Source: Ruditapes philippinarum (lineage: Eukaryota). Taken from it: a stretch of 64,000 nt of DNA. The translations under genes were made by a program, and so were the position numbers. How positions within the stretch are numbered: position 1 is the first letter of the stretch; the number at the start of each line of letters is the position of its first letter. The DNA lies in assembly GCF_026571515.1 (NCBI RefSeq), contig NW_026859515.1, forward strand, positions 1-64,000, read 5' to 3'. The notes below the pieces were generated by a model. It was not told where the DNA came from, made no database searches, and saw only the letters and a list, made by a program, of their open reading frames with translations. Positions 1 to 64,000 of this stretch are shown here, piece by piece.

Positions 1-228
1 TTTTGTTAGCTCACACTGTTTATTTACTTCATGAAAATTCACAGACAAACATCCGAACATACTATCACAAAGAGCAACACATTTGTTGATGGAACTATCA
101 TTAAAACTAGATATGGGATTCCCATTACTTTCATTGCTGGCGTACATTTCATAAAGAAAGGATTTTGTTAATCCAGCAATAATTTGAAAGAAGTTGAAAT
201 ACAGAAAAAAATGTTTAAGTGTCTTCAT
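1..228 (-). CDS. PAN/F-type lectin copy F, coding exon 1 (signal peptide + PAN/Apple), partial; runs off the window start
   Basis: ATG at 228, open for 76 codons: MKTLKHFFLYFNFFQIIAGLTKSFLYEMYASNESNGNPISSFNDSSINKCVALCDSMFGCLSVNFHEVNKQCELT; near-identical to exon 1 of copies B and E. Confidence 0.85.
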   Translation of the reverse strand, partial: MKTLKHFFLYFNFFQIIAGLTKSFLYEMYASNESNGNPISSFNDSSINKCVALCDSMFGCLSVNFHEVNKQCELTK

Positions 229-705
229 TTTTTGTGAAATATGAAATACACAAATCTTAATTTCCAACTCTAAATATAAAATTTAGCTTCGCAAATGACA
301 ATAGATGATTGTTAATGGCTAATGTTTGATATTTCAACAAACCCCTTCTTTCAAATTAATCCGAAGCGCATATGCTGTCGGTACCCGTGTTTTAAAGGAA
401 TGAATAATAAATCAAAATTTGCACAAAGAATACCCTGCAGATCAATCTTACCGTAGCTTAAATTTACATGAAAAGAATACCGTAAGTAGTTCTAACCTTA
501 AATCACCTTAATTTCAAGTTATCCGTTAAATCATTCAGAATTATATATGAGACTAATGCAAAGCTTTTAAAAAATTATTTACGGCCTCAAATATTTAGAT
601 TAGAGCAATGGCTTATCATGCCAGAGAACCCCAAATCACTATAGGCACAAAATGGTTTTCAATTTATTTGCAATTTTTAAATATTGATTGACTGCGTTCG
701 ATATA

Positions 706-3126
706 CAGTAAACTCCAACTGTATCGATATCGCTTGTAATGATATATCGGTTATATCGATACGTTTGTCTTGGTCCCTGCCAACTTCCATTATAACCTAA
801 CGGAAGCATCCTCGCATATATCGATATCGCATGTATCGATATTTCGGATATATCGATGTGGATTTTCAACCCCAACGCACATATTTTACCTCTTAAAACG
901 ATAATTTGCTGCACAAGTTTGTTGTGGAAGAGCGGTCTCGGTCCGCTTGTTTTAATGCATAAATATCTGCTCGATTAAATACAATGACGCGGAACATGTT
1001 CTGTGCGTACGTAACTACCGTTTTGTTCTCAATACAGGTGAATTCATCTCAAAAAATAAAAGCATGGTTTTGTCCTTTTATTGTTTCCTTTTAATAACAA
1101 TTTTCGTTGTAAATAAGTTATACATGTACATGTAGCTAAAACAGTGAACATGTCAGAAAAACGAAAAAGAAAAATTTTGGATATTGAAACTAAATATAAA
1201 TTTATTCAAGAGATTAATCTTGGTAAACGTAAAAAACAGGACATTGCAAACGATTTTGGAATTAAACAAAACACATTAAGTTCAATCTGGAAAAATAAAG
1301 ATTCTGTCATCAATGCATACGAGACTACGTCGTTCAGCCCAGCCCGTAAACGAATGCGTCATGCCAGTAATAGAGACATTGAAATGGCGCTGTTTGAGTG
1401 GTATAAGACTGTACGATCCCAAAATTTGCCTATTGATGGACCTATGCTTACACGAAAGGCTAATTCTCTGGTATGTGAGCTGGGCATGGAAAATTTTCAG
1501 GCAACAAACGGATTTATTGAAAGATTCAAAAATCGTCATGGCATATCGAGCAAAACATTATCCGGTGAAGGTGCTTCCGTCGATAATTCACAAACTGAAA
1601 ATTGGATGCAGTCAAAACTTACAAGTTTGATCAAGGACTATGAACCAAAAAATGTCTACAATATCGATGAAGCTGGCGTTTTTTATAAAATGACCCCAAA
1701 TAAAACACTAGAGGTAAAAGGAACAAAATGTTTTGGAGGCAAACAAAGCAAGGACAGAATCACAGTGCTTATCGGCGCAAATATGGACGGTTCTGATAAA
1801 CTTAAACTTTTGATAATCGGAAAATTCAAAAATCCTAGATGTTTTAAAAATGTTAAAAGTTTGCCGGTAGATTACGAAGCTAATCGTCGTGCTTTGATGA
1901 ACTCAGAAATATTTATCAGTTGGGTGAAAAAACTTGACAAACGTATGACACGTGAGAAAAGATCTATTCTATTGTTTGTTGATAATTGCCCGGCCCATCC
2001 GAAAATCGAGGGATTAAAAGCTGTAAAACTGTTGTTTTTCCCACCTAACACTACATCTAAGTTACAGCCCTGTGATCAAGGGATTATCTTTTCATTCAAA
2101 AGGCATTACAGGTCACGTGTCCTTGACCATATTATTTCATGTCTAGACAAACATATCGATAAACAGATTAACATTCTAAAAGCCATACAATGGTTTTATG
2201 CGGCATGGAAAGATGTAACACCGACGTGTATCCAGAATTGTTTTAGAAAGGCTGGATTTATGAATCAAGCACAGCATGAAATTAATGCGACCCCGCAGGG
2301 CATGTTTCCGATTCGTCTGACACAGACGAGTTCGAGGACGATGACATTCCGCTGGCTGAATTGGCATCGAAATGGAATCGCCTTAGAGTATTCAGTGACA
2401 TAGACAAAAACATTTCTTTTGATGAGTACATAAATGCCGATGAGAATGTTGTCTCCGTTGAGCAGAAGTCCGATAGCGATATAATAGCGGAGGTAAAGCA
2501 AAAATTGAAACCCGCTGAAACCCTGTCGCAGAGTGACGAAGAGAGTGACTCTGAGACTGTTGATGACCCCCCACCCACCATGAATGAGTTTCTTAATGCT
2601 ATAGACACTTGCAGACGCTTTGTTCTTTCTAAGTCTGATTCGTGTGATTCTGTTTTCGGATGTTTACATGAACTTGAGAAATTTTCAGTTGAAATAGGGA
2701 AAGCCAAAAAGCAGACAAAATTAACTGTTTTTTCCGACAGTGAATGTCTTTGTACATGAACAAAACTTAAACAAGATTTACCCATGAGTGTAAATAGTTA
2801 AAAAAGCAATTTAATTTTGACGTTTTTTTTCCAGTGTATAAATTTAAGCCAATGTAAGGTTACCAGTACCTGTGTACATATTACTTTCGGTTTATGTCAG
2901 TTTTGTGTTTATTTTGATGTGCAACTGATTTTTTATGCATTCAACATTGATATGCATAAAAAGAATAAAGTTTTGTCGTAAGTACATGATTGTCACATGT
3001 CTAGTATATAATGCTACTGCTTATACATGTTGAACGATGCAGTGCACCGTCAGTAAGCTACACACCGTACAGAAATTCGGTTGTAACGATATTCGGATAT
3101 ATCGATATAGTTTTGTATGTCCCCTG
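706..3126 (+). mobile_element. Tigger/pogo-family DNA transposon, right TIR missing
   Basis: Begins TA|CAGTAAACTCC with repeated ATCGATAT subterminal motifs at both ends; absent at the paralogous empty sites (~27260, ~40787); contains a transposase. Confidence 0.92.
1150..2403 (+). CDS. Tigger/pogo transposase (CENP-B-type HTH + DDE_1, DD30D); acidic C-terminus frameshifted and continuing to 2759
   Basis: ATG at 1150. Motifs ATNGFIERFKNRHGI, YNIDEAG, FVDNCPAH, FFPPNTTSKLQPCDQGII, with 30 residues between the last two Asp. The acidic tail (DSSDTDEFEDDDIPL...FDEYINADE...KQTKLT) is in another frame, 2286-2759. Confidence 0.92.
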   Translation: MSEKRKRKILDIETKYKFIQEINLGKRKKQDIANDFGIKQNTLSSIWKNKDSVINAYETTSFSPARKRMRHASNRDIEMALFEWYKTVRSQNLPIDGPMLTRKANSLVCELGMENFQATNGFIERFKNRHGISSKTLSGEGASVDNSQTENWMQSKLTSLIKDYEPKNVYNIDEAGVFYKMTPNKTLEVKGTKCFGGKQSKDRITVLIGANMDGSDKLKLLIIGKFKNPRCFKNVKSLPVDYEANRRALMNSEIFISWVKKLDKRMTREKRSILLFVDNCPAHPKIEGLKAVKLLFFPPNTTSKLQPCDQGIIFSFKRHYRSRVLDHIISCLDKHIDKQINILKAIQWFYAAWKDVTPTCIQNCFRKAGFMNQAQHEINATPQGMFPIRLTQTSSRTMTFRWLNWHRNGIALEYSVT

Positions 3127-3229
3127 AATATTTAAATAAACAAATACACTTGTGATGATTTAAACATATTTGATTACATGTGCTTTACATAAGTACATGA
3201 CTGTTGAACAATGATTAAACTTTACTTTG

Positions 3230-6110
3230 AAATGCAGGAAACATATGATATAGAGACGAATGATTAATGATCAAATGGAATAACCATCGCAGGGTGGCGA
3301 ATCTTCGTGCCTTATTAGGAAAAATGCACGACAAAAAAGGTAAAAATAGCACCGATTTAGGCCAGTATTGTTTTTGTAAATATCCATTTGTCATTCCGAA
3401 TGGATTTTTTTTCAAATAAAGTGCAGAAACCCCTATATTTAAGAACAACACATGCACAAGCTTGTACCAACTTTGTGTGAAGTCTAAATTTTCTACAATA
3501 TTGACCCAACTGATTCAGTCCTTGAAATGCTTCGGACAACGTGTATTGATAAATCAGTTAAAGCAGTCTGGGAAAGATAACGAAAATAAGAAGGGAAGAA
3601 AATCTATTCATTATTAAAACAAAGATGTGTAGAAAAATCCTAGTTGAATCAAGCTATACTGTATAATTTTCCCCGTCGTGTGTCTTGGTTGTCCAAAAGT
3701 CCCAATGGTTCGAAACCTTGATTGCTATTAATCTGACAAACGAATATCAAATATGATCGTTTTAAGACTTCATTAGCATTTTTTGCATAACATGTCCCTT
3801 CAAAATATTATAAAACGAAAATTATACTGAGAAAATATGCTCCCAAATTAAAATACCTCGTTAGCTTCATAGAAAGACGACAATGCTAATTATTTTGATA
3901 AATTAAACGCTAACTATGCTAAACTAAAGTAAAGAAAAAACTAAAAACATTAATCAAGGAAATAGAATCGTATGACATAAGAAACATATCCAAAGCTAAA
4001 CATTTATAGCTAGTCTTTTCTTAACTTGTCATTTCCTTGCCAGTTGTCTTAACATGCTGTTTGCCAAATATGGCACCATTTACTATTTCATCAACTTATT
4101 TTACATTGTTTGCAATGTAAATCAAAGTACTGAAAGCACTGGATGCGACAGACATGAAAAGGGAATTGCATAAATGGTTGTCAAAAAAGGGATCAAACAT
4201 CAGTCATATTGCATGAAAAAAATCTATATTTATACATTGAGTATTATGCTTGCTACAGAATAAAAAACAGCGGAATTTCAAAGCAAGGTCGTTAAAATAG
4301 AAGAGTCTGGAAACGCTGAATGTAAAACTATTTAAGCTACAAACAGAGGTTCTTTCAAATAGAAAGACCCTTTTTAAAGTGAATAATCTATAAAAATTTT
4401 CTCTAAAAATGCCAGGACAACCAGGATAAAAAGCTGGTAACTGAATCAATTTTAAATAATTTATGAACACCCATATTTACTGAAATTACCTTATATATGA
4501 ATTTTAACTGGTCATTTTCTAGTTGTCTGTGCGATTTTTGTCATTTTAAAATTCCGGCGTTTTGTGAAAAACATAAGAATAATATTGTCAATGATAGAAT
4601 GATTGCTTTTCAAGCTTTAGAACAGTAGCAGAATGTATTCTGTGCAGATTTATTGATTCTTTTTCATTAAGCAACATAAAAAACTTCCAAAGAAGCATTG
4701 AAGGATATAAGATTAGAAACATTCCTGACCATGTTGCAATGACTCTTTTTACTTAATATTTGCAAAAGACGCTTATAAGATAATAAAGATACTTATGATT
4801 ATAAAATAAACATTTTCTAGGTACTTGTTTCATAAATAAATCGATTTGTTCTATTACATGTATTCAAATATGTAAAATCATATTTCAGTTAATAATGATT
4901 TTTGTACGGTTTTCACCACTTGTTTTTAGTGAGTCTTTTTAAATTTAAAAAATACATAGATTTATATTATTGTTTTTCTTTGTTTCATTTAAATCAAAAT
5001 AGTATATCTTAACAATTTTTACGCAGACGTTTTTCCAAAACTACAGAATACTAACATTTTTTAAACTGACAATAGGTCTTGGGTACTGTGCTTTGGCAAG
5101 ATATAGATTTTTTACAGATTGTTTTGATGAAAATCGAAAAATATCTTTACTCAAAAGCATTGTAAATATCATCTTTTGTTTAAAAACCATATTTTTTTCA
5201 CAAATAATTTCTATTGATTTTTTTCCACAGATTTATTGAATGAAAATGAATAATGCTGTTGAGATTGATTTATTTGAATAGTGTTTGGTACTGAAAGTTT
5301 ATCATCAATTGGCATGCCTTCTTTAAGTGGTTAAGGATACTAAAGCTTTGTGTGGACGGTGAGCGCAGGATGAACTATTTGCAAAGGTTAAAGGAAATAT
5401 TTACATGTAAAATATGATAGACAAGATCAACAAGGAAAGACGGCGTTCAATGAACAAAGGTTTGAACATTATCTTAAAATTATATGCCATTAAGGGAAAA
5501 TATACGTCATTTACACGACTCTAAAGGAGAGAATGCGGGTTTTTTCTGATAAGTCCAGTTACAAACGCTAAACCCGTTTAGTAAGTTTGAAGGTGAAAGA
5601 AAAGAAAATTGCAAACATCGTTCATAAATTGTTATTGGTTATTGTCAGTGAATGGTATGGATACCAAATTGATTTTTTTATATTTTATAGAGAATTAATG
5701 GCAGCACAAGCAGAACATAGGCGAAAAATGAGCAAATTTCTAATGGCCCAGGTGAGTGACATGGATATTGAAGACACGATCATAGGCCGCATAAGAATAA
5801 AACTTTCTCGACTGATGGCAAACAAAACATCGGGAATAACTGCATTCAAACGCGAAGTCGAAAAGATGAAAAAGTAATAAACCAACAAGGTGATGCAAAT
5901 TTTACCGAAAAGTTGAGCCAAACTCTGGTACATAGAAAGAGGGGATCCTTGTCACATTTTGTTAGTAAAGAATATCTTACATGATCTGGGTCAATCACGG
6001 GAGCGCAACTAACGTTATCCGATAAAATAAAACAGTGGAAACATATGAATCGAAAATATCTTCTTGAAAGAAAACCAATCAACAAAGATGACCAACTAAA
6101 GATAGTTTAA
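3230..6110 (+). pseudogene. Decayed plus-strand gene-like sequence carried in every repeat unit (also ~13100-16700, ~27080-30660, ~40610-44190); product unidentified
   Basis: Protein-like frames broken by stops at different places in different copies. Exon-like boundaries: TTTTCCACAG| at 5230, |GTAAGT at 5581, TATTTTATAG| at 5690. Paralogous ORFs at 5587, 16182, 43785 and 27550. Confidence 0.35.
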
Positions 6111-7436
6111 ACATATATACAACAAGTCTGAACAGGTGCACGTCCTATTCACAGCAATCAAATTTACCCACGTCGCAAACTATTTACAATTCTAACACGA
6201 CTGCCTCTTCCCTTTTGACACTATAGGACCGATTGTATGTGCTCGGGGGCGTTGAAGATTTTGCACTTTTTCAGTATCCCTCACGTTCAGACTGAAAAAA
6301 CAACCGCGTCTACAATTTTGCTGTTTGCGAGGGATCACTTTGTTTCAAGATATTTATTTTGCTATAAAATAAAAGTGCACGTTCTGTATATAGTTAGGCA
6401 TGTGTCGTTACCATTAAACATGTGACGTAATCACTAAAAATGCAACGCGAGGAATATATGTAACGACACATTTATTATAATAAGTTATACTTAACATGTA
6501 TGATTTTACACAAGGGCAACAAACAAAATAAATTTTGACTTTTAAAAACTAAGGCTATCGAACAATGATATAAAACTGACACAAATCACTTTGTCGTACA
6601 AAATCTTACATAGAACATGATATTTTGCACCTTCCAATTTTAACAATATACTAATTATCATGTGAATGTATTGCTTTGCTGACACAAACGTTAAGTATCA
6701 AGTCATATGAAAGAAGCTAGATGTGAATACTTCTCCATTACCAAGACATATCAATAAACATCGCGACAGTTTCTGTTTTTATTTTAAAGAAAAACGACAT
6801 TACAATATATTAACATTAAAGCATCAGAGAAACAAAAAAGATACACTTAAATATGAAATGATATCGGTATTGCATGAATTCAATAAATGAACTTAATTTG
6901 CTATTACATTACATGAGAGGAACTGAAATGTGTTGATATTAAGACATGATATCTATCACTGCACGAGTTTTATTATAATGTCATAAAATTAAGGGCTGAT
7001 AAATTAAAACATAACAAGTGTGGCAGCATGATAAAAGAAAGTTCACATTGATTCTGTAAACACTTTGTCACATTTGATAGTCATACTTATGAAGTAAAGT
7101 TCTATTAACATATAAAATAATGATGATGTCAAATAAGGTGGTTATTTTATATTTCTGATAACAATACAGATTCTTCAATTAAATCACAAGGTTTTCTGCA
7201 CTAGGATTTAAATAGGGTCAGGATTATCACATTGTTAATTCTATGAAAATATTGATTATATGACTGTTTCTCGAGAAGGTCTAAGCTTGCAAATACCATT
7301 ACCGAAGAAGATCAATCAAACCTTTTCAATGTCTCGTTTTTGTGCAATTTAAGGAATTCTGTTTTTCTGTACCTAATATACAGTAGTAAAAATTTATTTG
7401 AAGCTCGTGAAGTTGTGCACAGTATGTTTAAAACAT

Positions 7437-7660
7437 TTAAGGTGAATAAACGTAGACCTCACATAACGTCATCATTTCTGTAGATTCATGCTTGATTTTT
7501 AGAAACTTTCCGAAGATTGTATTTGTACAATCGATTGTTATGCTAAAAGGTTCCTTGTCTATAGCAGGACCAAAGTATGACCCACATTTTGTTCCTGCAT
7601 CATTTATGACATCATCACGACTGTTAGCAACAGTCACAGTGTAATTTGTCTGTATTTCAA
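7437..7660 (-). CDS. PAN/F-type lectin copy A, exon 3 (C-terminal half of the F-type lectin domain)
   Basis: TTTCAG| acceptor, 224 nt, phase 1: FEIQTNYTVTV...KCG...IDC...GKFLKI...LCEVYVYSP*. Confidence 0.8.
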
Positions 7661-7883
7661 CTGAAACATATTAATGATTATATTATATTGCTTGTATGAT
7701 TTAAATCAATCTTTCTTAATATATATTAAAACAATTACAAAATCATCTTTTTGTTTTAACTTTTTTGTTGACTCTCTTGCTGTTGGTTGATTTTCTTTAA
7801 ATGTTTACGACTTTGAACGTGTTACTTTGAAATTAAATCATTAAACAAACATTTGAAAAGTTAAAGACTATTAGGATGTAACA

Positions 7884-8250
7884 TCAGCTCCCTATACAGA
7901 CTAGAATTTCTGGCTCGAGAGTAACTGTTTACGGCGGTAATGGGTCTGCCCTAAACTGCCCGAGAGCTAGATATTCATGTGCTTAACGACAGCAAGTGTT
8001 TTATTCTTTTTCTTGCATGTTACAAATCAATGATGTTTCCAAAATAAATTAAACTTAATTTTATTTAATTTAGATTTTAAACAAAATTCATAAAACTGAT
8101 ATTTTCGTTAAGCACTTTTGTCTAAAAGTAGCGTATGAATTTATAACTTCATTCATAGCGGAAAAATGACGTTTTCCAAGAACGCAATTCATTCATAATA
8201 GGCGTGTGCGAATGACGTCATGTAAGACTAGTTACTTGTAATTTGAAATG
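7884..8250. mobile_element. Small non-autonomous element with a decayed palindrome in intron 2 (copies A, B, D; absent in C)
   Basis: Degenerate inverted arms at 7905-7976; homologs at ~21690-22050 and ~47000-47310; not present in copy C intron 2. Confidence 0.4.
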
Positions 8251-8386
8251 CATTTAATGATATGTTATAATATTATGTTACCAAATTCCCTAAAAATAAC
8301 CTCAGAAGTTTGATGTCTTTTGTGAAATATGAAAGATGTAATCTTGAACTCGTTTCCTTATAATAAAATGAATATTGATATCATAC

Positions 8387-8602
8387 AACAGTAGTCTGTC
8401 CGTAACTTCATTTTGACTGACTTCACAGGACCCGAAGTTCCAAACTTAACAGCCCAGTAAGAGAAACCAGATGCAGTGTGGGCACAGTCGTGGATGCCTT
8501 CTACCTTTCCATCTATAGCCTTGTCTACTATCATATTAACAACACCTTCATACAAATATGTAGAAGACTGCCATGCTTCAGCTCCTTGTAAAAAAATTAT
8601 TC
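8387..8602 (-). CDS. PAN/F-type lectin copy A, exon 2 (N-terminal half of the F-type lectin domain)
   Basis: CACAG| acceptor, |GTATGA donor, 216 nt, phase 1-1. AWQSST...KAIDG...CAHT...WAV...RTDYC matches the fucolectin consensus. Confidence 0.8.
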
Positions 8603-9490
8603 CTGTGAAAACAACAACAAAAACAACACTTTTAGATTTTTAGATAGATTCTATGTAATATTATTTATAGAGTATACCTTATGTTTCTATTGACGAATCG
8701 CCATTTTTTTGGTGAAAATATATAAAAGAAAATGAAGAGGAATGTTTGGTTGAAAGAAGTTTAAAGGTTTTACTGTCCGATTTGTGATCAATTTTGTTGA
8801 AAATATCGGCTTTAATCCCCTTCATTTTTACTTGGCATGAAGTCAAAAACTTAGGTTAATTAATTGCCACAATTCTTTGTTGATCTTTGTATTAATTTTT
8901 TATACAACGTTTTGAGAAATGAACCAGTTGATTAAATTTTCTGAAAAATTCGTATTGTCGTAGTTTAAAGTTTCGGAAAAAAACTAAACAAATATTTTCT
9001 TTATCGGTCGTAGTTGACAGTTTGAAATATGTTACTTCTCATTGCATTGGCTTAAGCGTTAACTTTTAAATGTACTTAAAACTCTTGAAATGTCACATGT
9101 ATGCACTTTCACAAAAAGAAATATTTTACATTGTGCCTATAATAATATTTTGAAAATTACTGAGACATGTATCAAAAAGCATAAATAGTTCAATAAAACC
9201 GATCAAGAGAGTTCGACTACAATTAAAGTTATACATGCATATGATACGAAATGTGGAGACAAAAATGACAACTCCCAACTCTAAAAAGATATATTTTTTT
9301 ATCAAAACGAACTTATTTCCTAATTTCCAAAAGTAAACAAACGGATAGATTGAAAATATCAGATGCATTTACGACGATGCAATTCAACAACTCATACAAC
9401 GATGCGATTTGCTCAAATGCAAAACAGTCTCCCTTTAGGTAGACGCATCATTTAATGTTAGTGTTGTATGTTTTGTTTTAGTGACAAGTA

Positions 9491-10803
9491 CGAGGGGAAG
9501 TCAGAAAATGTCCGGACTTTTGACTCGTTTTCGAAAACCATTCAACATTTAAAAACATCTTTCTACTCTTTTTCAAAATATTCTCCACCTACGTCTACGC
9601 ACTTTTGCCATCTTCGTGGGAGCTTTTGTATTCGCGCTGTGAACCATGACGTAGACCTTTGTTTTATGTACTGTGTAACAGCAGATATCAAAGCCGCCAT
9701 TGTCTTTTATTTCTTTCCAGCAAGCAATTTTTTCAGTTCTGGAAACAAATAAAAGTCACAGGGGTCGAAGTCTGGGCTATAAGGATGACAACTATTGCTA
9801 TTTGTAAGAGTTGATAACCTCCACTGTACCTGCGGCGGTATGGGAGGGGGCGTTATCGTGATGAAGGAGGACATTTTTCTGTGCTAATCTGGGACGCATT
9901 TGCTTCAGCTTTTCTCTGAGATTTTTCAGAATTACTTCAGAATAGTACTTTATTGTGACAGTTTGACCTTTTTGCATGAAATGACTAAGTATCATTCCTC
10001 GTGAATCCCAAAAGGCAACAAGCATTACTTTGCCAGCCGAAGGAGACAGCTTATACTTTTGAGGAGGTGGGGAACAGCTCGTTTCCACTGCTTTCACTGA
10101 GCTTTTGTCTCAGGTTCGGAATATGGAACCCACATCTTATCTCCAGTGATAATGCGGTTCAAAGACTTATCTCCTTCACGATTAAAACGACTTAAATGTT
10201 ATTTTGCATTGGTTACTCTGGTTTCCTTTTGATCTGCGGACAGCTGTCTAGGCACCCACCTGGCACGTACCTTGCTCATGCCTATGTGTTCGTGTAAAAT
10301 CTTTTGTGCCGATGCCTTACCGATGCTAAACTTGTTGGCTACCTCCTCCAAAGTTACTCGACGATTTTTGTTGACAAAAGCTTTAACATTTGCTACCATT
10401 GTTGGGGTCACCGCCTCAGCTGGCCGCCCAGTCCTAGGTCTGACACAAACACTTGTTCTGCCTTCACAGAACTGAGAAACCCAGTTGTAGAAGGTTGAAC
10501 GTGATACACATTTATCAGAAAATCTTTTTTAAAGCCTCTGAAAGATGTGGCAGGGATTTTCACCCTCTGCAACCAGAAACTTTTTTACAGAGCGTTGTTC
10601 CTCTAACAAAGAGTCCATAATAGACGAAACACCTATCATATATCAGAGGGCAAAATACTGTGTATACACAACTATCATTGAAAATAAACTAATCACGTTA
10701 TTGGCGAATGAATGTAGTTTTCACCAATATATAGTGTGTGTATATAGCTGCACGTGGAAAGAGAGGAGCAAGAAAAGTCCAGATATTTTCTGACCGTCCC
10801 TCG
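9491..10803 (-). mobile_element. Mariner (Tc1/mariner) transposon, full length, pseudogenised, in intron 1 of copy A
   Basis: TA-flanked ~30-bp TIRs (CGAGGGGAAGTCAGAAAATGTCCGGACTTT / AAAGTCCAGATATTTTCTGACCGTCCCTCG). Transposase relic with WVPRQL, GKVMLVAFWD, HDNAPSH and PYSPDFDPCDFYLF; contains stops and frameshifts. Confidence 0.95.
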
Positions 10804-11343
10804 TATATTATCAATACTATTTTATCTCAAATGAGATGTCCAGTAAAATATACTATTGTATATTATTAACTAGTAAGAGACAACATGAGCACGTCTTAAT
10901 ATTCCAAGATTTAATACACATGTGATGTTACATATAGCATGCTGTATAGGCGGAGCTTATCAGTAACTAAAGTCTGTATCAAGAATTTTGAATATAGAAA
11001 AGTTAGCATGGCTACACATGGAATTACACAGTTGCATAGTCTTTTATTTGTTTACTGAGAAATAAATATTGTCTATCCATTTGAAAAAAGTTTTGCATCA
11101 GAGAAAAAAATTAAAGTAGCTCCTGACTTTAAGCCAGTGTATGTAAATGTTTTTATATACTTTTATTTTTATTGACGACTCGCAAAATAAAAAGTGTCAT
11201 TCCGCAGTAAATCATATGTCTTATCCATATTCATATATCATATAAAACTAGGCTACTTTGCAGACGAATAACTCAGGAGATTAGTACTGCAAAGCGCTGT
11301 TTTTCTTCCGGCAAAAGGCACCATCGCTGAAGTCATTGCCTTT

Positions 11344-11896
11344 TACTAGCGGCTCGAGCACCCCGAAACTGTTCCTTTTCGTCTCTGACACATTTTAGGG
11401 TCACTCACTTGGGTTCAGTCAGGACATCGGCAGCCTACTTTATACAAATTTTATCGTGCTGTCTTGAACGTAATCCCGAGCTGAACAAAGAATGCGAACT
11501 TTTTGTCTTACACGTTTGCAGTTGATTTTGAATCATCTGCAGATGCTCTGGGTCTTCTGAACGACGTTTATTACGGGGGCGTAGGACAAATTTTACTTGC
11601 ACCGGTGTAAACGGCAAATAATCCTGTCCGTTATACAAGAAAGGATTATCATAAAGACGTCTTAACCGTACTAGCGGCTCACGCACTCTTGCATCCTTCC
11701 TCGTCGTCTCAGACCATTTTCTTTGGCTAAAGTCAGGACATCGGCAGCTTACCTAAAACAGACCAACTCATGCCGCCTTAAACGTAACCTCATTCTGTAA
11801 AAAGCACGCGAACTTTTCGTCTTACATGTTGCAGTGGATCTTTAAACATATGCGGATGCCCTGTGCCTTCACAAAGACTTGCACGTACCGAGGGGG
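11344..11896. repeat. Diverged ~325-bp tandem duplication in intron 1 (also in copy B ~25213-25765; single fused unit in copy D)
   Basis: TACTAGCGGCTC...AGTCAGGACATCGGCAGC...GTCTTACA..TTGCAGT occurs at ~11345 and again at ~11670. Confidence 0.6.
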
Positions 11897-12586
11897 AAAG
11901 AGAGAACAGAGAAAAACAAATTTATATCTATAAGCAACGATGGTCCACACCATCATAAACCACCAGGGTACATATGAAAACAGTTATAACATTATATAAG
12001 ATTACGTTACTTATCATAGATGATCTTAACACGAGTAATATCCATTTTCTGAGGAGTTTTTTTCGACATAAAAGTTTACGGACGGACTATAAACTATTAA
12101 TGATATAGAATGACACATAAATAAACATTTGATCAGTTATTACGAAAGTTCTGAGTACTTTCCTCGAATCTTTCCTATTGTACGTTCAAGTGATATTTTG
12201 TGTGATTTTTTAAAATTTATTCTCTTTTAAAATGAATGTTTTATATGCAATATAAGACTCGCAGAAAACTATTAAATTGAAAAAAAAATATCACTATTTC
12301 ATTTTACTTTTATAAAGAATGCAGTAAAGTTTAATTTTATCCCTTTATCCAAGATTGCACGAATTGCTTGTTTTTAGACACAAATAGTATTATTAACTTT
12401 TTAAACATTATTATTTTGAATAAAACATGTTCAGTTTATTTTTTATTTGTGTATATGTTGCATTTAATGGCAATGGATTATCAAACACTACAGGGAACAT
12501 AAAGAGTAGCATCCCTACTATCCTACCCTAATTTTATCAATGGTGTTCCCTGAACCACAAACCTAACGCGAAAATAAATCTCTAAA

Positions 12587-12897
12587 CAAAGTTTCTCCGA
12601 AAGAAAATTTTCCATCCGTTGGAAATTTTCCATCCGTATTCCTGACGTTGTATTATCTAATGGATAATAATCTGTTAGCTCACACTGTATCTTTACTTCA
12701 TGAAAATTTGCAGACAGACATCCAAACATACTATCACAAAGAGCAACACATTTGTTTATGGAACTATCATGAAAGCTAGAGATGGGATTCCCATTACTTT
12801 CATTGCTGGCGTACATTTCATAAACAAAGGATTTTGTTAATCCAGCAATGACTTGAAAGAAGTTGAAAGACAGAAAAAAGTGTACAAGTATCTTCAT
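12587..12897 (-). pseudogene. PAN/F-type lectin copy A, exon 1 (signal peptide + PAN); frameshifted, splice donor lost
   Basis: 311 nt versus 301 nt in intact copies because of a local duplication (AAATTTTCCATCCGT at 12605 and 12623); donor G|GTAAG has become G|TTTAG. Confidence 0.8.
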
Positions 12898-15800
12898 TTT
12901 TGTGAAGTATACAAATCTAAATTTCCAAATCTAAATATAAAATTTATAGCTTTATGTTAATTGCTCACGTTTGATATTTTAACAAACCCCTTCTTTCAAG
13001 TGAATCCGAAGCGAATATGCTGCCGGTACCCGTGTGCTAAGGAATAAATAATAAATCAAAATTTGCAGAAAGAATCTCACGGCAGATCAATCTTACTATT
13101 GTTCAGAATGAATTAAGTCACTATATTTTTCCGCCTTCATTGTGATTTGGATTTTCTGAGAAAGCTATTTTTAGCCAAGTAATCAAACAGGAATTAAACA
13201 AAGTATCAAAATATCGTTGTCCGTAAAACAAATTCTTGATTTTTGTTAGCAAATAATTTTTCTTGAAGTAATTTGAAACAAATAAAATAGAAATAATAGA
13301 CTCAGGTTTAAATGGATAAGATTGTGTTGCCAGTTCACCTGTTGACTAGATGGAAAACGCTATGTTTGGTCTTGAAATTGTGAAATTTATCTAGTCAGTC
13401 CTGGTTTTTCTAGAAACCGTTTTTTGCTTTCAAAATTGTGAAAGCTTGCCGATGATTAACTGTTTGAAAGGCAGCGAGAAAGTGAACTCCTATTAGTGCC
13501 TACTCAGATATTAATGCGTAGCGTTAATGCGGGGATGCTTTTTATCAGATTGCCCAAATGATTTCTTGTTGAAAACAATTTTGCAAATTGCTTTCTGTTT
13601 TCTCTACTGTCGACTAAAAGGCTTAGTTGTTAATGTTTTATTTCATGTTTTGTCACAGTTTCCCTAAAAATTGAATATTGTTTACGGGTTTATTCTTTAA
13701 TCATTACACAAATCCTTCAGAATTAGAATTAGAATGAGACTAATGCAAAGCTTTTAACACATACTCTGGGGAAGATTAAACATATCTAATAAAATGTGCT
13801 TTACATAAGTACTTGACTGTTTAACAATCATTATGGTTAAACTTAACTTTTTTTGAAATGCAGGACACCTATGATAAAGAGACAAATGGTTCATGATCAA
13901 AAGGAATAACCATTGCAGGGTGGCTAATCTACGTGACCTTTTAGGAAAAATGCACGGCAAAAATGATAATATAATGTTCACAAACTCATAGATATAAAAA
14001 TAACATGTTATCCACTTGAACCAATTTGTGTGAAGTCTTAATTTTCAATAATAATTTCCCAACTGACTCGGTGATTCGGCCGATGAAATGTTTCGAACGA
14101 CGTGTATTGATGAATCTGTTGAAGCAGTTTGGGAAAGATAGCAGAAAATAAGAGAGACTTGGAACAGAGGTGATAACAGTTGAGGAAAGAAAATCTATTC
14201 ATTATTAATAAAAAGATGTTTACAAATATCCTAGCTGAATCTGAGCTGTACTGTATAATCTTTTTCCCCGCCGTGTGTGTTGGTTGTCCATAAGTCTCGC
14301 TGGTTGTTATTATTCTGACAAATGAATATCAAATATGCAAGTTTTAAGATTAGGCCGGTACTTCATTAGCATTTTGTCCTTAATATGTCCCTTCAAATAT
14401 TATATAACGAAAATGAAGCTGAGAAAATATGAAAATAAGCTTCCAAATTAAAATACCTCGATAACTTTATAGAAAGGCAATAATGCTAATCATTTTGATA
14501 ATTTAAACGCAAACCATGCTACACTAAAGAAGAGAAAAAACATGAAATATTAATCAAGGAAATAGAACCATATGACATAGGAAACATACCCAAAGCTGAA
14601 CATTTATAGCTAGTCTTTTCTTAGCTTGTCATTTTCTTGCCAGTGATCTTTACATGCTGTATGCCAAATAGGACACCATTTACTATTTCATTGTTTGCAA
14701 TGTAAATCAAAGTACTGAAAGCACTGGATGCGACAGACATGAAAAGGGAATTGCATAAATGGTGTCAAAAAAGGGATCAAACATCAGTCATGTTGCACGA
14801 AAAAAAATCTATATTTACACATTGAGTTTTATGCTTGCTACAGGGTAAAACAGCGGAATTCCAAAGCAAGGTCGTCAAAATAGAATAGTCTGGAAACGCT
14901 CAATGTAAAACCCTTTAAGCTACAAACAGGTTCTTTCAAATAGAAAGACCCTTTTTAAAGTGAATAATCTATAAAAATTTCTCTAAAAATGCCAGGATAA
15001 CCAGGATAAAAAGCTGGTAACTGAATCAATTTTAAATAATTTATGAACACCCATACTGACTGAAATTACCTTATATATTAATTTAACTGGTCATTTTCTA
15101 GTTGTCTGTGTTATTTTTTTGTCATTTTAAAATTCCGGCGTTTTGTGACAAACATAAGAATAATATTGTCAATGATAGAATGATTGCTTTTCAAGCTTTA
15201 GAACAGTAGCAGAATGTATTCTGTCCAGATTTATTGATTCATTTTCATTAAGCATCATAAAAAACTTCCAAAAAAGCAGTGAAGGATATAAGATTATAAA
15301 CATTTCTGACCATGTTGCAATGACTTTTATTACTTAATATTTGCAAAAGACGCTAATAAGATATTAAAGATACTTATGATTATGAAAATAAACATTTTCT
15401 AGTTACTTATTTTATAAATAAATCGATTTGTTCTATTACATGTAGTCAAATATGTAAAATCATATTTCAGTTAATAACGATTTTTGTACGGTTTTCACCA
15501 CTTGTTTTTAGTGAGTCTTTTTAAATTGAAAAAAAATACATAGATTTATATTATTGTTTTTCTTTGTTTCATTTAAATCAAAATAGTATATCTTAACAAT
15601 TTTTAAGCAGACGTTTTTCGAAAACTACAGAATACTAACATTATTGAAACTGACAATAGGTCTTGGGTACTGTGTTTTGGCAAGTTATAGATTTTTTACA
15701 GATTGTTTTGATGAAAATCGAAAACTATCTTTACTCAAAAGCATTGTAAATATCATCTTTTGTTTAAAACCCATATTTTTTTTCACAAATAATTTCTATT

Positions 15801-16797
15801 GATTTTTTTCCACAGATTTATTGAATGAAAATGAATAATGCTGTTGAGATTAATTTATTTGAATAGTGTTTGGTACTGAAAGTTGATCATCAATTGGCAT
15901 GCCTTCCTTAAGTGGTTAAGGATACTAAAGCTTGGTGTGGACGGTGAGCGCAGGATGAACTATTTGCAAAGGTTAAAGGAGATATTTACATGTAAAATAT
16001 GATAGACAAGATCAACAAGGAAAGACGGCGTTCAATGAACAAAGGTTTGAACATTATCTTAAAATTATATGCCATTAAGGGAAAATATACGTCATTTACA
16101 CGACTCTAAATGAGAGAATGCCGGTGATTGAAAATTTTTTCTAATAAGTCCAGTTACAAACGTTAAACCCGTTTATTAAGTTTGAAGGTGAAGGAAAAGA
16201 AAAATGCAAGCTACGTTCATAAATTGTTATTGCTTATTGTCAGTGTATGGTATGGATACCAAATTGATTTTTTTGTATTTTATAGAGAATTAATGGCAGC
16301 ACAAGCAGATCATAGTCGAAAAATGAGCAAATTTCTAATGGCCCAGGTGAGTGACATGGATATTGAAGACACGGACATAGGCCGCATAAGAATAAAACTT
16401 TCTCGACTTATGGCAAACAAAACATCGGGAATAACTGCATTCAAACGCGAAGTCGAAAAGATGAGAAAGTAATAAACCAACAAGGTGATGCAAAATTTAC
16501 CGAAAATTGAGCCAAACTCTGGTGCAGAGAATGAGGGGATCCTTGTCACATTTTGATAGTAAAGAATATCTTACACGATCTGGGTCAATCACGGGAGCGC
16601 AACTAACGTTATCCGATAAAATAAAACAGTGGAAACATATGAACTGAAAATGTTTTCTTAAAAGAAAACCAATAAACAAAGATGACCAACTAAAGATAGT
16701 TTAAACATATATACAACAAGTCTGAACAGGTGCACGTTCTATTCACAGCAATCAAATTTACCCACGTCGCAAACTATTTACAATTCTAACACGACTG

Positions 16798-19703
16798 CCC
16801 TGTACGAAATTTTGGCACGGATTCTGGGCGGAATTGGCACGGAATTGACACGGAATCAGTGATTTCTGGGCGGACCAGGAACGGAAACGCAAATTCCGTG
16901 TCATTCTGTCTCACAAGAAAAATATTTTGTTCACTTTTCTGGGCGGAAAACTAGAAAAATTCCGGCTGGAATTTTATTTGGAGCAGAATTTATACTTAAA
17001 CATTTCTTCTTGGACAGAATTTTCAACTTTGAAATTTTCTTGGGAAGGAATGGTCTTCACTATGGGCGGAATTCTATACTTAAATATTTTTCTTGAACAG
17101 AATTTCACATATAAGATGTCTAAATCATAATTGTTAACTCTTGTTTTTGCACTTGCAGACAATGTAATTTTACCAACTGTACTTATTATTTTTGTTGAAG
17201 CATGATACTTGACCAATAATTACAGGTGTATTTTAGAATAAATAGGGTTATTTTTTAGACATTAAAATATGCCTAAACAATGTTTTTAAATATTGTGGCA
17301 TATGATATATTGTCAGACTAATTTAGCAAATATTTTTTGTACTGAAAAACAACTGTAATAATCTTAGTGTAGAACTTGAAAACATTCACCTCCAAAATGC
17401 TTAGGTTTATAAAAAGCAACATTGAAATAAGAATGCTGTTTAAATTGGAATATCAGGACAGCCACAGGACAAGATAGTGTGCTTGCCATTTTTAACCCTA
17501 AGAAATCATGATTTTGTTATAAAAAATAAATAAAAACAAAACAAAAACATTGCATGAAATAATCTCATATAGTATGCCCTTTTAATCTATATAGAATTGA
17601 TCAGCCAATATGCCCAATAATTGCTTTCATTTAGGTAAATAAATACTACAATATATATCCACTGAGATTTGACACTACACAGATCAGAGCTCTGATAAAA
17701 CTCAACTGACCAGCAGTTTCCCACCATCTTGAATTCTTTGCATGACTAATTTACTCCACTGGTCATTCCAACAGATCAGGCTGTTCCATTGAATTATTTT
17801 GGGGAGAGATAACATTATAAATTTCATATGCAGAATTTGTCTAGGACATTGCAATTTTTTTTTGTTCAGAAATTTGTAATGATTTTTAAATTCTATATAT
17901 ATATATCTATTTGTTACTTGAATTTTTGTTACATTCAATGAATGGAGGTTGAGATGATGAGTAAATTAACCCTGTTTTACATAATGATTGACCTGTCCAT
18001 GCAGTTATACAGTTGTGAATTTTGAATTCTAAGATATCTGGGTCAGCAAAAAGAGTGCAAATAACAGAAGATGTACTTGATATTTTAACAATTTTTGAGA
18101 TATACTTTTGTTTAAGATCTCAAAGTGTTTTAGTATTGGTATGATAAATAAGTGTGAAAACATGGGACAAGGAGATGAACAACATAATCAGGTAATTGTA
18201 AACCTTTAGTTACATTAATGCTGAAACAAGTTGTATATCAAACTATCAATGGTAGCAAACTAAAATTTGTAACAAGAGGTCAATGTTGTTTTTATATTTT
18301 CAACTTCATACATTTGTTTTTTTCTGATAATTGTTTTAAATCTTTATTACATGTTTAATGGCTGTAAAATATAAATTATTCAATGATTCTATATAATGAT
18401 TGTGTGTATTGTATAAATTAATAGCATGTAGTAGATCTTTTTCATTTCCTGGAAATTAAACAAATTAGGTCAATTTGATTAAATAGGAATAAATGGTACA
18501 AATTCAGAAGTTTTGTACAGCTGAACAGGGTCATCATAATCATTTATTATTTTACATGTATGTGTTGTGTTTCCAATGGAACAATCTAAAATTACATTTT
18601 ACACTCATATTTTCAGACTGGGAGTTAAGTGCTGACTGTGAGATGCAAGGTGTTTCAATAAAGATGTGCAGTATTAATCCTGAATAGGTATATTTTTAAA
18701 TCTCAATACTTTACTATTCAACATCTTCCTTGAAAAAATACATAACCAGTAATAAATAGTGTCACAAATAAAGCAGTTAATTAATTCTTATACAGAGCAA
18801 TTCTTAAACACTTGTGCACTGAAATAAGATACTGCGTAAGCTTTAGTATTTTTGAATATGCATAAGCACTGTTAATATTTAATACTGTTGAAACATAAAA
18901 TTTGATATTATCAAAAATATGAAATATAACTGCATATATTTATGCAATCAAACATAATTCATTACTACATTTTTGTTTAATTAATTATTAATTTTATTAT
19001 TAAAGGTTAGCACAACCACAAGAAGTTCTTGGAAACACAGGCAGTGGACTTAAAACAGACATCAGTTAAAGAAATAGTAATTTAAATAATCAGAAACATT
19101 TGAAACAAATTTTTGATTGAAACACTCTCAGCAAAAAAATTGCAAAAAAACAAAGTGTTGGATTCTAAGAAAACCAGTACCTACCAAAACCTTCAGGTAG
19201 AAAAAAACTGTTTGTGTTATAGTGAATGTATGGTATTCTATTCTGTATTTGGACTAAAGGATATGTATTAAATTTTGTGAAAGAAAATTTAATGTGATAC
19301 ATTACTGATAATTTTATCCCAAAAAAATGTGATCATGTTAAACTCATAAAAATTCCGCCCCCATGAATTCTGTCCCAGAATTCCGCCCAGAATTTTGTTT
19401 GACAATTCCGTTCCAAAATTCCGTTCCGAAATTCCGCCCAGAGATTCCGCTTCAAAATTCCGCCCAGAGATTCCGCTTCAAAATTCCGCCCCAAGATTCC
19501 GCTTCAAAATTCCGCCCCAACTCATTTGCATATTTCGTCCCAATTCCGCCCAGAATCCGTCCCGTTTCCGCCTGGAATCCGGCCGGAATCCGTGCCAAAA
19601 GCAAATGGTTTAACACTTGTATATTTGGGGGAGAATTTAAATTTCTGGGCGGAATCTGCCATTGAATTCCGCCTCATTTCCGTGCAGAAAATTTCGTACA
19701 GGG
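16798..19703. mobile_element. Non-autonomous TIR DNA transposon (CCCTG...CAGGG termini, subterminal repeats; CACTA/EnSpm-like architecture)
   Basis: TIR CCCTGTACGAAATTTT / AAAATTTCGTACAGGG; many GGCGGAAT/ATTCCGCC subterminal motifs; absent at the paralogous sites ~6203 and ~44277; no transposase ORF. Confidence 0.88.
19429..19518. repeat. Subterminal 26-bp minisatellite (AAATTCCGCCCAGAGATTCCGCTTCA)x3.5 within the TIR element
   Basis: Tandem units are directly visible. Confidence 0.85.
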
Positions 19704-21177
19704 CTTCTTTCCCTTTTGAACACTATAGGACCGATTGTATGTGCTAGGGAGCGTTGAAGATTTTGCACTTTTTTCAGTATCCCTCATGTTCAGACTGAAA
19801 AAAAAACCGCGTCTGCAACTTTCATGTAATTTTGCTGTTTTCGAGGGATCACTTTGAATCCAGATATTTATTATGCTTTAAAATGAAAGTTCACGTTCTA
19901 TATATAGTTAGACATGTGTCGTTACCATTAAACATGTGACGTTATCACTAGAAATGCAACGCGAGGAATATATGTAACGACACATTTATTATAATAAGTT
20001 ATACTTAACATGTATGATTTTACACAAGGGCAACAAACAAAATAAATTTTAACTTTTAAAAACTAAGGCTATCGAACAATGATATAAAACTGACACAAAT
20101 CACTTTGTCGTACAAAATCTTACATAGAACATGATATTTTTGCACCTTTCAATTTCAACAAAATACTAATTATCATTTGAATGTATTGATTTGCTGACAC
20201 AAACGTTTAGTATCAAGTATGAAGCTAGATGTGAATACTTCGCCATTACCAAGAAATATCAATAAACATCGCGACATTTTATTTTTTATTTTTAAGAGGA
20301 CCATGAAAGAAAAACAACATTACAATGATAAAACAAAGTTCACATTGATTCTGTATAGAATTTGTTATACTTATGAAGTTAAATTCTATTAAAATGTAAA
20401 AAAATGATGATGTCAAATAAAGTGGTTATTATATATTTTTGACAAAAATACAGATTCTATTGGACTCGCACATAGCCTCAAAATCTATATCAGAGACTAG
20501 AGTCCATGCAATATATGTTTGACATCTATATACTCGTGCAAAAAAGCAGTATTGAACTCAACAATGTATAATAACATCATAATATAACATACTTGGAAAA
20601 ATGTATATTTGGCCTCAGAAATAAGAATATTTTTCCTCTATAAAAAGGCAAACTTGTGTTTTATAATATATTGATAATGGATTAATAACAGATTAGATCA
20701 GGTGAAGAAAAAAAGTGTTAAATAAGAAATAATTTTGTCAATTAAGAAGCAAAACATTAAACATTTAAGCAAAAAAGCTAAAGAAAGTCGGAAACCGTAA
20801 AAGATCATCAATATTAATAATAATGATAATTATAACAATAATAATTTTATAGAAAAAAACGTTGGAAAAAATACAAATAATGAAGAAAACTTTATTGGGT
20901 ATTGATGAGTCTTCAATTAAATCACAAGGTTTGCTGCACTATGATGTTAATAAGGGTCAGGACTATTACATTGTTAATTTTATGAAAATATTGGTTATAT
21001 GATTGATTCTCGAGAAGGTCTAAGCTTGCAAATACCATTACCAAAGAAGATCAATCAAACCTTTTCAATGTCTCGTTTTTGTGCATTTTAAGGAATTCCG
21101 TTTTTTTCAGTATCTAATATACAGTAGTAAACATTTATTTGAAGTTCGTGAAGTTGTGCACAGTATGTTTGAAACAT

Positions 21178-21401
21178 TTAAGGTGTATAAACGTAGACCT
21201 CACATAACGCCATCATTTCTGTAGATTCATGCTTGATTTTTAGAAACTTTCCGAAGATTGTATTTGTACAATCGATTGTTATGCTAAAAGGTTCCTTGTC
21301 TATAGCAGGACCAAAGTATGATCCACATTTTGTTCCTGCATCATTTATGACATCATCACGACTGTTAGCAACGGTCACTGTGTAATTTGTCTGTCTTTCA
21401 A
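21178..21401 (-). CDS. PAN/F-type lectin copy B (intact, ~246 aa), exon 3
   Basis: TTTCAG| acceptor, 224 nt: FERQTNYTVTV...LCEVYVYTP*. Confidence 0.9.
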
Positions 21402-22199
21402 CTGAAACATATTAATGTTTATCATATATTGCTTGTATGATTTAAATCAATCTTTCTTAATATATATGAAAACAATTACAAAATCATCTTTTTGTTTTAA
21501 CTTTTTAGTTGATTCTAAAGTATCATTCTTTTCAAAGAATAAAATTAATCATCGGGTTTGATCGTATCATAAAGATTCTTTCAATTTTTTATTCTTGCTG
21601 TTGACTTTCTTTAGATTTTTACGACTTTGAACGTGTTACTTTGAAAATAAATCATTAAACAAACATTTGAAAAGCTTGGATGTAACACCAGCTGCCTATA
21701 CAGATTGAAATTTCTGGCTCGAGAGTAACTGTTTACGGCGGTAATGAGGCTCTGCCCTTAACTACCCGAGAGCTAGATATTCATGTGTGTAACGACAGCA
21801 AGTGTATGATTCTTTTTCCTTTTTCTTGCATGTTACAAATCAATGATGTTTCCAAAATAAATTAAACTTAATTATATTTAATTTAAATTTTAAACAAAAT
21901 TCATAAAACTGATATTTTCGTCAAGCACTTTTTTCTAATAGTAGTGTATGAATTTATAACTTCATTCATAGCGGAAAAATGACGTTTTCCAAGAACGCAA
22001 TTCATTCATAATAGGCGTGTGCGAATTACGTCATGTAAGACTAGCTACTTGTAATTTCAAATGAATTTAATGATATGTTATAATATTATGTTACCAAATT
22101 CCCTAAAAATAACCTCAGAGGTTTGATGTCTATTGTGAAATATGAGAGATGTAATCTTGAACTCGTTTCCTTATAATAAAATAAATATTGATATCATAC

Positions 22200-22415
22200 A
22201 ACAGTAGTCTGTCCGTAACTTCATTTTGACTGACTTCACAGGACCCGAAGTTCCAAACTTAACAGCCCAGTAAGAGAAACCAGATGCAGTGTGGGCACAG
22301 TCGTGGATGCCTTCTATCTTTCCATCTATAGCCTTGTCTGCTATCATATTAACAGCACCTTCATACAAATATGTAGAAGACTGCCATGCTTCAGCTCCTT
22401 GTAAAAAACTTATTC
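22200..22415 (-). CDS. PAN/F-type lectin copy B, exon 2
   Basis: CACAG|...|GTATGA, 216 nt; QSST, AIDG, CAHT and RTDYC motifs. Confidence 0.9.
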
Positions 22416-23355
22416 CTGTGAAAACAACAACAAAAACAACACTTTTAGATTTCTAGATAGATTCTATGTAATATTATTTATAGAGTATACCTCATGTTTC
22501 TATTGACGAATCGCCATTTTTTTTTTTGTGAAAATATATAAAAGAAAAAGAAGAGGAATGTTTGGTTGAAAGAAGTTTAAAGGTTTTACTGTCCGATTTG
22601 CGATCAATTTTGTTGAAAATATCGGCTTTAATCCCCTTCATTTTTACTTGGCATGAAGTCAAAAACTTAGATTAATTAATTGCCACAATTCTTTGTTGAT
22701 CTTTGTATTAAATTTTTATACAACTTTTTGAGAAATGAACCAGTTGATTAAATTTTTCTGAAAAATTCGTATTGTCGTAGTTTAAAGTTTCGGAAAAAAA
22801 CTAAACAAATATTTTCTTTATCGGTCGTAGTTGACAGTTTGAAATCAATGTTACTTCTCATTGCATTGGCTTAAGCGTTAACTTTTTAAATGTACTTAAA
22901 ACTCTTGAAATGTCACATGTATGCACTTTCACAAAAAGAAATATTTTACAATGTGCCTATAATAATATTTTCAAAATTACTGAGACATGTATAAAAAAGC
23001 ACACTGGAATATTCCGTTTCAGACAGTGGAAAAATTATAAATTTGCATAAATAGTCCAATGAAACCGATCAAGAGAGTTCGACTACAATTAAAGTTATAC
23101 ATGCATATATTACGAAATGTGGAGACAAAAATGCCAACTCCCAACTCTAAAAAGATATATTTTTTATCAAAACGAACTTATTTCCTAATTTCCAAAAGTA
23201 AACAAACGGATAAATTGAAAATTTCAGATGCATTTACGACGATGCAATTCAACAACTCTTACAACGATGCGATTTGCTCAAATGCAAAACAGTCTCCCTT
23301 TAGGTAGACGCATCATTTAATGTTAGTGTTGTATGTTTTGTTTTAGTGACAAGTA

Positions 23356-24670
23356 CGAGGGGAAGTCAGAAAATATCCGGACTTTTGACTCGTTCTCGAA
23401 AACCATTCAACATTTAAAAAAAAATCTTTCTATTCTTTTTTAAAATATTATCCACCTACGTCAACGCACTTTTGCCATCTTCGTGGGAGCTTTTGTATTC
23501 CCGCTGTGAACAATGACGTAGACCTTTGTTTTAGATACTGTGTAACAGCAGATATAAAAGCCGCCATGGTCTTATATTTCTTTCCAGCAAGCAATTATTT
23601 CAGTTCTGGAAACAAATAAAAGTCACAGGGGTCGAGGTCTGGGCTATAAGGATGACAACAATTGCCAATTGTAAGAGTTGATAACCTCCACTGTAGCTGC
23701 GGCGGTATGGGAGTGGGCGTTATCGTGATGAAGAAGGACATTTTTCTTTGCTAACCTGGGACGCATTTGCTTCAGCTTTTCTCTGAGATTTTTCAGAATT
23801 ACTTCAGAATAGTACTTGGCGGTGACAGTTTGACCTTTTGGCATGGAATGACTAAGTATCATTCCTCGTGAATCCCAAAAGGCAACAAGCATTACTTTGC
23901 CAGCCGAAGGCGACAGCTTATACTTTTGAGGAGGTGGGAAACATCTCGTTTCCACTGCTTTCACTGAGCTTTTGTCTCAGGTTCGGAATATGGAACCCAC
24001 ATCTTAACTCCAGTGATAATGCGGTTCAAAGACTTATCTCCTTAACGATTAAAACGACTTAAATGTTATTTTGCATTGGTAACTCTGGTTGCGTTCTGAT
24101 CTGCGGACAGCTGCCTAGGCACCCACCTGGCACGTACCTTGCTCATGCCTAGGTGTTCGTGTAAAATCTTGGGTGCCGATGCCTTACCGATGCTAAACTT
24201 GTTGGCTACCTCCTCCAAAGTTACTCGACGATTTTTGTTGACAAAAGCTTTAACATTTGCTACCATTGTTGGGGTCACCGCCTCAGCTGGACGCCCAGTC
24301 CTAGGTCTGACACAAACACTTGTTCTGCCTTCACAAAACTGAGAAACCAAGTTGTAGAAGGTTGAACGTGATACACATTTATCAGAAAATCTTTTTTAAA
24401 GCCTCTGAAAGATGTGGCAGGGATTTTCACCCTCTGCAACCAAAAACTTTTTTACAGAGCGTTGTGCCTCTAACAAAGAGTCCATAATAGACGAAACATC
24501 TGTCATATATCAGAGGGCAAAATACTGTGCATAAACAACTATCATTGAAAATAAACTGACCACGTTATTGGCGAATGCATGTAATTTTCACCAATATTTA
24601 ATGTTTGTATATAGCTGCATGTTGAAAGAGAGGAGCATGCAAAGTCCAGATATTTTCTGACCGTCCCTCA
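23356..24670 (-). mobile_element. Mariner transposon relic in intron 1 of copy B, at the same insertion site as in copy A
   Basis: Same TIRs, TA flanks and flanking sequence as 9491-10803; ORF fragments 23644-23964 and 24066-24350. Confidence 0.95.
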
Positions 24671-26477
24671 TATACTATCGAGAATATTTTATCTCAAATG
24701 AGATGTCCAGTAAAATATACTATTGTATATTGTTAACTAGTAAGATACAACAAGAGCACGTCTTAATATTCCAAGATTTAATACACAAGTGATGTTACAT
24801 ATAGCATGCTGTATAGGCGGAGCTTATCAGTAACTAAAGTCTGTATCAAGATTTTTGAATATAGAAAAGTAAGCATGGCTACACATGGAATTACACAGTT
24901 GCACAGTCTTTTATTTGATTACTGAGAAATAAATATTGTCTATCCATTTGAAAAAAGTTTTGCATCAGAAAAAAATAAAATAAAATAGCTCCTGACTTTA
25001 AGCCAGTGTATGTAAATGTTTTTATATACTTTTATTTTTATTGACGACTCGCAAAATAAATAGTGTCATTCCGCAGTAAATCATATGTCTTATCCATATT
25101 CATATATCATATAAAACTAGGCTACTTTGCAGACGAATTATTCAGGAGATTAGTACTGCAAAGCGCTGTTTTTCTTCCGGCAAAGGGCACCACCGCTAAA
25201 GTCATCGCCTTTTACTAGCGACTCGAGCACCCCAAAACTGTTCCTTTTCGTCTCTGACACATTTTAGGGTCACTCACTTTGGCTTCAGTCAGGACATCGA
25301 CAGCTTATCTTACACAAATTTTATCATGCTGTCTTGTACGTAATCCCGAGCTTAAAAAGCACGCATACTTTCTGTTCTGTCTTACACGTTGCAGTGGATC
25401 TTGAATCATCTGCCGATGCTCTGGGTCTTCTCAACGACGTGCATTACGGGGGCATAAGACAAATTTTACTTGCACCGGTGAAACGGCAAATATTCATGTC
25501 TGCTATGCAAGAAAGGATTATCATAAAGACTTCTAAACCGTACTAGCGGCTCACGCACTCTCGTATCCTTCTTCGTCGTCTCAGACCATTTTCTTTGGCT
25601 AAAGTCAGGACATCGGCAGCTAACCTAAAACCTTAAGTCAGGCCGCCTTAAACGAAACCCTATGCTGTAAAAAGCACGCGAATTTGTCGTCTTACATGTT
25701 GCAGTGGATCTTTTAACATATGCTGATGCCCTGTGCCTTCACAAAGAATTGCACGTACCGAGGGGAAAAGAGAAGAAAGAAAAAAAAACAAATTATATAT
25801 ATTATATATTAATTATATCTATAAGCGACGATGTGCTGAATCATCATAAACCACCAGGTTGCATATGAAAACAGTTATGACATTATATAAGATTACGTTA
25901 CTTATCATAGATGATCTTAACACGAGTAATATCCATTTTCTGAGGAGTTTCTTTTTCGACATAAAAGATTACGGACGGACTATAAACTAATAATGATATA
26001 GAATGTCACATCAATAAATATTTGATCAGTTATTACGAAAGTTCTGAGTACTTTCCTCGAATTCTTCCTATGGTACGTTTAAGTGATATTTTGTGTGATT
26101 TTTTTAATTTTCTCTCTTTTAAAATGAATGTTTTATATGCAATATATGAATCGCAGAAAACTATTTAATTAAAAATATAAAAATATATCACTATTTACTT
26201 TTATAAAGAATGCAGTAAAGTTTAATTATATCCCTTTATCCAAGATTGCACGAATTGCTTGTTTTTAGACACAAATAGTATTATAAATTTTTTAAACATT
26301 AATAGTTTGAATAAAACATATTCAGTTTTTATTTTATTTGCGTGTATGTTGCATTTAATGGCAATAGATTATCAAACGCTACAGGGAACATAAAGAGTAG
26401 CATCCCTACCATCCTACCCTAATTTTATCAATGGTGTTCCCTGAACCACAAACCTAACGCGAAAATAAATCTCTTAC

Positions 26478-26778
26478 CAAAGTTTCTCCGAAAGAAAATT
26501 TTCCATCCGTTGTTAGGTATTCCTGACGTTGTATTATCTAACGGATAATAATCTGTTAGCTCACACTGTTTATTTACTTCATGAAAATTTACAGACAGAC
26601 ATCCGAACATACTATCACAAAGAGCAACACATTTGTTGATGGAACTATCATTAAAGCTAGATATAAGATTCCCATTACTTTCATTGCTGGCGTACATTTC
26701 ATAAACAAAGGATTTTGTTAATCCAGCAATAATTTGAAAGAAGTTGAAAGACAGAAAAAAATGTTTAAGTTTCTTCAT
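26478..26778 (-). CDS. PAN/F-type lectin copy B, exon 1 (signal peptide + PAN/Apple)
   Basis: CAAAAATG start, 301 nt, |GTAAGA donor. PAN core CVALC-x5-CLSVNF-x6-CEL. Joined exons 301+216+224 = 741 nt with no internal stop. Confidence 0.9.
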
Positions 26779-29700
26779 TTTTGTGAAATACACAAATCTA
26801 AATTTCCAAATCTAAATATAAAATTTAGCTTCGCAAATGACACTAGATGATTGTTAATGGCTTATGTTTGATATTTCAACAAACCCCTTCTTTCAAGTGA
26901 ATCCGAAGATAATATGCTGTCGGTATCCGTGTTCAAAGGAATAAATAATAAATCAAAATGTTCATAAAGAATACCCTGCAGATCAATCTTACTGTAGCTT
27001 AGATTTACATGCAAAGAATACCGTAAGTAGATCTAACCTTAAATCACCGTATTTGTCTCGCCTTCATTTCAAGTCATCAGTCAAATCATTCAGAATTATA
27101 TATGAGACTAATGCAAAGCTTTTAAAAACTTATTTACCGCCTCATATTTTTAGATAAGAGCAATGGCTTATCATGCCAGAGAATTGCAAATCACCATAGG
27201 CACAAAATGGTTTTCAATTTATTTGCAATTTTTAAATATTGATTGACTGCGTTCGATATAAATCGGAAACTAGTTCAAATGTTGCTTATATTGAGGTTGA
27301 AGAGGTTAAAAAGATCATTATTGTGACAATATATATACAAATATTTAAATAAACAAATACACTTGTGATGATTTAAACATATTTGATTACATGTGCTTTA
27401 CATAAGTACATGACTGTTGAACAATGATTAAACTTTACTTTGAAATGCAGGAAACATATGATATAGAGACGAATGATGAATGATCAAATGGAATAACCAT
27501 CGCAGGGTGGCGAATATTCGTGTCTTATTAGGAAAAATGCACATCAAAAATGGTTAAAAATAGCACCGATTTAGGCCGATATTGTTTTTGTAAATATCCA
27601 TTTTTCATTTCGAATGGATTTTGTTTTCAAATAAAGTGCAGAAACCCCTATATTTCAGAACAACACTTGCACAGGCTTGTACCGACTTTGTGTGAAGTCT
27701 TAATTTTCTACAATAATGACCCAACTGATTCAGTCGTTGAAATGCTTCGAACAACGTTTATTAATGAATCGCTTGAAGCAGTTTGGGAAAGATAGCGAAA
27801 ATAAGAAGGGAAGAATTATTAAGAAAAGATGTTTAGAAAAATCCAAGTTGAATCAAGCTATACGGTATAATTTTCCCCCTCGTGTGTGTTGGTTGTCCAA
27901 AAGTCCCGATGGTTCGAAACCTTGATTGTTATTAATCTGACAAACGAATATCAAATATGATCGTTTTAAGATTAGGACGGGACTTCATTGGCATTTTTTG
28001 CATAACATGTCCTTTCAAAATATTATAAAACGAAAATTATACTGAGAAAATATGAAAATATGCTCCCAAATTAAAATACCTCGTTAGCTTCATAGAAAAA
28101 CGATTATGCTAATTATTGATAAATTAAACGCTTACAATGCTAAACTAAAGTAAAGAAACAAAACATGAAAAAGTAATCAAGGAAATAGAATAGTATGACA
28201 TAGGAAACATATCCAAAGCTAAACATTTATAGCTAGTCTTTTCTTAGCTTGTCAATTTCTTACCAGTGGTCTTAACATGCTGTATGCCAAAAATTGCACC
28301 ATTTGCTATTTTACATTGTTTGTAATGTAAATCAAAGTGCTGAAAGCACTGGATGCGACAGACATGAAAAGGGAATTGCATAAATGGTGTCATAAAAGGA
28401 TCAAACATCAGTCATGTTGCACCAAGAAAATTTTATATTTACATATTGTGTTTCACGCTTGCTACGGAGTAAAACAGCGGTATTTCAAAGCAGGGTCGTT
28501 CCAAAGAATAGTCTGGAAACGCGCAATGTGAAACCCTTTAAGCTACAAACAGGTTCTTTCAAATAGAAAGACCCTTTTTAAAGTAAATATAACTATTAAA
28601 TTTTTCTCTAAAAATGCCAGGATAACGAGGATAAAAAGCTGGTAACTGAATCAATTTTGAATAATTTTTAAACACCCATACTGACTGAAAATACCTTATA
28701 TATGAATTGAATTGGTCATTTTCTAGTTGTCTTTGTGATTTTTTTGTCATTTTAAAAATTCCCGCGTTTTGTGAGAAACATAAAAATAAGATTGTCAGTG
28801 AGCTTTTTTTAATGATTGTTTTTCAAGATTTAGAACCGTAGCAGAATTCATTCTGTCCAGATTTATTGATTCTTTTCATTAAGCAACATAAAAAACTTTC
28901 AAAGAACCAGTGAAGGATATAAGATTATAAACATTCCTGACCATATTGCACTGATTTCTATTACTTAATATTTGCAACAGACGATAATAAGATAATTTTG
29001 ATTCTTATAATTATGAAAATAAACCTTTTTCTAGTAACTTATTTTATAAATAAATCTATTTGTATATATAAGCGCCTCTTGGCCGTAACATATTTATCAA
29101 CAGCATGCATATGTTGTATATACAAGCGACACTTGACCGTAATATCATTTATCACCAGGGTGCATATTTAAGAGTCTGATTACGTCACTTTTGTTAGATG
29201 TCAAAATATTTATGATCCGATCATCCTAGGGATTTTATTGACTGATTTGATACTCCAGATTTACTACCAACTGGCAGTTTAAGTACATGTTGTTAAAAAT
29301 GCAAAATTATAATTCAGTTAATAACGAATTTCACAACTTGTTTTTTTAGTGAGATTTTTTTAAATATTTGATAAGCAGAACATGAATTACATAAAAATAT
29401 CAAGTTAAAGATATCACTTTATCAGCTTTCATAAAATATGTAGCGCATTCAATTGGCGTGATACCGACACAAAAATATTACAAGTACATTCAAAAGAATT
29501 GTTACTTTAATGTTTGAAATTACACAGATTTATGTTATTGTTTTTTATCAAAATAATATTTATTCAACAAGCATCTTGCTATTAATATTACGCAGACGTT
29601 TTACAAAACTTCGGAATACTTACATTTTTGAAACTAAAAGTAGGTCTTGGGTACTGTGTATTGCCAATGTATAGATTTTTTTACAGATTGTCTTGATAAA

Positions 29701-32700
29701 AATCGAAAAATATCTTGATATATTTTATCTACTCCACAGCATTGCATACATCATCTTTTGTTTAAAAACCATTTTTTGTCTCACAAATAATTTCTATTTT
29801 TTTACAGATTTATTGAATGAAAATTCATATATGCAGTTGAGATTATATGAAAGTGTTCGGTACTGATTGTTTATCTTAAATTGGCATGCCTTCCTTAAGT
29901 GGTTAAGGAATAGATCTAAATATACTAAAGTTTGATGTCGACGGTTAGCGCGAGATAAACTATTTGCAAAGATTATAGGAAATATTTACATGTAAAATAT
30001 GATAGACAAGCTCAACAAGGAAAGACGGCGTTCAATGGACGCAAATTTGAACTTTTTTTAAAAAAATTATATGCTGTTAAGAAAAAGTATACGTTATTTA
30101 TACAACTCAAAAAAAGAGAATGCGGATGTTTGAAACAGTTTTTCTAATAAGTTCAGTTACAAACGCTAAACCTGTTAAGTAAGGAAAGGAAAATTGCAAG
30201 CAACGTTCATAAATTGTTATTGCTAATTGTCAGTGTATGGATATCAACTTGTTATATTTGTAATTTCGTAAAGAATTAATGGCAACACAAGCAGAGCACG
30301 TGCGAAACATGAGCACATTTCTCTTAGCTCAGGAGAGCGACAAATGTTGTATAAGTATAAAACTTTCTCGGCGTATGGCAAGAAATGTCGGGAAATCCTG
30401 CATTTAAACACGAAGTAAAAAAGATGGCAAGTAAAAAACCAACAGGGTGATGTAAAATTTATAGAAAAAATGAGCAAGGGTTTGGTGCAGAGAATGAGGG
30501 GATCCTTGACACATTTTGTTGGCACAGTAAAACTTACACAATCTGGTCCAATCACGGGAGCGCAACTAACATTTGTCCGATAAAATAATAGAATGGAAAC
30601 ATATGAACTGATGACGTTTTCTTGACAGACAAGCAGTCAATAAAAGATCAATTTTAAGGATATACAACAAGTAATAAAAATGCATGTTTTATTACCTGCT
30701 ATTTAATTTACCAATCTCACTATAAACAAATGAACATCTGTATTTTAGACAAGAAATCAAACTTTTAATGTTGTGAAAACAAATATTATCAGTAAGCCTT
30801 GCCAACTTGGTTGGAATGTTCCTCAGATTGTAAATGACTTACGATATTGCAGATATTGCATTATTTTCTTAGAACGTATTGTCTAGTTCAATGTTACATC
30901 TCCATGAAATATGTTTTGTTTACTTATGAATGCTTTTTTGTATTTCGTACACATTTCTACCAGCTACCAGAATATATCTGATTTGATTGAAGACGTCTAA
31001 CATTAGGTATCACTGACTGTAACAAACTTGTTACAAAATATGTTTTACATTTAAACTAGTGAAAGATCTTTTCAATAATTTATTTGAAAAATATATAGTC
31101 TATCACTTAGGCAGCAAATACAATTTTTAACATTAAGAAATCGAAGAATACCACACAATACCTTAATAAAACTTCAAGTAGCATTTTTAAAAATTATAAA
31201 TTAACTTTCTCACACAATCGTTAAATTTCATGAACAGACTATTTGTGGTTATTGATGTGCAATACCGACACGAACGTTTGGTATCAAGTCACATGAAACA
31301 GGCTTGAAATAACAGCTTGATATGCATAGAACACCATTATCAAGAAATAACAAACCATATGACTATTTCTTTTCTTTATTCCACAACAACTATGAAGGAA
31401 AAGCAACAGTGACGCATTTTAGTAATGAAAAACGTATCGATGAAGATACCAAACAGGTTCATATTATACATTTGAATGTTATTATAGAGTATTATTGGTT
31501 TTGCATGACTAAATATAATTAACTATCTTATAAATAGGAAATTATTCTCTACAATTGTAGGATTTAAAGATAATATATATACCCACATTAATTGCAAAAA
31601 CAACATTATTAAGACTAACAAGTGAATTTAGCTATACCCAAACCCCACTATATATGCTCTATTATATTCCTAAATTTTTCAAGGCAGTTGAATTCATAGT
31701 GATCATCCGACCATGACCGTCGCATAACCGCTACGAGTGAAAATTAGTGCTCTGTATTTCTGAAAACTTTGATTCGTTGAGAATAGAAGAGGAGATAAGA
31801 GATTTATTTTTTTGAAAATCATGTGCAATTGCGCTTGAATTACGGTATTAGAAATGTAGCGGATATAATTTGAAATGTCGAGTAATTCTATAAATGGAGA
31901 TAGTAATTGATTCATAGTAATTCGATGAATTGAGATAAGCGATTGACGGCTCGCAACATTTAACTTACTCATCTGTACCTTATCATCACATTTTTTGTAT
32001 GATATTCCAGAAATTTTTGAAAAAGACAATTTTTATCGAAAATATTTTATAGTTTATAATTGCAAAGTGAATATTGAAATAGAAATAGCCAGAGATGTAG
32101 ATAATCTTTGTCTCTCTGTACTGTAATGTACAGTAATTAGATGAATCCGACATCTTCTGGTTTACTTTATGACCTACTTGACAAGCATATCAGCCTGTTT
32201 AGCCCATAAGGTAAGTTTTAAAGCAAAATATGTTATGAATATGATGAATAATAATAATAAGTTTATTTATGGATGTCAATTTGTTCCCGAGGACTAAAAC
32301 TTTCGTTAATAATTGCAAATTAATTTGGGAGATCTCGAGTCGTTCGTCCCCAAGCCATTTCGACCCTACTGTAGCCTAGTCTCAATTTTTAGACTGCATA
32401 ACCGACATATTTTACAATTTGATATTACACAGATGTTTGCCTTTACAGGGAAAACCAGCATATACGCCTACAATTTGTTGGTCTATTCACGTCTCTACAA
32501 AATGGGGCACATTTTTAAATATTTCAGAATAATTTTATTTTATCTTTCATGTTTATACATTAAGTTATTCAATGAATAAAGGGATTCTATGAAAGATTAG
32601 AAGAAAAGAATGATTTAACCCTCAATATGAGCAATAGGGCTGTTAAGTTTAGCCTCTGCAAATACTGCAGGTCTTGTGTAATTGAGAAATTAGAGGTAGA

Positions 32701-33339
32701 AGCACTGTCCTATTATTTCTGACTAAACTCTTATTGATTGCCTATTGATTCTTCATGCCCACAAATGACAAACAAGCATCATTGTCATTTTTTTATTTTA
32801 CCCTCACCACCCACCTAGTGATTTCCCCTTTTTTAAAGGCTGTTTAACCTAGCCCAAAATAGATATATTTTCCCTTAAAATGCTAATTTTTCCCCTAAAA
32901 CCCCTGTGTCGGTGGCACGAAATACCCAAATATACACAAATACACCCAAATATACCCAAATATATCAATTTTCATATTTGTTTGTATAAAATACAAATTA
33001 TAATGAGAAAATGAATTTATATTTAAAAAATAGTATGACTAAGCCGACTATAACTTTCATTCATTCCGTTGAAATGGGCAGTTCAGATGCTGTAAGAAAA
33101 TAAACTTGCGATATTGGCTTATCTATGTTCATTAATGAACGGCCCTTGATGAATATATTTTTGCAATATAAGATAAAGATATGACAATATTTGTTGTCTA
33201 CATTAAAATTTTAGTGTATAATTTCATTCAACTTTCATACAAATGACCATCGTATTATTTAAAAAAATAATAATACATGTATATCTTTAAAGGAGTATAC
33301 TGTTGATTCTATTTGGGTATATTTTGGTTTAAAACATAA

Positions 33340-34010
33340 TGGTAGGAAAATATATATTTGGGTTTATTACCCTTCCAGATTTTTTCCGCCTTTTTGATTT
33401 GACATTGATCACCCGAAAGAAATTGATATAACCGAGCCAGACGAGTAATATACACACTAAATTTCCCAGTTGGGTACCCAACGTTGTAAACGACATGCGC
33501 TGAGGTGATGCGCGTACGGTTCGATTTTAAGCGGTGTAAATTTCGATTTACAAGCACTTTTTAACTGTCAAATGATAAATAATTACCAAAGTAGAGTAAT
33601 AATAAAAATTCCCATCAGTATTAAAAACAAATATTACCTTGTGAAAGCTTAATATTAATTACAAAAAAGTGCTTTCAATAGACTACTCCTTTTCTCTTGT
33701 TCACATTCGTTAGGTACGGGGAAAATACGTCATGTATTTATGTGACGTCATGTTGTGATGAAGAGGTACCCTAAAGGGAATCTTATCTCAACGTTTCATT
33801 TGAAACAGCAATGCTTTTTTAAAAAATCGTCTAAACTCGGCAGGGGAAGGGTAATAAAATTATTTTTTTGGTTTTGGAGTGATATATGTGGATATATTAC
33901 CTGCCAAGATAAAATGTCACCCTTGCCTAACGGCTCGGGTGATACAAAATTTTGCCATGTAATATATCCACATATATCACTCCAAAACCAAAATAACATA
34001 TACTGCTTGA
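33340..34010. mobile_element. Non-autonomous element with a subterminal inverted repeat and a long terminal palindrome
   Basis: TTTATTACCCTTCC (33364) / GGAAGGGTAATAAA (33845); perfect 35-bp arms at 33866-33900 and 33959-33993. Confidence 0.6.
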
Positions 34011-36639
34011 TCAATCGTAGTGAAAGTGTATTTACCCAAATACACCCAAAATATTGCCCAAATATACTAAAAATGAATGTTTATACTAAAAAGGTGCTGT
34101 TTTAATTTTGAATAACAATATACAGCATGTAATAATAAATATCATAATAAAATGATCAGAACATTTTCTACTTTAGCGGTAATAATGTGGAGTAATATGA
34201 AGAAATATTATTATCATAAATTTTCACTCATTACATGTTGTATAGTGTACACGTATATATATACATTGCATATATAGATAGATAAACATTATTCATACAA
34301 AGGTACATCAGTACACAGTAATAATACAATCAGCAGTTACATAACATCAATGGCATGATATAGCATGGTAAACATACAATAGGTCTATTAAAAAGTCAAT
34401 ACTTATTCATCATGCCATATCTAGTCTATTATATATGTTATACATATAAAATGTTTATGATAACATCAATGACATGATATAAGCATGATATATAATTATG
34501 AAATAGTTATATTACAAAGTCGATACTTATTCATCATAACTTATCTAATATATAATATATATGACACAGTGAGAGGACAAGGTTAACGTTGATACAATGC
34601 ACTGTCTCTTTTATGAAAACTTTTGCAAACAAATATTGCTAAATTTTTAACAATCCAAATATTTTCAGAATCAAATAGTTCTCTAAATTTAATTATTTTA
34701 GGTCTCTTCCAAAATACACACACATATATATATATATACACACACTAAGAGAGTATTATTAGATAACTTTGAAGATGAAACCTCTAAATTGATATTTTCA
34801 GGGAAATAAAAGGTCATTACTCCAATATTCACTTGGAAAGGCTGGTACATGTAGCTAGAAAATGGTATAAGATTAAAGAAAGACAAGAAGATTATCACAA
34901 ACAACAGGTACTTGTATAATATTTGATGTATATTTCACAAATCAAACTGTATTCCAAAAAATATTCATGAAAACATATACCTTTTTACCAGTGTTACCAC
35001 GGGCCAGATTACCAGACCCATTTCCAGTGGCAAATAATGCCAAATGTGCTTATTTTTTCCAAGTTTAGAAAAAAAAAATCATAATCTAGTCAAATTCCCG
35101 TTATCAAAGCTGACAATTTTTCTTCTTTCCATTTCAATCCAATATGGTACCAGACAGATGATGTTAAAAAAACCATTTCATTGTCAATTTTTATGTACTT
35201 TTTATGCTTTGCATGATATACAATTTGATGGATTAACTTTGTACATGGTTCTGAATATTTTTCCCAATCAAGATGCAAAATTCCCTAACCTGTGCTAGGA
35301 ATTTTTCCCAATATGTCTAGGAAAAGGCTATAAACTGAAAATGTTTAGTTTGCATTCCTAATCTACATACTGGAATAGTCCAAGACTTGTTCATACATAG
35401 TGCCGCCTAAAATAAAAGAGTGTCAGTGCATGCTCACAGTTTATTATAGTGTTAGTTTAGAACATACTTTAAAATTTCTGTCAATTGCAATAAAATACTG
35501 CCTATGACAGTCTTTTTCCTTTGCTGAAAATGATCACTTACATAAATTATCATAGTATAGTTTTTTAAGGTCGTACAAATCAAATATACAGGGCATTACA
35601 AGGAACTTCAAAATTTACAATACAGTTTTGTTGCCTTGAACAAGACCTCAATATGTATGCAAAATTTACAATACAGTTCATCCTTATGAACATTGTTTAA
35701 AGTTTCAAGATTGAAACAAATGAAAATATTCAATAGCAAAGCACAGCTGTGAAGTGATTGTTTCCCCACCAAATGATTTAAATATGTATTAAAATGTTTC
35801 CTTACCCTTTGATTGGCCTTTTTTCTGCTTAGTGTGTCTAATTGCTAAATTGACAGGCTGTTTTTAAAGTTTGAAGGGATTATCTTTGAAACATTCATTT
35901 TGGTTATTAAACTTACCATAGTTTACATTTAGTTGGAGCCAATAAATGATTATACCTTTAAATTGTATGCAGTCTAAACAAAAATAATTGTATACTGTCT
36001 GAACAAATGGAACAGAAAAAATATCACAAAATGGAATTTAGTATAACTATGAGTATTTATTTAAGAAATTGTATTTCAAATATATTAAAATAGTGTTATT
36101 GAAAGTCATTTTGTATGACAGACACACAAAGGTGGAAATGTTTCACTGTCAAGCAAATGAAGATTAGCATCACAGTCTGTGGGAATCTCCAGTTTCCAGA
36201 TGTAGTGATCATAATTGCATAGGCACCATGAACACTTGGAACTAGTTGGACTATTTTAGAGGGGTAGTCTGAGTTAGCACTTCAGTTGAATCCCATGTCA
36301 ATTGTAAAGGGCCAGTCATGAACATTGTGTTGAAGGACAATGTTAAATCTAGTTGTTTTGGCTTCAAACAAAACCATGACACTTACCCAGCAGTGATAAA
36401 TTAAATCAATTGTGATATTTTGACCGATTTCCCCAAAAGTTTCCATGTATTGAAGCTCCTGGGATTTGTGTAACATATGACTGCACATTCCAAAATTTAT
36501 TAAAATATTGTGTAATGTTTAGCAATGTTGTGTAAATACATTCAGAGCTAGCATACCTCATAAGTTATAACATGTATCTTAGCTTGCCTGGTTTAATGAA
36601 AAGTAATAAACCTGAGAATTGAAACTAGAATAAATTGTT

Positions 36640-37150
36640 GTTATTAGTCCCCTTCTGTTTTCAGCAAGAGGGAACTAAAGGCTGACCCCTTTCTGTATGT
36701 CAATGAAATCTGAATTCTGATATTACTCAAAAGGTACAAAAGCAAAGTCCAGAGAAATACTGGAAAAAAATGATGGAATTTGATCAAAATTTTACAAAGC
36801 GAAAACATTCAAGTGAAAGGAAGTGTATTTTCAAAGAACCATAATTTTTCCTAGGATAATTTTACAATTATCATCTCTTATTATACATCAATATTAAAAA
36901 TATTGGTTGTCTGGAGTAAATCTTTTCAATTATATCTCACCCAAGTAGAGACTAGTGAGCAAAAGTGCTGTGTCAAATAACCAAAATTCTACATTACTTA
37001 GTTTTTGAATTATCTCCATTTTTATATTATTTCATGATACTTGTTCAGAGAAAGGATTAAAATATTAAAGGAATTTGATCGAAACTTCATACAGTGAAAG
37101 AGATTAGCATGAGAAGTGCAGTAAACACTTTAAAGCTATCATAAGTTCTA
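36640..37150. mobile_element. Degraded Helentron-associated (HINE/CvA-like) element
   Basis: TTATTAGTCCCC...GGGAACT hairpin end like that at 58946; internal repeated core GAATTTGATC(A/G)AAA. Confidence 0.4.
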
Positions 37151-38077
37151 ATGACATGGCCACATTCATATAATGTGATGCAAATATATTGACTATTTGA
37201 CTGTTTTCTTGATACTGATACAGAAAATTTAATATATTTATATCACAATTGATCAATTTTTCATAGCTTTGTCTCCCTTTATTATGTCATGTATTAAAAT
37301 AGTCGAGCTTACAGTTTCGAGCTCTTATTTCACTAGTTGCTCTCGTCAAAAAGGGCCAATAACGGTTTGTGATGGACCTTCACGCACATGTAACGTAAAT
37401 ATTATATTTGAACATGTGTGTCATAGAATAATTGTATCAACTACTGTTCATTTACTGAATTGTGCACTTTATATTTATCAACCGGCAACACCCTTCACTC
37501 GTTGAATTATCTGCACCCGAAATAGTAAAAAATGATTATTTTGATCCTTCAAGTACGTCCCAACTGCAGTGCATTCAGCACTTTGATTGTATTTGAAGTG
37601 ATAAAGTTCTTTTAAAATATAAACAAATTAAAGTGTGAAATAAAAAAGGTTATCAATATTTCTGAGTAGATTACAGAGTCTATTGGACTCGTCCTCCGGT
37701 TCAAAACCTATATTAGTCCCGGCTAGCGCAACGTCCAATATAGGAACTCGTACAATAGAATACAGTATTGTACTCAACAATGTATTATAACATCAAAATA
37801 TAGCATCTTGTTTTTACTTGGAACATTGTTTAAGGTTTTTTTCCTCTATAAGAAGGTAAAAATGTGTTTTATAATATCTTGATTATGGATTTACAACAGA
37901 TTGGAAAGTAGTTATCGCATGAAGAAGCGTAAAATATAAAATAAATAGTTTGTCATTAAAGTAGCAAAATATAAACAAAATGCTTAATCACTGTTTGTAT
38001 CCATAAAGCTAAATAAAAGGTTGGAAACCGAAAGAGTGATGTTTTGCACAGTAAGTTTTCAACTTCATTTAAAATAT

Positions 38078-38301
38078 TTAAGGAGTATTAACATAGACCT
38101 CACATAACACCATACTTGATTTAGATTCGTGCTTGATTTTTAGAAACTTTCCGAAGATTGTATTTGTACACTCGATTGTTATGCTAAAGGGCGTCTTGTT
38201 GATAGCAGGACCAAAGTATGATCCACATTTTGTTCCCACATCATTTATGACATCATCACGACTGCCAGCAACGGTCACTGTGTAATTTGTCACGGTGTTA
38301 T
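38078..38301 (-). CDS. PAN/F-type lectin copy C, exon 3
   Basis: TTTCAG| acceptor, 224 nt: YNTVTNYTVTV...LCEVYVNTP*. Confidence 0.82.
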
Positions 38302-38916
38302 CTGAAACATTCATATTTTAAAATAAATCGTTGTTTAATTTAAATTAATGTTGTTTTTTTTAAAAATCAGACACTCTTCTTTATGAATTTTACTTTTTAG
38401 TTGATTCTAAAGTCATGTTATCAGATAATTAAATTGAACATCGGGTTTGATGTTATCTCTCAAAATTATGACAATAATTTTAATTCTTGCTTATGACTTT
38501 CTTTTTTTTTGGTTAAGCTTGTAAATGTGCTTGTCAAATTAACATTTGAATATTTTAGACATATGAATCTACATTTTGGAACAGGCTAGGATAAAATCAG
38601 TGAACTTTATCGCGGAGTTTAAAGTTGAAACTTGCTTCATGTGCTTTTTAGATACTTCAATATATTCTTTTAATGCATTGTGTTCAATATACTTTCTCAT
38701 CATACAAGAAATTATTGTAATTCGTATAAACTTTTAATGTCATAAAATCATATTATAAAATTATCAAAGTGCCAAAAAAAATCCATTGTCTATTATGAAA
38801 GAAAAAACAAACCAAAAAAGAAACAAAAAACAAACAAAAAACAAAAGAACAAAAAAAAAATGGAATCAATTCATCTTTGACTCGTTTCTAAACAAAAATG
38901 AATATCGATATCTTAC

Positions 38917-39129
38917 AACAGCAGTCTCTTCGTGAATTTATTTGTACTGATTTTACAGGACCCGGAGTTCCAAACTCAACAGCCCAGTATGAGTAACTAG
39001 ATTTAGTGTGGGCACAGTTGTGTATCGATTGGACATTTCCGTCTAAAGCCTTTTCTGCGATCAGATGAACACCAACATCGACAAATGTAGAGGACTGCCA
39101 TGCTTCAGCTCCTTGTAAAAGATTTATTC
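38917..39129 (-). CDS. PAN/F-type lectin copy C, exon 2
   Basis: CACAG|...|GTAAGA, 213 nt: GINLLQGAEAWQSST...ALDG...CAHT...RRDCC. Confidence 0.82.
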
Positions 39130-39809
39130 CTGTGAATACAACAATATATTTTGTCGATGATTTGTGCATTCACAAAGGCGGGCACGTACCAAGGGGAAGA
39201 GAGAAGAAAGATGCTTATTCTTTAATAGAATAAATTTATATTTATAGGCGGTGCTGGGCCGTATTATCATACACCAACAGGGAGTTATGGAAACAGTTAT
39301 AACATCATATAAGATTACGTCACTTATCATAAATGATCTAAACACGAGAAATGCCAATTTTTGAGGAGTTTTTTTTTTCGACATAAAAGTTCACGAACTG
39401 ACTATATACTGTTAATGATATAGAATGTCAGATAAATAAACATTTGTTCAGTTATAACGAAAGTTCTAAGTACGTTTCTCGAATTCTTCCCATTGTTGGT
39501 TTGAGTGATATTTTGCATTATTTTCTTTAATTTTCTCTTTTTTAAAGTGAATGTTTTAAAAGCAATATATAAACAGCATTAAACTATTAAATCGAAAATA
39601 CAAACCGTATCACTATTTTATTATACTTTTAAAAACTATGCAGTGACGTTTAATTTTATCCCGTTATCCAAAACTTACGAATTCCTTGTTTTTCGACAGA
39701 AATAGTAGTGTAAAATTTTAACCATTATTAGTTGAAATAAAACATTTTCAGTATCCTTTGAATTTGTGTATATGTTGCATTTAATAGCATTCGATTATCA
39801 AACGCTTCA

Positions 39810-39960
39810 NNNNNNNNNNNNNNNNNNNNNNNNNNNNNNNNNNNNNNNNNNNNNNNNNNNNNNNNNNNNNNNNNNNNNNNNNNNNNNNNNNNNNNNNNNN
39901 NNNNNNNNNNNNNNNNNNNNNNNNNNNNNNNNNNNNNNNNNNNNNNNNNNNNNNNNNNNN
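39810..39960. other. Assembly gap (N run) in intron 1 of copy C
   Basis: 151 N characters. Confidence 0.99.
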
Positions 39961-40018
39961 ATGATGTCCCCTGAAACACAAACACATTTTTGACCTAATG
40001 CGAAAGTCAATCTCTTAC

Positions 40019-40323
40019 CAAAGTTTCTCCGAAAGAAAATTTTCCATCCGTTGTTAGGTAATCCTGACGTTGTATTATCTAACGGATAAGGATAATAATC
40101 TGTGAGCTCACACTGTTTATTTACTTCATGAAAATTTACAGACAGACATCCGAACATACTATCACAAAGAGCAACACATTTGTTGATGGAACTATCATTA
40201 AAGCTAGATAGGGGATTCCCATTACTTTCATTGCTGGCATTCATTTCATAAACAAAGGATTGTTAATCCAGCAATAATTTGAAAAATGTTGAAATACAGA
40301 AAAAAATGTTTAAGTATCTTCAT
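40019..40323 (-). pseudogene. PAN/F-type lectin copy C, exon 1, with a 2-nt deletion just after the signal peptide (possibly a consensus error)
   Basis: 305 nt = 301 + 6 (YYPYPL duplication) - 2 (plus strand GGATTGTT versus GGATTTTGTT at ~40260); donor GTAAGA intact. Confidence 0.72.
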
Positions 40324-43300
40324 TTTTGTGACATACACAAATCTAAATGTCCAAATCTTAATATAAAATTCAGCTTCGAAATGACACTAGATGATTGTTT
40401 ATGGCTAATGATTGATATTTTAACAAACCCCTTCTTTCAAGTGAACCCGAAGCGAATACGCTGTCGGTACCTGTGTGCAAAGGAATAAGTGATAAATCAA
40501 AATTTGCATAAAGATTACCCGGCAGATCAATCTTACTGTAGCTTAGATTTACATGCAAAGAATACCGTAAGTAGATCTAACCTTAAATCACCGTATTTGT
40601 CTCGCCACCACATCATTCAGAATTATATATAAGACTAATGCAAAGCTTTTAAAAACTTATTTACGGCCTCATATTTTTAAAGAAGAGCAATGACTTATCA
40701 TGCCAGAGAACTCCAAATCACCATAGGCACAAAATGGTTTTCAATTTATTTGCAATTTTTAAATATTGATTGACCGCGCTCGATATACATCGGAAACTAG
40801 TTCAAATGTTGCTTATATTGAGGTTGAAGAGGTTAAAATGATCATTATTGTGACAATATATATACAAATATTTAAATAAACAAATACACTTGTGATGATT
40901 TAAACATATTTGATTACATGTGCTTTACATAAGTACATGACTGTTGAACAATGGTTAAACTTTACTTTGAAATGCAGGAACCCTATGATATAGAGACGAA
41001 TGGTTAATAATAAAAAGGAATAACCATTGCAGGGTGGCGAATCTATGTGTCTTATTAGGAAAAATGCACGACAAAAATGATAAAATACCACCGATTTAGG
41101 CTGGTATTGTTTTTGTATCCATTTTTGATTCCGAATGAATTTTTTTCAAATAAAGTGCATAAACCCCTATATTTCAGAACAACACTTGCACAGGATTGTA
41201 CCGAATTTGTGTGAAGTCTAAATTTTCTACAATAATGACCCAACTGATTCAGTTGATGAAATGATCCGGACTAATCGGTTGAAGCAGTTTGGGAAAGATA
41301 GCGAAGAAAGTCTATTCATTATTTTAAAAAAGATGTTTAGAAATATCCTAGTTGAATCAAGCTATACTGTATAATCTATTTCCCCGCCGTGTGTGTTGGT
41401 TGTCTAAAAGTCCCGTTGGTTCGAAACCTTGATTGTTATTAATTTGACAAACGAATAACAAATATGATCGTTTTAAGATTAGGACGGGACTTCATTTTGT
41501 GCTGAACACGTCCCTTCAAAATATTATAAAACGAAAATGATGCTGAGAAAATATGAAAACACCTCGATAACTACATAGAAAGCTCTGTGATGTACTAAAG
41601 CAGAGAAAAAAGTATGAAATATTAATCAAGGGAATAAAACCATATGACATAGGAAACATATCCTAAGCTAAACATATATAGCTATTTTTTTCATAGCTTG
41701 TCATGTTCTTCCCAGTGGTCTTTATATGCTGTATGCCATATATGACACCATTTGCTATTTCATCAACTAATTTTTACATTGTTTGCAATATAAATCAAAG
41801 TACTGAAAGCACTGGATGCGACAGACATGAATAGGGAATTGCATAAATGTTGTCAAAAAAGGATCAAACATCATCATGTGGCACCAAGATAATTCTATAG
41901 TAACACATTGAGTTTTATGCTTGCAACAGGGTAAAACACCGGAATTTTCAAAACAGGGTCGTTAAAATAGAATGGTCTCGAAACGTGCAATGTAAAACCC
42001 TTCTAGCTACAAACAGGTTCTTTCAAATAGAAAGACCCTTTTTAAGGTGACTATATCTATTAGATTTTCTCTCATAATGCCTGGCTTAAAAGCTAGTAAC
42101 TAAATCAAATTTAAGTAATTAATAAACAACCATACTGACTGAAATTACTTAATATATAAATTTAACTGGTCATTTTCTAGTTGTCTGTGTGATGTTTTGT
42201 CATTTAGAAAATTCCGGCGTTTTGTGACAAACATAAGAATAAGATTGTCAATGATTTTCTTTTTGAATGATTGCTTTTCAAGCTTTAGAACAGTAGCGAA
42301 TGCATTCTATCCAGATTTATTGATTCTTTTTTATTAAGCAACATAAACAAACTTCCAAAGAACCAGTGAAGGATATAAGATTATAAACATTCCTGACCAT
42401 GTTGCAATGACTTTTATTACATAATATTTGCAACAGACAATAATAAGATAATTTGGATTCTTATGATTATGAAAATAAACTTTTTCTAGTAGCTTATTTT
42501 ATAAATAAATCGATTTGTATATATAAGGACCTCTGGGCCGTAACATATTATCAACAGCGTGCATATGTTGTATATACAAGCGGCACTTGACTGTTATATC
42601 ATAAATCATCAGGGTGCATATTAAAGAGTCTGATAACGTCACTTTTGTTAGCTGTCAAAATATTTATGATCCGATCATCCTAGGGATTTTATTGACTGAT
42701 TTGATACTCCAGGTTTACTACCAACTGACAGTGAAGTACATGTTGTCAAATATGCAAAATTATAATTCAGTTAATAACGAATTTTGTGTATGGTTTTCAC
42801 AACTTGTTTTTTTTAGTGAAATCTTTTAAATAGTTTAAACAGAATATGAATTACATAAAAATATCAAGTTAAAGATATCAGTTTATCAGCTTTCAAAAAA
42901 TATGTAGTGCATTCAAATGGCGTGATGTACGATTTTCGAGAGTGCCGACACAAATATTATACAAGTACATTCAAAAGAATAGTTACTTTAATGTTCGAAA
43001 TAACACAGATTTATATTATTGTTTTTGATCAAAATAATATTTATTCAACTAGCATCTTGCTATTTATATTACGCAGACCTTTTTCGAAACTACGGAATAC
43101 TAACATTTTTGAAACTGACAATAGGTTTTGGGTACTGTGTATTGGCAAGTCATAGATTTTTTTACAGATTGTTTTGATGAAAATCGAAAACTATCTTAAT
43201 ATATTTTACCTACTCCATAGCATTGTAAGTATCATCTTTTGTTTAAAAACTATATTTTTTTCTCACAAATAATTTCTATTGATTTTTTTCACAGATTTAT

Positions 43301-45652
43301 TGAATGAAAATGAATAAATGCAGTTGAGATTAATTTATTTGAATAGTGTTTGGTCCTGGAAGTTTATTATAAATTGGCATGCCTTCCTTAAGTGGTGAAG
43401 GATACTAAAGCTTGGTGTGGACGGTGAGCGCAGGATGAACTATTTGCAAAGGTTAAAGGAAATATTTACATGTAAAATATGATAGACAAGATCAACAAGA
43501 AAAGACGGTGTTTTCAATGAACGCAAGTTTGAACATTATCTAAATATTATATGCCATTAAGGGAAAAATATACGTCATTTACACGACTCTGAAGGAGAGA
43601 ATGCGGGTGTTTGAAACTTTTTTTCTAATAAGTCCAATAAGTCCAGTTACAAACGCTAAACCCGTTTAGTAAGTTTGAAGGTGAAGGAAAAGAAAATTGC
43701 AAGCAACGTTCATAAATTGTTATTGCTTATTGTCAGTGTATGGTATGGATACCAAATTGATTCTTTATATTTTATAGAGAATTAATGGCAGCACAAGCAG
43801 AACATGGGCGAAAAATGAGCAAATTTCTAATGGCCAAGGTGAGTGACATGGATGTTGAAGACACGGACATAGGCCGCATAAGAATAAAACTTTCTCGACT
43901 TATGGCAAACAAAATATCGGGAAATCCTGCATTCAAACGCGAAGTCAAAAGTAATAAACCAACAAGGTAATGCAAGATTTAACGAAAAGTTGAGCCAAAA
44001 TCTTGTAGAGAGAATGAGGGGTTCCTTTTCACATTTTGTTAATAAAGAAAATCTTACACGATCTGGGTCAATCACGGGAGCGCAACTTACGTTGTCCGAT
44101 AAAATAAAACAGTGGAAACATATAAACTGAAAATGTTTTCTTGAAAGAAAACCAATCAACAAAGATAACCAACTAAAGATAGTTAAAACATATATACAAG
44201 TCTGAACAGGTGCACGTTCTATTCACAGCAATCAAATTTACCCACCTCGCTAACTATTTACAATTCTAACACGACTGCCTCTATCCCTTTTGAACACTAT
44301 AGGACCGATTTTATGTGCTAGGGGGGCATTGAAGATTTTGCACTTTTTTCATTATCCCTCATGTTCAGACTGAAAAAAAACCGCGTCTGCAACTTGCATG
44401 TAATTTTGCTGTTTTCGAGGGATCTCTTTGTTTCAAGATATTTATTATGCAATAAAATAAAAAGTTAACGTTCTATATATATTTAGACATCTGCCGTTAC
44501 CATTAAAGATGTGACGTAATCACTAAAAATGCAACGCGAGGAATATAAGTAACGACACAAATATTATAATAAGTTATACTTAACATGTATAATTTTACAC
44601 ACAAGGGCAACAAACAAAATAAATTTTGACTTTTAAAAACTAAGGCTATCGAACAATGATATAAAACTGACACAAATCACTTTGTCGTACAAAATCTTAC
44701 ATAGAACATGATATTTTTGCACCTTTCAATTTCATCAAAATACTAATTATCATGTGAATGTATTGCTTTGCTGACACAAACGTTTAGTATCAAGTCATAT
44801 GAAAGAAGCTAGATGTGAATACTTCGCCATTACCAAAAAATATCAATAAACATCGCGACAGTTTCTGTTTTTATTTTTACAAGGACCATGAAAGAAAAAC
44901 GACATTACAATATATTAACATTAAAGCATCAGAGTAACAAAAAAGATACAATTAAATATGTAAGAAAACACACTAATTTATATCATACGTTTGAATATCA
45001 TTATAGAATAATATTGGTATTGCATGACTTCATTGAATGAACTTAATTTGCATCACATTACATAAGAGGAACTGAAATTTGTTGATATCAAGAAATGATA
45101 TCTATCACTGCACGAGTTATATAATAATGTCTTAAAAATTAAGGGCTGAAAATCAAAATAGAATAAAGTTTGGCGGCATGATAAAACAAAGTTCACATTG
45201 ATTCTGTAGACACTTTGTCACACTTATGAAGTAAAGTTCTATTAAAATGTCAAAAAAATGATGATGTCAAATAAAGTGGTTATTATATATTTCTGACAAC
45301 AATACAGATTTTATTAGACTCGTACATAGCTGCAAAATCTATATCAGAGACTAGAGCCTGCTCCAATATATGTTTGACATCTATATACTCGTGCAATAAA
45401 AAGCAGTATTGAACTCAACAATGTATAATAACATCAAAATATAACATCTTGTTTTTACTCTGAAATAAGAATATTTTTCCTCTATAAAAAGGCAAATTTG
45501 TGTTTTATAATATTTTGATTATGGATTAATAACAGATTAAATCAGATGAAGAAAAAAGTGTTAAATAAGAAATAATTTTGTCAATTAAGAAGCAAAACAT
45601 TAAACATTTAAGCAAAAAAGCTAAAGAAAGTCGGAAACCGTAAAATAACATA

Positions 45653-45698
<46 letters not shown>

Positions 45699-45706
45699 TA
45701 AATGAT
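45653..45706. repeat. (AAT)n microsatellite
   Basis: Directly visible; much shorter at the paralogous site ~20815. Confidence 0.95.
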
Positions 45707-45727
45707 AATTATAACAATAATGATATA

Positions 45728-46203
45728 ATCAAGAGCTGTCATGCATGTGACGAATACCCCCAAAAAGGTTTCTTAAGCAGGTATTATTAAAAGAAATGAA
45801 AATGAAAATAACTATTTGCTTAATATTGTTCTTGTGAAATGAAGTGCTATTTATAGCAAACTTTATACCTTAGGACAAGGGTCTTGGATGCGACATATCA
45901 TCTTGATGTGGTAGACATTTAGCCACATTTATTTTAAAATCCTTCAAAACATGACAATGTTACAGTTTAGAAACTAATGTGTACATTCAAACTCTTCTTT
46001 TGAGCATAAGTACCTTCAAACTATTAGAGTAACATTGACCTTGGTGGTAGGGACATGGGTCTTACACACAACACGTCATCTTGATGTGGTTTGTGCCAAG
46101 TTATTTTAAAATCCCTCAATGTATAACAAAGTTACAGTCCAGACACGAATAAAGTGGGGACGCACAGACGGACAGACAGACGGTGCGATTTTTTGGGCAT
46201 AAC
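45728..46203. mobile_element. Helentron-associated non-autonomous element (HINE, CvA/pearl-like)
   Basis: CAAGAGCTGTCA..TGAC hairpin end, two ~170-bp core repeats (CATCTTGATGTGGT...TTATTTTAAAATCC), GACA/GACG microsatellite, GGGCATAA end. The empty site at ~20855 is an A-tract. Confidence 0.8.
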
Positions 46204-46480
46204 AACGTTGGAAATAATACAAATAGTAAAGAAAACTTTATTCGGTATTAATGAGTCTTCAATTAAATCACAAAGTTTTCTGTACTAGGATGTTTATTAG
46301 GGTCAGGTTTATCATATTATTAATGATTGATTGTGGAGAAGAATGCCATTAGCGAACAAGATCAATCAAACCTTTTCAATGTCTCGTTTTTGTGCATTTT
46401 AAAGAATTTCGTTTTCCCTATCTAACAAAGTATAAATTTGTTTGAAGTTCGTGAAGTTGTGCACAGTATGTTTTAAACAT

Positions 46481-46704
46481 TTAAGGTGTATTAACGTAGA
46501 CCTCACATAACGCCATCATTTCTGTAGATTCATGCTTGATTTTTAGAAACTTTCCGAAGATTGTATTTGTACAATTGATTGTTATGCTAAAAGGTTCCTT
46601 GTCTATAGCAGGACCAAAGTATGATCCACATTTTGTTCCCGCATCATTTATGACATCATCACGACTGTAAGCAACGGTCACTGTGAAATTTGTATGTCTT
46701 TCAT
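46481..46704 (-). CDS. PAN/F-type lectin copy D, last exon
   Basis: TTTCAG| acceptor, 224 nt: YERHTNFTVTV...LCEVYVNTP*. Confidence 0.87.
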
Positions 46705-47472
46705 CTGAAACATATTCATGTTTGTAATATATTGCTTGTATGATTTAAATCAATCTTTTTTAAAATAAATTAAAAGAAATACAAGATCACCTTTTTTGTT
46801 TTAACTTTTTAGTGACTCAAAGGTAATATTATTTGAAAGAATAGAATTAATCATCGGGTTTGATCGTATCCTAAAGATTCTTACAATTTTTTATCCTTGC
46901 TTTTGACTTTCCTTTGTTTTTTAAAGACAGGGAACTGTTACTTTGAAAAAATATCATTGTAGAAACTTTTTAACAGTTAAAGACTGTAGGGATGTGACAC
47001 CAGCTGCCTATACAGACTAGAATTTCTAGCTCGAGTGTAACTGTTTGCGGCGGTAATGAGGTTCGGCCCTAAACTACCCGAGAGTTAGATTTACCTGTGT
47101 GTAACGTCAGCCGGTGTTTGATTCTCTTTCTTGCATCTTAAAAATTAATTATGTTTCGAAAAGAAATTAGGAAAACTGATATTTTCGTTTAGCATTTTAT
47201 TTCTCATAGTGGCGTATAAATTTGTAACATGTAGCGGAAAAATGACGTTATCCAAGAACGCATTTTATTGATAATAGGCGTGTCCGAATGACGTCATTTA
47301 AGACTAGCTACTTATAAATTCAAATGAATTTAATGAGATGTTATAATGTTATGTTACAAAATTCTCTGAAATAACCTTAGCGGTCCGACGTCTATTGTGA
47401 AAAAGAGGGATGGAATTAAATTAATTAATCTTTAAAACTCGTTTACTGATAAAATGAATATTAATATCTTAC

Positions 47473-47688
47473 AACAACAGTCTCTTCGTAACATTATTTG
47501 TACTGATTTTACAGGACCCGGAGTTCCAAACTCAACAGCCCAGTATGAGAAACCATTATAAGTGTGGGCACAGTTGTGTATGCCTTCTACCTTTCCGTCT
47601 ATAGCCTTGTCTGCGATCATATGCTTTTCACCTCCATCTAAATATGTAGTGGACTGCCATGCTTCAGCTCCTTGTAAAAGATTTATTC
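47473..47688 (-). CDS. PAN/F-type lectin copy D, F-lectin exon
   Basis: TTTACAG|...|GTAAGA, 216 nt; QSTT, AIDG, CAHT, RRDCC. Confidence 0.87.
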
Positions 47689-50020
47689 CTGTAAAAATAA
47701 CAACAAAAAGAACATTTAATTTTTTTTAGATAGATTCTATGGAATATCATTTATAAAGTATACCTCATGCTTATACGAATGCCATTATTTTTTTGTAAAG
47801 TTTAGTGAAGAAAATGAAGAGGAATGTTTGTTTAGACAAATTCGTGGAATGAAGATTAAAGGTTTTAACGTCCGATTTGCGACAAATTGTGTTTCAAATG
47901 TCGGACTTAATCCCTTTGCTTTTTACTTGGCACGAAGTAAACATACTTGTGTAAATCAATTGCCACAATTGATCTTTGTAGTAAACTTTTATACGTTATA
48001 CTTTAACCACTTTTTAAGAAATGAACCAGTTGATTTAAATTTTTTCTGAAAAATTCCGATTGCCTTAGTTTATTTGCAAGTAGAATTTCTGTTTAACAGT
48101 TTCTGAAAAAAAAAACTAAACAAATATTCTCTTCGTCGGTCGTAGTTGACAGTTTCACATCTGTCACTTCTCGTTGCATTGGCTTAAGCGTTCACTTATT
48201 AAAATGTACTTAAAATTCTTTAGAAACTTCTTAAATGTTGTCACACGAATGCACTTTCACAAAAAAAAAATACAATGTGCCTATAATAATTTATTTAAAA
48301 AATTACTGAGACATTTATGAAAAGCTTAATGAAACTCCCTGTTTCAGAAAATTTGAAAATTTGCATAAATAGTTCAATAAAATCGATCAAAAGAGTTCGA
48401 CTACAATTAAAGTTATACATGCATATAATACGAAATGTGGAGAATTTAATGCCAACTCCCAACTCTCAATATATTTTTTTATCAAAACGACCTTATTTCT
48501 TAATTTCCAAAAGTAAACAAATGGATAGATTGATAATTACAGATGCTTTACGAAAATGCAATTCAACAGCTCTTACAACGATGGGTATGGCTCAAATGCA
48601 AAACAGACTCCCTTTAGATTGACGCATTATTAAATTTTAATGTTAGCATGGATACACATGAAATCAGACAGTTGCACAGTCTTTTATTTGTTACTGAGAA
48701 ATAAAAAATATTGTCTATCCATTTGATGGAAATGTACATAAAATGTTTAGCATCAAATAATAAATTATCAAAATTGCGCTGTTAAATGTTTTATATACTT
48801 CTATTTTTATTGACGACTCGCAAAATAAATCGGGTCATTCCGCAGTAAATCATATGTCTTATCCAAAATCATATAAAACTAGGCTACTTTGCAGGCGATT
48901 AGTACTGCAAAGCACTGTTTGTTCCAACAGAGGGCGCCACCGCTGAAGTCACCGTCTTTACTAGCGGCTCGAGCACCCTAAAACTGTTTCTTTTCGTCTC
49001 TGTTACATTTTAGGGCCACTCACTGTTGTTTCAGTCAGGAAATCGGCAGTTTACTTTAAACAAAGCCTTGAACGTATTCTCGGATTTAAAAAATTCACGC
49101 GAACTTTCCATCTTAAACGTTGCAGTGGATCTTCAATCTGTGCCTTCTCAACGACGTGAATGTACCGAGGGGAAAGAGGAGAGCTTTTTAATTCTTTAAT
49201 AGAAACACACTTTTATCTATAAGGGTTGCTGGGCCGTATCATCATTAATCACCAAGGTCAATATGAAATGAGTTATAACATTACAGATGATTACGTCACT
49301 TATCATAGCTGACCCTTACAGGAGTTTGTTCGTTAAAGGTTCGAAGGTACGAACATACCAGCAACTGTTATTTACATACGATGTCGTAGGACTGGACATT
49401 TTTCGAATTCTTCCATTGTACGTTTGAGTGGTATTTTGTATTTTTATTTCCTTTCTTTATAAGAATAACAATACACACATAAAACATTTAAAATGAAAAC
49501 GTTATACTTTTATTATACTTTAAAGAAATATGCAGTGAAGTTTAATTATAAAATTTGACCTGCTTGCTTTCAAAACAAATAGTAAAATATAATTTTTAAT
49601 CATTATAATATTTTTATTTATTAAAACTTTTCGAAATGAATATAGATCTATGTTTTTGTCTCGTTAACACACTTTCTCCCAAAGAAGTTTTGCAAGTCCG
49701 GAAATATTGTATTTTATGTAAAATCATTAAGAAAATATCCTTACTTTCATAATTACTATTGTATTAAACTATTTTTACTATTTTTGTTATTCTTGCTGAT
49801 AACTTTAATGTCCTTAAATCAGAAAATGTTGCTGTAAAAAAAACAAAGAAATATTGAAAAAGAATACTTTATAACATGTACGTTATACAAACAAGTTGAA
49901 ATAATAATAATAATAATAATAATAACGAAAATAACGAAACGGAATCTTCATAGTTTACTAACATTTTTATATTACGGTGTAGACAGCAGAGAAATAGGAA
50001 TGAAAAAATAAATCCCTCAC

Positions 50021-50266
50021 CAAAATTCCTCCGAAAATAGATTTTACATCCGTTGTTAGGTATTCCTGGTATTGTATTATCTAACGGATAATAATCTGTG
50101 AGCTCACACTGTTTATTTACTTCATGGAAATTCACAGACAGACATCCGAACATACTGTCACAAAGAGCAACACATTTGTTAATGAAACTATCATTAAAGC
50201 TAGATATGGGATTCCCATTACTTTCATAACTGGCGTACATTTCATAAACAATGGATTTTGTTAATT
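50021..50266 (-). CDS. Copy D PAN exon, probably used as an internal phase 1-1 exon (own ATG at 50320 is frameshifted)
   Basis: TTTCTTTCACATTTCTGCAG| acceptor at 50267, 246 nt open, |GTGAGG donor. The frame from ATG 50320 hits TAA at codon 20 owing to a 1-nt deletion. Confidence 0.68.
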
Positions 50267-53200
50267 CTGCAGAAATGTGAAAGAAATTAAAAGACAGGTA
50301 AAATGCTCTAGAATCTTCATTTTTGTGAAGGACACAAATCTAAATCTCCAAATCTAAATGAAAAATTTAGTTTTGGAAATGACCATTGAAGATTTTTAAT
50401 TGTTTAACAAATCGTTTCTTTCAAGAGAATGAGAAGCAAATATACTGCCGGTACTCGAATGAATACGAATGAATAATGAATAAAAAATTTGCATAAAGTA
50501 TTCCCGACAGATATACATTTAACAAGAGAAATATTGAAAAAAGGTGGCAAATTGTTTTTTATGTTATCTGATGTCGGTCGACCATAAAAGGTCACTTTGT
50601 TAATGTGTTATGTTTTATCTCGGTAAATCTAAAATTTGAGATTTTTACAAGAATATTTTTCAGGCGAATTCTGCCTGAGAGCGGTTTGATGATTGTAAAA
50701 TTAACAGGAAAGAACAGAATATTAAAACGATTCTCATTGGTCATTTTAAAATTACAAATTAAATCAGGGAATCTTATCGGTCATTCCAAAATAATTATAA
50801 TAATCTAAAGGATCTTTCTGAAACGTATACACGTCCGATTTGTAAAATAATCTTAAGAAGTATTAGAAACAAATGTTCTAGTTAAAATTCTCGGATATTT
50901 GAAATCTGTGAACATTCTCCCAATAAACAATTTAACAATTTATACGGCTTTAAAATTTTTTCTTTTTTTTCTCTGGTGAAAACATTATTTTTTATTAAAC
51001 ATAAGAATATACCAAGTTGAAAATGACATTTTATAAGTTTTGTCCAAACTAACGAGATGCCAATAACGCCCGCGATCCAGGAAAAACATATGCATACCGA
51101 AATACATCAATTGTCTGGTACATTTAGTAGATTATGTTTAGTGTTCATGATATACCGGTATCATTAATAATGATGATTGATGTAATCAATCGATTTTAAT
51201 TAAAAGAAATCGATAAATGTTTGCATATTGATTTAGCATAAATAGTGCGTACAGTGTATATGAATACGTATGTGTAAGGTACAGCGGTTACGGAAACACT
51301 ACAGTTCCATTTGGAAATATTTTTGCAGTGTTTCCTAAACCTAAAAATACGAAAAAAGAACAGCTTAAAATAACCTATGATAATAAAAGAAGTTTTATCT
51401 CTTCCGATTATCTTTTTTAAAGATTATTTAGTAAAATCATTCAGAATTATATATAAGACTAATGCAAAGCTTTTTAAAACCTGTTTACGACCACATATAT
51501 TTAGAATAGAAAAATACTTAATCAAAGTACTTCCGTTCAACATGTTATTTTCGATTTTGCTCACTACTGTGTTGGAGCACTATCTCATGATTTTTTTCGC
51601 TGATTTTTATATCTTTCATTTATGTTCATTTATAAATCGGTGTGAAGAGATGAATAAGATGTTTTAAAGTACATTTCGGCGGGTAAAAAGGGGATACTGA
51701 TTACTAGCGATTCCGTATTGAAGCGCCTCGTCCGAAATGTACTTAAATACGGTATTTCATGCGGGGCTCCAATACTTTTATGTCACATGTTTTGTTTTAC
51801 AGCTTATTGCCAATAGTAATCATGAGTGTCATAATAATTCTTTTCCTTCAATCGGCCGTTAACTGCCTAGAATGACGTTGACTTCCTGTGTGAATCCAAG
51901 AGAAAAACTGAGTATTCTTCCCCCTAACCAGTTGCTCAACCTGCTGATCGTTCAGCACGGCATTATTGTTGTGCTTGTGGTATTTTGGTTCTTTCTATTC
52001 GGCATCTTTCTTGTTGGGTGGTTCCAATATTCCTAAATTGAATACTGTTGAATCACCCTTAGGATATGTGGCCTGCTTTTTAAATTTGTCTTTTGACGTC
52101 ATATCTGTGATATGCAGGCTTCATAACCTCAGATCCCCTTTCAAATTTCCATCTTTTTTTTCCCGCCCATTGGTTTCTCGTTTCGGGCACATGCATTTTG
52201 TTACTTGGGGACCATATGCCGCTTTTCATGAAACGGCACTTACGTGTCACATTGAAGGTTCCATGATAATCGCTATATGAACACATCTACGGATGTTTCA
52301 AAATTATACCAGTTCATGTTAAATGTTGAATTCTGCTTAAGCCGGTGCTAGGGGGGCGTGGATGGTAGTTTGCATTTGACAGTACTGTCCATGAACAGAC
52401 TCAATCAAACCGAGCCTGCAACATTTTCAATTTTGCCGTGTTTGGCTTTCTTTAGGGATTCTTTTTTCTCTCTATCTTACAATACACCGTAAACTCTTTC
52501 CTCCCCCGATAGCCATCTTCGAAATTTGAAATATATAGAAATTTTGCCCCCAAAGATTTTCATCATTTATGTATTTTCACTTTTTGTATAAATGTATTCC
52601 ATTGATATTCATTTAAAACTGCATTTCATAAATATGTTGAAATATTTTTGCCGTCGGTCTAAAAACAGAGCGGTTAGCTCTTTTATTAACCCTTTTAAAA
52701 GCATTGTTGTAAATCATAACAAATACTGTCCAGAAATTATAATTTTAAAAAGAAATCAACACGGTAACACTTAAGTTTGTATGCAAATGAAGACTGTAAT
52801 TTGCTCATGAGTGTGTATTCATAATGTATTTTGTCTCATTATTACACATACATTTTATACATATATACAAATATTCACATAAAACTTACAGACGACGATT
52901 CTTTTTTATTAGAATTTCAAGAGGCATTATTTCAATAAGAAACTTATTCCAGACTAGTACATTAAGACATGATTCATAAAGTACAATTTTAACTTATATA
53001 AACAGTTAGGTAACTTGTTTAAACAGAATATCAAAAGTAAGGTCACCATCAAAAAATAAAAAAAACTGCCCTAAAAGGAAAATGTAAAATACTGAGAAGT
53101 GTAAATCGGAGCCCAAACGCGCGTATAGAAAACATTTTTAAAATTATCATCCGAGATTAGGTCCTGCATGAACTGATTAGCAGTGATTACCTAAACCTAT

Positions 53201-53394
53201 AGGTAAAATACATCATCATGTTTAAAGCGAAACATTAATTATTTACAAAGGAAATAAAAGACAAAGTTGCAGATTATTAATACAGATTTTGGCCCATTAA
53301 AGTATCATTTCAATTTTAATGAACAGAAATATTAATTGTTCATTTTTAGACATTCTTACAAATGCATTATTTCTGGTTTGAGTTTTATCAAGTC

Positions 53395-53685
53395 ATATCT
53401 ACATCGTTAGTAATTAAAAAAAATGTCTGGTTCTGCACATTTTGTTCTTTTTTATGTATTATTTGTAAAAAGTTACTATGTTTATAAACCTTTTAAATAA
53501 CCGGCGCTTTTGTAGAAGCGGTCTGGAAAATCACTTACCGACCGCCGAACAGATAAATAATGATTTGTTCGGCAAATGTATTAGATATGCAAAAAAAAAA
53601 AAACAACAAAGAAGTAATTTAATGCAGTTTTGAACTGTTTTAAAACCGACAACGCCAAAGTTACTTTCAGTTCGTAAATAGTAGG
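53395..53685. repeat. ~290-bp diverged direct repeat (partner ~55340-55655) flanking the exon E block
   Basis: CTACATCGTTAGT...TTCTGCA.ATTTTGTT...ACTTACCGACCGC...TGTTCGGCAAATGT...A-tract is shared by both. Confidence 0.7.
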
Positions 53686-54065
53686 TCATTCTCTTAAAAT
53701 GAATGTTTCATCAGCAATATATATATCGCATTCAACTATTAAATTGAAAAAAAGTAAATCTATTTCATTTTACTTTTATAAAGTATGCAGGCACGTTTAA
53801 TTCTATCCCGTCCGAATTGCTTGTCTTTCGTCACAAATAGTATTAAGTAATTTTTAAATATTATTAATTTCAGTATCTTTTGAATTTGTGTATATGTTGC
53901 ATTTAATGACATTGGATTATCAAACGATTCAGGGGACATAAAAAGTTACTGTAGCTCACAGTCACACGGATATGTAAAAAATCCTTACCTACCTACCTTT
54001 TTTTCAATCATGTCCTCTGTACCACAAACAAATTTTTTGACCTAATGCGAAAATAAATTTCTTAC

Positions 54066-54366
54066 CAAAGTTTCTCCGAAAATAAATTTTCCATCCGTTG
54101 TTTGGTATTCCTGACGTTGTATTATCTAACGGATAATAATCTGTTAGCTTGCATTGTTTATTTAATTCATGGAAATTCACAGACAGACATCCGAACATAC
54201 TGTCACAAAGAGCAACACATTTGTTGATGGAACTATCATTAAAGCTAGATATGGGATTCCCATTACTTTCATTGCTGGCGTACATTTCATAAACAAAGGA
54301 TTTTGTTAATCCAGCAATAATTTGAAAGAAGTTGAAAGACAGAAAAAAATGTTTAAGTATCTTCAT
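54066..54366 (-). CDS. Copy E exon 1 (signal peptide + PAN), intact, with no exons 2/3 of its own; candidate first coding exon of the D gene
   Basis: 301 nt open from the ATG to a |GTAAGA donor; no F-lectin exons seen between 50320 and 54066. Confidence 0.85.
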
Positions 54367-56601
54367 TTTTGTGAAGTATACAAATCTAAATTTCCAAAAC
54401 TAAATATAAAATTTATAGCCTTTTAAATGTTAATTGCTAACGTTTGATATTTTAACAAACACCTTCTTTCAAGTGAATCCGAAGCAAATATGCTGCCGGT
54501 ACCCGTGTGCAAAGGAATAAATAATAAAAATTTGCATAAAGTATCCCCGGTAGATCAGTCCAACTATAGTTCAGATTTACATTCAGGGAATAAATTAAGT
54601 CACTATATTTTTCCGCCTTCATTGTGATTTTGGTTTTCTGAGAAAGCTATTTTTAGCCATCCAATCAAACAGGCGTTAGACGAAGTATCAAAATATCGCT
54701 GTCCGTGGAAGTGAAACAAATAGTTTGGTCTTGAAATCGTGGAATTTACCTATTCAGTCCTGGTTTTCTAGATTCGTTTTGCTTTCAAAATTGATAAAGC
54801 TTGCCGATGAATAACTGTTTGAAATGCCAAGAAAAGATGAACTCCTATTAGTGCCTATTCAGATCCTAATGCGTAGCGTAAATTAGTAGCTGATCTTAAT
54901 CAGATTGCCCGAATGATATGCTTTCTTGTTGAAAACAATTAGGCAAATTGCTTTCTATTTTCACTGCAGTCGACGAAAATGCCAATTTGTTAATGTTTTA
55001 TTTTCATGTTTTGTCACAGTATACCTAACATTTGAAATTTGTTTACGGGTTTATTTTTTTAGTCATAAGTCAAATCATTCAGAATTATATATGAGACTAA
55101 TGCAAAGCTTTTAAAAGCTCCCAAATAAAAATACCTCGATAGTTTCATAACAAGGCGATAGTGCTAATCAATTTGATAATTTAAACACTAACTATGCTAA
55201 ACTTCAGTAGAGAAAAATGTATTTTATGTTAATCAAGGACATAAAGCAATATAGCCAAAGCCGTACATTTTAGGTAGTCATTTCTTAGCTTGTCATCTTA
55301 TTGGCAGTTGTCTTTGAATAATATATATCGAATATGGCATCATTTCTACATCGTTAGTTTTATAAAAAAAATGACTTGTTCTGCATATTTTGTTATTTTT
55401 TATGTATTGTTTGTGAAAAGTGCGTGCGTAAGGTTTATAGGGATCACGTTGTTTCCAGATTATTATAAACCTTTTATATGAAATGACTTACCGACCGCTT
55501 AATAGGTCAATAATTATCTGTTCGGCAAATGTCTCAGCAGGTATTCCGAAAAAAAAAAAACAAAAAAAAAAAGCAAAAGCAAAAAAGCAACAAAAACAAT
55601 GAATTAATATTATGCGGTTTTGTTCTGTTTAATACAGACAACCCTAAAGTTAGGTAGTCTTTTTCAAGAAATCATGAAGCGCACTTTCTAGTTATTTTTT
55701 GTAAGTAAGGCTAAAAACTGTATGCGCTGATTCATTTTTTTTTTCAATTTCTTCTCGTTTCTGCCATTACTTTGCATAATTCGGAGTGACCTTTGCTCAG
55801 TCTTGTATATTTTCACTAATCTGCAACCCGACATATAAATGGCTAAAATTTGTGTATAATATATCAAACAAAAGTTGAAAAGTCTTGCTGAATTTCATCT
55901 TTAACATAAATAACTTTCAGTTATTCCGTGAAAGAATATTTATAAATATTACATTTTACTTCTTGTGTAAGACTCAAACTCAAACCCTATGGTGGCTAAG
56001 ACAGAAAAATTGAACTGTTGGTTTAACTTAACCAGAAAATTATTATGTTTAAAGAACGCTGAGTTGTTAACTTATTTTTCAGGCTGATGGCTGTCATTGC
56101 TTTTCAAGTTTTCATAAAGCATTCGGCAGTTATTGCTCGTAGGATACTTAAATATGCCCAAATGTCATCATGAGCAGTTTTGCATGTGGAAGGAATGTTT
56201 TTTTTTCAGACTGTAAAAATGAAACAAAAAAATAAGAGACGATATTTGGTGATTGATAATTTGAATGAATAGACGTAAGTTTTCTTCCTTTTATTACGTT
56301 TGGCATTTTAAGTAATTTATCAATTTCAGCTTTGCTTTTCTCTGAACGGCCTGACATTGTCAGAATTGTCAGCAAAAATAAAATTAAGGTACCACATGGG
56401 GAAAATCTTAAGAAAGTAGTTTCGTCATTTAAAAATGTGAAATTATATTTTGATAATTTTCACTGTGAAATTATCAAATATAATTTTCACGGATAAACAG
56501 TAATCCACTGACTGCATAAAATAAAAATAGATATACACTAAAACTATTATTGAATGAATTATATTTACTTATCACTTGAAATTAATAAAAGTTAGTTTGT
56601 T

Positions 56602-57567
56602 TCGCTAGTTTCAGAAACAACAAATTACTCGTTAAGAAACAACAACAATTACATAACCATAGCTAGGCGCACCGAAACGTACAACAAACCATTTATACCT
56701 TCTGCTACTGAATTATGGAATGCATTAGACACCGAAATTCGCGAAATTTATTAATTGAATATTTTTAAATCTAGTATGAAAGAAAAGTTTAATGCCCCCG
56801 TAGTACCTAAACACTTTTTGTTTGGTGTAAGATATTTGTCAGTTTTACATGCTCGTTTAAGGAACAATTGTAGCAACTTACATGCTGACCTTTTCAAAAA
56901 TCACTTGAGAGAAAGTCCGACTTGTATATGTGGAAACCTTTGTGAGGATGCCGAACACTATCTATTTTGCTGTCCATTATTTAAACCTCAGAGACTTATA
57001 CTCTTCGCAGAAACCAGAATTTGTCATCCTCTTAATGTTGAGCTATTACTGTGGGGTAGCAATTCTTTAGATGATAACAATAATGAACAAATATTTGCGG
57101 CTGTCCAAAAATTTATAAAAACTACTGACCGTTTTTGAAACACATGATATTTTTGTAAATTGTATTAATCCTAATAACCTGGTACCACAAATAATTGACA
57201 ATCACATTTATGATGGACGTTTACTCCCAATGACGAATAATGCTAAATGCTGGATCCTTTACCCTGTCGTTATTATATAAATACATAAATATACATTTTT
57301 CTGTCTTACTTATTTCTTACATTGTTTTATTTTTTTATGTTAATCTGTCTTTATTTTTTTTCTTTGTTCGCTTTATATGTAAACATGTCACACTTTGTCA
57401 TATTTATGCCATCAATGTTGATTAATATATTTTTTCAGGGGGAGGGGCGGTCGCTAATGTTGTAAGAACTTGGGCCCAACCCTTTTGCTATTTGTTATTT
57501 CAAAATCAATTTGTTTCTCTGTATATTTACATGTAAATATTAGCAATAAAATATGAATAAACTAAAC
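56602..57567 (+). mobile_element. 5'-truncated non-LTR retrotransposon (CR1-like LINE): ORF2 C-terminus and 3' UTR
   Basis: YSLRN...FIPSATELWNAL...LHARLRNNCSNL...CICG...EDAEHYLFCC; ends AATAAA..AAACTAAAC; 8-bp TSD AGTTTGTT at 56594-56601 and 57568-57575. Confidence 0.88.
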
Positions 57568-58580
57568 AGTTTGTTGATTTCTTGAATGATTTTATGTGTT
57601 AACAACTTATGTTTATCTATAAGTATATAAACTATATAATTACAATTCCTCGTTGTTCTCCATTGTCTAGTATTAATTTAAACAATATTTATTTCAATTT
57701 GTACAAAATAAACTTATACAGTAAGCATTTACAGACACATTGATATATTTCGTGGATTGGATTAGTATTTATATGTGATTAATGCAAAAATGTTTACAGA
57801 AGTTAAAAGAAATATTCGATGTTGGTTTTCTATTGTTCAAAAGAAAAGAGCTACTGGATCTGCTTTGTGTGTACTTTTGTCATTCTTTCACGCACCATGA
57901 GTCGCAATAAGGGTGTCGCGTGAATTCCAGCCAACGCGATTACAGATAAAGTATTTTTCCTAGTACTTGTACATCATTACCTACTAAAATTCACAGAAAT
58001 GTATCCTCCTCCGACTGTCTAAATGGCCAATCGCATGTATCATTATAAAAACATTGAAGCCAAAACACACCGGGAAACATGATGGTGTTCTCCAAAGAAA
58101 GTAAACCCACATGTCTACGATGGGAAAACATATTTCAACGGCTGTTAAGGACCCGGAACCATTAGGAATAAGTGTTGTGTAACCTTTGTTTATGGCACAT
58201 TTCCCTTTCATGCTATAGCCGTTCTTTTGCGCCACACAGAATGGTTTGTTTTGCCATAAAATTTAAGAAGTTTTACTAATTTGGCCTGCATATAAACGTT
58301 TATATAAATAAAAATATATCTTATTGTATAATTAGTTGAAATTTACACAAAAAGTACCTACGAAAAAAACTCTTGAATTTTCAGATACATGTAACACCTT
58401 ATTGGATACTCTAACATCTTGAAAGAGCATAGTCGTTTTTATCTTTGAGGACTTTCGTTCTTTTTGCTCTTGGTCAAACATAATGAACTTCATAAAATAT
58501 AGGTTACTTGTGATTAATATTCATTAATGCCAAGTTAAAAACTGATGTTTGGTAGAAAAACAAAAGAAAAAGTACATAAT

Positions 58581-58670
58581 ATAGTATTTACAGACCCGGG
58601 TTGTCTTTTAAAAACCTCGATCGGTACGCTTTCTCGTTTTCAAATCGTCACCCGGGTCTATAAATACTAT
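58581..58670. repeat. Palindrome with 20-bp arms (likely end of a non-autonomous element)
   Basis: ATAGTATTTACAGACCCGGG / CCCGGGTCTATAAATACTAT, one mismatch. Confidence 0.75.
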
Positions 58671-58944
58671 AAAGACATATTCATCGTCTGGTTACTATAA
58701 CTTTAGAATAAAAGGAGAAATTGTCCGGTAATACTCTTTAAATAATTAAACAAAAGAATGTTAATGGTTTTAGAGAAGTACATATAAATGACCAAGGCTT
58801 ATTGAAAGTATAACATTAAATTATTCAGTCAGTCTTTTTTTAAAAAAAAAGTGTATGCCATTTGTAAGCAATCCGTTAAACAGATTCCATTGCATGATAA
58901 ATTTACTTGAAGGAATAGGTGTTATGAATTAGCAATATGACTAG

Positions 58945-59200
58945 TTATTAGTCCCATACCGGTTTAACCGGAGGGGGACTTTAGGTTTACCCTCCGTCCG
59001 TCTGTCTGTCTGTCAGTCCGTTCGTTCACAAAACTGGATCCCGCGATAACGCAAGAAGTACTGAAAATATTTTTATGAAACTTGATATATGGAAAAATGG
59101 CAGTATTGAGATTATGCTCGTCTTTTTCTTTCTTTTCTTCCTATGTGCTATGGCAATAAATAGACTGAAAATGTGGCAAATTTAACACATAAAATGGATC
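58945..59200. mobile_element. Helentron-associated (HINE) fragment
   Basis: TTATTAGTCCCATACCGGTTTAACCGGAGGGGACT hairpin, followed by a (GTCT)n microsatellite and a core segment. Confidence 0.65.
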
Positions 59201-59749
59201 TAGTGATCATAGGTGTTCGTCGCGTTGATTGGTCACTACCACCGGGCCCCCTCACCTACTCTACAACCCTCCTACCTCTCAAAACTATGTAACCTGCAGT
59301 ATTGTCCATTTGAAACATGTTTTAATATTTGGTATATGCTTTTAATTCAATTACCGTCATTTCCTACAAAAAATAAAAAATTGATACATATATATTTAGT
59401 AAAGGTATGCAACTCGCCGCTCATTTTTCAGCACTCATCTTAATTTGAACTCCATAACTCCGCAATTTTTCACCAATTTTCAATATCTTGGTACCAAATT
59501 GTAGGGAATTTATTACTCTTAAAGAAAATAAAGCTGTCATTACAATCATTTCAAGTTATAAGAAGATATGTAATCTCGAAGTCACCGCAAGTGTAACTCG
59601 ACAGAGACATGACCGCTGGGTTTTTGTCAAAATGACCCGACTAAACGGCAGTTTATTTGAAATGAATGAATATTATTTGTATAAGTGAAATCATATTTAG
59701 CCGTGATTTGTTAAACAAGTTAAGTATTTTATATAAGGAACAGAAAACT

Positions 59750-60310
59750 TCTCCCCGTGCCCCCGCTAATTAGTGTGTTTTCGTCCCTCGACCCCGCCGT
59801 TTTATTTCTTATAGATAGATAGATAGATAGATAGAATTTATTTCACATAAAATGCTACAATTCACATGGCAAACAAATTATAAAACATACATTAAAACAA
59901 ATAACAAGACATGTATGTAAAAAATATAGCCATGTCAATAAACATTATATGTGAAGGAAAACACAAAAAAAGAGTTAAGATAAATCCTTGTTTCCATTGT
60001 GGTTCTTCTTGAATCTCGCTCCGTGCCCCCGCGGGGCTAAGTTTGATTTATTTAACTTCGCCCGGCGTTCCGCTAATTAGCGTGTTTTCGCTCCGCACCC
60101 CGCCATTTTAACTTATTAATTTTCGACTCTTCGAGGTGTGGTCGCGGAGCGAAAACTCGAATGGCACAAATCAGTCACAATAGTTTTCGTTTAATGTAAC
60201 CAGGACAATTGTTAGAATTTCACTTGACGTTGACTCATTTTATTTAAACTGTCTCGTCATTTAGGAACATATTGGGGCTAAGAGTATGGTGGCTGATTTG
60301 ATGGCAAGTT
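59750..60310. mobile_element. MITE fragments with CCCCGC repeats, interrupted by an (ATAG)n-tailed insert
   Basis: TGGCACAAATCAGTCACAATA (~60162) is the near reverse complement of TATGGTGGCTGATTTG (60285); (ATAG)n at ~59810-59834. Confidence 0.4.
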
Positions 60311-60699
60311 TTCAGGAAATGTCGTCGTCAAGACGTCACAAAAAACATTAGAGAAATTCCTGCCATTTTGACGCGATATTTTATTGCTAAAATTTTACAT
60401 TTAAACCGACCTTAGGCAATGTTGTTTACATTAGTTGCTGTAGAGACGGAAAACTGGATACCGGTTATAGATATATTCACTTTTATTGTGAAGAGGAGGT
60501 GAGAAAAGTTTTATTCATGTATCTATATATAATTTCTGGGTTTTCTGTAATGAAATGTAAAATTAAGACTTGACTTCCACGAAATTATCACACAAGCCTT
60601 AAATTTGTTTCGTTTTTCGAAGAACTTTTGTTTGTACAATTTTTAATTAACATATTTGGCTTCAAGAGCAGCAACCTTAATTGCATATATTTCCTTATT

Positions 60700-61435
60700 T
60701 ACTAATTAACCTTTTTGCCACGCATCGTCTTTTGCCAGACTTTGTAGCTCAAATCTTGTTTTAGTATTTTCGTCTTTGCCCATAAATATAAATCTATATT
60801 TCGATGTCAGTGACGACATTTGGAAAAAAGACCATTCATTGTAATTTGCAAAGTGTTTAAGCAACAAATTAGCGCACAGCACCATGAATCACGCGACCTT
60901 TTTTCTGCTTATCTTGGCAAATGGGAATCTATCTAACACAGATCGTATTCATTTTCAAATCATGTTTGAAAATGGTATGAGCTGCTCCTTTTGAGATGCC
61001 AACGATATTAGCTATTTGCCTAATACTGTATCTGACATCTATATAAACAATTTCTTTCATTTTAGGGACCTTCTCTTCAGACGTTGCAGTTTTAGGCCGT
61101 TCGGCATGGTGTGCATCTTTGGTCAAATTAACCACCATTTGAATGTTTTAAACCAACGAATAATTGATAAAAATACATTTCATTTGTCCATATACAGAAC
61201 AGATTTTATCAAAAATATCTACAGGAGACAACGGCCGTATTTTCATGGCCTACTCTGATTTTCTACCAGCAAAAATTTGTGTATTACAGTATACGAGTAA
61301 AAAATGTATAGTGAGTTATGAACACAGCTAAAGTGAACGGAATTTAATGTTGTTTATCTTCCCGAACTTCATTTCCTCAAGTTTTCATTCTGTAACAATA
61401 TAACACTCTAGATGCTTTCATATTTGAACACTATA
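60700..61435 (-). mobile_element. Old, degenerate mariner fragment (different family from the intronic copies)
   Basis: RPKTATSEEKV..MKEIV..DVRYSIRQIANIVGISKGAAHTIFKHDLKM..IC.R*IP is the mariner HTH plus the WVP region. Confidence 0.75.
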
Positions 61436-63306
61436 TTACATGTTTCATTGAAAGGCATAGATAAAACCCTGTAATTAAAGTTTGTTTTTTCTTTAGAATT
61501 AACTTCGTTTCGATGCAAAACCATCTCTGTACATACCTCATGTCAAATGCATTATCATTTAATGAAAAACTTAATTTAGGGATTTATGTCATTTATTTTC
61601 CTCGTCAACTTGTAAACGAAGGTCGAGATAATCCCACTTTATTGAACAATAAAATTTTAATTTATGTATAACATTTTACGGAAAATCAGCAAACTTGTAT
61701 GCGAGCTTGTGAACACATTTAAAATAATCATTATGGATGAATTTTAATTTCAATGTTTTTAGTGTTGATTTCGTGAAAACGCATATGTGGCATTACTAAT
61801 TTCAAACGTCCGTGATGTTGAATGAAGATAGCATTGATATTAGCGGTGAGTATTTAACACCCATGTGAAATTATATGCGTAGAAATTAACCACACAGGCC
61901 GTTGTCAGTGCATTTTGTACTTCATCATCTTTTTACAGTAATATACAAAGAGCCAGAATAATAAAATATACTATCTTTATTTTCTAAATCAGAAGAGCAC
62001 ATCCTGTATAATTATGATAATACATTTACTAGTAATGCAAGCAATATCTCAACATTGTGAATGAACATATTATACAGTATTAACTGCAGTATCATTAATG
62101 TATATATCAGTGCATAATAAACTATTCCATCACATTATTCCCCATTCAAACAGATTGGACTGTAACGATACTTATATGCATGGCATATAATAATCCTGAC
62201 GTCAGATTTGACGTCAATAAACCATGTACATTTTACGTGAATTGGTCCATAATGAAAGGAGTGCAATACCATTTTATAATTTTGCTGACAATATTTTGTA
62301 TCATACGTGCCAACAAATCACAAAAGAACAATATAAAGATGTTGTTAGTAAGTGTGACACATATGATCTGATATTACATATCTACATAAAGCTGAATAGA
62401 ATATATTTATTCATCATATAAATCTTCATGCTATATTACCATGAATTAGATCAACATTTCTTTTCAAGAAATATTTTGTAAGCATATCCAGATGATTCAT
62501 TTCTAGGGTTATATCAAAATTTGAAATACTTATTGAAATAAATTTTATTGTGCACATATTTGTTTGTTTGTATTTGTTTACATTTATTGTCTTTGTCATA
62601 AATATATATTGTTCATGTGCTGAATACATTTAAACTTGGAACTTTTTTTTCAATTGAAATGTGCTTATTGTAGACCAATCGACTATAAAATTATATATGT
62701 AATTTTAAAATACCACGTGTATTCAATATATAAGATGTTTAATCTTACTTTCATTGTTATACATTCAAAATGAATTTCTTTATCTTTATACCCCTTTTGG
62801 TATAGTGAAAGTGATTTTAATCAGTCACTCTTACTCTACAGAATGTTGTCGGAGTAACATAGTATTGTCTATATCTATACATATATACATATATATAGGT
62901 TTTAAATATTACCCGTCAACAAAGTTAAACTGTAATTAACACAAATGTACCGATTTCATATGACAGTATTTAATGACGGATTCACAGAAACAAATTCAAA
63001 CTGATCACTGCACGATTAATGACACATTTGTACTGCACACGATTAAGCGAAAGGTAATACTCGGCTGTAATTGGCTGATATGTATCCACAGTTTTTCCGA
63101 GAAATTGCATAAAGGATCTGACAAAAAGGTTTACATTGACACCGTAGTACATCGTCCTAATCAATCTAATTTTAATTTTAAATATGTGACATCCAACTGG
63201 TACTCTGAAATGCAGTTCATTTCAAATTTTGCTTTTGCAAGCAAATCAATATGAAATTAATGAATATTGTGTTTCGACAAGACGGTGATATTTATCTTTT
63301 TTACTT

Positions 63307-64000
63307 TTAAAGTTGTCGTTTAAAGGAATCGTAATTTCCGATTTCTGCAAAAGTATGAGTTGAGTGTGATGCAGACGGGGTTTTCTGACTTAAATCTGCC
63401 ATAGGGATTTTGTTACATTCAGACGTATACCCATTGTCCATATCCACAGACGGGCGGGGTATTCGAAAAGATGTATTATCATATGCTTGTGCTGCTTCGC
63501 TTCTCCTGTCTAAATTCTCTGACTCTGAATCAACCTTTGACCCTGTTACAGATGAAAAAGGACCTATCAGCGACAAGATAACAGGCAGTAGAAAAAGAGC
63601 ATGAAGAATCCCGAATGTGATAACAAGGCTCATGACTTGGAAAAAAGAATAAAATATATATGATTTGGCTGCTGCTAACATGACAACACCCAACAACGAT
63701 GATATTGCTCCATGAAAAATCGGAGCTCCGGATCGAACAATTCCGGATATCATTTTTTTATTTCGGTCATCACCGCTTGAAATCATATAACCGTGACAAA
63801 TATGTGCTGCAAAGTCTACAGAGAAACCGATGCTCATTATAATGTGAATCATTGTAATCGCACTTAAAGTAAGGCCTAAAAATGAAAGAAATCCGAAGAT
63901 TCCGAGAGTAATCATGGCAACAGTTGTTGTTATATATAAAAGCAACAGTGGATGTGGCATGAATATACAGGTAACGAAAAATACCATAGCAACAGCAATC
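63307..64000 (-). CDS. Patched domain-containing protein (PTCHD3/patched-related family), last coding exon, partial
   Basis: Several TM helices with IMSIGFSVDFAAHICHGY (GxxxD), GAPIFHGAISSLLGV and FGILHALFLLPVILSL, then a cytosolic tail and stop at 63307; the frame is open to the window end. Confidence 0.92.
   Translation of the reverse strand, partial: IAVAMVFFVTCIFMPHPLLLLYITTTVAMITLGIFGFLSFLGLTLSAITMIHIIMSIGFSVDFAAHICHGYMISSGDDRNKKMISGIVRSGAPIFHGAISSLLGVVMLAAAKSYIFYSFFQVMSLVITFGILHALFLLPVILSLIGPFSSVTGSKVDSESENLDRRSEAAQAYDNTSFRIPRPSVDMDNGYTSECNKIPMADLSQKTPSASHSTHTFAEIGNYDSFKRQL

Follow-up and report, generated by a model that had tools for sequence, protein, structure and literature searches.

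Anatomy and mosaic history of a tandem cluster of putative secreted PAN and F-type lectin genes in Ruditapes philippinarum

What proteins does the repeated locus in this stretch of clam DNA encode, and what might they recognise? We analysed a window of 64,000 nucleotides from Ruditapes philippinarum. It holds a minus-strand cluster with six copies of exon 1, numbered U1 to U6 from the left, together with four pairs of exons 2 and 3. The gene plan has three exons and runs from a signal-like leader through a PAN domain to an F-type lectin domain. The features are as follows.

1..228, minus strand: U1 exon 1 (leader and PAN), open, cut by the window edge; the remaining gene lies beyond the left edge
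706..3126, plus strand: Tigger/pogo-type DNA transposon, ends approximate (DDE_1 E=2e-45, HTH_Tnp_Tc5, CENP-B_N)
7437..7660, minus strand: U2 exon 3, C-terminal half of the F-type lectin; Ile in place of the last triad Arg
8387..8602, minus strand: U2 exon 2, N-terminal half of the F-type lectin
9489..10805, minus strand: mariner remnant with 33-bp terminal inverted repeats, within U2 intron 1
12523..12897, minus strand: U2 exon 1, broken by a 10-nt duplication and donor loss
21178..21401, minus strand: U3 exon 3, intact gene
22200..22415, minus strand: U3 exon 2, part of the intact gene; carries the DG calcium motif, triad His and first Arg
23354..24672, minus strand: mariner remnant in U3 intron 1
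26478..26778, minus strand: U3 exon 1, intact gene; signal-like leader and four-Cys PAN domain, 301 nt
38078..38301, minus strand: U4 exon 3; Thr in place of the last triad Arg
38917..39129, minus strand: U4 exon 2, 213 nt
39810..39960, no strand: assembly gap of 151 N inside U4 intron 1
40019..40323, minus strand: U4 exon 1, broken by a 2-nt deletion giving a stop at codon 26
46481..46704, minus strand: U5 exon 3, open; last triad Arg kept
47473..47688, minus strand: U5 exon 2, open; adjacent Cys-Cys pair kept
50021..50320, minus strand: U5 exon 1, broken by a 1-nt deletion, stop at codon 20
54066..54366, minus strand: U6 exon 1, intact, without lectin exons of its own

An earlier note on this DNA had placed six exon-1 copies 12.7, 13.9, 13.5, 10.0 and 4.0 kb apart. 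The minus-strand ATGs (228, 12897, 26778, 40323, 50320 and 54366) give matching intervals of 12669, 13881, 13545, 9997 and 4046 bp. The exon census and splice sites also bear out its four lectin exon pairs, exon sizes (301/213-216/224) and phase-1 introns. Exon 1 measures 301 nt in both U3 and U6, exon 2 is 216, 216, 213 and 216 nt in U2, U3, U4 and U5, and exon 3 is 224 nt in all four copies. Both introns are in phase 1. An AG acceptor is present at 4/4 exon 2 and 4/4 exon 3 copies, and a GT donor at 4/4 exon 2 copies. As the same note proposed, the array runs off the left edge, where U1 ends at the window boundary at codon 76. A six-frame profile search of the window recovered exactly 6+4+4 exons (E<=6e-23) and no extra hidden copies, the next match having E=0.044. 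That match is the U2 exon 1 tail, out of frame. An Rfam search gave zero matches. Exon 1 is broken in three of the six copies (U2, U4 and U5) and truncated by the window edge in U1; all eight lectin exons are open. We are highly confident of the anatomy: a tandem cluster of three-exon genes for a putative secreted protein of about 246 residues with PAN and a single F-type lectin domain.

U3 is the intact gene, and its spliced model is an open ORF of 246 aa. Residues 124-246 equal database protein P0008 (NCBI Ruditapes philippinarum LOC132756776) exactly, exon 2/3 junction included. The leader and PAN domain are missing from that NCBI protein because its record omits exon 1 and some of exon 2. 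Database ORF P0031 differs from U3 exon 1 at 2 of 116 residues. Across NCBI proteins of Ruditapes and Mercenaria, junction positions agree with those of the cluster in 4/4 tested. Hence, the annotation of a clam lectin locus is corrected and completed, the existing NCBI protein being truncated.

The PAN/Apple assignment was upheld by HMM search. PAN_1 (PF00024) scored 30.8 bits in U3 and 29.1 bits in U6, above the Pfam cut-off of 21.4 in both exon-1 copies tested. The four-Cys core comprises Cys 50, 54, 60 and 72. In a homologue model the region forms a helix-and-strand domain with good pLDDT; the lectin domain dominates the fold-search lists. The PAN sequence weakly matches the apple protein MIC4 (E=0.007). 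Omega for PAN is 0.18-0.23, which differs from 1 at p about 1e-4 or less, indicating purifying selection on the PAN exons. Ahead of this domain, the leader has a basic start, a hydrophobic stretch at 7-17 and Gly at 19. Its 11-residue mean hydropathy of 1.73 is barely over the internal maximum of 1.69. N-termini are hydrophobic in five homologues, and the homologue model shows an N-terminal helix at the leader. The protein is probably secreted.

For the F-type lectin domain, also predicted earlier, P0008 (the lectin half of U3) scored 30.1 bits with PF22633 against a cut-off of 27.8. The models folded were of two homologues, P0003 and P0001, the latter sharing 85-92% identity with the window exons that match it best. 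Both show the jelly-roll fold of F-type lectins, which they match first, with 3cqo and 1k12 ranking highest (best match Z 18.8, rmsd 2.6, 143 aligned). Galactose-binding CBM32 modules reached Z 15-16, merely 2-3 lower. With single exons, Pfam gave 0/3 matches for exon 3 and 3/3 under the cut-off for exon 2, because the intron divides the domain. NCBIfam returned nothing for 3/3 lectin proteins.

Could these domains bind sugar? When P0001 is aligned to eel agglutinin, H52, R79, D81, R86, D38, E147 and both structural disulfides fall in register; the roles of the eel residues follow PMC5712786. The fucose motif H-x(24-26)-R-x-D-x4-R/K, with its register verified against 1k12 via P0001, is complete in two of four copies (U3 and U5). 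It is incomplete in U2, where the last Arg is Ile, and in U4, where it is Thr. Intron 2 falls inside the motif, leaving His and the first Arg in exon 2 and the last Arg in exon 3. Among ten database homologues, four keep the His-Arg-Arg triad. The cation motif h2-D-G-x reads AIDG in U2, U3 and U5 and ALDG in U4, with Lys, not a small polar residue, at x in 3/4. The C-terminal Cys-Glu ligands (LCE) are present in every copy. So are the four cysteines of the structural disulfides (eel Cys50-Cys146 and Cys108-Cys124), the bonds being those expected from the alignment. The adjacent Cys pair (eel Cys82-Cys83) is kept in U4 and U5 and lost in U2 and U3. Clear equivalents of eel Phe45/Tyr46, which line the methyl pocket, are absent. 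Because these aromatics are lost and U3 is one Cys short of the adjacent pair, fucose specificity is not assured. If the structure of eel agglutinin is a guide, the proteins made by U3 and by U6 joined to U5 would bind terminal fucose-like sugars via His-Arg-Arg, and calcium would merely stabilise the fold. The binding loops would set the preferred larger glycan, with the more conserved PAN module as a constant second contact.

Variation is concentrated in these loops. Variable columns account for 28 of 41 positions in five loops around the predicted sugar pocket and 19 of 104 elsewhere, with loop limits taken from the eel-lectin alignment and set after the copies' alignment had been viewed. 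None of 20000 block shuffles reached this contrast. U3 and U5 alone differ at 14/41 loop and 11/104 other positions (p=0.001). Hence the products of U3 and U6+U5, both of which would keep the fucose triad, suit the question of how specificity diverges among F-type lectins. Positive selection on the loops was considered but is not claimed. With one rate shared by all sites, omega in the loops came to 2.0 (p=0.012), or 1.43 for exon 2 alone (p=0.32). When a separate substitution rate was allowed for the loops, it fell to 0.83, not different from 1 (p=0.64) or from the framework (p=0.35). The loop rate is about 3-fold higher, synonymous sites included; because these sites vary too, the data do not demonstrate positive selection. 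With four lectin copies, statistical power is low.

Such figures could reflect a mostly decaying, neutrally churning repeat, in which U3 is the sole working gene, the rest is redundant debris and loop variability is relaxed constraint. The three broken first exons speak for this, as do a loop omega indistinguishable from 1 under a free local rate and the U4-private exon-1 changes, all four of which are non-synonymous. However, relaxed protein constraint fails to explain a raised rate that includes synonymous sites. Eight open lectin exons and purifying selection on the PAN exons also argue against it, and we consider this reading unlikely.

What, then, do the damaged units encode? Read-through of U2 exon 1 gives a PAN-only ORF of 124 aa, and the same lesion occurs in database protein P0011 (2/124 residues differ). 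Rescue of U2 by an alternative donor was rejected: among 12 GT sites scanned, the sole in-phase open option places TGA at the junction. For U4, a downstream ATG at 40244 would yield a leaderless ORF of 220 aa. Since 151 N lie in intron 1, the U4 exon pairing crosses an assembly gap. U5 exon 1 also carries G19E at the likely cleavage site and W92C in a conserved GWK motif. If this dead exon is skipped, U6 exon 1 and U5 exons 2-3 form a 246-aa ORF over a 6377-nt intron. The U6-to-U5 splice is inferred from sequence; eight other AG sites within that 6377-nt intron pass a crude acceptor filter. At the left edge, database fragment P0157 exactly matches the last 14 U1 exon-1 codons and is open beyond the donor position. 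The earlier view that only B is intact, with D/E and F as possible additions, agrees with U3, U6+U5 and U1 on our mapping of its letters.

The copies also record their history. A mariner occupies the same site in U2 and U3 (95.1% identity, 1253/1317) and marks the U2/U3 duplication. The Tigger/pogo-type insertion, about 480 bp upstream of the U1 ATG, splits homology that is contiguous in U3; its long ORF terminates in an apparent frameshift. The body of U2 is U3-like and its promoter U6-like, with 88-96% identity to U6 against 71-84% to U3 further upstream. U3 and U5 differ at about 13/49 synonymous sites in exon 2 and 1/50 in exon 3 (p=0.0004), and their introns are 86-87% identical. Because the nearest relative shifts along each unit, we take conversion and recombination to be part of the history. 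Trees built from the protein halves encoded by exon 2 and exon 3 had 1/10 and 0/10 branches starred, respectively, and this poor resolution excludes them as recombination evidence. A three-sequence breakpoint test gave 10/10000; it is weakened because the U4 introns align badly, and the U3-U5 comparison is therefore preferred.

Falsely duplicated haplotypes, especially U2 and U3, or frameshifts that are sequencing errors could mimic parts of this pattern. The U2-U3 lectin region is mostly 92-100% identical per 100-bp window, an N gap lies within the array, and the U4 and U5 deletions fall in short homopolymer runs. Against such an artefact, exon-1 copies are just 86-96% identical, U4 intron 2 is scarcely alignable (51-59%) and the U2 promoter is nearer to U6 than to U3. 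The U2 lesion recurs in a separate database record, and the damage to U5 exon 1 comprises several changes independent of one another. We regard an artefact as very improbable.

Birth-and-death turnover, as first suggested, stands in part. Intact and broken paralogues coexist and duplication was repeated, but divergence was not independent, as copies exchange sequence. Since the copies are recombinant mosaics, birth-and-death alone is incomplete. Unequal crossing-over would create and delete 10-14 kb units, recombining promoters, PAN exons and lectin exons. Gene conversion would homogenise some stretches, frameshifts would kill copies, and U5 lectin exons would remain in use via the U6 first exon. 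More tentatively, the cluster may be a combinatorial generator of sugar sites, in which exon-sized exchange between paralogues reassorts pocket halves on a conserved PAN adaptor, as in bindin but between genes. Selection would then preserve long-standing loop variants within a framework undergoing homogenisation. The first exon would be exchangeable as well, with U6 rescuing U5 lectin exons and U2 yielding a secreted PAN-only product.

For the role of these proteins, we lean towards non-self glycan recognition (microbes, parasites or food particles) in mucus or haemolymph. Either immunity or gamete function would be carried over by analogy from other F-type lectins. Another reading is a mantle-secreted shell-matrix or mucus-matrix protein, with glycan binding that is structural or particle-sorting and not defensive. 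F-type lectins are reported from Mya truncata shell matrix and mantle (PMC12221842, PMC8902148), although that work puts an immune role first. Rapid gene turnover and loop-focused variability would better suit a changing external target, and a matrix role seems doubtful. Taken together, anatomy, predicted binding, mosaic history and non-self recognition make up an account that we think likely. In bivalves, tandem lectin families with pseudogenes are expected, and no general principle is altered. If the role is immune, copy number could serve as a marker in farmed clam.

The architecture has known relatives. R. philippinarum LOC132756776, LOC132734033, LOC132727639 and LOC132748713 share it, as do M. 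mercenaria LOC123559191, LOC123559199, LOC123535140 and LOC123530895; all are uncharacterised. Of six venerid LOC identifiers searched in the literature, none was mentioned. Among the matches listed, no paper described a clam PAN and F-type lectin gene, the search reaching neither supplements nor most subscription papers. A mollusc 'fucolectin-like' Atlas cluster of 211 members (score 0.96; commonest phylum Mollusca) has PF22633 in 91% and PAN_1 in 63%. This Atlas cluster is automatic and made without alignment, and speaks to the spread of the architecture, not its function. PAN with F-type lectin is already common in mollusc sequence databases.

The best sequence and fold matches are eel agglutinin (Anguilla anguilla, PDB 1k12) and striped bass FBP32 (PDB 3cqo). 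The clam genes share with them the His-Arg-Arg triad (U3 and U5), the DG calcium motif, both structural disulfides and CDR-loop variability. They differ in adding an N-terminal PAN and are about 22-29% identical. His-to-Arg spacing is 25 residues in the clam copies and 26 in the eel lectin by alignment (24 in the review). Clam CDR2 is shorter than that of the eel lectin and lacks Phe45/Tyr46.

Pacific oyster sperm bindin is the other point of comparison. According to PMC5712786, its F-type domains are diversified about the fucose pocket, the triad is missing from some of them, and recombination takes place in an intron in the middle of the domain. The cluster likewise shows pocket-centred diversity and copies without the full triad, and has an intron, here within the R-x-D-x4-R segment. 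Hence, the same anatomy could serve gamete recognition. However, bindin as described there (section 12, where PAN is not mentioned) comprises a small number of genes, each single-copy and with 1-5 lectin domains in tandem. No gene of the cluster has such repeats; each has one lectin domain and PAN, in a multi-gene array. On this description a gamete role appears improbable. Bindin diversifies through intragenic tandem repeats and alternative splicing in few genes, whereas the cluster has separate genes, each pairing one lectin domain with PAN.

Self-comparison of the window places the repeated region between the left edge and about 55.5 kb. We refer to the gene units, left to right, as U1 to U6, each named by its copy of exon 1. 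Briefly, exon 1 encodes a signal-like leader and a PAN domain. Exons 2 and 3 encode the two halves of an F-type lectin domain, and both introns are phase 1.

Exons of the array
228, minus strand: exon-1 ATG of U1
12897, minus strand: exon-1 ATG of U2
26778, minus strand: exon-1 ATG of U3
40323, minus strand: exon-1 ATG of U4
50320, minus strand: exon-1 ATG of U5
54366, minus strand: exon-1 ATG of U6
3' of U2, U3, U4 and U5 exon 1, minus strand: four exon-2 copies (216, 216, 213 and 216 nt)
3' of U2, U3, U4 and U5 exon 1, minus strand: four exon-3 copies (224 nt each)

From left to right, the ATG-to-ATG distances are 12669, 13881, 13545, 9997 and 4046 bp. Searching the window with profiles in all six frames recovered exactly these 14 exons (all E<=6e-23) and no additional copy. 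The earlier note was accurate in its count of six exon-1 copies and four lectin exon pairs, and in their spacings, sizes and intron phase.

The same note assigned PAN and F-type lectin domains to the product, and this assignment held. Exon 1 exceeded the PAN_1 cut-off in both copies tested. The split lectin exons alone fell below the Pfam cut-off. However, database protein P0008 (R. philippinarum LOC132756776), letter-for-letter identical to U3 residues 124-246 and recorded without the PAN exon, is above the cut-off for PF22633. This exact match makes Manila clam the most likely source of the window. Among solved structures, homologue P0001 matched eel agglutinin (E=1e-5) and, more strongly, striped-bass FBP32 (E=5e-8). 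These two also ranked first for structure models of P0001 (pLDDT 66.8) and a second homologue, P0003 (pLDDT 84.6), with Z of 18.8 and 18.4; galactose-binding CBM32 modules followed (Z 15-16).

The review PMC5712786 gives three hallmarks of F-type lectins: the fold, a cation motif (h2DGx) and the motif His...R-x-D-x4-R/K. The last of these is present in U3 and U5; its final Arg is gone in U2 and U4. The predicted fucose-binding His-Arg-Arg triad is lost in 6 of 10 database homologues too, so triad loss need not mean decay. Judged by hydropathy and homologues, the leader resembles a signal peptide. At the position of eel lectin Asp64, U2 (8387-8602) and U3 (22200-22415) have Lys, and U4 and U5 have Glu. 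Lys at this point would abolish a salt bridge that clamps the fold. In U3, a ninth Cys (172) is left without a partner. In database protein P0123, the C-terminus of a thioester protein (alpha-2-macroglobulin type) precedes PAN and then F-type lectin domains; this is either a genuine fusion, which would tie the module to opsonisation, or two genes joined by the gene model.

Homologue searches gave 4 and 11 proteins. Ten of the 11 are NCBI proteins from Ruditapes philippinarum or Mercenaria mercenaria, and all four proteins mapped onto the window break at the predicted junctions. Spliced U3 is a 741-nt open frame encoding 246 aa. Splicing U6 exon 1 to the U5 lectin exons likewise gives 246 aa. 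P0001 modestly supports such a pairing: its exon 1 is closest to U6 (64/69 identical, compared with 59-62/69 for U3-U5 and 51/65 for U2) and its exon 2 to U5 (90%). However, P0001 is itself a mosaic, since it also carries the leaderless start of U4.

All eight lectin exons are open. In U2, exon 1 has lost its donor and gained a 10-nt duplication, leaving a 124-aa, PAN-only read-through ORF; the single in-phase alternative donor yields a stop. U4 has a stop at codon 26, from a 2-nt deletion, and a 151-N gap in intron 1. Its downstream ATG (40244) opens a leaderless 220-aa ORF whose first four residues are those of P0001/LOC132734033, hinting at another paralogue with the same upstream lesion. 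U5 exon 1 is damaged by a 1-nt deletion, G19E and W92C. U1 stays open until the window edge. Its last 14 codons match database fragment P0157 exactly, and the P0157 frame remains open beyond the donor position.

Falsely duplicated units are unlikely overall; U2 and U3 specifically may be a false duplication. An assembly error is an unlikely source of the U2 lesion, because P0011 bears the frameshifted U2 read-through (2/124 residues differ) and P0031 matches U3 exon 1 (2/116 differ).

U2 and U3 both carry a mariner element at the identical site in their first introns (copies 95.1% identical). Hence, these units duplicated after the insertion. Within the same introns, a stretch of about 200 bp is duplicated internally, and its copies have diverged (about 70% identity; 11344-11883, 25277-25753). 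The nearest relatives of U2 differ by part: U3 for the body, U6 for the promoter and U1 for the spacer farther upstream. Between U3 and U5, synonymous differences number about 13/49 in exon 2 and 1/50 in exon 3 (p=0.0004), and introns are 86-87% identical. Exon 3 thus seems more recent than the introns, and exon 2 more ancient. Such patchwork units and unequal ages suggest unequal crossing-over and short conversion tracts. The earlier proposal of birth-and-death turnover fits the duplicated intact and broken copies but is incomplete without this exchange.

Purifying selection acts on the PAN exon (omega 0.18-0.23). In the lectin domain, variable columns concentrate in five loops around the predicted sugar pocket (28/41, against 19/104 elsewhere; reached in 0/20000 block shuffles). 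The data do not bear out simple positive selection: given their own rate (~3-fold higher), the loops have an omega of 0.83, not distinguishable from 1 or from the framework. Loops are more diverged than the framework at all sites. On population-genetic reasoning, this would fit old variants that escaped homogenisation.

Other features lie around and between the units.

about 16807-19700: 2.9 kb of inserted sequence within the U2/U3 spacer, bounded by imperfect GC-rich terminal inverted repeats and enclosing a 13/26-bp tandem repeat; probably a DNA transposon of the non-autonomous type
about 30650-37590: stretch of about 7 kb between the U3 upstream region and the U4 3' end, with almost no counterpart elsewhere in the window; no gene identified
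33863-33996: 65-bp hairpin inside that stretch
56755-57138, plus strand: 127-aa fragment with weak similarity to the C-terminus of LINE-type reverse transcriptases (zf-RVT E=0.012)
about 60900-61260, minus strand: short ORF (60929-61147) that on visual inspection resembles a further mariner helix-turn-helix remnant
63307-63999, minus strand: terminal coding part of a membrane protein of the Patched/NPC1 type (TIGR00918 E=1e-27), continuing past the right edge; it lies upstream of U6, at a distance of about 9 kb, and flanks the cluster

The product is most likely a secreted, disulfide-bonded glycoprotein. By analogy with the eel lectin, His-Arg-Arg would grip terminal fucose-like sugars, and the oligomeric state would be similar. 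The loops may tune preference for the larger glycan, with the conserved PAN module contributing a constant contact. Our best guess, held at slightly better than even confidence, is non-self recognition. The protein may instead serve shell or mucus matrix; F-type lectins are reported in Mya truncata shell (PMC12221842, PMC8902148). By analogy with bindin, as presented in PMC5712786, its role may instead be gamete recognition.

A term search of the main text of two F-type lectin reviews did not find PAN named as a partner domain. Among the top-ranked papers listed by literature searches, none dealt with this gene type; a domain survey cited in PMC5712786 may list the architecture. In passages of PMC13712769, PMC5549309, PMC3269628 and PMC8382680, the one relevant item is a snail gene combining PAN with a C-type lectin, in a resistance region. 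The PAN and F-type lectin architecture is already present in databases. Eight of the 150 matches listed by a broad homologue search span both domains, and in an Atlas cluster of 211 proteins, most commonly from Mollusca, 63% have PAN_1 and 91% PF22633. We conclude that the observation is real and was correctly read, and that the gene is of a known kind.
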